In this document: in pieces, positions 1-64,000 of the stretch | How positions within the stretch are numbered: the stretch's first letter is position 1 | Layout: every line of letters begins with the position of its first letter | Source of the DNA: Octopus vulgaris | Lineage: Eukaryota | Reading direction: 5' to 3' | DNA length: 64,000 bases | NCBI GenBank assembly: GCA_951406725.2 | Contig: OX597817.1 | Span: 3,410,001-3,474,000 of the forward strand | Made by a program: the position numbers and the translations under genes | The notes under the pieces: generated by a model | Database searches by the model: none | Told to the model about the DNA's origin: nothing | What the model saw: the letters and a program-made list of their open reading frames with translations, nothing else

Positions 1-7
1 TGAAATT

Positions 8-64
8 CCACCACCCAGAAGAAATCAGTCACACCTTATGTGGTTGATTTCTTCTGGGTGGTGG
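8..64 (+). repeat. 26-bp stem hairpin (5-nt loop, two G:U pairs)
   Basis: ccaccacccagaagaaatcagtcaca (8-33) pairs with tgtggttgatttcttctgggtggtgg (39-64). Confidence 0.85.
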
Positions 65-1984
65 TGGTGGTGCTCTAGCATGACCAGAGTTATTTGGCTG
101 AAATGCTTTTACTCAAATAGGGTATTGAAGACTGCTTTATCCAATAAGTCCTTTTTTAAAAAGAAAATTAAAAAAACACAAACAATTTAGGGTATGATTT
201 AAAGGCCATTTGGCTGCAAAATCTAAAATGGAAAACAAAATTGGAACAGTATCATTTATCTCTCATCATTGTACCTGAGTTCAAAGCTACTTCCAAAGTA
301 AAAGAATTGAAATTATACTGTAAGAAAAGTGTTTTGTAATGTTTATTTAGATAACATTTCTGAAGTATTTCTCTCATTCCTTGTGATTTAATCATCATAC
401 AACAAAAGTTGTATCATATAGCATTTAACATATTTCTTAAGAAGCCACTATCTTGCTAAGCTTTAATTGAAGCCATCCCTGATATTGTAGTCTGTAGAAG
501 TGTCACATCTTTGCATTTTTTGCAAAGCATTTGAGATTGGGGAAGAAAAGAGAGGAATAAGACATTTCTTGTGTCACCGTAGCAGGGAGCAGCACATTAG
601 TATATAAAGATATCCTTAAACAAGAGGCTGTAGTCCAAATACTTGCAACTAATTGGTTTGCACTAAAAGCACTCACAGGTGTTAAAATAAGTAAAGCTGG
701 TGCATTTCTTTTGATGAATAATTTCATTCCCAAGGTCAACCTTGAACTATGATGATAGAAGACATTTGCCCAAAGTGTTATGCAGTAAGATCAAACCTGG
801 AGCCACACATGATTGCGAAGTAGTCTTTTTGATATAGCAGTATTGGCCCTTAGTAGAATTTCAGTTAAATTGATTGATTTACTATATCTAGTTTGGTAAT
901 AGTTTAGAATTCAAATCCCATTGGACTGGATTCACTCTCATCCTTCTGGAGTAGATTAAATAATTATCTTATATTAAATCCTATAACTATATTCTTGCTG
1001 TTTTGAAATAGTTGGCCTTGTGCCTACTTGCAAGAAATCAATATTTGCATAACTTCTAAATTAGTGTTGACAGCAAAAGAAAGTAGAAAGTATTAAGTAT
1101 TGATTATGATTCTTTATGTTTTTGTTTGACAGAATTAATAAAGAATAGATTAATCTTGTTTCATGATTGAAATTGAGATTGAACAAAGCTAAAATTTTTG
1201 TTTTCATTCTATAGAATAAGCAACAGTATCTTTTCTTATTGAAACAAAAAATTATTAATTAATCTATCATTATATATTAAATGATATTCAATTTTCATTT
1301 TAATATATAATCATATGTAAATTTATCATTTTCTGTTATGATAACAAAAAATTACTTAACCTTTTAAATGAAAATAAATGTCTTAGCTTTCTTTGTTCAA
1401 GATGACTTGATATTACTGCTTAGTTGAATAATTTCACTTATGTTACTAATTCTCTTGGGAAAAGCATGAATATCACAAGCTCACCTTTCATCTCTCCTAA
1501 AACAGGTTATTGTGGACAATGGATAATGATCAAATAAAGAAATAGCAAAGATTGATAACTCAGTTATCTCTTATTCCAACCTTCTTTTACTTTACTAAGC
1601 TGGTTGTTGTTATCTGCAGTGATTTGCTTTCACATGTAGAAGGATGTTACCTATAATCCGCTTTCACATTTTCTACATAAATCCTGTCCATATGCAACAT
1701 AAGTATGTTGCTCTAATTGTGAATATTCTCCATAAAAAGGAACTTCAAAACAAGCTGACAAGAGAACTTCTAAATAGTTGTTCACCCTGCTACTAGTAAC
1801 AGCTGAATGTCTTTTCGCTTAAACCCTACAATCTTAAAAAAGGGAAGTCTCATTGGATAATGTAGTTCCACATAAACAGAAAATAGGATGGCCATGGTTG
1901 GAATGGTTTGGGGCAGAGGTCTGCTCAGTTAAGCTAAACTAAACAACACCTACAATAATCTTGAAAACCTCTTTAGTTTCATTC

Positions 1985-2082
1985 AGTAATACTGATTTCA
2001 AATTTTGGCACAAGGCCAGCAATTTCGGGGAGGGGGTAAGTTCATTAGATTGACCCCAGTGCTCAACTGGTACTTATTTTAT
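1985..2082 (-). mobile_element. 3' fragment of tRNA-derived SINE family A (tail B type)
   Basis: ggcacaaggccagcaatttcgggg...gaccccagtgctcaactggtacttatttt resembles the tail at 20934-21030 and 51555-51650. Confidence 0.7.
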
Positions 2083-2084
2083 CA

Positions 2085-5000
2085 ACAGTAACAGCAACTA
2101 AAACAACAACAACAGCAAAATCAAAAGTTGTTGGAATTATTGTTGCTGTCCAAAAACACTTCAGGTTCATTTTTGGCAGAAGGGGTTACTAATTCAATTG
2201 AAGAATTTACTTATAATCCAGAAGAAGGGATTACATTTTCTGCATGCTTCAGAAGGTATGAAGGAATCTTCAAGGAAGAATGTAGAAACTGGACAGACAA
2301 GAAGAAGGTACGACTTCTTCTAAGGAAATTATCACCCACAGAACATGGAAAGTATTGTAATTACATCCTGCTGAGAAAACCATCTGAAATTTGTTTTGAG
2401 GAAACAATTAACCTGTTATCTAAAATATTCAGTGAAAGAAGTTCACTATTTAGTATTTGCTGGGAGTGCTTGAATTTGAAAAAAAGAGGAACTGAAGATT
2501 TTGCCACATATCCTGGAATCGTAAACAGAGCATGTGATAAATTTAAGCTAAGTAAATTAACTTTAGATATGTTCAAATGTCTAATCTTTGTACAAGAATT
2601 AATTACAAGCAAAGCTTCAGAGATATGGGCTTAGATATTGACAAAACTAGAACAGGATTTGAAATTAACTCTAGAGGCAGTGGTTGAAGAATGAATAAAT
2701 TTATGACCGGACACAGAAAAAAATTGAAAACGATTATTTAAATATACATAAGTGTCAACCTGTAACAGATAAGAAAAAAGAAAAGCAACAGTCAAGACCT
2801 AAACCTTGCTATGGGTGTGGAGAAATACATTTTAAAAGAAACTGTCCTTTTAAAAGTCAAAAATGTTTTGGATGTGGGAAAATCGGACATAAGAAATTTA
2901 CGTTGTTGGGTGAAACAAAAAAGGTCAAACGAAAAAAATTTGAGAAAAGAAGTATTACCAACGCAAAAGCAAAACGAGGCATTAAAAGAAAATTAGTCTC
3001 AATAAAAATGATGTGAATATGAGACTACAACTGGACGATGACTAACAATGATGCATGGATAAAAATAGGAAAGCTTATATTGGAAAACCTTCGAAAATTC
3101 AGAGAAGTATTTCAGGGAAACAATTGTGATTTTTGGGTGAAAAGATAAGTGAGGTGACATTTCGTGGAAAAACTTTCTAATTCAAAGTTTTTGTATTAAA
3201 AAATATGACAAACCTATTTTGCACAGACTGGATGGGACTATTTAATTTATGGGACCTCCTCATAAATACTTTGTGTAATTATGTAAACAGTTCTTACACC
3301 AGTCCAAATAAGACTTTGGAGGATTTTAAAAAAGAAATTAAAAAGACTTTTCCTGATGTTCTTTCTGAAGAATTTGGTAGGTGCACCAAGACAAAAGTAA
3401 AATCACAAGTGAAAGAAAATGCTGTATTGGTATTTAAACCGAAGAAGTGAGCTGTACCTTTCGTGGCGTTGAATCAAGTCAATGAGGAATTGGATAGACT
3501 TGAAAAGCTTGGAGTTATAGAAAAGGCTGATTATTCAGAATGGGCATCACCAACTGTTTATGCAAAGAAAAACCAAAAAATAAAATGTGAGTATGTGCTG
3601 ACTTTTTAACAGGATTGAATGAATATTTGAGGACAAACGATTCCTTAATACCAAGTCTGGAGGGAATTTTTGCGCAACTCAATAAAGAAAAACTTTTTTA
3701 GAGCTGGACTTGTCGGAGGTGTATTTACCGTTACAAGTCAAGTAGGAATGTTCGAAATTATTAATGATAAACAAAGGTCTATATAAATTCATCGACTTCC
3801 TTTTGGGATAAAAGTGGTACCTGGTATTTTCCAGCAGGTGATGGACATTATTCTTGCTGATACGGATTTCGCTATAGCTTACTTGGATGACATACTCATA
3901 AAAAGTGAGACTCAAGGCCAGCATGAGGAACATGTTAAAAATGTCCTTGAAAGAATAAAGGAGTATGGATTTAAACTTAGCGAGGGAAAATGCGAATTAT
4001 TCATGCCAGAATTAAAGTATTTAGGGCAAGTTATTGATAAAAATGCTTGCAGGCCTAAACCTTTAAGATGGACTGCAATAAAAAATATGTCTCTCCTGAT
4101 AACTATTACAATGTTACAAGCATTCTTGGGGCTCACAAACTATTACTAAGCATACATACTGAATATGCATGAGCTAAGAGCACCCTTAAACAACCTATTG
4201 GAAAATGACATTAAATGGAGTTGGTCAGACAGGTGCCAAAAAGCATTTGAAGAAATTAAAAAAGTTTTAACATCAGAACTGTCATTATCGCACTTTGATC
4301 CAAATTTTAAAATAGTTGTAGCATCAGATGCTAGTGGAAGTGATATAGGAACGGTAATTTTACACAAGTGTGAAAATGGTAGCTTAAAACCCATCGCTCA
4401 TGTTTCACATTCATTGTTGATGGCTGAAAAATACTACAACTAAATTGAGAAGAAGGCATTAGCCATTATTTTTGCAGTGAAGAGCATTTCGCAAATTCAT
4501 ACATGGAAGGAAATTCAGTCTGCAGACAGATTACCGCCCATTGTTGTCAATTTGCAGATTGAAAAAAGGGTATCCCCTTGCATATAACCAACTGATTGCA
4601 ATGATGGGGGATGATCCTGCTAAATTATGACTTTAAGATGGAATTTCTACCATTGAAAAAACTGGGACAGGCAGATGGACTGTCAAGAGTGATACCTAAA
4701 TACAATGAACTGTTAGGGGACACAGCAATATTGGCATTAAAAGCTGTAATTGAAATAAGAAATATACTCTACAACATAGTATGCAAACTATCTGTCACTT
4801 TAGAGGAAATAAAAATTAAAGCAGAGATGGATGTGTCCATAATAATGATAAAAATAGTGAAGTCAGAAACAAATAGAAAAATTCATGTAGCCGAGCATCA
4901 TGCAGTTTTGAAATGGTATTCGTTATACGATGACATACTTATGTATGCTCAGAAGGTTGTAATACCTGTTTCTTTGCAAAATCGTATGCTAAAAGAATTC

Positions 5001-5550
5001 CACTTGAGACATCCAGGAATTGTGAGAATGAAAGCACTGATGAGGAACTACGTTTACTGGTCGAATATGGATCAGGATATTGAAAAATTGGTGGCAAAAG
5101 CACCACCTATAAAAATTCGGTCTTGGCCCAAGACTGACATACCTTGGTCCAGATTACACATAGACTTTGCAGGACTGTTAAATGGAGGGTATTACCTAAT
5201 AGTTGTGGATAGTTACATGAAATGAACACAAATATGTAAATGTGGGATGCCAACCTCTAAAGTAACAATGGAATTTCTGTACGTACTTTTTGCACGATAT
5301 GGTGTCTCAGACACTACACTGTCTGATAACGGAACACAGTTCACGTTGAAGGAATTTAAAAACTTCTGCAAAATGCATGCAATGGAGTATATTATTACTC
5401 TGCCATACAAACCGAGATTGAATGAACTAGTGGAATGTTTTGTAGATACATTAAAGAGGGTATTGCAAAAATCTAGGAATGAGCTACTAGCTGATACTGC
5501 ATTGATACAATCCTTAAATTGCTACTGAATAACAACCTAACCCCAACACC
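2085..5550 (+). mobile_element. Degenerate Ty3/gypsy (Mag-like) LTR retrotransposon internal region: gag-PR-RT-RNaseH-IN; LTRs not seen
   Basis: gag ORF 2128-2634; double zinc knuckle CYGCGEIHFKRNC...CFGCGKIGH read from 2801; RT with YLDD (3814-4149); RNase H VASDAS (4165-4443); integrase HPGIVRMKALMR, RLHIDFAG and SDNGTQF (4611-5528); many stops and frameshifts. Confidence 0.93.
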
Positions 5551-5554
5551 AAGC

Positions 5555-5920
5555 CCAGCGCTTGAGAGGAACTCAGCCATTTTGCCTCTGTGAGGCCCAA
5601 CATTCAAAGGGTGTTCTTTATATGCCACCAGCATGGGTGCACTTGGTTTGATGGGTCCTTTCAGGCACTGCACATCACCAAAGGTCTCGGTCACCAGTCA
5701 TTGCCTTTGTGAGGCTCAAAGTTTGAAGATCATGCTTCACCACCTCATCCCATGACTTCCCGGGTCTGCCTCTACCACAGGTTCCCTCCACAGTTAAAGA
5801 TCAGCACTTCTTTACACAGCTGTCCTCGTCCATACACATCACATGACCATATCAGTGCAGTCGTCTCTCTTAGATACCACATCTGATTCCTGTTATGCCT
5901 AACTTTTCTCTCAAGATGCT
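5555..5920 (-). mobile_element. RTE-clade LINE 3' fragment (ORF C-terminus plus part of 3' UTR)
   Basis: Minus-strand translation ERRLH*YGHVMCMDEDSCVKKC*SLTVEGTCGRGRPGKSWDEVVKHDL matches RTE C-terminal RLRWFGHV...GRGRP..W motifs. Confidence 0.8.
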
Positions 5921-5921
5921 T

Positions 5922-5922
5922 A

Positions 5923-5988
<66 letters not shown>

Positions 5989-6033
5989 GGTCATTGTCTT
6001 CATTGTTGTTGCTGTCATCATCGTCATCATCAT
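5922..6033. repeat. (CAT)n microsatellite, probably the tail of a minus-strand RTE 3' end (6035-6160)
   Basis: Long catcat run followed by ccatgctagcatg, the same motif that precedes the (GAT)n tail at 7055-7100. Confidence 0.8.
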
Positions 6034-6299
6034 AATTTTAATGGCTAGTTATCCATGCTAGCATGAGTCAAATGGAGATTGACTTAGGCAAATTTCTATG
6101 GTAAAATGTTCTTCTGATAACCGACCTTCATGTGTTTCCAAGCAAGGCAATAATTTCCCCAAGTCTGGAGCATATTTTCATGGGAGATTGTGAAAAGTTG
6201 CACTGCTTGCATGAGGATTATGTTTGCTTTTCAATTAGCATGAGATGTTAAGACAAGCAGAAAGAAACATACACACCCGTGCACTTACATAATCACACA

Positions 6300-6470
6300 C
6301 ACACACACACACGCATCTGGCTCTTTTCATTCTCCACTGACCAAATTCACTCACAAAGCTTTTGTGGTGACCATGGTATAAAAAACTTTCTCAAGATGCT
6401 GTTCTGTGGGACTGAACCCAAAATTACTTGGGTGAGAAATGAGATTTTTAACTACACAACCACACCTGTA
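6300..6470 (-). mobile_element. Degenerate CORE-type SINE family C fragment
   Basis: caaattcactcacaaagc...gtgggactgaaccc...acacaaccacacctg resembles 45520-45665. Confidence 0.7.
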
Positions 6471-6659
6471 CTGCTGTTATATATTTTCAGATTATCTGAA
6501 TGGCAATTCAGCCTCTTGTGTCACAAAACATATTAGTAGTAACACCCTGCCCTTTTTATCAAATATTTTCTATTATAAAATTTATATAGTATTGTTGAGG
6601 GCCTCCTCTGCATAGGAAGCCACTATTGTTAAAATTTCCTTATACAGAAAATTAAGAGA

Positions 6660-7100
6660 AAGGCACCATTTGAGTGTGATCGTTACCAGCGTCGCCTTAC
6701 TGGCACTTGTGCCCATGCTAGTAGGGTGCCAAGAGCATCATCCGAGTGTGATCATCGCCAGAGTGGCTAACTGGCTTCCGTGCCGGTGGCACGTAAAAGG
6801 CACCATTTGAGCGTGATTGTTACCAGCGTCGCCTTACTGGCACCTGTGCCGGTGGCATGTGTAAAAAGATTCGAGCGAGGTCATTGCCTGTACCGCCTGA
6901 CTAGCCCCATGCCGGTGGCACGTAAAAGCACCCACTACACTCTCGGAGTGGTTGGCGTTAGGAAGGGCATCCAGCTGTAGAATCTCTGCCAGATCAAGAT
7001 TGGAGCCTGGTGCAGCCATCTTGTTCACCAGCCCTCAGTCAAAATCGTCCAACCCATGCTAGCATGGAAAGCGGATGTTAAACGATGATGATGATGATGA
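6660..7100 (+). mobile_element. RTE-family 3' UTR/tail element with an internal tandem duplication and (GAT)n tail
   Basis: aaggcaccatttgagYgtgatYgttaccagcgtcgccttactggcac occurs at about 6660 and 6797; cccatgccggtggcacgtaaaagcacc is shared with the 3' UTR of the 5555-5920 RTE; ends in gatgatgat. Confidence 0.75.
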
Positions 7101-9287
7101 AAACTAATCAGAGGATATTTGTGTTCACAAACTGGTGCACTGATTCTTCATAAATTCAACCACTGATTTCTAAATACTATCAAATTCAGCATTATTTTCA
7201 TTTCCAGAGCTACTTTATTCCATTCTACCATTTGACATTCCACTGTACTGTCTGACATACCCTTTTAAGTTTCTCTGAATCACTATCATCAGACATTAGG
7301 TGCTAGATAATGTATTTCATGATCAAACATCATTATATATTTCAGTAATCATGACTTTATAGTGATGTACTGAGCTACATACTCAGGCACACACATTACA
7401 TTCCATTATCTCTTGGTTTACACGCTAAAGAAAATATATTCTGTGACCTTCAAATATTAGCTAATATATCAAACCACGACAAAAAAAAAAAAAAATAATA
7501 ATAATGCTGTAGCCATTGAATGTCTTACTTTCTTATAGAAATATAAGATATTGTTATTATATCAAATTACTAAGCCCATAAATTCGTTGCTTCTAATTAG
7601 ACACTTTATCCTATTTAATTTTTGAATTTTTATTTTAAGGTGTCTGACAAACAAAGCATAATTCATGATATTCTAGCATCATTATACATTTCAAATAATT
7701 ATACACAACACACAATCAATTTGATATAATGTAATTTCAGAAATGTTTTTTCGTTTAAGGATCAGTTCACAAAATTTAAGTTTACAAGGAATGAAAAAAA
7801 AAAAAAAAAAATTAAGTGAATATATAAATTGGCAAAATGATTGAGAGTCATGAATAAATCGAAAAGGAAACCAGATATTAACCATAAGCAATCTCAAGAG
7901 ACTCATGATTTTAGGAAATAGTATTAAGATGTTGCACAGCATGCAAAAAATATAACGAATGAGATTTACCGAACTAAAGTATTAAGATTACGAGGCTATT
8001 TAATAGGTCATCAGTGGGCATTAGTTTAAAAATTCGTATTGTTACTTTTAATGAGAAAACGAAGATCACTGGACAGGTAGACTTTGGTTAATTTCTAATA
8101 ATTTGAAAATTTTATATAAAAAAAAAAGAGAAGAAAGATCATCGTCTCTTCAAGGAATAAAATATATAATTTAATATTTTCATACTAATATAAGGAGAAA
8201 TTTGTAAAACATGAATTAGAAAAACTTAAAAAATACTAAAGAAAATGCAGTTTAATGGCACTCCAAATTCATATTAATTAATTTTATGAAATTGTTACAA
8301 ATCTAAATTGTGTTTAGCATTCCAGTATATTGGATTGAATTGATTTTTTTTATTAAATAAATAGTATATATATTATCATAGCAAGCATTTTATTTTCAGT
8401 AAACCTTTTATTTTCATGTAATATACCTAACTGAATACTTAAACTGCTTTTCTATCTCTATCCTTTATACTTTAAGCTTGTATTATTTAATCAACTATAT
8501 TTTCGAAGCATTAGTTTGAGTCTTTTAAATGTAGGATCATTCATGTTTTAATTTTCTATAATCATTTTAGGAGGGATAGCTGTCCACTTACCTTCTCTCT
8601 CCTATCCCCCCCCCACCAAAGCATACATAATTTGCTCCCTTGGCAACTATCACTACCAGCCATGCATGCATGTATGTATAGATTTGTTGTTTAGATATTT
8701 ATGTGAGTGTGTGTGAGTGCATATAATATTTGTGTGGTGTCTGTATGTACACACCCCCACCAATGTCAATTTTCCACAACATTGCTTACTATGTGTCCCT
8801 TCCTTCTTCTGTCTCTCATCTGGGGCCACTTTAATGTTTAGTCGCCCCCTTCTTTTTCTTCTGCAGGTACATGGCCTAATAGTTTTAAGATTTAAGGGAA
8901 CAGTAATTCATTGAGTGGTAATATTTATATAATTGGACATGTGCAAGAATCTTCTGCCGGTAGGCAAGTGTTTATACAAACCTTATACTCAGGTTTTTTA
9001 AAACTGCTCCCCAGCTATCCACTTATTCTCCCTATCAAGTTCATAACTTTACAGAATCCACATTCGGTACATGCACTATGAAAACTAAGGCAGATGTGTT
9101 GAAATGCTCAAGTGCACGAGGAGAGACAACAGAAGATGACAGCAAAAAACAAAGGCATAAATTCTTGTGGGTGGGCAACAATGATACGATGAGCTGGAAA
9201 TGAAAGTATACTTTGGAGTGAGAAATGGATAGATAAGGTGATTGTGGCAGTGTGTGATAGGACAGCTAAGCTCAGATGTCTATTTCT

Positions 9288-9519
9288 TATTTCTTTATTG
9301 CCCACAAGGGGCTAAACATAGAGGGGACAAACAAGGATAGACAAAGGGATGAAGTCGATTACATTGACCCCAGTGCATAACTGGTACTTAATTTATCGAC
9401 CCCGAAAGGTTGAAAAGTAAAGTCGACCTTGGCGGAATTTGAACTCAGAACATAATGACAGACAAAATGCCGCTAAGCATTTCACCTGGTGTGCTAACGT
9501 TTCTGCCAGCTTTCCGCCT
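9288..9519 (-). mobile_element. tRNA-derived SINE family A monomer (tail A) with 16-bp TSD
   Basis: A-box tggcagaaacgtt and B-box gagttcaaattcc on the minus strand; TSD tcagatgtctatttct at 9272-9287 and 9520-9535. Confidence 0.9.
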
Positions 9520-9559
9520 TCAGATGTCTATTTCTGCATATCCCACTCAATCTAGACTG

Positions 9560-10244
9560 GTAGATGAATAGAAGAACTGATTTTATGAAGCCTTTTGCAG
9601 ATTACCCTAATGATGAATGGTAAGTTTATCATTATGGCTGGTGAGCAGCACTCTAAAGAATTCCATGGTGTACATTGAGTTACAGTTTGGATTCTAGAAA
9701 TGAAGAAGGAACAAGGCTGCAATGGATTTGATGATCTACTACACTAACTTTAGAAAAACAGCCAACCACTTGATTACCTATCTGGTGGATACACGTGCCA
9801 GATTGACTACATCCTCTCCAGGAGATGGCTGTGATTATGAAGTCAGTAACCCAACATTGGTTAGTGGCTAGTGATTATCAGATTTAGAGCTAGAAGGACT
9901 CAGAAATAGAAACTAGTCTGGGAAAGAGAGATAAGGAAGTTTAAAGTTCATTGAACATTCAAAAATTTAGATAAGTGTCAGATGAAGCATTTAATGCAAG
10001 GAGGAAGAACTAGAGATGCAAAACATAGAAAATGACTGGAGGTTTCTACCATAGAATCTACCGAGGGCTACAGAACAAATATGTGGCTGGTGTAAGGTTC
10101 CAGCCAGACATAGGTCGATGTGGTGTTGAAACAGTGAAGTAGACAGCCATAAAAGCAAAATGATAAGCTTGGCTTGAAAAGAGTGAACAAATCGGGACAA
10201 CAGGATTATACCAAGTAGCTAGAAGAAAAGCTAAGTGATATGTG
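9560..10244 (+). mobile_element. Degenerate RTE LINE fragment (endonuclease end/linker)
   Basis: Residual TYLSGGYTCQIDYIL, RATEQICGWCKVPARHRSMW and YQVARRKAK motifs broken by frameshifts. Confidence 0.65.
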
Positions 10245-10610
10245 TACGAAGACTGATCAATAAGTATCCGGACGGTTGCCATAGCAATGAAGCTAAAGCA
10301 CGGTGAGAGAATCACTTGGTACAGATTGACCTTGAACTTCGCTGTGTATAAACCATAAGTTTTAATATTTCTAGCTCACTTCTGCTGTTTACAGCAGTGC
10401 TCGGAAGGAACGTGTGTAGCATGTGATCATGACAGAGAAAGTTGTCATGGCGATACCTGCTCAGAGGCTGATGCAAGGTTGCAGAAAGTGTATGGAGAGG
10501 AGTGTATGAGCCACACACAAGTGTACGAGTGGTTCAGACGTTACCAAGATGGCCAAATAAATGTTGATACTGACGAACGTTCTGGGAGACCCACAACCAG
10601 CAGAACAAAG
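10245..10610 (+). mobile_element. mariner transposon 5' fragment (TIR plus HTH of transposase)
   Basis: TA-cgaagactgatcaataagtatccggac TIR-like start; MQKVYGEECMSHTQVYEWFRRYQDGQINVDTDERSGRPTTSRT is a mariner HTH. Confidence 0.85.
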
Positions 10611-11387
10611 AAAAGCACACACAAGGTGACAGAGGTACAAACACACGATCACACACACATACATAGAAAATACACACAAACACGGACATGCAACCACATG
10701 AATATGCAGAATGCATACAAATGCACACACATACAAACATACATACATATGCATACACACACATGTATACACACACACATGCATACATACATACATACAT
10801 GCATACATACATACATACACACATACATACATACGTACATGCATGCACGCATAGGCACACACGCACACACACTCACTGGACCACACACATGCGCACAAAC
10901 AAACAAAAGGGAACGCATTGTAAATAACGGTCAGAGTCAAGACAATTGAAAAGGTTGCAAGACGCAACGAAAATTTTAGAAAAATAAAAATAAGAAATAA
11001 GTGGAAATTTTACCGGTGAGTGTGTTAAATTATAAGGCACAAAAAGAAAATGACTCTCCCCAGAGACAACAGAATATACTTCAACACACGAAAGAATCTT
11101 GCAAACCAAATCCAAAGACGAAAATGTAAATATTTATATATATATATGTGTGTACATATATATGTATATATATATATACATATTTATATACATATAAATT
11201 ATATTTATATATATACACACATATACAGATATACATATTTATATAAATATTTATATATATATTTATTTATACATATATATTTATATATATATTTATTTAT
11301 ATTTATATATTTATATATATATGTATTTATGTATATATATATTTATATATACATGCATCTTTATGTATATATATATTTATATATATA

Positions 11388-12350
11388 ATTATCAGCAAAT
11401 CGTCAATGAAGAAGCAGACCGAGCTCAACTCCAGTCTGATCTATATGCTGTGAGTCAATGGGCAGAGAGAAACAAAATGCAACTGAACGAGGGAAAATTT
11501 GAGCTGATGCATTTTGGAAGAAATTCCTCACTAAAACAGCCATACTCTCTTCCTTCAGAGGGACCGCCAACAGCCTCTAACAATATGAGAGACCAGGGTG
11601 TAATTGTTGATGACGATCTCAGTTGGAGTGCACACAACAACAAGAAGGTCGATATAGCTCGTAGGATGAGTTCCTGGATCTTAAGAACTTTCCGGTCCAG
11701 AGAACAAGGTGTCATCATACCACTTTTCTCCTCCTTTGTACGGCCACACCTCGAATACTGCTGCCCACTGTGGTCTCCCCATACAAGACAAAACATCTCG
11801 AGGATTGAGTCACCCCAGTCACTAAACGAATTGAAGGCAAGGCTGCTCTCGATTATTGGGATCGCCTTAAAGCCTTGAAACTTTACTCTCTCCAGCGTCG
11901 CCGTGAGCGGTACATCATTTGTACGATGTGGAGAATATACCGCCAACTTTGCCCAAACGACCTGAACATTAGCTTCAAGGTTCATCCAAGACTGGGACCA
12001 CGGGCCATACGTCCCCTGCCCAATTCAAGATCACAGCATACATGTACACTGCAACATAATTTCTTTTCATCAACAGGCCCTGCCTCATTTTAACATTGTC
12101 CTGAAAGAGATCAAAGAGGAAAAGGATCCCATCAACTTTAAACGGAGTCTGGATAGATTCCTTCAAAGAATACCAGATAAGCCACCCATAATTGGATACA
12201 ACTCACCCAACAAGAACTCACTACTTGAATGGACCATAAACAAAACTTGACTTAAACAGGATTCGAATAATCCTATCAGGTGGTGCTATTAAGTTAAACA
12301 TGGCCTGGACCAATCTTTGGTCGAAACATATCTAAGTTTTATCTAAGTTT
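11388..12350 (+). mobile_element. 5'-truncated CR1-clade LINE (RT C-terminus, 3' UTR, tail) set in TA-rich repeats
   Basis: [23 protein letters not shown]...[15 protein letters not shown]; after a frameshift, [21 protein letters not shown]; tail (tatctaagttt)x2. Confidence 0.9.
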
Positions 12351-12351
12351 G

Positions 12352-12400
<49 letters not shown>

Positions 12401-12406
12401 TATATG

Positions 12407-12450
<44 letters not shown>

Positions 12451-12747
12451 TATATATATATATTATATATATATATATATATAAATATATATATATTTAT
12501 ATATATATATATAATTAAATATATATATATATATATAATTATATATATATGTTTATATATATAATTGAATATATATATATAATTATATATATATTTATAA
12601 TTATATATATAATTAAATATATATATATAATTATATATATATATTTATATATATAATTAAATATATATATATAATTATATATATAATTAAATATATATAT
12701 ATAATTATATATATATATATTATAATTATATATATATAATATATATA

Positions 12748-12798
<51 letters not shown>
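12351..12798. repeat. Imperfect (TA)n microsatellite
   Basis: Direct reading. Confidence 0.95.
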
Positions 12799-12801
<3 letters not shown>

Positions 12802-12991
12802 TAAAACCATAGCACTTAAAAGGCAAACAACGCAGGCAAAAGAGAAAGAAATGACGACAATCATTCTACATTAAGTCACCTACGGACGTACGTTCTGAAA
12901 CGTACGTCCGTAGGTGACTTAATGTAGAATGATTGTCGTCATTTCTTTCTCTTTTGCCTGCGTTGTTTGCCTTTTAAGTGCTATGGTTTTA

Positions 12992-12994
<3 letters not shown>
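12799..12994. repeat. Perfect 96-bp-arm palindrome (4-nt spacer) inside (TA)n; probable Penelope-like pLTR fold-back
   Basis: 12799-12894 is the exact reverse complement of 12899-12994; the centre carries GAAACG-tacgtc-CGTA, the 3' half of a hammerhead. Confidence 0.85.
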
Positions 12995-13058
<64 letters not shown>

Positions 13059-13164
13059 ATATATATATATATATATAATTATATATATATAATATATTTA
13101 TATATATAACATATTTATATATAATTATATATATATTTATATCGTTATATATATATTTTTTTAT

Positions 13165-13402
13165 GCGCCCTTTTAAATCCTAGCCAGGCTCATGGGCCCG
13201 GTTTCCCGGTTTCAATGGCGTATGTGTTCCCCAGCTGGACGGGACGCCAGTACATCGCAGCGTTACTCATTTTTGCCAGCTGAGTGGACTGGAGCAACGT
13301 GAAATGAAGTGATTTTCTCAAGAACACAACGGTCCAAGGACTAAAACTACAATCTTACGATCATGATGCTGACACCCTAACCACTAAGGCACGCGCCACC
13401 AC
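13165..13402 (-). mobile_element. tRNA-derived SINE related to family B
   Basis: ccctaaccactaaggcacgcgcc head; tail agccaggctcatgggcccggtttcccggtttc shared with 18400-18480. Confidence 0.8.
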
Positions 13403-13526
13403 TATATATATTTACACGCACACACACATATTTATATCTATATATTTATATATATTTATCTGTATATATATTTGTATATATATATATTTATATCTATATA
13501 TATTCATATATAGATTTATATATATG

Positions 13527-13588
<62 letters not shown>

Positions 13589-13751
13589 TTTGATTTTGAT
13601 TTGATTTTTCCAGTTTCAGCTTATGAGCTGTGGCCATGCTGGGGCACCGCCATTATATATATATATATATATATATATATTAGTTACTATTTATTATTTG
13701 ATTGAACGTCACGCATCCATTTCGAAGTATATATATGCGAGTGCGTGTGTA

Positions 13752-13790
<39 letters not shown>

Positions 13791-14621
13791 GTTGCGTGTG
13801 TGTATGCGATTTACTGGTATTTTGAGCTTCTTCGACGTAAAAATATTTTTTGTAACCGCGACCGTCATAGAATCAATAAAATGTGTACTAAGTCTGATAC
13901 TATCCATGAAAATCGGAGAAGGCTTCTCCCCAGCATGGCTGCAAGCAAACTAATGCCGTTGTTGAAGGAATACGGGAGGACATAATATAAACACACAGAC
14001 ACACACACTCACCCCACCCACAGACACATGTACATACACAGCGAGCTGCCCACTGTGAAATGTTGGAACCAAATTTGTATAAACAGGTTATGAAATTACC
14101 GCCAAAATAAATGTCTCTTTTTCCAAAAAGAAATACATACATATGAAATATATTCGTTTGTGAAAAAATTATTTACTTTTTGTAATAAATCATATGTTAA
14201 TTCACGGCAAAGAAAAACAGCTTCGATTTAATTTTGATGCGAACAAAACCAAAACAATATATGCTTCACAAAAATACATGAATAGACCCAAATATGTAAT
14301 GATCAGGAGAGGGAAATGTTTCACTTATTTGAGTGATTTTTCAACCGATGAAAAAGATAAAAAAACAGAAAACGAAATATTATATTCCTCAAAGAATATA
14401 TTTTATAACTTAAGAAAGGAAAATTTACGGATTTGGAAGATGATAAGTAACCTTTTTTGGGCCTCATATTTGTTGTGTCTCAATAGAGACAGTAAAAACT
14501 ATGAGATAAGATGAAAAAACTTAACAGGTAAACTTAGTGCACAGTTGTTCCAAGAGAACCAAGTGGTTGGATTTACCTTAAACAGAAGGAAATGGTGAAG
14601 GAAATGTATTCAATTATATAT

Positions 14622-14926
14622 GGAGGCACGTGGCCTAGTGGTTAGAGCAGTGGATTCCCGGTCGAGGGATCGCGGGTTCGTATGTCAGACCGGGCGGTGT
14701 GTGTGTTTATGAGCGAAACACCTAAGCTCCAAGCGGCTCCGGCAGAAGGTCATGGCGAACTTCTGCTGACTCTTTCGCCACAGCTTTCTCTCACTCTTTC
14801 CTCATGCATCTTTCAGCTCACCTGCGACGGACCGGCGTGCCGTCCAGGTGGGGAACCTATACGTCAAGGAAACTGGGAAACCGGCCCTTATGAGCCAGGT
14901 GAGGCTCGAGATGGAAAGAAAAACCA
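14622..14926 (+). mobile_element. tRNA-derived SINE family B with 12-bp TSD
   Basis: A-box tggcctagtggtt, B-box ggttcgtat; TSD attcaattatat at 14608-14619 and 14927-14938. Confidence 0.88.
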
Positions 14927-16830
14927 ATTCAATTATATCAGCAGAAAGTTATGAATGGGCTCATATTCCGCCAGCGAGAAAATATCGACAGCATGGAGAG
15001 GAATAGTAACCTCCTCTGGACATGATAGATACGTCACATCTCAACAAGAAAGCTACGAATTTGCTATTCAGGAACTGCATAGCGATCCTAAATATCTGAC
15101 TAATAAGAGGGAAAATGATGCTTCCAAGCCTCCACGCTGGGATAAATGTTGACTGTGCCATACCAATGTGGGAAAAATCGGTCGCGTTATTTTCTACTAT
15201 CAGCTACGAATTGAAAGAGAAAAAAGGTGTACCAGATGCATCTATGCTGAGTACAAGAAAGAAACCATGATTTTACAAATTCATAGATTGTAACTTAAAT
15301 TATCTTTTTTCTTTCTTTTCTCTCTAGCGAGCGATTTCAAAATTGAAAACTGATGAGGTTTTCCCCTTTACGTGGTCATTCGCATTTTACCATCTTAAAA
15401 GTAGGGCACGTTGAACTAGTTACACAAGTCGCTGGTATGCAAATACATGCTCAATTAGGATTAAACTGCATTAAACACAGAGTAATCCTAATTGACGAGA
15501 ATGTTTGAATCTTCAGTCGACCACTTTGCTTTTGTTCGGCTGACCGAATAAACTTTCTATACTTCACCTCAGGAACTGCGTACTTTTACTGCCCTTCGTT
15601 ACAATTAATATATGTACGTATGTATGTCTGCGTGTGTGTGCTTATATATATATATATTACTTATTTCAGTCACTGAACTCAGGCTATACTTGCATAGTGC
15701 GACTCCAGCGGTTGTTTTAGTCTGTAGAGTGTGTGCATATAATTTTAGTACACAGGTGCAATAGCTTGTACTCTGCAAGAGTAGTTAACCCTGATGATGG
15801 ATTAAATTTTGTACCCTAGAACAGGAACTGTTGCTCCAGTAGGCTTTTATATACAGTGAGGTTGCCATAGTCTTCAAGTACCAAATTTCACTATCAAGGT
15901 ATTGATTGTCCCGAAGCTGCAGTAGAAGACAATGGTATCTAACCTGGAATTATGTATTTGCTATGTAAAGTAAGTTAGAGGTGGGAGAGGACTCCGTGGC
16001 TTTGAAATTCGCTTCGTTGAATGAAAGCATTTTCAGTAGGTTTCATTCAATGGAACCACTTATTATATTAGTGTGTAAATTACCAATAATTCTACGGACA
16101 CTTAACGTGACTCTTTGGCAGAATCAGCGTGACACAGTGAGTGATAAAACTGGCTCTTTGATTATAGGTGCAATCCACCCGACGGAATTGCACACACTTT
16201 CCACTTTCAGTCGACCCAGTTTCATTCACATGTCTTATAGGTTGGCGTTGTGAACGTAGACACTCAAGATGTCAACCATTGAATTAGATTACTGATCTCA
16301 TGATTGCGAACGGAACTTCTTGGTCACTTATATATTCATGCATACACACATTTACTTCAGTCGATAAAATATATGATCAGTTGCATTTCATCCGCGACCG
16401 CTCCGACTTTTCTCTTTTAAGATACAGAGCGTGATATAAGGGAGGTTGGATCTCTATTCAAAGTAGGTTGAGTGACAACATAGACAATCCTTCGCTAGTT
16501 CCTTGTACCAATCGTATACTGAAATATTTTTACATTAACAACTGTTCTTACGCCTTATCTAAAAGAAGCAGAAGTTAAATCCTTATCAGTATCAGATTAA
16601 AAATAAAATTATCACCCACTGAACTTGAACTATTTATGCAACTACTTACAGTTGCAAGCTTACAATTGAGAAATTGCGTGTCAGACATTGACATTAAAAC
16701 GAATGAGCATTGTTTAATATCATTAGGAATATAATCAGGTCATCGTTATGTCACGCTGTCACGCTTGGTAATAAGGTTGTTCAAATGAAATTATGTGAGC
16801 TGATAGACGCAGCGTACCTAGATATCTATA

Positions 16831-16873
<43 letters not shown>

Positions 16874-17357
16874 GTGCGGGCGTGTGAGCATTGTATTTTA
16901 CATAGTCTCGTTTGTTCAGGATATTGAATTCAAATCCTAGCAGGTATCAACTTTTGGTTTTCATTCCGCTGATGACCTACGAAACTAGTACTGATGTTGT
17001 TCGCTCTGATCAAGTAGACTTATAAAGGAAGCATTCCCGCCAGAACAATCCCTCATTGTTAGAAACATTGTGTTTAGCTCTCTTGTGTTCAACTTCTTTA
17101 TTTACACTGTGACATTATTACATCATTTGCTCTTCATATTATCTTTGTTATTCGTAATATTGTCTTAAATACGAAAATGACAGTGTTATCTGTCTATTTT
17201 CTGGATATGTTTCCTTTATTTTTAAAGTTAACAAAATGTGGTTCGGGAGAAATTTTGTTTCTAGCAGGACGAGGGGCTTCGTAGAGACTCTCAATACATT
17301 TACTACTGTATGGGATAGTGAATGATTTCAGAATCCCTTAATAACAATTAGACTTTT

Positions 17358-17395
<38 letters not shown>

Positions 17396-17396
<1 letters not shown>

Positions 17397-17561
17397 GCCA
17401 TGATAGATCGTTAGCCACTACACACATTTTTTCTCTCCTTGTTTTTTTCTCTGTCCCTTTCTGTAGAAGAGCGTAGTCTCGAAACGTAAAAAACTTTTTC
17501 TATTCCTGAGCGTTATACTAACACCACCTGTCTTCGTCTCTTGTCTTTTTTAGTAAACTCT

Positions 17562-17564
<3 letters not shown>
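17396..17564 (+). mobile_element. Short (TA)n-embedded element with a variant minimal hammerhead (Penelope-like pLTR remnant)
   Basis: Flanked on both sides by (TA)n; cttt-CTGTAGA-a-gag cgtagt ctc-GAAA-cg-TA-aaa at 17457-17491; shares cctgagcgt with the 20316-20499 element. Confidence 0.6.
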
Positions 17565-17625
<61 letters not shown>

Positions 17626-17690
17626 GTATATAAAACATAAGTAAATGCAGTAAAAGAATTTGGAAAAGCTTTCTGTGGAGTAGCTAGTTG

Positions 17691-17781
17691 AACATAAGTT
17701 AATGGTTCTACCTCTTACATCTTTTCAGTCTGCGTGCAAAAGAGGCTGAAAAGATGTAAGGGATGGAATCATTAACATGTT
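17691..17781 (+). ncRNA. Pre-miRNA-like hairpin (candidate only)
   Basis: 34-nt arms 17698-17731 and 17743-17776: 29 WC pairs, 4 G:U, 1 C-A mismatch, 11-nt loop, basal aacat/atgtt. Confidence 0.35.
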
Positions 17782-17971
17782 ATTCCCATGGCAGTACAAT
17801 GTTACTGTGTCCCATTGGGGACATGGTGTCATTGTGTCTTTAAACAGCTCAAAGTCAGTCGCTGCACATATCAAGGAAATGCTCTTATCACCCTATCTAA
17901 TAATAGACAGCACGCATTTAAACTCCTCTAAATGGCTACAAATGTTAGCTCTCATATTCAGTGATAATTTT

Positions 17972-18154
17972 TTCTGGATATCTCAGTCTTACAAATATAA
18001 CAAAAAAAAAGCCCGTGTCCCCAAAAATTAACTACCTTCTTTTGTAACCAGATAATAATACTTCAACCCTGAATAATGAGATACAACTCAAACTACTGGA
18101 ATTATGCTACTACTAAGCACAAAACTCCCAGACAGTATCCGAAACATAGTCATC
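17972..18154 (+). repeat. Dispersed ~180-bp repeat, copy 1 (copy 2 at 23026-23202)
   Basis: Shared aatacttcaaccctgaataatgagatacaactcaaa...ggaattatgct...cagacagtatccgaaa. Confidence 0.85.
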
Positions 18155-18396
18155 CGGTTTACTAGCAACTATTCAATCACCAACAAATTTCAATCCCTAG
18201 TCCACAGATCCGTTCTCTACTAAACATTGCGCGTCAACTGTTTCAACAATGGTCACCGCTCGCCAGGGCTTGATAAATTACATACTACTCCGCTCAAGCT
18301 CTCTCGTCGCTGTTTCTTCACTCATTACTCATTCTGTGCTTCCTCTCCAAAACCGCGCTATGTCCAGATCTTTCTTTCCGAATGTAACAACACGTT

Positions 18397-18702
18397 CGTC
18401 GCCCTTTTCAAGCCCAGCCAGGCTCACGGGCCCGGTTTCCCGGTTTCTGTGGCGTATTTGTTTCCCCCAGCTGGATGGGACACCAGTCCATCGCAACGTT
18501 ACTCAAGAAACAGGAAGAGAGAGTGAGAGAAAGTTGTGGCGAAAGAGTATAACAGGGGTCGCCACCATCCATTGCCGGAGCCTCGTTGAGCTTTTAGGTA
18601 TTTTCGCTCAATAAACACACACAACGCCCGGTTTGAGAATCGAAACCGCGATCCTCCGACCGCGAGTCCGCTGCCCTAACCACTGGGCCATTGCACCTCC
18701 AC
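18397..18702 (-). mobile_element. SINE family B
   Basis: Reverse complement of the ggaggtgcaatggcccagtggttagggcagcggactcgcggtcggaggatcgcggtttcgattc head. Confidence 0.88.
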
Positions 18703-18924
18703 GTAACACACGTTGGAATTCCATTATTACCTACGTTTTTCTCTGAAGCATTCATTTTAAGCTTGATATCAACCGTATTTATCTCACCGGGCTCGGAGGA
18801 CTGGGAAAGTCATGGGCACGGTCCCTTCCTCCTGACCGATTCTGATGAACATCATATTACAAGAGATTTCTTTTCAGTTTCTGGATAGTATTTCCAGTTA
18901 AATTAATTTCATTTTACTTATCCT

Positions 18925-19190
18925 CTTATATGTTTCAGTCCAATGACTGTGGCCATGCTGGAGCACCGCCATTGTGATCATCTTTCCACTTTTCACCTTT
19001 GTCGAAGCGACTTCTGGTGAAGGATGTAGTTCGATGCTACATCCCTGTTTTGAGTTCCCTGCTTAGATATTGGCTCATCCGGGATCTCGGCGATCCAGAG
19101 GTCAAGTTCACGTTTGAAAACGTCTACATCTACTCCATGGAGGTTCCTCAGATGCTTCGGCAGACAGTTACTTGCGACATATCTTTTGAA
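18925..19190 (-). mobile_element. CR1-clade LINE 3' end
   Basis: NCLPKHLRNLHGVDVDVFKRELDLWIAEIPDEP is a CR1 ORF2 C-terminus; 3' UTR ends ggcggtgctccagcatggccacagtcattggactgaaac. Confidence 0.8.
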
Positions 19191-20258
19191 GAAGTTGATA
19201 ACATCATATTTATCCCTTTTCTCCCCTAACACGAAAAAATACATACTATGTATAAATCACATAGCAATTATAGATTTGTGTTTAAAAGGCAGAGTCAATT
19301 GAACTAGTATGAAAACAATACAAAGAGTTTAGGTCAAATCAGCTCAGTGAGTCTCATCCCTTTCCGAGGTGAAGCTCCAGAAGAAATTGATTCAACATTT
19401 CAAGTCAGTGTAACATAGGTCAATTTTTAAACTGTTATATCTATCGGAATGAGAGAATCAAAATAATTTGATCATAGACTTACGTGAGTACTGATGACTG
19501 TATACGAATCACATTATTTTTTAAAATAAATAATCAGACGTTCTACCAATACGGCTCGAAACAAAATTTTACTTTCTAATTCAACAAATTGATAAATCTA
19601 TATGACTTTTGATATAGTATTACTAAAAATTAGCAAAAAAATTAGCAAATCAATAAATAAACGTTGCTACCTTTAGTTTTTTGTTTGTCTGGTTATTTGT
19701 TTCTTTTTTTTTCTACACCTATGGTAATATATTTTCCTCAGTTTTATATTTCAAAATGTTTCCAGCTCAATGTTTAAGATGATATTTATTTTATCTAAAA
19801 ATGCGTTTTGAATGTTTACTGAAGAATGGAATAAAAATACAAGTAACACCATAAAAAAGAAGAACACTAAGGTAAAAAGCAAACAAAATAAAAAGCAAAT
19901 ATCCACATGAGATGAAACCTCTTCAGAACAGAAATTAAATTCGAGTAAATAAATATATAAATAGATTATCTTATATGTTTTTCCTGCAACATTAAAAAAA
20001 AATATCTGGATATACTATTTTAAAGTATTCCTCATCAACCATCTGCAAAGGTAGAGTAACTTCCCAGAACAGATCCATCGGTTTGCACTCACTAATCATA
20101 ATCAAAGGTCATAGATCTGTGACGGCACCAACAGCAGAGACCAGTAACGACCGAAGGTGGTACCCGTATGATTCTAAACTCAATGACATAAACGAACTAA
20201 AGGATTAAAGTTTTAAGGTACTAAAGCTGAAGCAAAAGCTGTTCTTTAGATAAATATG

Positions 20259-20315
<57 letters not shown>

Positions 20316-20316
<1 letters not shown>

Positions 20317-20499
20317 AAGTTAATCCAAACATGAAAACACAATAACGCGAGGATGTGGAACAAGTATAGTGTTATTGGACGCTCAGGAAAGGAAAGAAAG
20401 AAGGAGCATTTAACGTTTCGAGCGGAGCTCTTCGTCAGAAACTTAGAAAAAGGAAAGGTCAAAGGAAGGGAAGACGGAGGAAGAAAATCGCCAACGATA
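20316..20499 (-). mobile_element. Short microsatellite-embedded element with a minimal type-I hammerhead (Penelope-like pLTR remnant)
   Basis: Minus strand gttt-CTGACGA-a-gagc tcc gctc-GAAA-cg-TT-aaat (20408-20442); lies between (TA)n and (CA)n. Confidence 0.7.
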
Positions 20500-20933
20500 C
20501 ACACACACACACATAAACACACATATATATTACTCTTGGAAATAATAATTGCTGAGAATTTTTGAAAAGTGCTCAGTGATAAATTTGTAAGAATTTCGTG
20601 GACAATTAGTAAACTGCTGTTGTTCGATATCGTTAACTGTTTCACACGCACACACACACACACACACACACACTCACAGAAAGATAAGTAGATAGAGTAG
20701 ATTGAGAAGTTGGCGTTGCAAGTTAGGTTCACAATCAGTGCGTAGCGTCTGAGGCAAATGTCGATTGAGATAACCTTGAGAAGACCAAAGCCAGCGAGTG
20801 AAATTCGGCAGACAGAACGAATTTGCTTTTTAATCTTATTTTCACAACTATACAATAAAAACAGAAAGTAGCATGCCTGAGGCTGTTTAGTAATCCACGA
20901 TTATTCAGGAACACAATACAGATTTACAATATT

Positions 20934-21548
20934 CTTTTCTACTGTAGGCACAAGGTCCGAAATTTTTGGTGAGGCGGGGCAGTCGATTAGATCGACCCCA
21001 GTACGTAACTGGTACTTAATTTATCGAATCCGAAAGGATGAAAGGCAAAGTAGACCTCGGCAGAATTTGAACTCAGAAAGTAACGGCAGACGAAATACCA
21101 CTAAGCATTTCACCCAACATGCTAACGTTTCTTATTTCTTTATTGCCCACAAGGGGCTAAACATAGAGGGGACAAACAAGGACAAACAAAGGGATTAAGT
21201 TGATTACATCGACCCCAGTGCATAACTGGTACTTATTTTATCAACCCAGAAAGGATGAAAGGCAAAGTCGACTTCGGCGGAATTTGAACTCAGAACGTAG
21301 CGACGGGCGAAATACCTATTTCTTTACTACCCACAAGGGGCTAAACACAGAGAGGACAAACAAGGGCAGACAAACGGATTAAGTCGATTACACTGACCCC
21401 AGTGCGTAACTGGTGCTTATTTAATCGACCCCAAAAGGATAAAAGGCAAAGTCGACCTCGGCGGAATGTGAACTCAGAACGTAACGGCAGACGAAATACG
21501 GCTACGCATTTCTCCCGGCGTGCTAACGTTTCTGCCAGCTCGCCGCTT
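20934..21548 (-). mobile_element. Trimeric SINE family A (two tail-A units plus a terminal tail-B unit) with one TSD
   Basis: Three gaggtcgactttgcctttcatcc-type bodies; TSD tacagatttacaRtatt at 20917-20933 and 21549-21565. Confidence 0.88.
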
Positions 21549-23025
21549 TACAGATTTACAGTATTGCAACAGCTCTGTAGTCTTTTGCTTTAATCCTTCA
21601 TGGGGGGCCTTTTCTGCTCATGATTTCTCTGACAACAGCTTTATTACCACTATCCAAATTAGTTAAATACATTGATCCCTCTCTTTACTTCAGTCTGCAT
21701 TGTCATTTATATCTGCTAATTAGCTGGATCTACGCATTTTCCCTGTAGATTGCACCTGACGTTAAACGTGCTCTGCGCCTTATCCGAACATAAACTGTAA
21801 AATAAATAATGGACATAGCTCCGTTTGAAATATTCCTCTATATTTTCTAGAATTAAGAATCTACTATTCCTAAATTGGTTTCCAAGAAATATGCTAGCGT
21901 AGCACAAAAGAAGAAACGCATCTAGAAATCATCGCTCCTTGGTGTTAATTTTCAGATGACAATATTTTATTCATGATCAAAGTTGTCCTATTCTGATTTC
22001 AAAATCCCGCTTAGATCACTATCATACTGAAATAAACTCTTCTGGATAGACTGATAACTACTCAAAAGGGCACCGAATTGAAAGGAGTTTACGTCTTTAT
22101 TGAGGAGGGACAATCAAAGGGTAAATAGTGCTCAATAGATAACTATGGTGGTGATGGTGGGCAGAAGACATTTTGCGATTCTTGTGGTGTTGAAATTGTT
22201 GCTTAGCATCATATTATTCTGATTGAGCATGCCTATGATGAAAGAAATTCCAGTTGAAACCACCACATTCTTTCGACGTAGTTTATTTTAGACTACATTA
22301 CCCAGTATGGATCGCCTTTTTTTTTCAAAAGTGGTAGGATGTGATTTGATTGCCACTTTTTTTTTCACAATATCACAAATGTCCTTATACATTATTATCG
22401 TCTTGGAAGGTGGTGATATTGTATAAACAAATTAAGAATACAGTTCCTATTATTGTCTGCAAAGAGGTAGGACACTGTATATAGGAAACAGGAAGTCCCT
22501 CACTTCAGTGGAATTGGGAGCCAGATGAGATTAACGTTTTAGTAGACTGGAGTTCTTAGGATAGAGCTTAAATTGGTGGAGGTAAAATATGCTGTAGAAT
22601 TTATATATGTACATGTGTGTGTGTTATCAGAAAATATTTCAGGCTAAAGGATTGCCTGTATTATTTGTTACATGATTTACAGGAAAAGAAAACACTACAT
22701 AAAATGATTACAATGGAGAGATAAGGATAGCACAGAAGGTTGAAGGGTAGTGATCATTATAGGAATAGAACAGACAAAATTGTCGGGAAAAATTTATAGG
22801 TGATGATGGACCAAGAATAGAACATTTTCAGCAAGACAACTTTATCAGCTTTGCAGCTGAAATAAAAGGTGTAATATATTTGCTTAAGACTGAAGAAACC
22901 AAATTTCAGTTTTTTTTTGCTGTTTAAATTCATTGTCACCATTTTCTTCAAGTAATCCGCCAAGAAGTGTGAGCGAGGATCGAGTATGACGATACTGGCG
23001 TAATTTTTTATTCAGTGATAGCTTC

Positions 23026-23202
23026 TTCTGGATATCTGTCTTAAAAATATAACATAACAAAACATGTGTCCCAAAAATTAACTGTCTTTTTTAGTAACCA
23101 GAAAATACTTCAACCCTGAATAATGAGATACAACTCAAAGAACTGGAATTATGCTGCTAATATGCACAAAATTCTCAGACAGTATCCGAAATATAGTCAG
23201 CC
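23026..23202 (+). repeat. Dispersed ~180-bp repeat, copy 2
   Basis: Similar to 17972-18154. Confidence 0.85.
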
Positions 23203-24376
23203 GTAAGACCGGTGAAAGTGGGTCGAACAGCCTTTTTATATATGTTCATGTTTAGCCCAGAAGAGGCTTGGTAAAGCAGGCCTATAACTAAAAGCATACA
23301 AGTCGTAACCATCCTGTCTTTTTTTTCTTTTTTGCTTTACAGTCCGCGTGTATCTAAGATTACATTACCCAACGTGTCATTTCTTCTAAATCTGTGGGCT
23401 CTGATAATAGATTATGTGGATACTATATACCTATTATGGACAGTGACCGTGTAGAGGCTTCCCTGTTAGCTTGTTTGTTTTGTTTTATTTAAGGGAGTGT
23501 ACGGCAGTTCATAATATCAAATCATATCGTTTCGTATCTCTTTGTAGACTTCTCATCTCTCTCTCTCTTTTTTTTGCTACCAGTTATTATTAGAATTGTT
23601 TTCATCATTATTGTCTAAAGAACTGAAAACATTTTAATTATATCTTTTACATGTTCCTCAGATACAGATACTAAGACAATTACTATTGACAACCAATTAA
23701 TACACATAAAAAAAAAAAACCGTTCAACCAATAATGTTTCTTGACCTGACCATATCGGTATATTTTCGCTTTCCCTTCAATTTCTTCTTTTTTTAACAAA
23801 ACTCAGTTTTTTCCTCTTGACGGAGAAAAATATGAATGAATGACTAACTAACTAAACAGATAAATTATTGGACAAATAAGCGCGCATGTAACACAATCCT
23901 CAAATCTGTTAGATGTTTCGCAAAGGATAATTCTATAGAATGTTATAAAATAAGAGATACAAAACAAATATTTAAATACACGAATCAGATGTAAATAAAT
24001 ATAAATGTATAAATAAAAAAAAAAAAAAACTTGAAGATTTCCTTAGCAATCACTGCAAATAATTACTTTGGCATAATCCCAAGTCTAGTGCCATATCTGC
24101 TTATTCTGAAGCATCGACTTTATTCATGGTTACACATGTTCTGAAAAAGATATATAATGTTGAATGCCTTTGTTCCCATACCTCATGTTTTTTTTCCCTA
24201 ATTCATCCCTTATTCTTATTTAGTATCAATCTTTATAGAATTGCTTTCGTGGATAATACAGGTATAGAAGGTTGACGTTTGTGTATACGTGGGTGTTCAT
24301 ATTTCCTGTGCATATTAAACATTTGTGTCCCGCTTTAATTTTGTAAGTGTGCTTTTTGACATGAAAGTTTGAGTGC

Positions 24377-24409
<33 letters not shown>

Positions 24410-25952
24410 TGTATGAATGTATGTATGTGTGTATGTATGTATGTGTGTATGTATGTATGTATGTATGTATGTATGTATGTATGTGTGTATGTATGTATGA
24501 ATGTATGTATGTGTGTATGTATGTATGTATGTATGTATGAATGTATGTATGTATGTATGTATGTATGTATGTGTGTATGTATGTATGTATGTATGTATGT
24601 ATGTATGTATGTATGTATGTATGCATGCATGTATGTATGTATGTATGTATGTATGTATGTATGTATGTATGTATGTATGTATGTATGTATGTATGTATGT
24701 ATGTATGTATGTATGTATGAATGTATGTATGTATGTATGTATGTATGTATGTATGTATGTATGTATGTATGTGTGTATGTATGTATGTATGTATGTATGT
24801 ATGTATGTATGTATGTATGTATGTATGTATGTATGTATGTATGTATGTGTGTATGTATGTATGTATGTATGTATGTATGTATGTATGTATGTATGAATGC
24901 ATGCATGCATGTATGTATGTATGTATGTATGTATGTATGTATGTATGTATGTATGTATGTATGTATGTATGTATGTATGTATGAATGCATGCATGTATGT
25001 ATGTATGTATGTATGTATGTATGTATGCATGCATGTATGTATGTATGTATGTGTGTATGTATGTATGTATGTATGTATGTATGTATGTATGTATGTATGT
25101 ATGTATGTATGTATGTATGTATGTATGTATGTATGTATGTATGTATGTGTGTATGTATGTATGTATGCATGCATGTATGTATGTATGTATGTATGTATGA
25201 ATGCATGCATGTATGTATGTATGTATGTATGTATGTATGTATGTATGTATGTATGTATGTATGTATGAATGCATGCATGCATGTATGTATGTATGTATGT
25301 ATGAATGCATGCATGTATGTATGTATGTATGTATGTATGTATGTATGTATGTATGTATGTATGTATGTATGTATGTATGTATGTATGTATGTATGTGTGT
25401 ATGTATGTATGTATGTATGCATGCATGTATGTATGTATGTATGTTTGTATGTATGTATGTATGTATGTATGTATGTATGTATGTATGTATGTATGTATGT
25501 ATGTATGTATGTATGTATGTATGTATGAATGTATGTATGTATGTATGAATGTATGTATGTATGTATGTATGTATGTATGTGTGTATGTATGTATGTATGT
25601 ATGTATGTATGTATGTATGTGTGTATGTATGAATGCATGCATGTATGTATGTATGTATGTATGAATGTATGTATGTATGTATGTATGTATGAATGCATGC
25701 ATGTATGTATGTATGTATGTATGTATGTATGTATGTATGTATGTATGTATGTATGTGTGTGTATGTATGTATGTATGTATGTATGTATGTGTGTGTGTAT
25801 GTATCTATGTATGTATGTATGTATGTATGTGTGTGTGTATGTATGTATGTATGTATGTATGTATGTATGTATGTATGTATGTGTGTGTGTATGTATGTAT
25901 GTATGTATGTATGCATGTATGTATGTATGTTTGTATGTATGTATGTATGTAT
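24377..25952. repeat. ~1.6-kb (TATG)n microsatellite with variant units (TGTG, AATG, CATG)
   Basis: Direct reading; source of the HTYI/MYVC ORFs. Confidence 0.97.
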
Positions 25953-26112
25953 AACTTTTGAAGGACATCAGTTTTCTTTCCAAGTAAAAATCAACATTAC
26001 ATTAAATACAACGCTTCAGCATGAAAAGGAGTGATGGAGTGATTATATATATATATATATATATATACATAGTATCTCTTTAAAATTATATGTATGTACC
26101 TACCTACCTATT

Positions 26113-26311
26113 GGAGGCATATGGCCTAGTGGTTAGAGCATCGGACTCGAATCTCAGACCGGGCGATGTGTGTATTTATGAGCGAAACACCTAAGCTCCA
26201 CGCGGCTCCGGTAGAAGGTAATAGCGTCCCGTCCAGGTGGGGAACCTATACGCCAAGGAAACTGGGGAACCGGCCCTTATGAGCCAGACATGGCTCGAGA
26301 AGGAACAAAAA
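26113..26311 (+). mobile_element. Internally deleted SINE family B
   Basis: ggaggcatatggcctagtggttagagc head and ggaaactggg...ccttatgagcc tail, as in 14622-14926. Confidence 0.8.
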
Positions 26312-26470
26312 CCCACCCATCCATCCATCCATCCATCCATCCATCCATCCATCCATCCATCCATCCGTCCGTCCGTCCGTCCGTCCGTCCGTCCGTCCGT
26401 CCGTCCGTCCGTCCGTCCGTCCGTCCGTCTATCTATCTAAATATCTAAATATCTATCTATCTATCTATCT

Positions 26471-26991
26471 AAAAAAAAGATGGGTGAATGTAGCAAGGAT
26501 GGCACGTATGAATGACGAAGCCACCTTGAGCATAATCCTATGAACCCAGAAATTGAAAACAGAGGGTTACCCACTTGCAAACAAATGTGGTAACATATAA
26601 CAATATTGACCAAGGTTACCGTGGTCTTTTTCGTAGGCTTTTCTTCCCACGGATAAACCTTACTTGCTTTCCCCTTTACACCATACATCATGACACTGTG
26701 TTACACGATCCCTATTGATCGTTTTTTTTCCTCTCCCCCTTTTTGCCTCTTTTTTCTTCTTTTTTCATTTTTCTTTTCTATTTTTCCCTTTTTTCTTTTT
26801 TTCTTTTCCTTTTTTCCTTTTTCTTTTCTTTTTTTCTTTTCCTTTTCTTTTCTTTTTTTTTGTTCTTTTTTCCCTTTTACGATCCCTTTTGATCGAAAAC
26901 CTACGCGACCTTTTTTTTCTCCCCCAAAAGAAAAGCTCTACCTTGTAACTTGTCCCATCTGTGTGCAGCCCTGTGTGGCCAATAAAGAAAC
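26471..26991 (+). mobile_element. Probable LINE 3' end (ORF end KRWVNVARMARMNDEATLSIIL* plus pyrimidine-rich 3' UTR) inserted in (TATC)n
   Basis: Flanked by tatc repeats; ends aataaagaaa; terminal 41 nt match SINE tail A; clade (possibly Tx1) is a guess. Confidence 0.5.
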
Positions 26992-27115
26992 TTATCTATC
27001 TATCTATAGCTAGCTAGCTATTTCGCTCAGTAAAAATATGTTTAATCACACTGTGTAAATATAACCTGTCAATAAATTAGAAAAATTTTCATAAATGTAG
27101 AATGAATAATCAGTT

Positions 27116-27164
27116 GACATAACTTGTTTCGACTTTACCAAGCCTCATCAGAGAACGTTATGTC
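27116..27164 (-). ncRNA. Minimal hammerhead ribozyme motif (stem I disrupted)
   Basis: CTGATGA-ggctt ggta aagtc-GAAA-caag-TT on the minus strand. Confidence 0.5.
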
Positions 27165-27390
27165 TTAATTAAATTTACAAAGTAAAGAACCTATTTTGAG
27201 ATGAAGGACAAACTATTTCTGGCGTAAATAATTTACATATGGTGCAAACTTGACCAGCAGGATTTAATAACAAAAGTGCCAAGGCAGCGTTGTTTAGAAT
27301 AACTACGGATATGAAATTCATATATATATATATGATTGATTGATTCTAGTTTCAGCTTATTGAGCTGTGGCCATGCTGGGGCACCGCCAT

Positions 27391-27810
27391 TATATATATA
27401 TACATATATATATATACATATATATATACACATATATATATACACACACATATATATATACACACATATATATATATACACACATATATATAAACACATA
27501 TATATACACACATATATATATATAAACATATATATATATATAAACATATATATATATATACAAACATATATATATATATACACATATATATATAGATACA
27601 TATGTATGTATATATATATACATATATATATATACATATGTATATATATACATATGTATATATATATACATATGTATATATATATGTATATATATGTATA
27701 TATATATATGTATATATATATGTATATATATATGTATATATGTATATATATATATGTATATATATATATATTTATATATATGTATATATATATATGTATA
27801 TATATATATG

Positions 27811-27890
<80 letters not shown>
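27391..27890. repeat. Compound (TA)/(CA)/(TG) microsatellite
   Basis: Direct reading. Confidence 0.95.
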
Positions 27891-27892
<2 letters not shown>

Positions 27893-29884
27893 TGTGTGAG
27901 TGTGTACATATGCAGACACGAATACGCACTACAGCACTGAACAATGGTTTTATAGTAGCAGAAAGGATGTGTGTGTTTATGTGTGTGTTTATGGTCAAGA
28001 AAAGAATTCAATTTGAGTATTTTCAACGCTCGTTTACGTGTCATCCGAGAATATTATCTATGTGGATACAAAGTGAGGAACTCGTTTCTGATGAGATATT
28101 AATAACCACTGAAACTAGTTAGATCAATTTCTTTTTATGAACATTAAAGTAGAAAAAACAAAAACAAACAAACTTTGTGGATTAACCACTTTACTTTCGC
28201 TTTATAGTGTAGTTTTATATGCTTACGAAAAGCACGATGGTTTATCCTGCATTTGTACTTATATAATATCAATAATGAGTTTCAGTACCCGTGGAAAGTC
28301 CACGATGAATGTGAATTTTTAGATGGTTGTAGGTTTATGTGGAGCCATAAAAATTATTGTTCTTGTATAAATTGTATATTCTGCATTATTTTCATCTAAA
28401 AACACCTTTCACTTCTTCTGTAATTGATGGAGTATGACATTCCCATTGTCTCAGCAGTTCAGAAGTTCATTTATAAATCTGAAAGCGTCACAATGATTAG
28501 AAAATATTCATGTCACTAATGTTGTAACTTTCAACCATATGTTTTGTTTTTTTTTTGCTGTAGTTTCAGCTCATAGCAGCGGCCATGCTGAAGCACCGCC
28601 GTTAAAGATTTTTGTTGTCGTTCTCTCTCATTTTCAATTTATATTTTATTTTGAATATCTGTTGTAAATACTCACTGCATACTCTTTGATTCATATTTTC
28701 CCTTCTACACACTGATGCTCCCGTGTTTGTTTTAGTGGTTCGACCCTTTGCTTCTTTTTACGTCGTTGCCTATCCTGTCTCATTCTTTCTCTTGTTAGCT
28801 TACAGTGTCTGTCATCCATATTTTATAAACGAATATCAGTTTTCAAGCGAGCTGATGTTAAATAATTGCACTTATGCGCATGCGTTAAACGATATCATCA
28901 TCACTATCACTACCACCATCATCATCACTACCACCATCATCACCACCATCATTATCACCATTATCCCCCATCAACCTCCACTACCATCATTCTAGTTTTC
29001 AATAACAAAGCTCAGTCTAAACCGTTCGTTTTATTTCAGGTCATTATTTTGTTTATATCTACTTTTCTTGTTGCCAATACAAAGTTCGAATAACAAAATT
29101 AAAAAAAAAGATAATATCCATAATATCTTTGGCTATTTTGCTAGGTTATTTCACTTTCATTGAAAAATCCATCTTTCTTTCTGTGATAAGTTTATTATCA
29201 CATCCAATAGTAAACTTCCCTTTCTTCCGTCCAGCCATCGATGTATTTGTCAATGTGGAGAGACAGATAAATAGATTGGCAAATCCATCTGCTAAACACT
29301 TTATTTCTCCCCCCCCACTTCTTTCTCTTTCCCTACCTTACTTCAATGAACTTTTTAACCATGTCACCCCCTGTTTTACATCGTTATCTTTTCTCTCTTT
29401 CTCTCTTCACCTGTCACTTCCACTAACCGCATGACAGCTTAATGCATCGGCTGGCAATAATGTCACTACTCTTCCCCCCCCCCCTCTCTGTTTGCCGTTC
29501 TTTTGTCTTACCACCAGAACATCACCCCTCTGCTAAACATTTCTAACTCTATCTATATCACTCACTTCAACTAACTTTTTAACCACGTAATAACTATTAC
29601 GCTCCCCTTACCTCACGGCACTAACACTTCTCTCTCCCTCTTTCTCTTTCACTCTTCGTCTTCCCCTTCGACCAATCACGCGACAGCGTAACACATTTGG
29701 GTCTTAGCGTACGAACATAGATGATGAAGAGGATACCGACGACGATGATGACTTTGAAGAGGACTATGATAAAAATAATTATAATAAAAATAATTATAAT
29801 AATATTTTTTGTTTACGTACGATCTTAGACTGTTCGCGGAAAGTGAAAAACAGGTAGGTTCTTTGGTCCATATTTTTTTTATTT

Positions 29885-31250
29885 ACTTCACAAAACATAG
29901 AAATGGAATTTGGGACAAATAATTGTGTTACATTTCAATAAAAAGAAAGACGATAATAGGAAAGGAAATGGGATAATGATACTTGGTGATAAATTAATGA
30001 AGGCTGTTGAGGTGTATGGATATAAGCACTGAGATATTACTAGAAGCCGACAAGGTTAAAAATAGCAAAGAAGATTAAACTGATATTGGTATTAAAGACA
30101 AAATTATATGTAAGAAGTATATTATGGGATGTATCACGTATAAGATATAGAATAAGTATTTTCCAACGGAATAAAAAAGAACTCAAGAAGTTAAACAGAA
30201 ACACACGGAAAATGAAAACAGTATTACGCCCGAAAAGTAATATTCACATGCTTTTCTTCCATTGCCCAGGAAGAATGGAAGAAAATATTTGATAAGTTGC
30301 GGAGAACAATTTGATATGGCATGTTGCTAATCATCCAGAACCTTGGTGGTTGGTGTAAACTTATCTCAGACAATTAATAGAATATGAACATAAGAAATTC
30401 AGAAAAGAGTAAAATATGACATCATGGTGTGAAAAACAATGTTATGATAGTTTATCAGAGATGTAAATAAGCGAGAGTCATATGATTGGCTGCGAAAAAT
30501 CAAACTTAGCGGTTGGAACAAGTGCTAATTTGTGCAACACAAGCAAAATCACTTAAAACAAAGTATTATGAATATCACATCGATAAAAATACTGAGTTAC
30601 TTTTATGTAGTTACACAGTAAGCAAATACAGTAGACGTGTACAAATAGAATATAAAATATTGCAAGTATCGTTCAAAAGAAACTGTGGGAAATATAATTG
30701 GGACAGACACAGTAGGTGGTACGGACACCAAACCAATGCAGTGGAAGAAAAGAAAATGAGGAAATTGTGGGATTTCAACATTCAATGCGATCAAGTCGTT
30801 GAGGCAAGAAGACCCGATGTTATTAATTGTTACTGTGAATGTGAAAGAAAGACACTACACAGCGACTGATAGATATAATGTCTTCAGGAGATAATAACTG
30901 ATATAGAATCTTCAGTAAGTGAGAAGAACAAGGAAAGAATGAGAAAAAAAAACAGGACTTGGAAAGAGAAGTTGTAAATGACTAAAACACGAAAAAGTTG
31001 AAATTGTTCCAGTGATCGTGGGCGTTCTTGATACATTCGGAAAGAAATGAAATCATGGATAGAGAAAATTAGAATCGAGATTCAAACAGAACACACTAAA
31101 CTGTATTACTTTGGAACTGCAAGGACCCTAAGGAAGGCACTTGAAACTTTAGCTGATAAGAGAATTTCAAAAGACTCATCGTTAGTGGCTATGACTCTCT
31201 CCTTGGGTTGTAGTAACGACAGCAGATGCTTGCCATATGGAAAGTACAAC
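29885..31250 (+). mobile_element. Highly degenerate R4/Dong-like non-LTR retrotransposon 3' part (RT end plus restriction-like endonuclease)
   Basis: MEFG..C; LWDFNIQCDQVVEARRPDVI (RPD REL motif); KVEIVPVIVGVL; GTARTLRKAL; followed by a trinucleotide tract. Confidence 0.75.
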
Positions 31251-31327
31251 TACTACCACCACCACCACCACCACCACCACCACTACTGCTGCTGCTACTA
31301 CTGCTGCTGCTGCTACTGCTGCTGCTG

Positions 31328-31420
<93 letters not shown>
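31250..31420. repeat. (CAC)/(TGC)/(TAC)n compound microsatellite
   Basis: Direct reading. Confidence 0.95.
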
Positions 31421-33314
31421 AGTATGGTGTAAATGTAGATCCAGCTATGCTGCGAAAGCATTGATGTCCATGGAAATAATAAAGTATCATATTTTTTCCT
31501 CAACTATTATGTAAATGTGTCAAACGTGCATAATTTTCTTTTTATATTTCATGCAGTTATTATCCTATTATTGCATCGTCTACATATTTAAGATAACTAA
31601 CTGGCATTAGATATTACTTAGAATGTCTTTGGAAAGATTCCAAACATAGTACCATTGTTTACTCGTATGTGAATTTTTCATTTATGCAGCCCTAACATTT
31701 GGCAAAAGAGAAAAAATACGAAATACGAAATGCGAATATATTTCTTCAAACACTCCTTGCCAACTATTTACAGACTGTATTTTCCTTGTCTGATTTGATA
31801 ATGACTTGGTGCTTTACTGATTTTTGATGCGTCAGTTTTCTATGTAACGTATCTATTTTCTGTTTTTGTAATATTCAGTGTTTGTTACAAAGCTAGAAGC
31901 AAAGTTCTCGCATTCATAAAATAGCCAATCACTGAATTCATTCCTATCCCGTATAACTTATCCTGTTAAAACTTAAAGTCTACCAGTAAACATTTTAATA
32001 AATATTTCTTTTAAACTTTTCTTTTCTTTAAAATAAATTCAGTTTACTTTTATTTTGCTCCTTTGCCAAATATTTTTTATACTAGTTACTTTTAATGTTA
32101 GAGACTATTACATAAATATGTATATAATAAGTGTTTAGAATATGAATTTGTTGAACAGCGAATTTCAAAAAGAAAGCTATGTGACAATGAGATCTGTTCA
32201 CAGAAAATTTTTGTGAGTGATACACGCGCAAGTACGCTCGTTCGCACTCACACACACCAAAGAACTTCTGAATTGAAATTTTTCTTTTATAGTTGGAAAA
32301 AAAAAAAAAAAAAGAAAGATCAAAGTTAATTTACATGCTCAATGAATCCATAATTAGATCTTTAAGTGGCAAATATGAAGATTTACAAATCAATCGATAA
32401 TGAATATATTGAAATGGAAACTTTCAAAATCTTTGCCAGATACATGATAGGCAAATCTTTGTATATATGTCATCATATCCTCCCTCAAAACTGCCAGTGA
32501 TTTATAGGCTGATGGTTTAAAAAAAATCTGTTGGTCATTGTTATGTGCACTGGCAATATAATATATCATTATTTTTACAGATAGCACGACCACAACGAAA
32601 CCTCTGTGTATGCTGCAAATGTCACACAGTGGCATCACGGATGTGAACTCAAGATGGAGATGCAAATTTATTAGCTATTAAACCAATAATACATACACAC
32701 ATACATACATACATACATACATACATACATACATACATACATACATACATAGATACATACATACATGCATAAATGCATACATACATACATACATACATAC
32801 ATACATAATAATATAAATAATATATGAATATATGCTTATATACATACATATATGTACACACCTACATATATATGTATATATACAGGCATATATGAACACA
32901 ATGAGAAATGAAAACATAAAAACAAAAACATTGGAACAAACTTTTTTTCACACAACGATAAAACAGAGAAACAAGACATATAACACAAGGGATATTCCCC
33001 TTCATCAGTTGTCCCTGTTTCATCTACTCCGCGTTTCGAAGGTAAGGACAAGACGCGACTTCGTTGAAACAGTCCTTCCCGCAAAGCAAATTAAATAAAA
33101 AAAATTTTTTTTTGCGGAGGGATAAAAGTGGTAAAAACTAGAACAAGACAGTAAGAACAAAACAAGACAGTAAAAGATAGAACAATGAGAATAACACAAT
33201 AAAAACAAACGATGAGGGCTGTTAAGACGATGGAAAAATTATTCTGAACACTTAATACATACATACATACATGTAACAAAGTGTAATTCGGAGTATTTGA
33301 AACAAATTTAATGA

Positions 33315-33369
<55 letters not shown>

Positions 33370-33372
<3 letters not shown>

Positions 33373-33577
33373 GGTCCCGGGTTGATTCGGGGTTAACCAC
33401 AGTAAGTAAGGTACTCAATACATAGCAGAGTAAGATTAATTTATTATATAGAAGGAGCTTCTACAGGACTAGTACTGTTTCATTCAAGAGAAATCTTCAG
33501 GAAGCTTCCTGAAGATTTCTCTTGAATGAAACAGTACTAGTCCTGTAAACTCCTTCTATATAATAAATAAAATAAAA

Positions 33578-33580
<3 letters not shown>
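33370..33580 (-). mobile_element. (TA)n-embedded fold-back element with a complete type-I hammerhead motif (Penelope-like pLTR remnant)
   Basis: 43-bp perfect arms 33462-33504 and 33505-33547; minus strand agcttc-CTGAAGA-t ttc tctt gaa t-GAA-acag tactagtc ctgt-A-gaagct. Confidence 0.75.
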
Positions 33581-33625
<45 letters not shown>

Positions 33626-34263
33626 TATATTATCTATCATTACTGAACTTAACAGTGATCGGCATCCAGACCGTCGTAGCCGTTAGGAAACCAAATCTTA
33701 TGATTCAGATGTTTAGATGTAACAAGTTATATTTGTTTAAAACATTTGCCAATATTTTACCGAAGTTTATATCCGTTGTCTAATACTCACAGACATGAGG
33801 GGAATAATGATTGGTCCTCTGGTAGAAATTCTCTGTGGAACCAAACATCATTAAAAGATGAAATCTTTGTTTCATTAGTCGAGACATTAGAAATGTCTTG
33901 CTCCCATGCCAGATACACTCAAACACACAACAAACACACATATAAACATTCATATATATTTATGTGTGTGTGTGTGTGTGTGTGCGTGCGAGTTTGAATA
34001 TATATATATATATATATTTATGCATGTACGTATATAAATACATACATACATGCATACATACATATATATGATATATAAATATTTATGTATACACATAGTG
34101 AGAGAGAAAGAGAGAGGGATAGAGAGAAAGGGATAGAGAGAGCGAGAGAGAGAGAGAGAGAGAAAAAAAAGGCGAGTGAGAAAAACATATCTGTCAACCT
34201 AATTCCAGCATAAATATATTTTTAAAATTTCATCAGATTTGTATAGGATTTCTTCTTAAATAA

Positions 34264-34322
<59 letters not shown>

Positions 34323-35989
34323 CAGATATTTTTACCTTGTCCCATAGACAATTTCGTATTCCAATAATAAATCATTAGTAATACTGCCGTACCGGATCTC
34401 AGAAGTTCAGAATCTACTACTTTGCCCTCTATAACTCTGATACGACACCGCTTCATTTCCCACGGCAAAATATATTTAAAAATAAAACAAATGCAAAACG
34501 AACAAACAGCATAAACTATCGTTAAGAAGGATAACAACAACAGACTTATTTAACAAGAAGGAGTAAATATTATAAATGTTAACAATTTTCTGTGGAGAAT
34601 AACTCGTCGACGTTTAGTTTTACTGAAAAAAAATTATATTAAGGAAATTAATAAACGTTTTTGCCTGGAATTTTGTAGAGGAGAGCCTAATAATGCGTTT
34701 AATCAAATGGTAATATTGTACAAGAAATGTAAGGATGGAATTTAATAACCAAAATATATAGAATAATTTCAGGAACGGTGAGATTTATTAAAAATAATTG
34801 TTAATGCAGGAATAGTTGAATAACGGAAGAAATGTAGCCAGAGGTTTAGTTACGTCGTTCTCTTTACGTTCTGTATATTATGCATTCAAATCCCGTAGGT
34901 TTTGGCATTACTTTCACCTTTCTGTTAACACTCATCAGGTACACCTATGATTAAAAGTGTACCAGACATGGTCATCCTTTTTGTACCTCAGAGAGTATAT
35001 TTTCAAGCAAGGACAATGAAGAGGCGTGGCGTGTCTTCACTAGAATAGGGAGGAGACGAGACTGGAGAATTGTGAGAACTACATCTAGTGGAAAGTAAAA
35101 AAGAAAACAAGAGAAAAAGAAAGGAAAAGATCCGAATCCAGATAATAGGAGAGCTTAAGGATGAAAGATCTCCTCTGAAAAGTGCCTTACAGCATGCAGT
35201 ACTTGGACATTACGGTAATCATGTGAGGTAACTATAGATTACTAGTAACAGGAAATCCTAGAACTGCAGAGGAGTTTGAGAGGAAAAATTTAAAATCCAG
35301 CACCCCAGGTAGGCGAGTCATCTGTTATACACGTGGGAGCCAAATCTATTTAACAGATTTAAAGCCTAAAAGATCGAAAGCATCTGCAACAAATCATGGC
35401 GGTTGCCGTTCATCCCGCTGGGGTCGATAACAGAAAGTACCAATCAAGTACTGGTGATACTGTATCAGCTATTCCCCACCCCTCAAAATTACTGGACTTG
35501 TGCCTAAATTAGAAATCTTCGAGCTGGTATGAAGGCGGTGAGCTGGCATAAATATTAGAACGCCAAGAAAGATGTTGCGGAATTTCTTCTGATTCTTTAC
35601 TTTTTGAAATCGGATCCAAACAAAGTCAACTTTCTCTTTCATTCTTTAATTGTAGATAAAATAAAATATCAGTGAAGTTCTGGCATTAATTGGATCTGTT
35701 TATCCATTTTCCGGCCCTTTGTCTATATTAGAACCAATTAAATTATCACTAGAAATGTAGCTATTGGCTGAATCGGTAGAAGCTGGATAAAATACTTTGA
35801 TGTATTCAGTTGGGTTTTTTAAGTTCTGAGTTTGAATCCTGACAAGGTCGACTTTTCCTTTCCAACGTCTGGAGTCAATAAAATAAGTACCATGTAATAC
35901 TGACGATCGATTTAAAAGATACTATTCCATTATTCTAAGTTGGTAGCATTGTACATAAAAAACCGGATGGCAACATTGTCACATTCTGC

Positions 35990-37500
35990 ATAAACAATGT
36001 AATCTGAAGTGATTGCTATATTTACTGCGGCACATCTCTTCTTTATACTGTCGGCATGTTCTTCTATCGAACAGTACAGCTTAGGCCTCAGAAACTTATT
36101 CCGCGTCGTAATGCAGCTTCTATGCCAAGAGATTCATCACAAGAATGATATCTTCACTGCGCCATCTTAAAGAAAAGCATCAAAGCCAGAAGCCTATCAG
36201 TAGAGACAACTTGTTAAGTTGTTCATTTGTTATCAAGATCAGGAGCATCGTACGATATTTCCATGTTGAAACGGTGGGTAATCTGGATTACGATGAATCT
36301 TTATCCAAAGAATATGAGAAGTGTAGAATCTAGTTAGGATCTGTTTACACTTTACACTTTTAGGTATCTTCATTGGGATGCTCATGAAACATGCATTCGA
36401 CTCCTCAGCCGATGGTGTTTAGTTCCATTCAAGGTCAGTCAGCCACAAAGACTATAAGTGAAAACTAAGACAAGGTTAGTTACCATCAGTAACATGCTGA
36501 GTGCTGATAATCGTGTTATCTTCTCATATCGTGTAGAAGGTTTAAGAAAACCTTGTGAATATTTTATCAGGAGCTATTTGGTTTTATAAAATATCTCAAG
36601 AAGTCAAAATCATGGGAGAGAACTGAACCTTGTACATAGATATCAGTATCTCGGTACCACTGCTTCGAGCAATCTAAATCGAGATCTAAGACTAGAGAAA
36701 CGCTTAGTCAAAAAACATCAACTAATGTCGGTGTAGGAGTGGCTGTGTGGTAAGTCGCTTGCTTACCAACTACATGGTCCCGGGTTCAGTCCCACTGCGT
36801 GGCACCTTGGGCAAGTGTCTTCTACTATAGCCTTGTGAGTGGATTTGGTAGACGGAAACTGAAAGAAGCCCGTCGTATATATGTACATATATGTATATGT
36901 ATGTGTGTGTAGATGTTTGTGTATCTGTGTTTGTCTCTCCAACATCGCTTGACAACCGATGCTGGTGTGTTTAGGTAACATAGCGGTTCGGCAAAGAATA
37001 AGTCCTGGGGTCGATTTGCTCGACTAAAGGCGGTGCTCCAGCACGGCCGCAGTCAAATGACTGAAACAAGTAAAAGAGTAATGTCGGTGTATGAGGCTCT
37101 ATTCTCAACGCAATTCTTTATGGCATCAAGTCGTAGATAACATACTTTTCATACGAACATAAATTTCATGTGTTTCATGTTAGGTGTCAGTCCAGAATCC
37201 GTGGGATTGAATAGCAAGACAAGATCAGCTGCTGTGATGTACTGAGCAGGGAAATATCCCCTCTAAGATGATTTTCCTGTGCCACCAGCGACTTTGGTTG
37301 TTTGGATATGTTCGTAGTCAGGATAATGGTAGTAGTTTAAAGCAAAAAGACCTATATAGTAAAATGGCATGGAGATTGAGAGGCAAATTTTCCCCCCATC
37401 TGCAATACAGGGATGTGTTCAAAGGTGATATGAGAGCGATTGACTTCAACCTTGTCAATTGGGATGCAGTGGCTGGCAAGCGAACTCAATGATATTGCAA
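35990..37500 (+). mobile_element. Degenerate RTE (BovB-like) LINE RT region, interrupted by a SINE
   Basis: MISSLRHLKEK; YQYLGT; YEALILNAILYG; QRLWLFGYVRS...LQYRDVFKGDM. Confidence 0.7.
36736..37078 (+). mobile_element. CORE-type SINE family C with 13-bp TSD
   Basis: tRNA head, CORE-like accttgggcaagtgtcttc, CR1-like tail; TSD taatgtcggtgta at 36723-36735 and 37079-37091. Confidence 0.9.
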
Positions 37501-37887
37501 GTGTCACAGGGATTAAGAAGTAGATGAAAACCTAAAACTTATATGAAAAAAGCTAGCAGCCTCATATAAAATCTACATACACCTCATCTACACAAGAAGC
37601 ACCGATCTTTGTATATTAGGTCTAAGATCCTGTTTGAAGGTTTGGGATTAGTCTTCATAGTCCACCTCTTCTTGCTCCTCCTTCTTCTTCCCCTCCTGCT
37701 CTTGTTCCTTCTCCTTCTCCTTTTTGCTTTCTTTCCACTTGCTGTTCCACTTCTTCCTCCCATCCTTCTCAGCCTCATTTCTCCTCTTTATCATCGCCAT
37801 CCTCCCAACTTTTCTGTTCTTCGTCCTCTTATTCCTTCCCCTGGTACCCTCTGTAGACTGCAAAACTGACAGATACTCGTCATAGTA

Positions 37888-37922
<35 letters not shown>

Positions 37923-38794
37923 TAGTAGCGAATACAGACGGGGGAAATGCTATCACATCACCTGTAACTGGTTATTTGTTATCATTAGTGAAACATTGCT
38001 AAATATTCTATTTATCCAGTATTCTTCAGATGTTTGACCTATAATTAGGGTTTCCTACTATTAAGGTGCATTTTGTTCCATGGTGAAATACGAAGAAAAC
38101 ATTTCAACTTGGGATGTGTCAGTTTTTCACCCAACTGCAATAATACCTGTGCAAGCACTGGTTCAACTTTGGAGCTGAATGGTGGTTTTACCATCAGCCA
38201 GCAGCCACCAGGTGCCAACAGTGGTTAATCGCCCGTCAGTCACTCACGTGTTTCATTTTCAAGTTATCCGTACTCCCGTATTTCCGTTAATTTTCTCGGA
38301 ACGCACCGACCCATTCATAACAATGTCTTCACAAGGTAAAAGCAAGAAGCAGAACACAGCAGAAGAGAAAGGATCGTAAACAAGCGATGAATGAATATAA
38401 CATGAAGTCGTCTATATTGTAAGGCAAATTCAAGTTATTTAGTAAATGATAAAATAGGCTTCAACACACGAATTCACATAAAAAATCTTGCAAACCAAGT
38501 ACTAAAACGAAATATATTTTCTTATTCTTCTTATAAAAGTTTAGAGAATTTATCGTAATTTGTGTTCTCATATAAAAAACAAAACTCTCTGAAATGGACT
38601 ACTGCTTCTCGAAGTACAGTATTTTATTATATTTTACCGTATTTAAAGCACCCATATTTTATTAGGTTTATAAAACTGTTCTTTACTAGAATTACTCTTT
38701 TATTTCCTCATATTTCTCTTAGTTTTACTATATTCAGAGTACTAATAATAATACTGATGCACATATAGAGTTTTAATGAGTTTTATAAGATGCT

Positions 38795-39204
38795 TGGATC
38801 TTTTCGGTTTGAACGGTAGTTTTTGACATAATTTCTAGGTAACTAAACAATTTTAAACTTCGCATACTGGTAGAATGTGTTTATAAAACATCTTTTTCTC
38901 TTGGCTTTATTGAGAAAATTCTATAGCTTGTAAGATATTTGTTGTTTTTTGTTCAATTTCTGCAATTTCAACCAATCAGTGACGTCTATTGAGTTAAAAA
39001 GCATTCTGTGCCGTATGAATATGTCCCTCGTTTAAGAAACAGATTGGGTTTATTTACATTTGTGAAGGAAAAAAGATACCCTTCCCCCACCCCTAACCCT
39101 AAAACAGATTGAAATGCAATAGATCGATTCTAGGGTCATAATTATGGGTGACAATTTCATATGACACCGCTAGAAAAAACTGCCGTTCAAACCGAAAAGA
39201 TCCA
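38795..39204. mobile_element. Non-autonomous DNA transposon (MITE) with ~30-bp TIRs
   Basis: tggatcttttcggtttgaacggtagttttt and aaaaactgccgttcaaaccgaaaagatcca, one mismatch. Confidence 0.85.
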
Positions 39205-39979
39205 GGAGCTTTGCTAACTGAAAGAATAATGATTAATTATTTTGAAAATTCAGTCATCTGGCAATACTGTGGTCCCAGTGGTGCCGAATAAGAGGGAGTT
39301 TCCTGAATTAAAACACCTATTAAGAGCGATGGATTGAGTTAAAATCTCACCAATATCGATTTTGCCCTTTCAAAATTTTGGATTTCATACTGGGAAATAG
39401 TCTAATCGTTTAAAGCTGAAGTAGTTGCTCGATCTGCTTCTTGTCTTCCATAAACATAACCTACCATCTTAAAGAAAGATGTAATGCAGACAACATTCGA
39501 TTATGTATTTGAGGCACAATGCCCCACAATCTACCACCAATAAAAAGAAATGTGTAGCAAGGTGGCAGGACGATATTAATAGTAAGTTTGCTCATTCAGG
39601 TCTGACTTGGGCTAAGAAGAATAACATCATGCTAAAATGTGGAGGTATTTCTCTCAGTAGTTCATTCAGATATAACGAAGAAAAAAGAAAAAAATGAAAG
39701 AACCAACTAAGTTTCAGCGTTAATAAAATGCAAAAAATGAAATCATCATATCACTAAAATATACGCCATAAGTTACATTTTAAAACTAAATTTGAAATGA
39801 GAAATACTTGACTTACCTTCGAATTTTCTTTTAGACTGTGCTGGAAATAAAACAGAAATGAAAGAAAATATAAAATCTCACAGCGAAGTAAAAAAGAGAA
39901 AAATATTTATATATATATATAAATGTGTGTGTGTGTGCGCGCGTATATCTTCCTCCCTCTCTCTTATATATATATAGAT

Positions 39980-40031
<52 letters not shown>

Positions 40032-41022
40032 CCAGACACACATACATAATTTGTATAAAATGTGAGAGCTGGCTTGTGTACAGAAGAGAAAGATACGAGT
40101 ATATTAAAACGGTCAAATCGAAATTGATTGTTAGAATATTAGCAAATCAGTTAGTCACTACTAACAGAAAAAAATTTAAATAATTAAAAGATATTAATAA
40201 ATTTTACTTTCAGAAATGCATTAATTTATTGAAAATAGTCATGTCTTTATGGTTCGTAGACGTGGCTGTGTGGTTAAAAAGTTCATATTGCAACCACGTA
40301 GTTCAAAGGAAGCTATGGTCAAACCATGTACGAATAGACAGAGGCGGTGTATAAGCGCATCAATGTGACTTTCTGTTTTTGGATGATTAACATAATCCGC
40401 CGCTTCACGTTTCACAATCACATGGCCCTTTTTGTGCATTTAGCCAAATCCACGGTCTACGGTTAGGGAATAACTTTGTTCCTTTCTATCACCAGGCATG
40501 GACATTAAAAATGGTTTCGGTCACTATGTTTCCACCTATTTATCAATTAACGAAAAATAATGAGACTGTGCGGAAGCCCTTTAGAATATGCTTGCTCCTG
40601 GATGGTAGATTTGTTACGTCGCTCAGTCGAATACTACAACATATGTGATTGATTTTAGTGGGATTAACTCTCTACTAAACCACAAGAATTGCAATATTCA
40701 TGAAGGTTACAATTTATATCAAACACCAAAATGGAAATTAGAAATTGATAGCGATCATTTTCTCATTAGCTTTCTGATTGGAAAAAAAAAATATATGGTA
40801 ATCTGATTCGGAAAAACGAGTCGATAAAAGCCATAAATTAAATTATGTCCATGTATTTTGAGGAGCGGTAAGTTTGACATTTCACACAAAGCTCTTCCTT
40901 AAAAAATGGAACTGGGTTGAAACGTTAGAAATGACATTTCAGCCCGGCACGCGAACATATCTTGTTTTGCGAATCTTTAGAATTGAGGTGTATATGTAGC
41001 TCAATTACACACACACACACAC

Positions 41023-41066
<44 letters not shown>

Positions 41067-41079
41067 TGTAATATATATT

Positions 41080-41160
41080 CACTAATCCTTCGACTATCAC
41101 GGGCGTTACCTTCCAAAATCACCCGCGATAGATGAAAATCCGCGAAGTAAAAATAGTACT
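41080..41160 (+). mobile_element. Tigger/pogo-like terminal fragment
   Basis: cactaatccttcgactatcacggg...cccgcgata...ccgcgaagt resembles CAGTA..CCTCG..TATC.CG termini; no partner TIR seen. Confidence 0.45.
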
Positions 41161-41763
41161 GTGTTGTGTATTTTTAAAAAATTATTTTTATAGTGGACGT
41201 TCGGTTTGACGCAATGGGAGTTACGTTGTAAGAAGAGAAATAGATTCATCTACATAATTCTCTGTTCACAATTTTAAGTTTTTAAAATAATTTGGGGCAA
41301 GGTGAGAATCTTACTCATGCACTTGCACACGTACGTCCCCACCCACCAAACTTTTAGGATATACCCAGATTAGTTCAATTTTACTGAATCTGCTAAATAT
41401 TTTGGGTTTTGCATGAATGTCTATTTTTTGATAACATCCAAGCTAATCGCTCCCTCAGTTCAGCTGAGCTGATTACCAGTTGCTAAAATAACTTTCAAAA
41501 ACATGGTTCAAATAAATGGCTCTCTACCACACTATTGTATAAATATTTACCATATTTATTATTTTCATTAATTTAAAGATGGGGGTGGTAGAATCAGTAG
41601 AATACTGTGTAGTGTATAGCTATTTTACTTTATATTCAAAATTCAAATCTCGTCTATAAATCTTCATTGTACCTTTAAGTGAAGCAACAATCCGTTTGGC
41701 TGTTCTTTGCGGCGTAGGAAAATTTTAAGTACTTTGAGGTAACTTCTGTGCTTCTATTATTAA

Positions 41764-42021
41764 GGCAGTGACCTAGCAGAATCGTTAGCACGCCGGACAA
41801 AATGCTTAGCGACATTTAGGCCTTCTGGGCTCTAATGCTGTCGGGGTCGACTTTGCTTTTCATCCTTTCGAGGCTTCTTTCAGTTTCCATATACCATATC
41901 CACTCACAAGGCTTTGTTCGGCTCGAGGCTAAAGTAGAAGGCACTTTCCCAAGGTGCCTCGTGGTGGGACTGAATTCGCAATCATTTGGAAAGCAAACTT
42001 ATTACTACACAGCTACACCTG

Positions 42022-42022
<1 letters not shown>
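41764..42022. mobile_element. Family A SINE head (+) abutting a family C SINE fragment (-)
   Basis: ggcagtgacctagcagaatcgttagc...gtcgactttgcttttcatcc, then cactcacaaggctttg...gtgggactgaa. Confidence 0.7.
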
Positions 42023-42056
<34 letters not shown>

Positions 42057-42454
42057 GAGCAAAACGCCCCCCCTGTCCAATGGACAGTGCTGAGTTGTCA
42101 AACATTTAAACCAAATTTTCTCAAAACAACTTGTCCGACCGTCCCATAAGCCTCCCCTTTGAGAAACACTGATTTAACCTAAATTTGAGACACCAGCAAA
42201 AGAAGAAATAAAGATAGGCTTTTTTTATATTCCAAAGAAAAACGATTTTTATTCACGCAAATATGCAACTGAAGAGTTTAAAGTACCAGTAAGTACATCG
42301 CATCAGCTGATGTACTTGCGCGTACAAATGCACGTTCCTACGGCTTTATCGATCGCATCTCAACTGGAATCGATTTTTGCAATTTTTTCAAGACTTATAC
42401 ACGCCCTGATACCATCCGTATCTACATATCAAATTTGACATAATGGATTTTATA

Positions 42455-42705
42455 TGACACATACATACATACATACATACATACATACATACATACATAC
42501 ATGCATACATACATACATACATACATACATACATACATACATACATACATACATACATACATACATACATGCATACATACATACATACATACATACATAC
42601 ATACATACATACATACATACATACATACATGCATACATACATACAAACATACATACATACATGCATACATACATACATACATACATACATACATGCATAC
42701 ATACA

Positions 42706-42739
<34 letters not shown>

Positions 42740-42752
42740 CATATATACATAC
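42455..42752. repeat. (CATA)n microsatellite
   Basis: Direct reading. Confidence 0.95.
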
Positions 42753-43770
42753 AAATGTGCGTGTCTCTGTGATTGCGTTTCCTTTCTATTGCTTGACAAC
42801 CGGTGTTGTTTTGCTTACGTTTTCGCAAAAGCAACCGACGGAATATGTACTTGACTTAAAAATAAGAACCGGGGTCGAATGAATTGCCTATATACCCTTT
42901 CTCCGCAGCTAATACTTTGGCAACTAAATAAGAAATCATTAATTTAAAATAGTTTGCTTAAAAAAAATAATCGATAATGCAGTCTTCTTAACTCAGATGT
43001 TATAAGGTCAGTTTTGATTATTCTGTCCTCTTAACTCAATTTGCTAAAGTCATTTATCATTTTCTAGTCTTGTAACCGAACAAATACTTTACTGTCTATG
43101 TATCCATCTCTAATTTAACTGAAACGAAACTCGTCCTTCTCTTTTTATCTCATTACTTAATTTGAGGCTAACACCTATTTGATCTCATTTACTTTAGTGA
43201 CAGTTATTGTTCCGTTGCTCCATTCAATTCTTAATTGCAGGTTTTATTATAACATCGGCATTTATTGTATCAACTAGCGTTTATTGTAGTTTCAATGCAA
43301 GTGAAACTTGCATAAGTTTCTCTAAGAAGGCGATAACTAATACTTTATTCTTCCCCTTTTATTATTAACTGACACCAATATGCTCCCAATTTGCTCCCGG
43401 TCACTGCATTTGGTGAATTCGTTAGTACATTAGTTTGACAACCGAAAGGTCGTCATTTCATTTTCCGCCTCCAGTCATGTGCTGAATTGCAAGCAAAGAT
43501 TTTTAGCTCTCGGTGGCTGAATCTGCTTAGCGTGTAATATGTTCTCGGTGACTCAGATCGATCAGATCTATGTTCAAAGGTGTTACGTCATATTTCCAGG
43601 CACAACGCATTCGGGATTATATTATTCAATATGCACTTTCTTCTAAGTAGTGTGTGATTTAAAGGAGATATATATCAAAAGGAGATATATTTAAGTGTAA
43701 TTTCTAGCAGGTCGGGTAAACAAGAAAAAGCTCACCTGATAGCTTTTGTGTTAATATATTGTTGTTGTAA

Positions 43771-44714
43771 GGCGGTGAGCTGGCAGAATCGTTAGCGCGT
43801 CGGGCGAAATGCGTAGCCGTATTTCGTCTGCCGCTACGTTCTGAGTTCAAATTCCGCCGAGGTCGACTTTGCCTTTCATCCTTTCGGGGTCGATTAAATA
43901 AGTACCAATTACGCACTGAGGTCGATATAATCGACTTAATCCGTCTGTCTGTCCTTGTTTGTCCTCCTCTGTGTTTAGCCCTTGTGGGTACTAAAGAAAT
44001 AGGTATTTCGTCTGTCTTTTTGTTCTGAGTTCAAATTCCACCGAGGTCGACTTTGCCTTTCATCCTTTCGGGGTCGATTAAATAAGTACCAGCTACGCAC
44101 TGGGGTCGATATAATCGACTTTATCCGTCTGTCTGTCCTTGTTTGTCCTCTCTGTGTTTAGCCCCTTGTGGGTACTAAAGAAATAGGTATTTCGTCTGTC
44201 TTTTTATTCTGAGTTCAAATTCCACCGAGGTCGACTTTGCCTTTCATCCTTTCGGGGTCGATTAAATAAGTACCAGCTACGCACTGGGGGGTCGATATAA
44301 TCGACTTAATCCGTCTGTCTGTCCTTGTTTGTCCTCTCTGTGTTTAGCCCCTTGTGGGTACTAAAGAAATAGGTATTTCGTCTGTCTTTATGTTCTGAGT
44401 TCAAATTCCACCGAGGTCGACTTTGCCTTTCATCCTTTCGGGGTCGATTAAATAAGTACCAGTTACGCACTGGGGTCGATATAATCGACTTAATCCGTCT
44501 GTCTGTCCTTGTTTGTCCTCTCTGTGTTTAGCCCCTTGTGGGTACTAAAGAAATAGGTATTTCGTCTGTCTTTATGTTCTGAGTTCAAATTACGCCGAGG
44601 TCGACTTTCCTCCTTTCGTGGTCGATAAATTAAGTACCAGTTACGTACTGGGGTCAATCTAATCGACTGGCCCCCTCCCCATAAATTTCGGGCCTTGTGC
44701 CTAGAGTAGAAAAG
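43771..44714 (+). mobile_element. Pentameric SINE family A concatemer (~184-186-bp period) with one 16-bp TSD
   Basis: One head, four body+tail-A units, one terminal body+tail-B unit; TSD aatatattgttgttgt at 43753-43768 and 44715-44730. Confidence 0.92.
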
Positions 44715-45256
44715 AATATATTGTTGTTGTTTAGTCCCAGGTCATCTCTAACCGAGTAAACACTGACTAAAGACGATTTAGCCTGGACTGTTTCCTAGTT
44801 TCTTAGTCATTGTACATTTAGGCCTACAATTACGCACCCAATATATCCATTGCTTAAATCAAGCGTCGCGTGTGAGTTGAGTACATATTAGCTGCTATTT
44901 CTGATAAGGCGAGTGACTTCGTATGGAATTCTTTTTGATTTCTGGGGATTAAAACGTAGTTGAGTCCGAACCATATAAGTCCGAACCTACTGTACACGCT
45001 CATTTTATTTCTAATCAGATAAAATTTTTGAGTTCTCATCCTTGCATCTTCTGATGATAAATGTCACTAGATCAATTCATTATTATTTCTATAATATATT
45101 TCTAATACAAGCACAAGGTCTAAAATTTGAAAGTAGTTGTTCGTTGATTAAATTGACTTCGGTACTTTATTTTATCGGCCCGAAACGATGAAAGGCAATG
45201 TCGGCCTAGTATGATTTGAACTCGAAACACCGCAAGATATTTTTTCCAAACGCACT

Positions 45257-45665
45257 CTCTCTTTTACTCTTTTACTTGTTTCAGTCATTTGACTGCGGCC
45301 ATGCTGGAGCACCGCCTTTTAATCGAGCAACTCGACACCGGGACGTATTCTTTGTAAGCCTAGTACTTATTCTATCGGTCTCTTTTGCCGAACCGCTAAG
45401 TGACGGGGACATAAGCACACCAGCATCGGTTGTCAAGCAATGCTAGGGGGACAAACACAGACATACAAACATACACGCACACACACATATATATATACAT
45501 ATATACGACGGGCTTCTTTCAGTTTCCGTCTACCAAATCCACTCACAAGGCTTTGGTCGGCCCGAGGCTATAGTAGAAGACACTTGCCCAAGGTGCCACG
45601 CAGTGGGACTGAACCCGGAATCATGTGGTTGGTAAGCAAGCTACTTACCACACAGCCACTCCTGC
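45257..45665 (-). mobile_element. Full-length CORE-type SINE family C
   Basis: Reverse complement of the 36736-37078 type; flanked by cgcact on both sides. Confidence 0.88.
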
Positions 45666-47108
45666 GCACTAACGATTTTTAATGTAATTTCAACTGATTA
45701 ACAATTACTTTTCGATTCAATGCATTAGGTAAGTTAGCCCTGTACTTAACGATATGATCTTAATGCATGAAACATTTTCTAATGTCATCAGTTAATTCGT
45801 TGTACACTACAAACATTTTTTGAACTGCTTGGAATATATGGAACCTACTTTAAAAAAATGCAGTTTTAATTTCGCTGAGAGAAGTAAACAAAATAATTAA
45901 ACAATAGGTTTTTATCTTCCCATGTGCAAAAAATGTGATCGATTTGACTACTTTTTAGAATTCTTAGACTTTTATCAGAAAAAGAATCCCTACCCTTCCT
46001 TGTGTAGAAAGTAGCTGCTTATAGTAATTTTCTGTGTATGCAAACGGGAATCGTATTTTACATTTCAAATTATTCGAAGTAGTTGTATAATGCATCATGA
46101 ATAAATGAATTAATCCACGTTATCAATACACATGCTTTTATGCAAATTGGACTGACTAGTTTAGCTGAGTTTGCATACGCTATAAACGGCTATAATCTAT
46201 TAATATCTTTCTTAGTAGACAGAAGATAGGTATTCGTTCAGTCATGAATGCATAAAATAATATGAACCAAGTCAGTTCCAACTTACGTTTTCTGCCCACG
46301 GTGAGAACAAACCTTAGGTGGAGCCACCTTGTTTGCAATTGTATGGCTATTAAAAAAATGTATGCCTTAGATTTTGAAATGTCATTAGTTGTTTCTTAAC
46401 TTACACTATTAAACTTCAGATAATACTACTATGAACCAAATCTGTGTCCTGCATTTCCTATTCAGTAGCTGCTGTCTATCAACCACCCGACAGTTTAAAA
46501 TCTAGGATAGGCTTTATCATACACTGTGCACTGTATTTATTGCCGACTACTATATTTATATTGCTTGTCTCTAATAAGAAAGAAAAGGACACAGACGAGA
46601 ATTCTCTGCTATTAGATTTTGCTCAAATTACTTTCAATCAACAGTGCCTATTTAATCCTTTTGCTAAGCTTTGTTGATTAAGCTAATAAAGACAAAATAA
46701 AATAAAACAAATAGCAATACTTATATCCTGCTTTTCTTTTTATAGAATACACATTACTAATTATTTAGCTGAACACTAATGAATAAGCAAAATAATACCA
46801 GACAGAGATGTATTTCGTTACCGAACATATACCAGTGGTGCACAAACTGACGAACACCAGTCTCACCCCAAGTATTAGGGGAAAGTTTTTGACTCCTCAC
46901 TCTCATTATTAGTGAGGGGACAACGTAGTTTGCACCCATATAACTCACCTTTTATCGCTATGATGTTGGGCAAATTAAAAAAAGTTTAAAATCATCTATA
47001 CTTTATTAAACATGGCAATTTGTTTTTCCCCCAACCTTTTTTCAATCCGCATAAACTGTTCCTATACTGACCTACACTGACATTTAATCATAATTTATAC
47101 GTACTCAT

Positions 47109-47145
<37 letters not shown>

Positions 47146-47814
47146 AGGTGATACACATACACACAAACAGACACACGCGCACGCATACACACACACACAC
47201 ACACACAATCTTAAGTATTTTGATACTGTTTCGCTCAAAGATTAAAATTGTTGTGTTGGAAGGTTATCTTTCTTTGCATGAAAACATTTAGTGACACAAC
47301 CAACCAACCAACCACACAATGATGCAAACATAGATGTGCAGTCTTAGGTGAAAAAATTGTAGGTCTTGAAGTATAAAATTTCTCTTTTTCATTGATGTTG
47401 AATGGAACATTCACATCTTCTGATCTGGAGATCTCTACACCAAGATATGATTTTTGTTTCCTCTTCTAAGAAACTATGCCAAGCTTATTGCATTTGCATT
47501 TGGTGAAAGTTTTGACGGAAATTTTCTATTAATATTTCATGTATGGAAAAGTGTGAATATAATTCAACGTCAGAAATGTTTATTATATTCATCCTAAGAC
47601 AGGCTTTCTGACGAATGGCATTTATAATGTGTTAGCAGCAACACCGTGTCGCATTGGAAGGTAATATATTTTGATGACATTTTCGAGAAATTTGCAATCA
47701 CATTTGTAATGTCTTCAACCGAAATATGACATAATCGACATTTCCAGTCGTATCTTGGGAGTTTAAAGGCTCCACTCTCTATTTTATTCAGCGGTTATGT
47801 ATGTATGTATGTGT

Positions 47815-48066
47815 GGAGGCGCAATGGCTCAGTGGTTAGGGCAGCGGTCTCGCGGTCGGAGGATCGTGGTTTCGATTCCCAGACCGGGTGTTGTATGTGT
47901 TTATTGAGCGAAAACACCTAAAGCTCCACGAGGCTCCGGTAGGGGGTGGTGGCGACCCTTGTTGTACTCTTTCGCTCCAACTTTCTCTCGCTTTTTCTTC
48001 CTGTTTCTTGAGTAACGATGCGATGGACTGGGCTCATGAGCCTGGCTAAGCTTGAAAAGGGCGCAT
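47815..48066 (+). mobile_element. SINE family B
   Basis: ggaggcgcaatggctcagtggttagggcagcgg head; tail cttgaaaagggcg. Confidence 0.85.
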
Positions 48067-48086
48067 AAATATGAATATATGTATGT

Positions 48087-48462
48087 ATGATTCTGACATG
48101 CAATGTCTGTGCAAGATCCTGCCTCAGTAAAGCTGGACTCAAGAGTCATCTTCGTAGTCATAAAACGAGACAGATGAGTGACAACCTGGCCACTGGTGGT
48201 GGTGTAACACACCATACTAATCATATCTGTCGGGCATGTGGAAGAGAGTGTAATTCGACAGGAGGACTTAAACGACATGCAAAGATACATGAAGCCCAGT
48301 TACAACTACAGCCGGCTATTACCAGTAAAGGTCTTAGTTGCCAATTTTGTACAAGACATTGTAGATCTTTAGCTGGGCTAAAAAGTCACGTTCGATCACA
48401 GCACCAATAACAGTTAAGCTTCGTACAATGGCCATACTCGATAACGAGGGGGGCAACCATAA
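48087..48462 (+). mobile_element. RTE-type LINE 3' end encoding three C2H2 zinc fingers, with (ATGT)n tail
   Basis: ORF 48087-48410: CNVC..C.S.AGLKSHLRSH, CRAC..C.S.GGLKRHAKIH, CQFC..C.S.AGLKSHVRSQH; short UTR hairpin ctcg ataa cgag; atgt repeats on both sides. Confidence 0.7.
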
Positions 48463-48751
48463 CATGTATGTATGTATGTATGTATGTATGTATGTATGTA
48501 TGTATGTATGTATGTATGTATCAATGTATGTATGTATGTATGTATGTATGTATGTATGTATGTATGTATGTATGTGTGTGTGTATGTATGTATGTATGTA
48601 TGTATGTATGATCAATTCAAGTTGAAACAAACAAGATTTTAGTGTTTTAAACTAAATATTGGGAGAAACAATTAACAAAACAATCATGTGAGATAAAGTA
48701 TTCCTTTTTGTGTGACAACTGTAGAAAACATATACTCTCACAGAGGTTGAT

Positions 48752-48813
<62 letters not shown>

Positions 48814-48840
48814 AATGTAATATGTGACAATTATTCGGTA

Positions 48841-48910
48841 GCCATGATAAAACTCCGAGTTTCGGATGACGAGGTGGAAATCCACGCCGCCATCTCTTCA
48901 GTTATCCGGC
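48841..48910 (-). ncRNA. Type-I hammerhead ribozyme motif with long stem II, next to (TA)n
   Basis: gataa-CTGAAGA-gatggcg gc gtgga tt tccac ct cgtcatc c-GAAA-ctc g gag-TT-ttatc. Confidence 0.7.
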
Positions 48911-49064
48911 CATCGGGAAAATGTTATGAAAAATGACCGTTATATAAAGGGAAATTACTGTGTGGTTGACCGTTATTAAGACAAAAGAGCTATTTGAATG
49001 ACCGCTAAGTGAGGGGAGGGAGTAAAAGTAAGTGGTAAAATGTTTATAGTATTCGCATAAGTGC

Positions 49065-49114
49065 GCATGTTCATACCTACACATGCGCGCCTGCATGTGT
49101 AGGTATGAACATGC
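49065..49114. repeat. Perfect 22-bp-arm inverted repeat with 6-nt loop
   Basis: gcatgttcatacctacacatgc / gcatgtgtaggtatgaacatgc. Confidence 0.85.
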
Positions 49115-49139
49115 CTTAGCATTTTTATCAATATCTCTA

Positions 49140-49182
<43 letters not shown>

Positions 49183-49462
49183 TACGATAGGCTTCTTTCA
49201 GTTTTCACCTGTGGAATTCACTCACAAAGATTTGGTCGACTCGGGGCTATTGTAAAAGACACTCGCCTAAGATGTCACGCACTGAGACTGAACCCAGAAT
49301 CATGTAGTTTAGGAAGCTAACTTCCTACTACACAACCACACAAGTATATATGTATTTTATATATTTGTGCCCACACACACACACATATTAACGTTAGGGG
49401 CAAGTGATGGCTAATTGCATACAATTACTGATGAGAATATTCATATCAGATGTAGAGTCAAA

Positions 49463-50039
49463 TCTATATATATATAAAGCTGAAGCTGTCTGTGTGTGTG
49501 TGTGTGTGTGGCAGGTTTGGTAGCCTTCAACTAACACTATCCCCTCCGAGACCCTGCGGCGCAAGTTGACCAAAATTAAGAGTATGATAGAAGAAGCCTT
49601 GCTCTTCATTCCGTAGAAGAAAAAAATTCAAATCTGACCATGTTAAGACCAAAAATTATTTACATAAAAAAAGTGCTTCTTTTCTATGAAAATCCCTATT
49701 TTTTATGATTTTTTGACTGCTGTGTCGTCATTTTTCGGTGTATTTCAACCAGAAAAATGTTCACATAAAGAGAATAACAAGCTACATAATGCAAAATTTT
49801 TACTTTTCAAAAATTCCAAATCTAAAGGGTCGAAAAGAATTTTTTGTGATGTCATTGATTTTGAGCGAACGACGGATCAGCTGATCCAATGCAGATTCAG
49901 AGCAAACTCGAGCATCGCCACACTATACTTTTATTCATAGATTGAAACTATATCAAAACTTTGTTAACGCGACATCAAAACCTGCCGTTTCAAGCGCAAC
50001 TAAGAAACAAACCCGAGCAACGCCGGGCTATATTGCTAG
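49463..50039 (+). mobile_element. Non-autonomous Helitron
   Basis: A|TCtatata start, subterminal hairpin cccgagcaacgccggg, 3' CTAG|T. Confidence 0.85.
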
Positions 50040-50590
50040 TTTATTATTAAAAAGAGATTGAGTATGGCTTCAAATTTCCAGTGTCCAGGCCTGTTCACTG
50101 TCTAGACAAATTTCAAGACAGATGAAACTTGTAGTCATTGTTAGGTCTCACGGTTTTTGCAAAAGTAAAAAACAAAAATCATTCTATATGACTGCATTGT
50201 GGAACATTCAGTTCATCAGCTGTCAGCGGAAATCTCAAAGTTTTCGGTACTTAACGACACTACCCCTTCTTAAAGTGGTACCAAGTAGCATTGGTAGATG
50301 CCAACAGGGAATGGGCAGGTTCTTTTGGTCCACAATGTAGCCCACTTTTACCCTTCAGTAAACAGGATGCAGCTGTAACCATTCCAGCTAGGCAGTAACT
50401 GTTTCATTTCGCTATTCAGTGAAGATTTGTTCGTTGCACCAGCGCTTGTCTTTCTTTTACAAGCACCTGCGATACCCATGAAGAAATATTTTTTGCTTCT
50501 TTCTGCTACCCCTATTCTTGTATCCATATATGTATATACAAACGTTTTTCTCCCCTGCACCTGTCTGTCTGTCTGTCTCTGTCTCTCTCC

Positions 50591-50650
<60 letters not shown>

Positions 50651-50690
50651 ATGCATGTATATAATATATGTATATGTATTTATATATGTA

Positions 50691-51061
50691 TCTCTCTATA
50701 TACAAACGGCAGTTTGTCTGTGTGTGTTTCTGTGTGTCTGTTAGGTTGTACCCTCATCCTGACCACGGCTTTCAACCGATTCTGATGAAACTTGACACAC
50801 ACATAGCCCAATGTCATAATTCAAAACTAACGCAGCGAAAATTTTGAAAAGTTCCCCCAGTTCTGAAAAAAATCGATAAATTCGACATGGGGTCGAGAAT
50901 CAGAAACACAAATCACAGACTGTCTAGGGGACGCAACTCGACCTTTTTAACTAAAAAAAATTTACCATCATTTCTTTTTCCATTTTTTGGCTATAACTCT
51001 CTAAAAATGCTTTATAGTTATTTCCCTTACAAACCCGAGCAACGCCGGGCGATACTGCTAG
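50691..51061 (+). mobile_element. Non-autonomous Helitron (same 3' end, different body)
   Basis: A|TC start; aaacccgagcaacgccgggc...tgCTAG|T end. Confidence 0.85.
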
Positions 51062-51553
51062 TGTATATATACATATGTATATATATAGATATGTATGCAT
51101 ATCACTTAATCAGTCAATCAATCAATCAATTAATCTGTGTGTGTGTATATGTGTGTGTACGTGTGCGTGTGCGTATGAGCATATACAAATACGTAATTGT
51201 GTATGTGTAGATATGTGTTTATGTGTGTTTACTTGTATGTTAATACAAACATACATACATACATACATACGCGCGCTCGCACACACACTCACACATGCAC
51301 ATACATGCGAGTATCCTGCGAGGAACAGGCTAAGCCACTTAGAATAAACGACTAAGCGCTAAATCTGGGTGACAATATATTTCATGAAGAACAATGAATC
51401 CGTTTCTGAAGGTTTTAATATTTTAGCTAAAACTCCTGGATAGAAAGATTAGAATTTCTAAACAATCATTTTGATTAGTTGAAGGAGGTCTTTCTAAAAC
51501 GCGATTGACATTTTGTTGGAAAGTGGGCTTTTCTATATCTTGAATCGCAAGCG

Positions 51554-51950
51554 TTTTCTACTCTAGGCACAAGGCCCGAAATTTGTGGGGAGGGTGCCAG
51601 TCGATTAGATTGACCCCAGTACGTAACTGGTACTTAATTTATCGACCACGAAAGGAAGAAAGGCAATGCCAACCTCGGCGGAATTTGAACTCAGAACGTA
51701 GCGGCAGACGAAATACCTATTTTTTTACTACCCACAAGGGGCTAAACACAGAGAGGACAAACAGAGACAGGCAAACGGATTAAATCGATTACATCGACCC
51801 CCAGTGCGTAGCTGGTACTTATTTAATCGACCACGAAAGGATGAAAGGCAAAGACAACCTCGGCGGAATTTGAACTCAGAACGTAACGGCAGACGAAGTA
51901 CCGCTAAGCATTTCGCCCGGCGTGCTAACGTTTCTGCCAGCTGGTCGCCT
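51554..51950 (-). mobile_element. Dimeric SINE family A (tail A unit plus tail B unit)
   Basis: Same aaataggtatttcgtctg junction as the 43.8-kb array. Confidence 0.88.
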
Positions 51951-53394
51951 TAGCATGGGTTTCAGTATGGGTTTCTCCACGGGTATATACATGATGCCTA
52001 ATATCACCCGAATTCTCTGATAAAATTAACTATTTTCTCCATTTGATATTCGAGGTATATTTTCTTGAGAGGAATAAGAATATTCAGTACTTTCAACCAT
52101 GAATGGGAATATTCGTGGTTCAACGTATTGTTCTTAATGATATAAATAAGCATACACATATAAACGCAACTACACATCCATAATAACGGAAGTCAGATGA
52201 ATGTCGAATATCACTATTGCCTAGCCTTGGCCAAAACAGCTCGCTACTTGTTTTGCATACGTCTATGTCTAGTTTGAGTGAAACTGGGAAATTATGTGCT
52301 GATGACGGTCATTGAGGTAACTTCATGTTTACACAGCTTCCCGCTTTTCTCCAGATTGACTCTTCCTTACTGACATTTTAATCTAGAAGATTAACCCCCG
52401 TTTTCACTCGGAGTCGATTGCAATTGCAACTAGTTTGTTTAGCTTCTTTCGTAATGATGATACTTTCAACTAAATCAAGAAATTATCCTATTGGCATTTG
52501 ATATACTTTTCATCGTTTTTTTGGTCAAATTCATTCAAATGGCTATTCTGAGTTATTTCTCCGAGCTTACTTTTGTTTTATATTCGCACGCACAAATCTA
52601 TGGACATATTCCATCCATAATTAGTGTTTTCTTCAACACTGGGTAGGTTTCGTTAGCCGCTGTTATCGTACTGAACAACAGATCATGTCGTTATATTTTG
52701 GAGACTGCTACATACTGAAACAGGTCAGCAATCACTCAACTACATTGATGCTAACAAAAGAGACACTCAACATGAAATTGTGGACCTACTAGAGCCAAGG
52801 GAGCTCAGTGATTCGTAGCACGGCGGAGTGAAACACATTTCGGTTGCGACCTACATTAATTCTCCTTACTGTGTGTTCTGGTTTCAAATGTGTTGTGATG
52901 TTACAGTATATCACTTTTCACCATTGATGTCACGATCTTACATTACGGAAAGGGTAGGGTTGATGAGTTTAAGCATTTGTATTTTATGTTTTGTTTGTTC
53001 GTTAAGCAATGGACTCTGTTGAAAATGATCATCGCCTCTTCTTTTTTTCTTTTGCAGTTAATGACTGCCAATTATGGGTGATTATTGTGTCATTTTCTAA
53101 TTATTCCTCCAAATTCTTTCCATTGTGTTATTATTCCATAATGTTATAGTTCCACTTCAGCCATGATTTGCACGATATAATACCCGATGCATTCAAGCCG
53201 TGACTGTCGTATATTTTTTAAAGCGATGCATATTCAAGGCTATTATCTCATTGAGCTTCCCATTCTTTTAAGACAGTAGGATAAGACTGAAGAGATATTT
53301 AGTTACTATTTCGAGCAGGGCTTCTAACAAAATAGAGTTTATTTCTCTCCCTCTCCTGTTTCTTTTCATAATGTTTAAAAGGTATGTGTATTGC

Positions 53395-53650
53395 AAACTG
53401 CATGGTATATGCTTGCTTCCTACCCACACGGTTCCTGGTTCAGTCCCACTGCGTGGTACCTCGGGCAAGTGTCTTCTACTATAGCCTCGAGCCGACCAAA
53501 GCCTTGTGAGTGGATTTGGTAGACGGAAACTGAAAGAAGCTCGTATGTATGTATGTATGTATGTATGTATGTATGTATGTATGTATGTATGTATGTGTGT
53601 GTTTGTGTGTCCCTCCCATCGCTTGACAACCGATGTTGGTGTGTTTGTCA
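53395..53650 (+). mobile_element. CORE-type SINE family C fragment
   Basis: ggttcagtcccactgcgtggtacctcgggcaagtgtcttctactatagcc. Confidence 0.85.
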
Positions 53651-54325
53651 ATGAACATAACTGCCCGATTTGAAGGAATGAAAGTCCACAAATAATGCAA
53701 GTGTATGAAATACCTCCACTGAAAGCGACTGTGTGGTGTGATTTTGGGGCAGGTGGAGTGCTTGGACCGTTCTTCTTTGAAAATGATGAGGGGAATTCAG
53801 TTACCATTAATGGAGAACGTTACCGAGACATGCTATCCACTCAGTTATGGCCGAACTTAGAAGATACAGAGATTGACAACCACTGGTTCCACCAGGATGA
53901 AGCGACCTGCCACACTTCGCGCCAAACACTTGCATTACTTACGAAGAATTTTCGCAACGAGGTGATATCCTTGCATGGTGACCAGCAATGGCCACTAAGG
54001 TCCTGCGATCTTAAACTCTTGTGATTTCTTCTTTTGGGGTATGTGAAATCACAGGTATACGCCAAGAAACCACGTACAATTCGTAAACTTAAGGCTGAAA
54101 TCAGGCTTGTGACTGGAGGCATTGGGCCACACATCTGTGAGAGAGTTATCGGAAATATCGAGGAGCGCATAAATGTATGCAGACTCAGTACAGGTGGACA
54201 TATGACTGACATTGCGTTCCATACCTAAACGGGATACATAACTCATTAGAAATATGCAAAATATAACCTTGTTTATAAGAATTCGTTTTAATTATTCACC
54301 TTTCAAATTCGGCGCCCTTTATGTA
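53650..54325 (+). mobile_element. Tc1/mariner DD41D (rosa-type) transposase 3' half, frameshifted
   Basis: VWCDFGAGGVLGPFFFENDEG...WFHQDEATCHT...WPLRSCDL; 41 residues between the second and third D after frame correction; GYVKSQVY. Confidence 0.85.
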
Positions 54326-54789
54326 GAAAACTAATCAGGTACATAGTACCAATTAAAAATGATGTTCTGTAGATTATTTATCGCAGAGAGGATAGCGAAT
54401 TATATCGTGTTAAGTAATTTTTTTGAAAACTAAGTGCCGAATAATTTCTGGACGTTGAAGGCTTAAAACACAATGCTTCGGTTTGATAGCTAACCTAGGC
54501 TCCCGCGGGGTTATAAACCGAAATTTCTTTCAGAGAGTAGGTCAAGAAATACGTAGAACACACACACACATGCAACTAAACAAAAACAAACAAAACAACA
54601 GAACCCAAATATGCATTTGCATATGTATATATGTATATATGCATGTATGTATATTCTGTTTTAGTTGAGTCTATCCCTAGCTGCTCTTGAGTTTCGTCTG
54701 TGCTCACCGGCTTATCAGGCACGTTACTACTTGCCTGGTGAGTCCATGATTATACAGGTACAATTCCAGACTCGACCAAAAATAAAGAT

Positions 54790-55003
54790 ATTGATTTCAA
54801 ATTTTCGCACAAGGCCAGTAACTTCGGGAAAATAGGAAAGTCGATTGCATGGAGCTCAGCTCTCAACTGGTACTTATTTTATAGATTCGAAAGGATGAAA
54901 GGCAAAATCGACCTCGGCAGATTTGAACTCAGAGCATAAAGACGGACAAAATGCACTTATGCATATTATCCGGCGTGCTAACAATTCTGCCATCTCGCCG
55001 CCA
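54790..55003 (-). mobile_element. SINE family A monomer (tail B), degenerate
   Basis: gaaaggatgaaaggcaaaatcgacctcggc...ggcgtgctaac. Confidence 0.75.
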
Positions 55004-55067
55004 CCACTAAATTGTAAAATATTAATCTGTTATGATATAGAGTTCTCTTTCTTCCAACAATCTACAT

Positions 55068-55420
<353 letters not shown>

Positions 55421-56368
55421 ATAAGTATACATGCATGCTTATAAGTATATACCTCGGAAGAAGCTGTAAGTTGTTATTTCACCTTTGGTCAATTTTGACC
55501 GAGTCGACCTATACTGAAAGTTGTTCCAGCTGTGGTCATTCTACCTTCTTGTCAAGCAGTGACTATAACATTTACTGCATCTTTCATTAAGACTGTAATG
55601 CTCTTTCTAATTGGACAAACGACTGCTCAGAGGCTTCCTCTTTGGCTCGTATAAGCATTAAGTCAATACGTATGCACGTATATGAGAAAGAGAGGAGATA
55701 GAAAGAGAGAGAAAGAAAGAGAGAGAAGTATATAGTAAGTTGCTTTTCATCAGACTGTACATCGTATTAAGAGTGATACTTCGAATCCAACATCCTGCCC
55801 ATGCTTGACACGTAGGAATTTGCAGCAGTGTTTAATTAGACAGATGTAGGATGTTCATTTACACACAAACCCACGTATCATATAATATAATATATTATTA
55901 ATTTATATCATATGCGTATGTGGATGATGTTCTAATATACGTTATACATGTCATAAAAAATACTGCAAGGAAGTCGTTGGTAATATTTGTTACCTTACAG
56001 CGAGTATGGGCAATATGCAACAACTCTCAGGTTGCATGCTCTGTCCCTTTATGAGTTTTTGGTATGGCACACGTAATGCCATGATTAAAGAAAAATAGAG
56101 CTTTACTAAAATTTTGTAATAGTAGCTTCAGGTGTGACTAATTTAATTTGAACAATTTCATTTCATTGTCCCTCTCATTTATTCAGGCTTTCTCTCGATC
56201 GATGTTTATTAGACTTCGGCGATCCCAAATTATCATCTAATAAATATGTATGACTTATGAGTTTCGCTAAAGGATTTTGCTATTGGAGTGGCACAATATC
56301 CATTAGGGCTCGCTCCTACAAAAAAAGGTTACACATGCTAGCCTTACGATAATATACTATTCCTGCAG

Positions 56369-56602
56369 GGCGGCGAGCTGGCAGAATCGTTAGCACGTTA
56401 AGCGAAATGCTTAGCGGTATTTCGTCTGCCGCTACGTTCTGAGTTCAAATTCCACCGAAGTCGACTTTGCCTTTCATCCTTTCGGGGTCGATTAAATAAG
56501 TACCAGTTACGCACTGGGGTCGATATAATCGACTTAATCCGTTTGTCTGTCCTTGTTTGTCCTTTCTGTGTTTAGCCCCTTGTGGGTAGTAAAGAAATAG
56601 GT
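56369..56602 (+). mobile_element. SINE family A monomer (tail A)
   Basis: ggcggcgagctggcagaatcgttagc...gagttcaaattcc...gtagtaaagaaatag. Confidence 0.9.
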
Positions 56603-57802
56603 AATATTCTATTCCGTATCTGTCTGTTGTGGATTTATTTTTCACGGTAAAAGATTTAAGTTTTAATCTTACTAGGTGGACGAAATAATTACCAGTAATA
56701 CTCGTGTACTGGTTTCATTACAGCAATTAGTCTCCCTTGTTATTAAAAAGAAAATAAATAGATAAAACCAGTGTACTAGGTAGTAGTTTAGTGTAACTGA
56801 CGAAGATAAGATAAACTATAGTGTTTTGTACATGGTTTCACAACTTTGAGTTCAAATCGACTACAGCTGGTCTTCCTTTTCTTTTTATCGCATTCCTTTG
56901 GTTTATACTAATAACAGCTACAGTATTTACTCAATTGTCTCTTGATCTATAATAGTTAAGCGAAAATAAACTTTATTGTGTAAATCAAGTTTGTTTTTCG
57001 TTTTTAATAATGTGTGCACAACTAATGATTACTTTAAAAATCCCAATAACTCACACAGAAAAATATATAACTTGTAAACGCAAATTTTGTTTTGAGTCTG
57101 CAGGCACATGGGGCCACACCCAAGTTTCTGAGTTGTCTGAGTGACCGAGAATTCCAAAATTCTCCCTAAACAGAACACCATTAGTAGCTGGATGAACCTC
57201 CAGCTGCTTCTACTGTCAATTTTCAGCTGAGATGACTGCAACAACATGAAATGGTGTACCTTGCTCAAAGGTATAATGCATTGCCCAATTCGAGGATCGA
57301 GTCCAAAAACCTAACCACTAGGCCGCACTGTTTCATTTGCTCGCATGAGACAAAATATTTAAAAACAAACAACAAATAACAAAAAAGGCACGACATTACA
57401 ACAGTAATCAAAGAAAGACAAAGAAACGGCATTAAGAGTGTAATCAGTTTTATCCTCATATCCGAACTTTACATTGCGATAGTTCAGAAACTGATTATAC
57501 CCCACAGAACTGAGCACCTCGAATTCCAACGTATAGTTTGATAAAGTGGGATAAATTATAGCACTAAGGAAAATACCTCATAGCATATCTAAAATCATGT
57601 GTCCAGTACCACAAACGAGACTAAAACTCTAACGGTGCACGATAACAAACTAGATGTGCAGACATGCAAAATAAACGCCTGTAACATGAAACCGATTGCT
57701 ATAACAGTTTTTATATACCACGAGCAAACTAACCAGCTATAACACTTCAACTGTAACAATTTTTCACCCTTCCAAATGCCACAATAAGGGAACACTTCAA
57801 TG

Positions 57803-58050
<248 letters not shown>

Positions 58051-59149
58051 GCACTTTGATGCAATGAGATCTCAAACTCTTTACATCATCCGAAGCAATC
58101 AGCACACAAGCACCTCACCAAGTTAAGTGCAACTCCTCTGCAGGTATCACCTTTTGTTCCATTCACCTAGTTACCGTAACCACTGGCAACCCCCCCCCCT
58201 TGTCTCCTCTGACCACCTAACCGTTATCATAACAACAGACTTACACCTCAATGAACAAAGTAAAAGCTGTTTTACAAACTTGGAAAAATCCTAGTGAAAC
58301 CAGTTTCACCAGGAAACGGAATCAGTTTTGTATAATTCAACAACATTACAATCACCAGCGTAGATATTACAATATATACATGCAACAAAATAATTATAGT
58401 CACATCCAAAGAACAGCTCCATAAAACAACATAAAAATTATAATCCCGATTTTTTACAGTAGAAATAACCAATCTCATAAAAACGAAGGACATCATCAAA
58501 TGCTATACAACGCCGCACAATAAAAGTAACACTCAACATCAAACAACTCAACAAGGAAATAACAAGGAATTCAATCCATAGAAAAAACAAAAACAGGAAA
58601 CTTGCAAGCGGTGTATCGAACACAAACCACAAAACTTACTGTAAAACACCATATAAAGTAATTAGCGTTATCAGTAACTTCCACACCACACCCTATGTCA
58701 AAAGAACAACCTCAAATAATGTAGCCATACTCCAACACCAAGCAGGTCCTTTTCAGACATTTTTCGAAAATCAACCACTAAAAATCATACAATTAAAGCA
58801 AGAACACAAAACGAAAAATACACACCTCCCACACATACAATGATATCGACAAACCAACAATGTCTAAGTGGTTACTCGATCAACTAGAATTAGCAGATAA
58901 ATTTCCTTCACTTCAACCTGCCATCTTAAATAAGCTGACACATTAGACTACATGAATTGTTGTGTTGTTGTGACCCCCTTCGGTTATGAATGACCATGGG
59001 ATTGCACCTAGAAAGTTACCCTCCGATGCACAAGTCTGGGCAAGGTTGGTTATGGAAGACCAGCAGTCGCCCATGCATACTGGCTTCCCCTCTCCACGCC
59101 ACCGATGTTATTCAAAGGAAAGCAAAGGCCGATACAGCTTGGCACAAGT

Positions 59150-59460
59150 AACATGCAAGTGGCTGAGCACTCCACAGACACGTGTATCCTTAACGTAGTT
59201 CTCGGGGAAATTCAGCGTGACACAGAGTGTGACAAGGCTGGCCCTTTGAAATACAGGTACAACAGAAACAGGAAGAAAGATTGAGAGAAAGTTGTGTTGA
59301 AAGAGTACGGCAGGGTTCACCCCCCCCCCCTGCCTGAGCCTCGTGGAGTTTTAGGTGTTTTCACTCAATAAACACTCACAATGCCCGGTCTGGGAATCGA
59401 AACCGCGATCCTACGACCGCGTGTCCGTTGCCCTAACCACTGGGCCATTGCACCTCCACT
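59150..59460 (-). mobile_element. SINE family B variant
   Basis: ccctaaccactgggccattgcacctcc head; aggaagaaagattgagagaaagttg body. Confidence 0.8.
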
Positions 59461-60287
59461 ACTACATTAGTTAAAGCAGTATAAAATACACGATGTCTTA
59501 GCTGGAATGTTTTTGATTCTAGGTCCAGTTTAATCAGGCTGGTCTGGAGTTAAACAACTATGATATTGGGCCCTTTCTTGCCCAGACACAACAACAGTGA
59601 AATCTGAAATCTCTGAAAAGTCAAGCCTCGAGAAAATTACAAACAAATACTTAAAGCTTTTAGGGCCTGAAAGAATCATTACATTCACCAACTATAATAA
59701 CTTGTGTTAATGATACATCAAAGGAGCCTCTGTCACAGTTACTTGACTTGATACAAATGATAGCCAAAAATGCCTCAAATCATACCTTATTGTTTTAGAA
59801 AAGGTCAAATTAAATACTCTTCCTTCACATAGAAAAAGAAGACGAGATGGTCACAGTTGGAATATCTTTGATCAAAGGTCTTTTTTATTAGGGATGACCT
59901 AGGACGACTAAAGAAAATAACAATAACAATGTCTTATAAAAAAGATCCCCTTCTGTCATGAATAACCATGGGATTGCGCCTAGAAAGAAGACATGCACCC
60001 AACACCAGAGCTGAAGACACCTCCGAAAGGGGGGACCCGCCACGTCAAAACGGTAGAGGAGTAGGGGCCGAAACCGGATGTGGTTCCTCCTGATGATGTT
60101 TTGAGCTAACTGGATCCTATAAAGGAGCTGTTGTAGGAGCAGACCACGAAACACGGTTGGAATTCCTAGCGTCTACCAAATCCATTGTCTCTTTCTTCCC
60201 AGCAACAGCACAGAACCTAGCATCACACTAAAAAAATATAAACATACTACTCACAAACTCACACACACAGTGTGTGTGTGTATGTGA

Positions 60288-60348
<61 letters not shown>

Positions 60349-60709
60349 AAACAAATAAAAGAATGCGAAACCTCTCCGAATGCGTAGAAGACACCAGACA
60401 AAACAGATCGTATTCAGAACATCCAGTTACTGCATTTAGCCGAAGAACCAACTGTAATCATGTAAAACAATACAGATACATCAAGAATTGTACCAACTCT
60501 GTCTTCGCACCGAACCTCCTTACAACGGAACGTTATCGAGTACAAAATATACGCAATAGCGTACTTGTACAGGTTGTACTCAAAGTCACAAAATGACCAC
60601 TTTGAAATGCGAAGAACGATTTATGCCGCAGCAAACTTCATAGCCCGTGTCACAACGTGATAAATCATCTCTAACATAAAAAAAGTTCTTTTTGATACAT
60701 ATATTATAG

Positions 60710-60885
60710 CTATTTCTTTACTAGCTACAAAGGGCTAAACACAGAGAGGACAAACAAGGACAGACAAACGGATTAAGTCGATTATATCGACCCCAGTGCG
60801 TAACTGGTACTTAATTTATCAATCCCGAAAGGATGAAAGGCAAAGTCGACCTCGGCGGAATTTGAACTCTGCCAGCTCACCACCT
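60710..60885 (-). mobile_element. SINE family A (tail A) with head deletion
   Basis: Tail A and body intact; tttttgatacata repeated on both flanks. Confidence 0.8.
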
Positions 60886-63545
60886 TTTTTGATACATACG
60901 TAATACCCCGGCATCTTGGACACCAACTCTGCACTTTGTAAAAAATATAAGCGTGAAAGCAACGAACTCAAAGCTGCCTAAATGCATCAATTATAATCTC
61001 GCTTAGCTCCAAACGTTGCGATAGGATGCATATAATCAAAAATAAGCCCGGAGAAAAACATTTCACAAGAATGTTTGGGCGAAGAAGGATCTCAACCTTC
61101 AAAAACTATTGTTTTGCCAACTTTGCTTTAAGCCAGTGAAGCATGAACTGTTTAGAGAAGGCATGGCAAAAAGCTCAATAGATCCCGCTCGAACTGCCTG
61201 CATAAAATGTTTTATATTCATTGACAGGCAAAGTCCCAGACACTGAGACCCTCAATCGTGCAGAGTTGCCTGTCTATGACAGATCACTGCTCTGTAAATG
61301 AAGAGTGCTGTGTTTCTCAATCAGCTAAAAATAGAACCATGTACCAATAATAGAACCTATTTGAAGATGCTTGACCTGCTAGAAATATCAGTAAAATCTC
61401 CCTCAATTTACACTGTGAAAAGGAAAGGGCACATAAAACAATGTAGTTATTTATATACAGAAATAATGATGGTAACAACTGAAGCGTCTTTGATCACAAA
61501 TCTGAACGCTGAGACTCAATCTGAAACTGAAAATTAAAAAAAAACCCAGAACGAACCAACTATTCTACGAATCTCTTTAAAGTATATAAAATGACGCCTT
61601 GAATGTTATTTCAGATTTTCTAGTTTTCTAATTCTTGTATTCTGACAGTTTGTTTTTGTTTTTATTTTCACTGAGAAGATTATTTATTATTTTTTTTTTT
61701 TCATTTAACGTGACTTTACAAAAAAAATTTCTGTATTAATCATTACTGATAGTTCTGGTTTCTTTTGGCTCGACATCTTTCTGAACACTATTCTGAATAA
61801 TACTATTATAAAATTCTTCCGAAAGCTAATCTGAATACCATTCTGAGTGTCATTATAGCTAATCTGATGAATCCATAAAAGTTTGTGGATGAAAAATAAA
61901 TCACAGTAATATTTTTTTTTCCTACGAACTTTTATGGATTGATTTTCCTCGACGCAGAACATCAATTTTTTCGGATCCTGAATCTTTAAATGCCCAGTAC
62001 CTTGCCTGTAAAATATTAACTTTCCATTTTGACACAAGGTTAAATATTTTGGAGGGAGAGTGTATCCACTTAAGGCGATATCAATACTTGACTGATATTT
62101 AATTTTATCGATTCCGGATTTAAACCCAGAACGTTACGGATCATAATTATCGTAAAGCATTCTGCAATCTACATTAAAATATTTACGTGTCGGATAGTTT
62201 GAGCGAACTGACCCTTCCATCTAGAGAAGAAAAAAGCAAAACGAGAAAATCTAAATAGTCGAAAGGTCTGTCTTGATCGTATGACCTCAAAAACTTTGTG
62301 AAGTCAAAACCATCACGACCGATTCCACACTACAGTGGAGAAGGCTAGCCACTGGATTTGGTTAAAAAGAGACGATGAGCGATGGCTAGAAGAATATTGA
62401 GCTTTATTTGATAACCAGTTGATCTAGCAAGCGGGGCCTCATATCAGTGCGCATTGATGCCGTCGAGAGGTAGGCCCCGAAACGGCGCGCATTCTCTCTT
62501 GATGACCCCATACATTTGCTGGCTTCCGGTATGCGGAGTTTTTGACTGGTAGCACTTGCATGTGCAAGTTGTTTGCAAGACATTTATTATAAGTACTCAC
62601 ATTCAGATACATTGTACGTGAATCAATATTCTCTTGTTGTTACTATTATTATAACTTTGACTACTGCTACAAATAATACCATTACTGCAACTCAACTAAC
62701 TGCTAACAATAGTAGTGAAATTTCCTCAGCAATATATGGAGCGGTAACAAATCGGACACCAATGGTACGCCTGCTCACTTAGGACTGAGCTGGCATTTAA
62801 CATCATCATCATCATCATCAACTACTACTACTACTACAGAAAAGTGTGAATCAAAATATTTACATAGTTTCTTTCTTTGTATCTATCTTTTTCTTCTCCT
62901 TTGGCAATTTTGATGACTTCTTCACTCAAAATGTTCCCTTATTGGTTGTTTTTGAGTTTAACCTATCATTTTTTCCTTTTCCTTCTATTCATTTTTGTCA
63001 TAAGGAAGCTCAACAAGGCGCAGGATGATATAAAGCTCAAAAACTACATAATTCCGGGTTCGATTCCATTGCACGGTACTTCCCAAATATCTTCCACTGT
63101 TTTCACGAGTCACCAATACCTTGTGAGTGGAATTTACCTGACAGAAACTACACGGAAGTTTGTCATATGTATGTGGTGAACGTGCGCATCCTAAGGGTTA
63201 AGGAGCTCGGCTCACGATCATAAATTCGTGGGTTTACTTTCAGAGCAAGGTACTTTATTTCTCATTACTCCTGCCAACTCAGCTGAAAATGAGTACCAGC
63301 TCCATACTCGTACAATTTCCTAGCCTAGTAATCACATCCTGATTGTCCCGCTGCTCGACGGCAGGTGGGGCGAGAGGATGTGTTTGTCTGCCCGTGACTA
63401 CGTAGGCACCTAAAACAGTTAACGAAAGCAAGTTACGTGCTACCGCGTCATACACGATTGCGAGAAATATTTACGTTTATACACACTATACACAAATGGA
63501 TGAGGCTGACAGATTCACGCAGCTATATACAAATATCCTTATCTA

Positions 63546-63588
<43 letters not shown>

Positions 63589-63765
63589 AAGAAGCATATC
63601 GATATTCTTCAAATGTCGTCCCGACACATATGGTGTGAAGGGCGTTTCCTTTTCTGGCTGGTTTGCAGAGCACACTGCCCGGCTTGAATATATGTATATC
63701 TGTCTGTGCTTGTACGTACGTAAACATGTGTGTGTGTGTTGTGTGTGTGTCTATATATACATACA

Positions 63766-63861
<96 letters not shown>

Positions 63862-63875
63862 GATGTGCTTGTACG

Positions 63876-63927
<52 letters not shown>

Positions 63928-64000
63928 CATACAAAATTTAAAGGACTGACCACTAAAAGTGGACGGTCAATATGCTAGATATGGACGTCAAAATCGCTAT

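What the first reader, a model, noticed from the sequence alone, without database searches (positions are those of the whole stretch)
12799..48910. Family of microsatellite-associated, hammerhead-ribozyme-bearing mini-elements (Penelope-like pLTR remnants) across the window
Seen: at least five short non-coding islands carry a CUGANGA-type core, a stem II, GAAA, a short (mostly palindromic) stem III and a GUH site. They are at 17457-17491 (+), 20408-20442 (-), 27116-27164 (-), 33456-33506 (-) and 48841-48910 (-), with a half motif at 12897-12917. Most sit inside or beside (TA)n tracts. Established: Penelope-like elements carry minimal type-I hammerheads in their pseudo-LTRs that can cleave as dimers through palindromic stem III, and some PLE clades insert into simple repeats. 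Inference: these are several distinct non-autonomous ribozyme-bearing retroelement families, about one per 10 kb here, that repeat annotation would probably mask as low complexity. If the region is intronic, sense copies could cleave host pre-mRNA.
Basis: partly seen in the sequence, partly recalled or inferred. Interest (0 to 1): 0.8.

Follow-up and report, generated by a model that had tools for sequence, protein, structure and literature searches.

The report
Hammerhead-bearing ends of Penelope retrotransposons
Six short DNA islands beside TA repeats carry whole, damaged or half hammerhead-ribozyme motifs and are likely leftover ends of Penelope-like jumping genes, a well-known kind of element; two are folded back on themselves, and none is predicted to cut a host RNA on its own.

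Summary
The motifs are real: 3 strict type I hammerheads against 0.07 expected from shuffles, and all six sites lie 66-186 bp from a (TA)n tract. Quality is uneven. 20438 is a clean minimal hammerhead; 17461 is its relative with a core mutation; 27151 lacks stem I; 12897 is a half motif; 33500 sits in a palindrome.

The 33500 family has hundreds to thousands of contigs per DNA run, joins (TA)n at two 3' ends, and varies only at unpaired hammerhead positions. The 20438-type motif recurs in 108 distinct metagenome loci, with stem covariation, inverted copies and, in 10, a Penelope-like endonuclease ORF upstream. No such ORF is in the window.

Verdict: Penelope-like pseudo-LTR ends, a known kind, new members in an octopus-like genome. 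One possible addition: short copies start at a fixed point about 30 nt behind a TATA-like box, which suggests by-product cDNAs of the element's own transcript rather than separate non-autonomous families. Cleavage of host pre-mRNA is unlikely.

The parts
12799..12994 (.). Perfect head-to-head palindrome between two (TA)n tracts (arms 12799-12894 and 12899-12994). Holds only the 3' half of a hammerhead on +: GAAA 12897-12900, self-complementary stem III 12900-12907, C17 at 12908. No CUGANGA box or stem II.
17396..17564 (+). 169-bp island between (TA)17 and (TA)34; minimal hammerhead 17458-17491 (C3 at 17461, site after A17488) with a changed A6; same family as 20317-20500.
20317..20500 (-). About 184-bp island; intact minimal hammerhead 20442-20408 (C3 at 20438, extra A after A9, G10.1-C11.1, 4-bp stems I and II, no loop III, site after U20412); 3' end joined to TA/CA repeats. 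5' boundary approximate.
27099..27168 (-). Damaged canonical-type hammerhead: C3 at 27151, stem II 4-5 bp starting G-C, stem III 3 bp, C17 at 27116, stem I broken. Element boundaries unknown.
33369..33506 (-). Full-length arm of a high-copy element: hammerhead 33506-33456 (6-bp stem I, C3 at 33500, stem III 4 bp with an 8-nt near-palindromic loop, site after A33462), long 3' end at (TA)25.
33503..33571 (+). Inverted second arm, turning at the AGCT tetramer in stem I (33503-33506); stops at the family's short 3' end, then an A-rich stretch and (TA)n; two bases lost from its stem I 3' strand.
48810..48960 (-). Hammerhead 48910-48841 (C3 at 48901, 5-bp stem I with a further helix, long stem II, near-palindromic stem III with a 1-nt loop, site after U48851); TATATAA 45 nt upstream of C3; 3' end at (TA)14. 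5' boundary unknown, may reach the hairpin at 49065-49114.

Best explanation
The islands are 140-200-bp pieces holding whole, damaged or half type I hammerhead motifs next to (TA)n tracts, and they are likely the pseudo-LTR ends of several endonuclease-bearing Penelope-like retrotransposon (PLE) families. Inferred mechanism: the element's GIY-YIG endonuclease nicks a TA tract; its reverse transcriptase starts at one of two fixed sites 60-130 nt downstream of the hammerhead; it copies uncleaved RNA through the hammerhead and stops early, often switching to the opposite strand, which leaves a head-to-head palindrome. Shown: motifs, TA junctions, two 3' ends, high copy number and recurring fold-back junctions for the 33500 family; the 20438-type motif behind PLE ORFs in other animals. 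Inferred: the enzymes, the RNA intermediate and the PLE parentage of these particular families. The ribozyme was probably selected in the parent elements; the copies here are probably inert.
For: Enrichment over shuffles and TA proximity. 33500 family: 1556, 7220 and 782 contigs laid on 164 bases in runs X1, X4, X5 (two organism codes); loose ends of (TA)n at 33439 in 4 of 4 runs; of 6 variant positions at >=5% share, 4 are in the hammerhead and all 4 are unpaired non-core positions (13 such of 51; chance 0.003, computed after the fact); 8 joints mark other inverted copies. Both arms of the window's palindrome carry the same minority base at 33473/33536 (the other base has 71-97% of depth), which fits copying from one molecule. 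The 20438-type pattern hit 120 metagenome loci (108 distinct): position 17, not in the pattern, is non-G in 107 of 108; stem I pair 2 pairs in 31 of 37 family representatives against 17.6 shuffled (0 of 5000); 10 of 108 have a sense PLE protein match ending about 100 nt (9) or 680 nt (1) upstream, with Pfam GIY-YIG or RVT_1 matches in 3 of them; 20 of 101 have an inverted copy upstream. The same architecture, inverted copy, optional tail and (TA)n bias are described in PMC4209133, PMC8557442, PMC3846280; internal initiation on uncleaved RNA in PMC11167929.
Against: No PLE ORF remnant in the window, and none of these six families was itself linked to an ORF; the link comes from other animals and shares only the ribozyme (longest match 33 nt). 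Copy number was tested for 1 of 5 families. Only 1 of 108 metagenome loci has a dinucleotide repeat within 250 nt, so those relatives do not show TA targeting, though short-read assemblies break at such repeats. 27151 does not fit the minimal type. No cleavage data. The two-site 'tail' is about 70 nt here against 30-40 nt in print.
Confidence: 0.85

Rival explanations
1. They are self-standing non-autonomous elements with their own master copies (mini-PLEs or dispersed retrozyme monomers), transcribed as such and moved in trans by PLE proteins.
For: 17396-17564 and 20317-20500 have similar lengths and both extend 62-65 nt upstream of C3. Non-autonomous PLE derivatives and solo retrozyme monomers are described. 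27151 resembles a canonical retrozyme-type hammerhead.
Against: No tandem array holds any site. In the largest metagenome family the short copies lack the TATA-like box found in the long, ORF-linked copies, so they would have lost their likely promoter. The 33500 family continues upstream in other copies.
Confidence: 0.2
2. The palindromes at 12799 and 33436 are assembly or library fold-back artefacts, and the hammerheads are otherwise ordinary truncated copies.
For: No listed contig matches the 33504 junction exactly.
Against: In one search, 3 of the 32 listed pieces bridge 33504 with 31 or more letters on each side (runs X1, X4) and 8 joints show similar inversions. The 33436 arms differ by two lost bases and end at the family's two different 3' ends. 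21 of 34 short copies of an unrelated family have the same arrangement.
Confidence: 0.07
3. The motifs act on the host: sense copies inside an intron self-cleave and cut pre-mRNA.
For: 20438 and 48901 have intact cores and all stems; the motif density is about one per 10 kb.
Against: No host exon recognised. Stem I pair probability is 0.01 or less in context for the 4 sites with a stem I; the hammerhead fold costs 4.9-7.9 kcal/mol at four sites and 66.7 in the 33436 palindrome. Minimal hammerheads did not cleave as monomers and only weakly as dimers; one PLE ribozyme needed its protein.
Confidence: 0.05
4. Chance matches in AT-rich, repeat-rich DNA.
For: Loose descriptors give 1.65 hits per shuffle, and 3365, 8103, 10946 and 61864 are probably of this kind; 27151 could be partly so.
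Against: 0 of 300 shuffles reach the observed counts; family data and covariation.
Confidence: 0.02

Closest known systems
Minimal hammerheads in pseudo-LTRs of metazoan PLEs (Cervera and de la Pena 2014, PMC4209133; parts 1-2 of 4 read)
   Same: Type I, extra base after A9, G10.1-C11.1, self-complementary 15.2-16.2, mostly found as single dispersed motifs attributed to truncated PLEs, some as opposite-strand pairs. 20438 and 17461 fit exactly.
   Different: 33500 and 12897 have longer palindromic stem III; 33500 lacks G10.1-C11.1; no cephalopod example in the parts read; no ORF beside these copies.
Neptune-type and other C-terminal-endonuclease PLEs (Craig et al. 2021, PMC8557442; Arkhipova et al. 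2013, PMC3846280; passages read)
   Same: (TA)n bias, inverted 5'-truncated copy, palindrome at the junction, optional tail, TATA-like box in the pseudo-LTR, solo pseudo-LTRs. ORFs linked to the 20438-type motif elsewhere carry a CxxC linker.
   Different: Only the terminal 140-200 bp are present; tail about 70 nt; clade of these families not determined.
Poseidon of Anolis (Frangieh et al. 2024, PMC11167929; parts 1-2 of 4 read)
   Same: Two internal reverse-transcription start sites downstream of the hammerhead define the ends; uncleaved RNA is the template; AT-rich targets.
   Different: There the ORF starts inside the hammerhead; no such ORF start was found here.
Non-LTR retrozymes (PMC7229834, passages; bioRxiv 10.64898/2026.07.22.740005, parts 1-2 of 5)
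   Same: Small, non-coding, type I hammerhead, related to PLE pseudo-LTRs; 27151 resembles their canonical motif.
   Different: They are head-to-tail tandem repeats; these are solo or head-to-head.
Naiad PLEs (PMC8557442 and its supplement table)
   Same: (TA)n preference, present in Octopus.
   Different: Naiads lack canonical hammerheads and are old remnants in cephalopods; none of 5 short motifs from these sites occurs in the supplement text searched.

Membership tests
Endonuclease-bearing PLE | RT plus GIY-YIG ORF in the same element | tested here: not met
   None in the window: Pfam on read-through frames of 1-5922, 5989-10720, 11390-12349, 32900-33990 and on 247 stop-free ORFs, plus tblastn and a profile from PLE proteins. 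So these copies are not complete PLEs; they are filed only as likely fragments.
Endonuclease-bearing PLE | Other copies of the same families linked to a PLE ORF | not testable with these tools
   No genome held; contigs laid are mostly 50-100 nt. The same ribozyme form is ORF-linked in 10 of 108 loci from other sources.
Endonuclease-bearing PLE | Inverted 5'-truncated copy at the 5' end | tested here: met
   2 of 6 sites; 8 further joints in the 33500 family.
Endonuclease-bearing PLE | Two alternative 3' ends (optional tail) | tested here: met
   33500 family ends at 33439 and near 33370, 61 and 131 nt from C3; tested for this family only.
Endonuclease-bearing PLE | Insertion into (TA)n or AT-rich targets | tested here: met
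   weak for 27151
Endonuclease-bearing PLE | Target-site duplication | not testable with these tools
   Flanks are microsatellite; no empty site available.
PLE minimal hammerhead | Conserved core CUGANGA, GAAA, UH | tested here: met
   Met at 20438, 27151, 33500, 48901; A6 changed at 17461; first box absent at 12897.
PLE minimal hammerhead | Extra base after A9 and G10.1-C11.1 pair | tested here: inconclusive
   Both met at 20438 and 17461; 27151 has the pair without the extra base; 33500 has U-U; 48901 has a bulge.
PLE minimal hammerhead | Self-complementary stem III that allows a dimer | tested here: met
   Predicted duplexes: -11.2 (12897), -15.2 (33500), -9.7 (48901), -2.3 (17461, 20438) kcal/mol; not palindromic at 27151.
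PLE minimal hammerhead | Self-cleavage | not testable with these tools
   No assay; contigs cannot show RNA ends.
Non-LTR retrozyme | Head-to-tail tandem repeats, each with a hammerhead | tested here: not met
   No array holds a site.
Naiad PLE | No canonical hammerhead in the pseudo-LTR | tested here: not met
   Full motifs at 3 sites.
Rfam hammerhead families | Score at the gathering threshold | tested here: not met
   Best 22.4 bits against 52 at 27151; nothing at 3 other sites scanned; 17461 and 12897 not scanned alone.

The most novel reading that the evidence does not exclude
Most PLE mini-copies are neither random 5' truncations nor separate non-autonomous families but integrated 'strong-stop'-like cDNAs: the pseudo-LTR holds a TATA promoter whose transcript starts at the edge of hammerhead stem I, the reverse transcriptase starts 60-155 nt further down the same RNA, runs off its 5' end and often jumps to the opposite strand. 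That would fix both ends, explain the head-to-head palindromes from a sense template, and put the hammerhead at the very 5' end of the element's mRNA. Support: 34 of 50 copies of the largest metagenome family start 1-13 nt before C3 (mode 8), none at 14-74, with TATAAA at -37/-38 in long copies; 21 of the 34 and 0 of 16 long copies have an inverted piece upstream; in the 33500 family TATAAA lies 29 nt before stem I and 8 of 8 joints restart within 6 nt of that edge. Against: no start site was measured; the search pattern cannot see copies starting after C3; the joint table is biased towards that place; 12897 turns inside the ribozyme; 17461 and 20438 extend 62-65 nt upstream with no TATA; the hammerhead helix itself could stall the enzyme; Drosophila Penelope has a TATA-less promoter.
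Probability: 0.4. Interest if true: 0.6.

Novelty: new member of a known kind. Interest (0 to 1): 0.33.

Why it matters
As an annotation it is ordinary: dispersed minimal hammerheads from Penelope-like elements are described across animals, and my searches found no account of them in octopus, which adds a host, not a kind. The part worth following is mechanistic. How PLEs make pseudo-LTRs and head-to-head inversions is called unresolved in PMC8557442 and PMC3846280, the latter invoking an antisense template. A fixed 5' end about 30 nt behind a TATA-like box gives a simple sense-template explanation that a 5'-end mapping experiment and a genome-wide count could test, and a very high-copy family is available for it.

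Tried and rejected
No own genome was available, so no genome-wide count. The repeat finder was swamped by the (TATG)n tract; a masked self-BLAST replaced it. A family-specific pattern found nothing in metagenome contigs and the shorter one nothing in viral or prokaryotic contigs. No RNA holder listed; the 109 contigs from run X7, whose RNA status is a guess, are not used as evidence of expression. Summed contig depth is not a copy number and none is given. A covariance model of the 20438-type motif found only the two window copies it was built from; next best E 0.058; island-against-window BLAST found no further copy. 61864 (core box plus 9-bp hairpin) is part of a long imperfect hairpin with no stems I or III: rejected. 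3365 lies in a Ty3/gypsy-type coding region: probably chance. My guess that stem I of 33500 extends beyond 6 bp in other copies was wrong. Apparent protein matches across the hammerhead came from one mispredicted chimeric protein: not evidence for an ORF start there. Stem I pairs 4 and 5 show no covariation, pair 3 is marginal (213 of 5000), pair 1 is uninformative. PMC12602865 gave nothing relevant. PMC6962438 counts 235 hammerhead loci in giant squid without linking them to PLEs in the passage seen. Earlier scan notes: nothing for this genome or these sequences; 8 of 358 word matches shown were other systems and were not used.
Full report
Setting. The window is AT-rich animal DNA full of microsatellites and short repeats. 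The best named relative of its LTR-retrotransposon ORF at 2092-2631 is from Octopus sinensis (63%), so an octopus host is likely; no tool named the organism. No genome was held. No host exon was recognised; Pfam matches were mobile-element domains and one zinc finger.

Observation. A type I hammerhead descriptor, set after I had seen the sites, finds 3 strict hits (20438, 33500, 48901; C3 positions, minus strand) against 0.067 in 300 shuffles, none reaching 3. 17461 (+) passes only with one core mismatch (A6 to U; that A6 is needed for cleavage is recalled). 27151 has core, stem II and stem III but no stem I, and alone gives a sub-threshold Rfam match (Hammerhead_HH9, 22.4 bits against 52; 1 of 4 sites scanned). 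12897 is a half motif. All six are 66-186 bp from (TA)>=6, where 6-11% of unmasked sequence lies. 17461 and 20438 share the ribozyme and a downstream block and are one family; no other island has a second copy in the window.

Palindromes. 12799-12994 has two identical 96-bp arms between TA tracts and turns just before GAAA, so the first core box and stem II are gone. 33436-33571 turns at the AGCT in stem I; its arms are 69 and 67 bp.

The 33500 family. I had one read-laying run and used 33372-33535 with runs X1, X4, X5, X7, 4 of 24 listed. 1556, 7220, 782 and 109 contigs were laid. Six positions vary at 5% or more of summed depth; four are in the hammerhead: position 7, two in loop II, one in loop III. 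None is in the core or a stem (13 free positions of 51; chance 0.003). Loose ends read (TA)n at 33439 in all four runs (12, 20, 12, 1 contigs); depth continues to the window copy's own end near 33370. So there are two 3' ends, 61 and 131 nt from C3, and the window's two arms use one each. Only 24 of 83 loose-end rows were shown. Behind 33506 other copies continue into unrelated upstream sequence with TATAAA 29 nt before stem I. Eight joints, one contig each, show other inverted copies whose sense arm restarts at 33502-33509; the laid stretch favours detection there. Three of 32 listed pieces bridge the turn with 31 or more letters a side, none identical to the window. Both window arms carry the minority base at 33473.

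The 20438-type motif elsewhere. Unconstrained positions behave like a hammerhead: position 17 non-G in 107 of 108; among 37 representatives I chose by family, stem I pair 2 pairs in 31 against 17.6 shuffled, stem II pair 4 in 32 against 25.9, pair 3 marginal, pairs 4-5 not (one search agrees, with its caveat on relatedness). Ten of 108 have a sense PLE protein match upstream, nine from one family or its close kin ending about 100 nt before C3; Pfam gives GIY-YIG for L022 and L073 (just under the curated cut-off) and RVT_1 for L027. Twenty of 101 have an inverted copy upstream by a strict test. These loci share only the ribozyme with the window, and 1 of 108 has a dinucleotide repeat nearby.

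Fixed ends. In the largest family (51 loci, 50 with enough flank) 34 copies start 1-13 nt before C3, mode 8; none starts at 14-74; 16 run on past 75 and most of those show TATAAA or a near match at about -37. Of the 34, 21 have inverted family sequence upstream and 13 have unrelated flanks that share nothing; 0 of 16 long copies do. 3' ends cluster at about 85-100 and 139-156 (47 copies). A TATA-like motif lies at -34 to -39 in 10 of 12 further loci that I picked after viewing, with a motif list set after viewing. At 48901 TATATAA is at -45. This suggests, but does not show, a transcript that starts at stem I. Counter-cases are listed in the section on the most novel reading.

No ORF here. Pfam on read-through frames of four regions and on 247 stop-free ORFs of 50 aa or more, recalled motifs, tblastn with 57 PLE proteins and a profile from 18 of them found no PLE remnant.

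Activity. In context, stem I has pair probability 0.01 or less at the four sites that have one; the hammerhead fold costs 4.9-7.9 kcal/mol at 17461, 20438, 27151, 48901 and 66.7 in the 33436 palindrome (3.7 for one arm alone). These are secondary-structure predictions without tertiary contacts or protein. Stem III is self-complementary at five sites. In print, a minimal hammerhead did not cleave as a monomer and weakly as a dimer (PMC4209133), and the Anolis Poseidon ribozyme needed its protein and was not needed for insertion (PMC11167929). Cleavage of host RNA by these copies is therefore unlikely.

Comparison. PMC4209133 (parts 1-2 of 4 read) describes the motif and its dispersed single copies. 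PMC8557442 (passages, supplement searched) and PMC3846280 (passages) describe inverted copies, junction palindromes, the tail, (TA)n bias, a TATA-like box and solo pseudo-LTRs. PMC11167929 (parts 1-2 of 4) gives two internal start sites. PMC2377424 (passages) reports a TATA-less promoter in Drosophila Penelope. PMC7229834 (passages) and bioRxiv 10.64898/2026.07.22.740005 (parts 1-2 of 5; supplements not seen) define retrozymes as tandem repeats. PMC13282606 (passages, supplement) lists 190 Penelope-like families in Octopus vulgaris. I found no report of octopus PLE hammerheads or of 5' ends fixed behind a TATA box in nine searches; the library lacks most subscription journals and repeat databases, where either may be recorded.

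Verdict. Real, several families, known kind: likely PLE pseudo-LTR ends (0.85), filed as fragments because the defining ORF is absent here. Interest 0.33; the fixed-5'-end reading, probability 0.4, would deserve 0.6.

Noticed in passing
window 49065-49114: 50-bp near-perfect hairpin 165-215 nt upstream of the 48901 hammerhead, 26 bp from a TA tract; may be the palindromic 5' junction of a longer pseudo-LTR.
   Followed up: no
window 20446-20441 (-) and metagenome loci such as L013, L029, L044, L070, L099, L110: A pyrimidine-rich stretch and an AG lie just before the hammerhead core at 20438, and AG precedes TCTGA in 14 of 37 family representatives (counted by eye); recalls the intron end at helix I in Drosophila virilis Penelope. 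The changed core at 17461 also creates an AG after a pyrimidine tract.
   Followed up: no
window 48899-48888 (-); L027, L029, L099: An AAGATGGCG-like motif (YY1-type site, label recalled) sits at the base of stem II at 48901 and just behind the TATA-like box in several other families.
   Followed up: no
window 2092-5528 (+): Broken Ty3/gypsy-type LTR retrotransposon (DUF7083, RT, RNase H, integrase).
   Followed up: partly
window 20928-21555, 43766-44719, 51554-51952, 56318-56606, 60706-60869, 9283-9525: A 184-bp SINE-like unit in tandem arrays of 1 to 4.6 copies at many places.
   Followed up: no
window 13608-13650 and 27344-27387: Two copies of a 44-bp element, 95% alike, each followed by a TA tract; a second microsatellite-linked family without a hammerhead.
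   Followed up: no
window 11390-12350 (+): 3' end of a LINE-like element ending in a 6-bp hairpin followed by GAAAC and then the long TA tract; no hammerhead core box upstream.
   Followed up: partly
window 61864-61943 and 17691-17781: Imperfect hairpins of 77 and 91 bp; the first begins with CUGAUGA and folds far better than shuffles (z -6.8).
   Followed up: partly
window 53674-54225 (+), 10359-10700 (+), 30510-31100 (+), 48075-48410 (+): Fragments that look like mariner-type transposases (HTH_48 match at the second), an R4/Dong-like LINE end (recalled look) and a C2H2 zinc-finger ORF.
   Followed up: no
L101:260-420: Metagenome locus with hammerheads of the 20438 type repeated head to tail at short spacing, a retrozyme-like array.
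   Followed up: no
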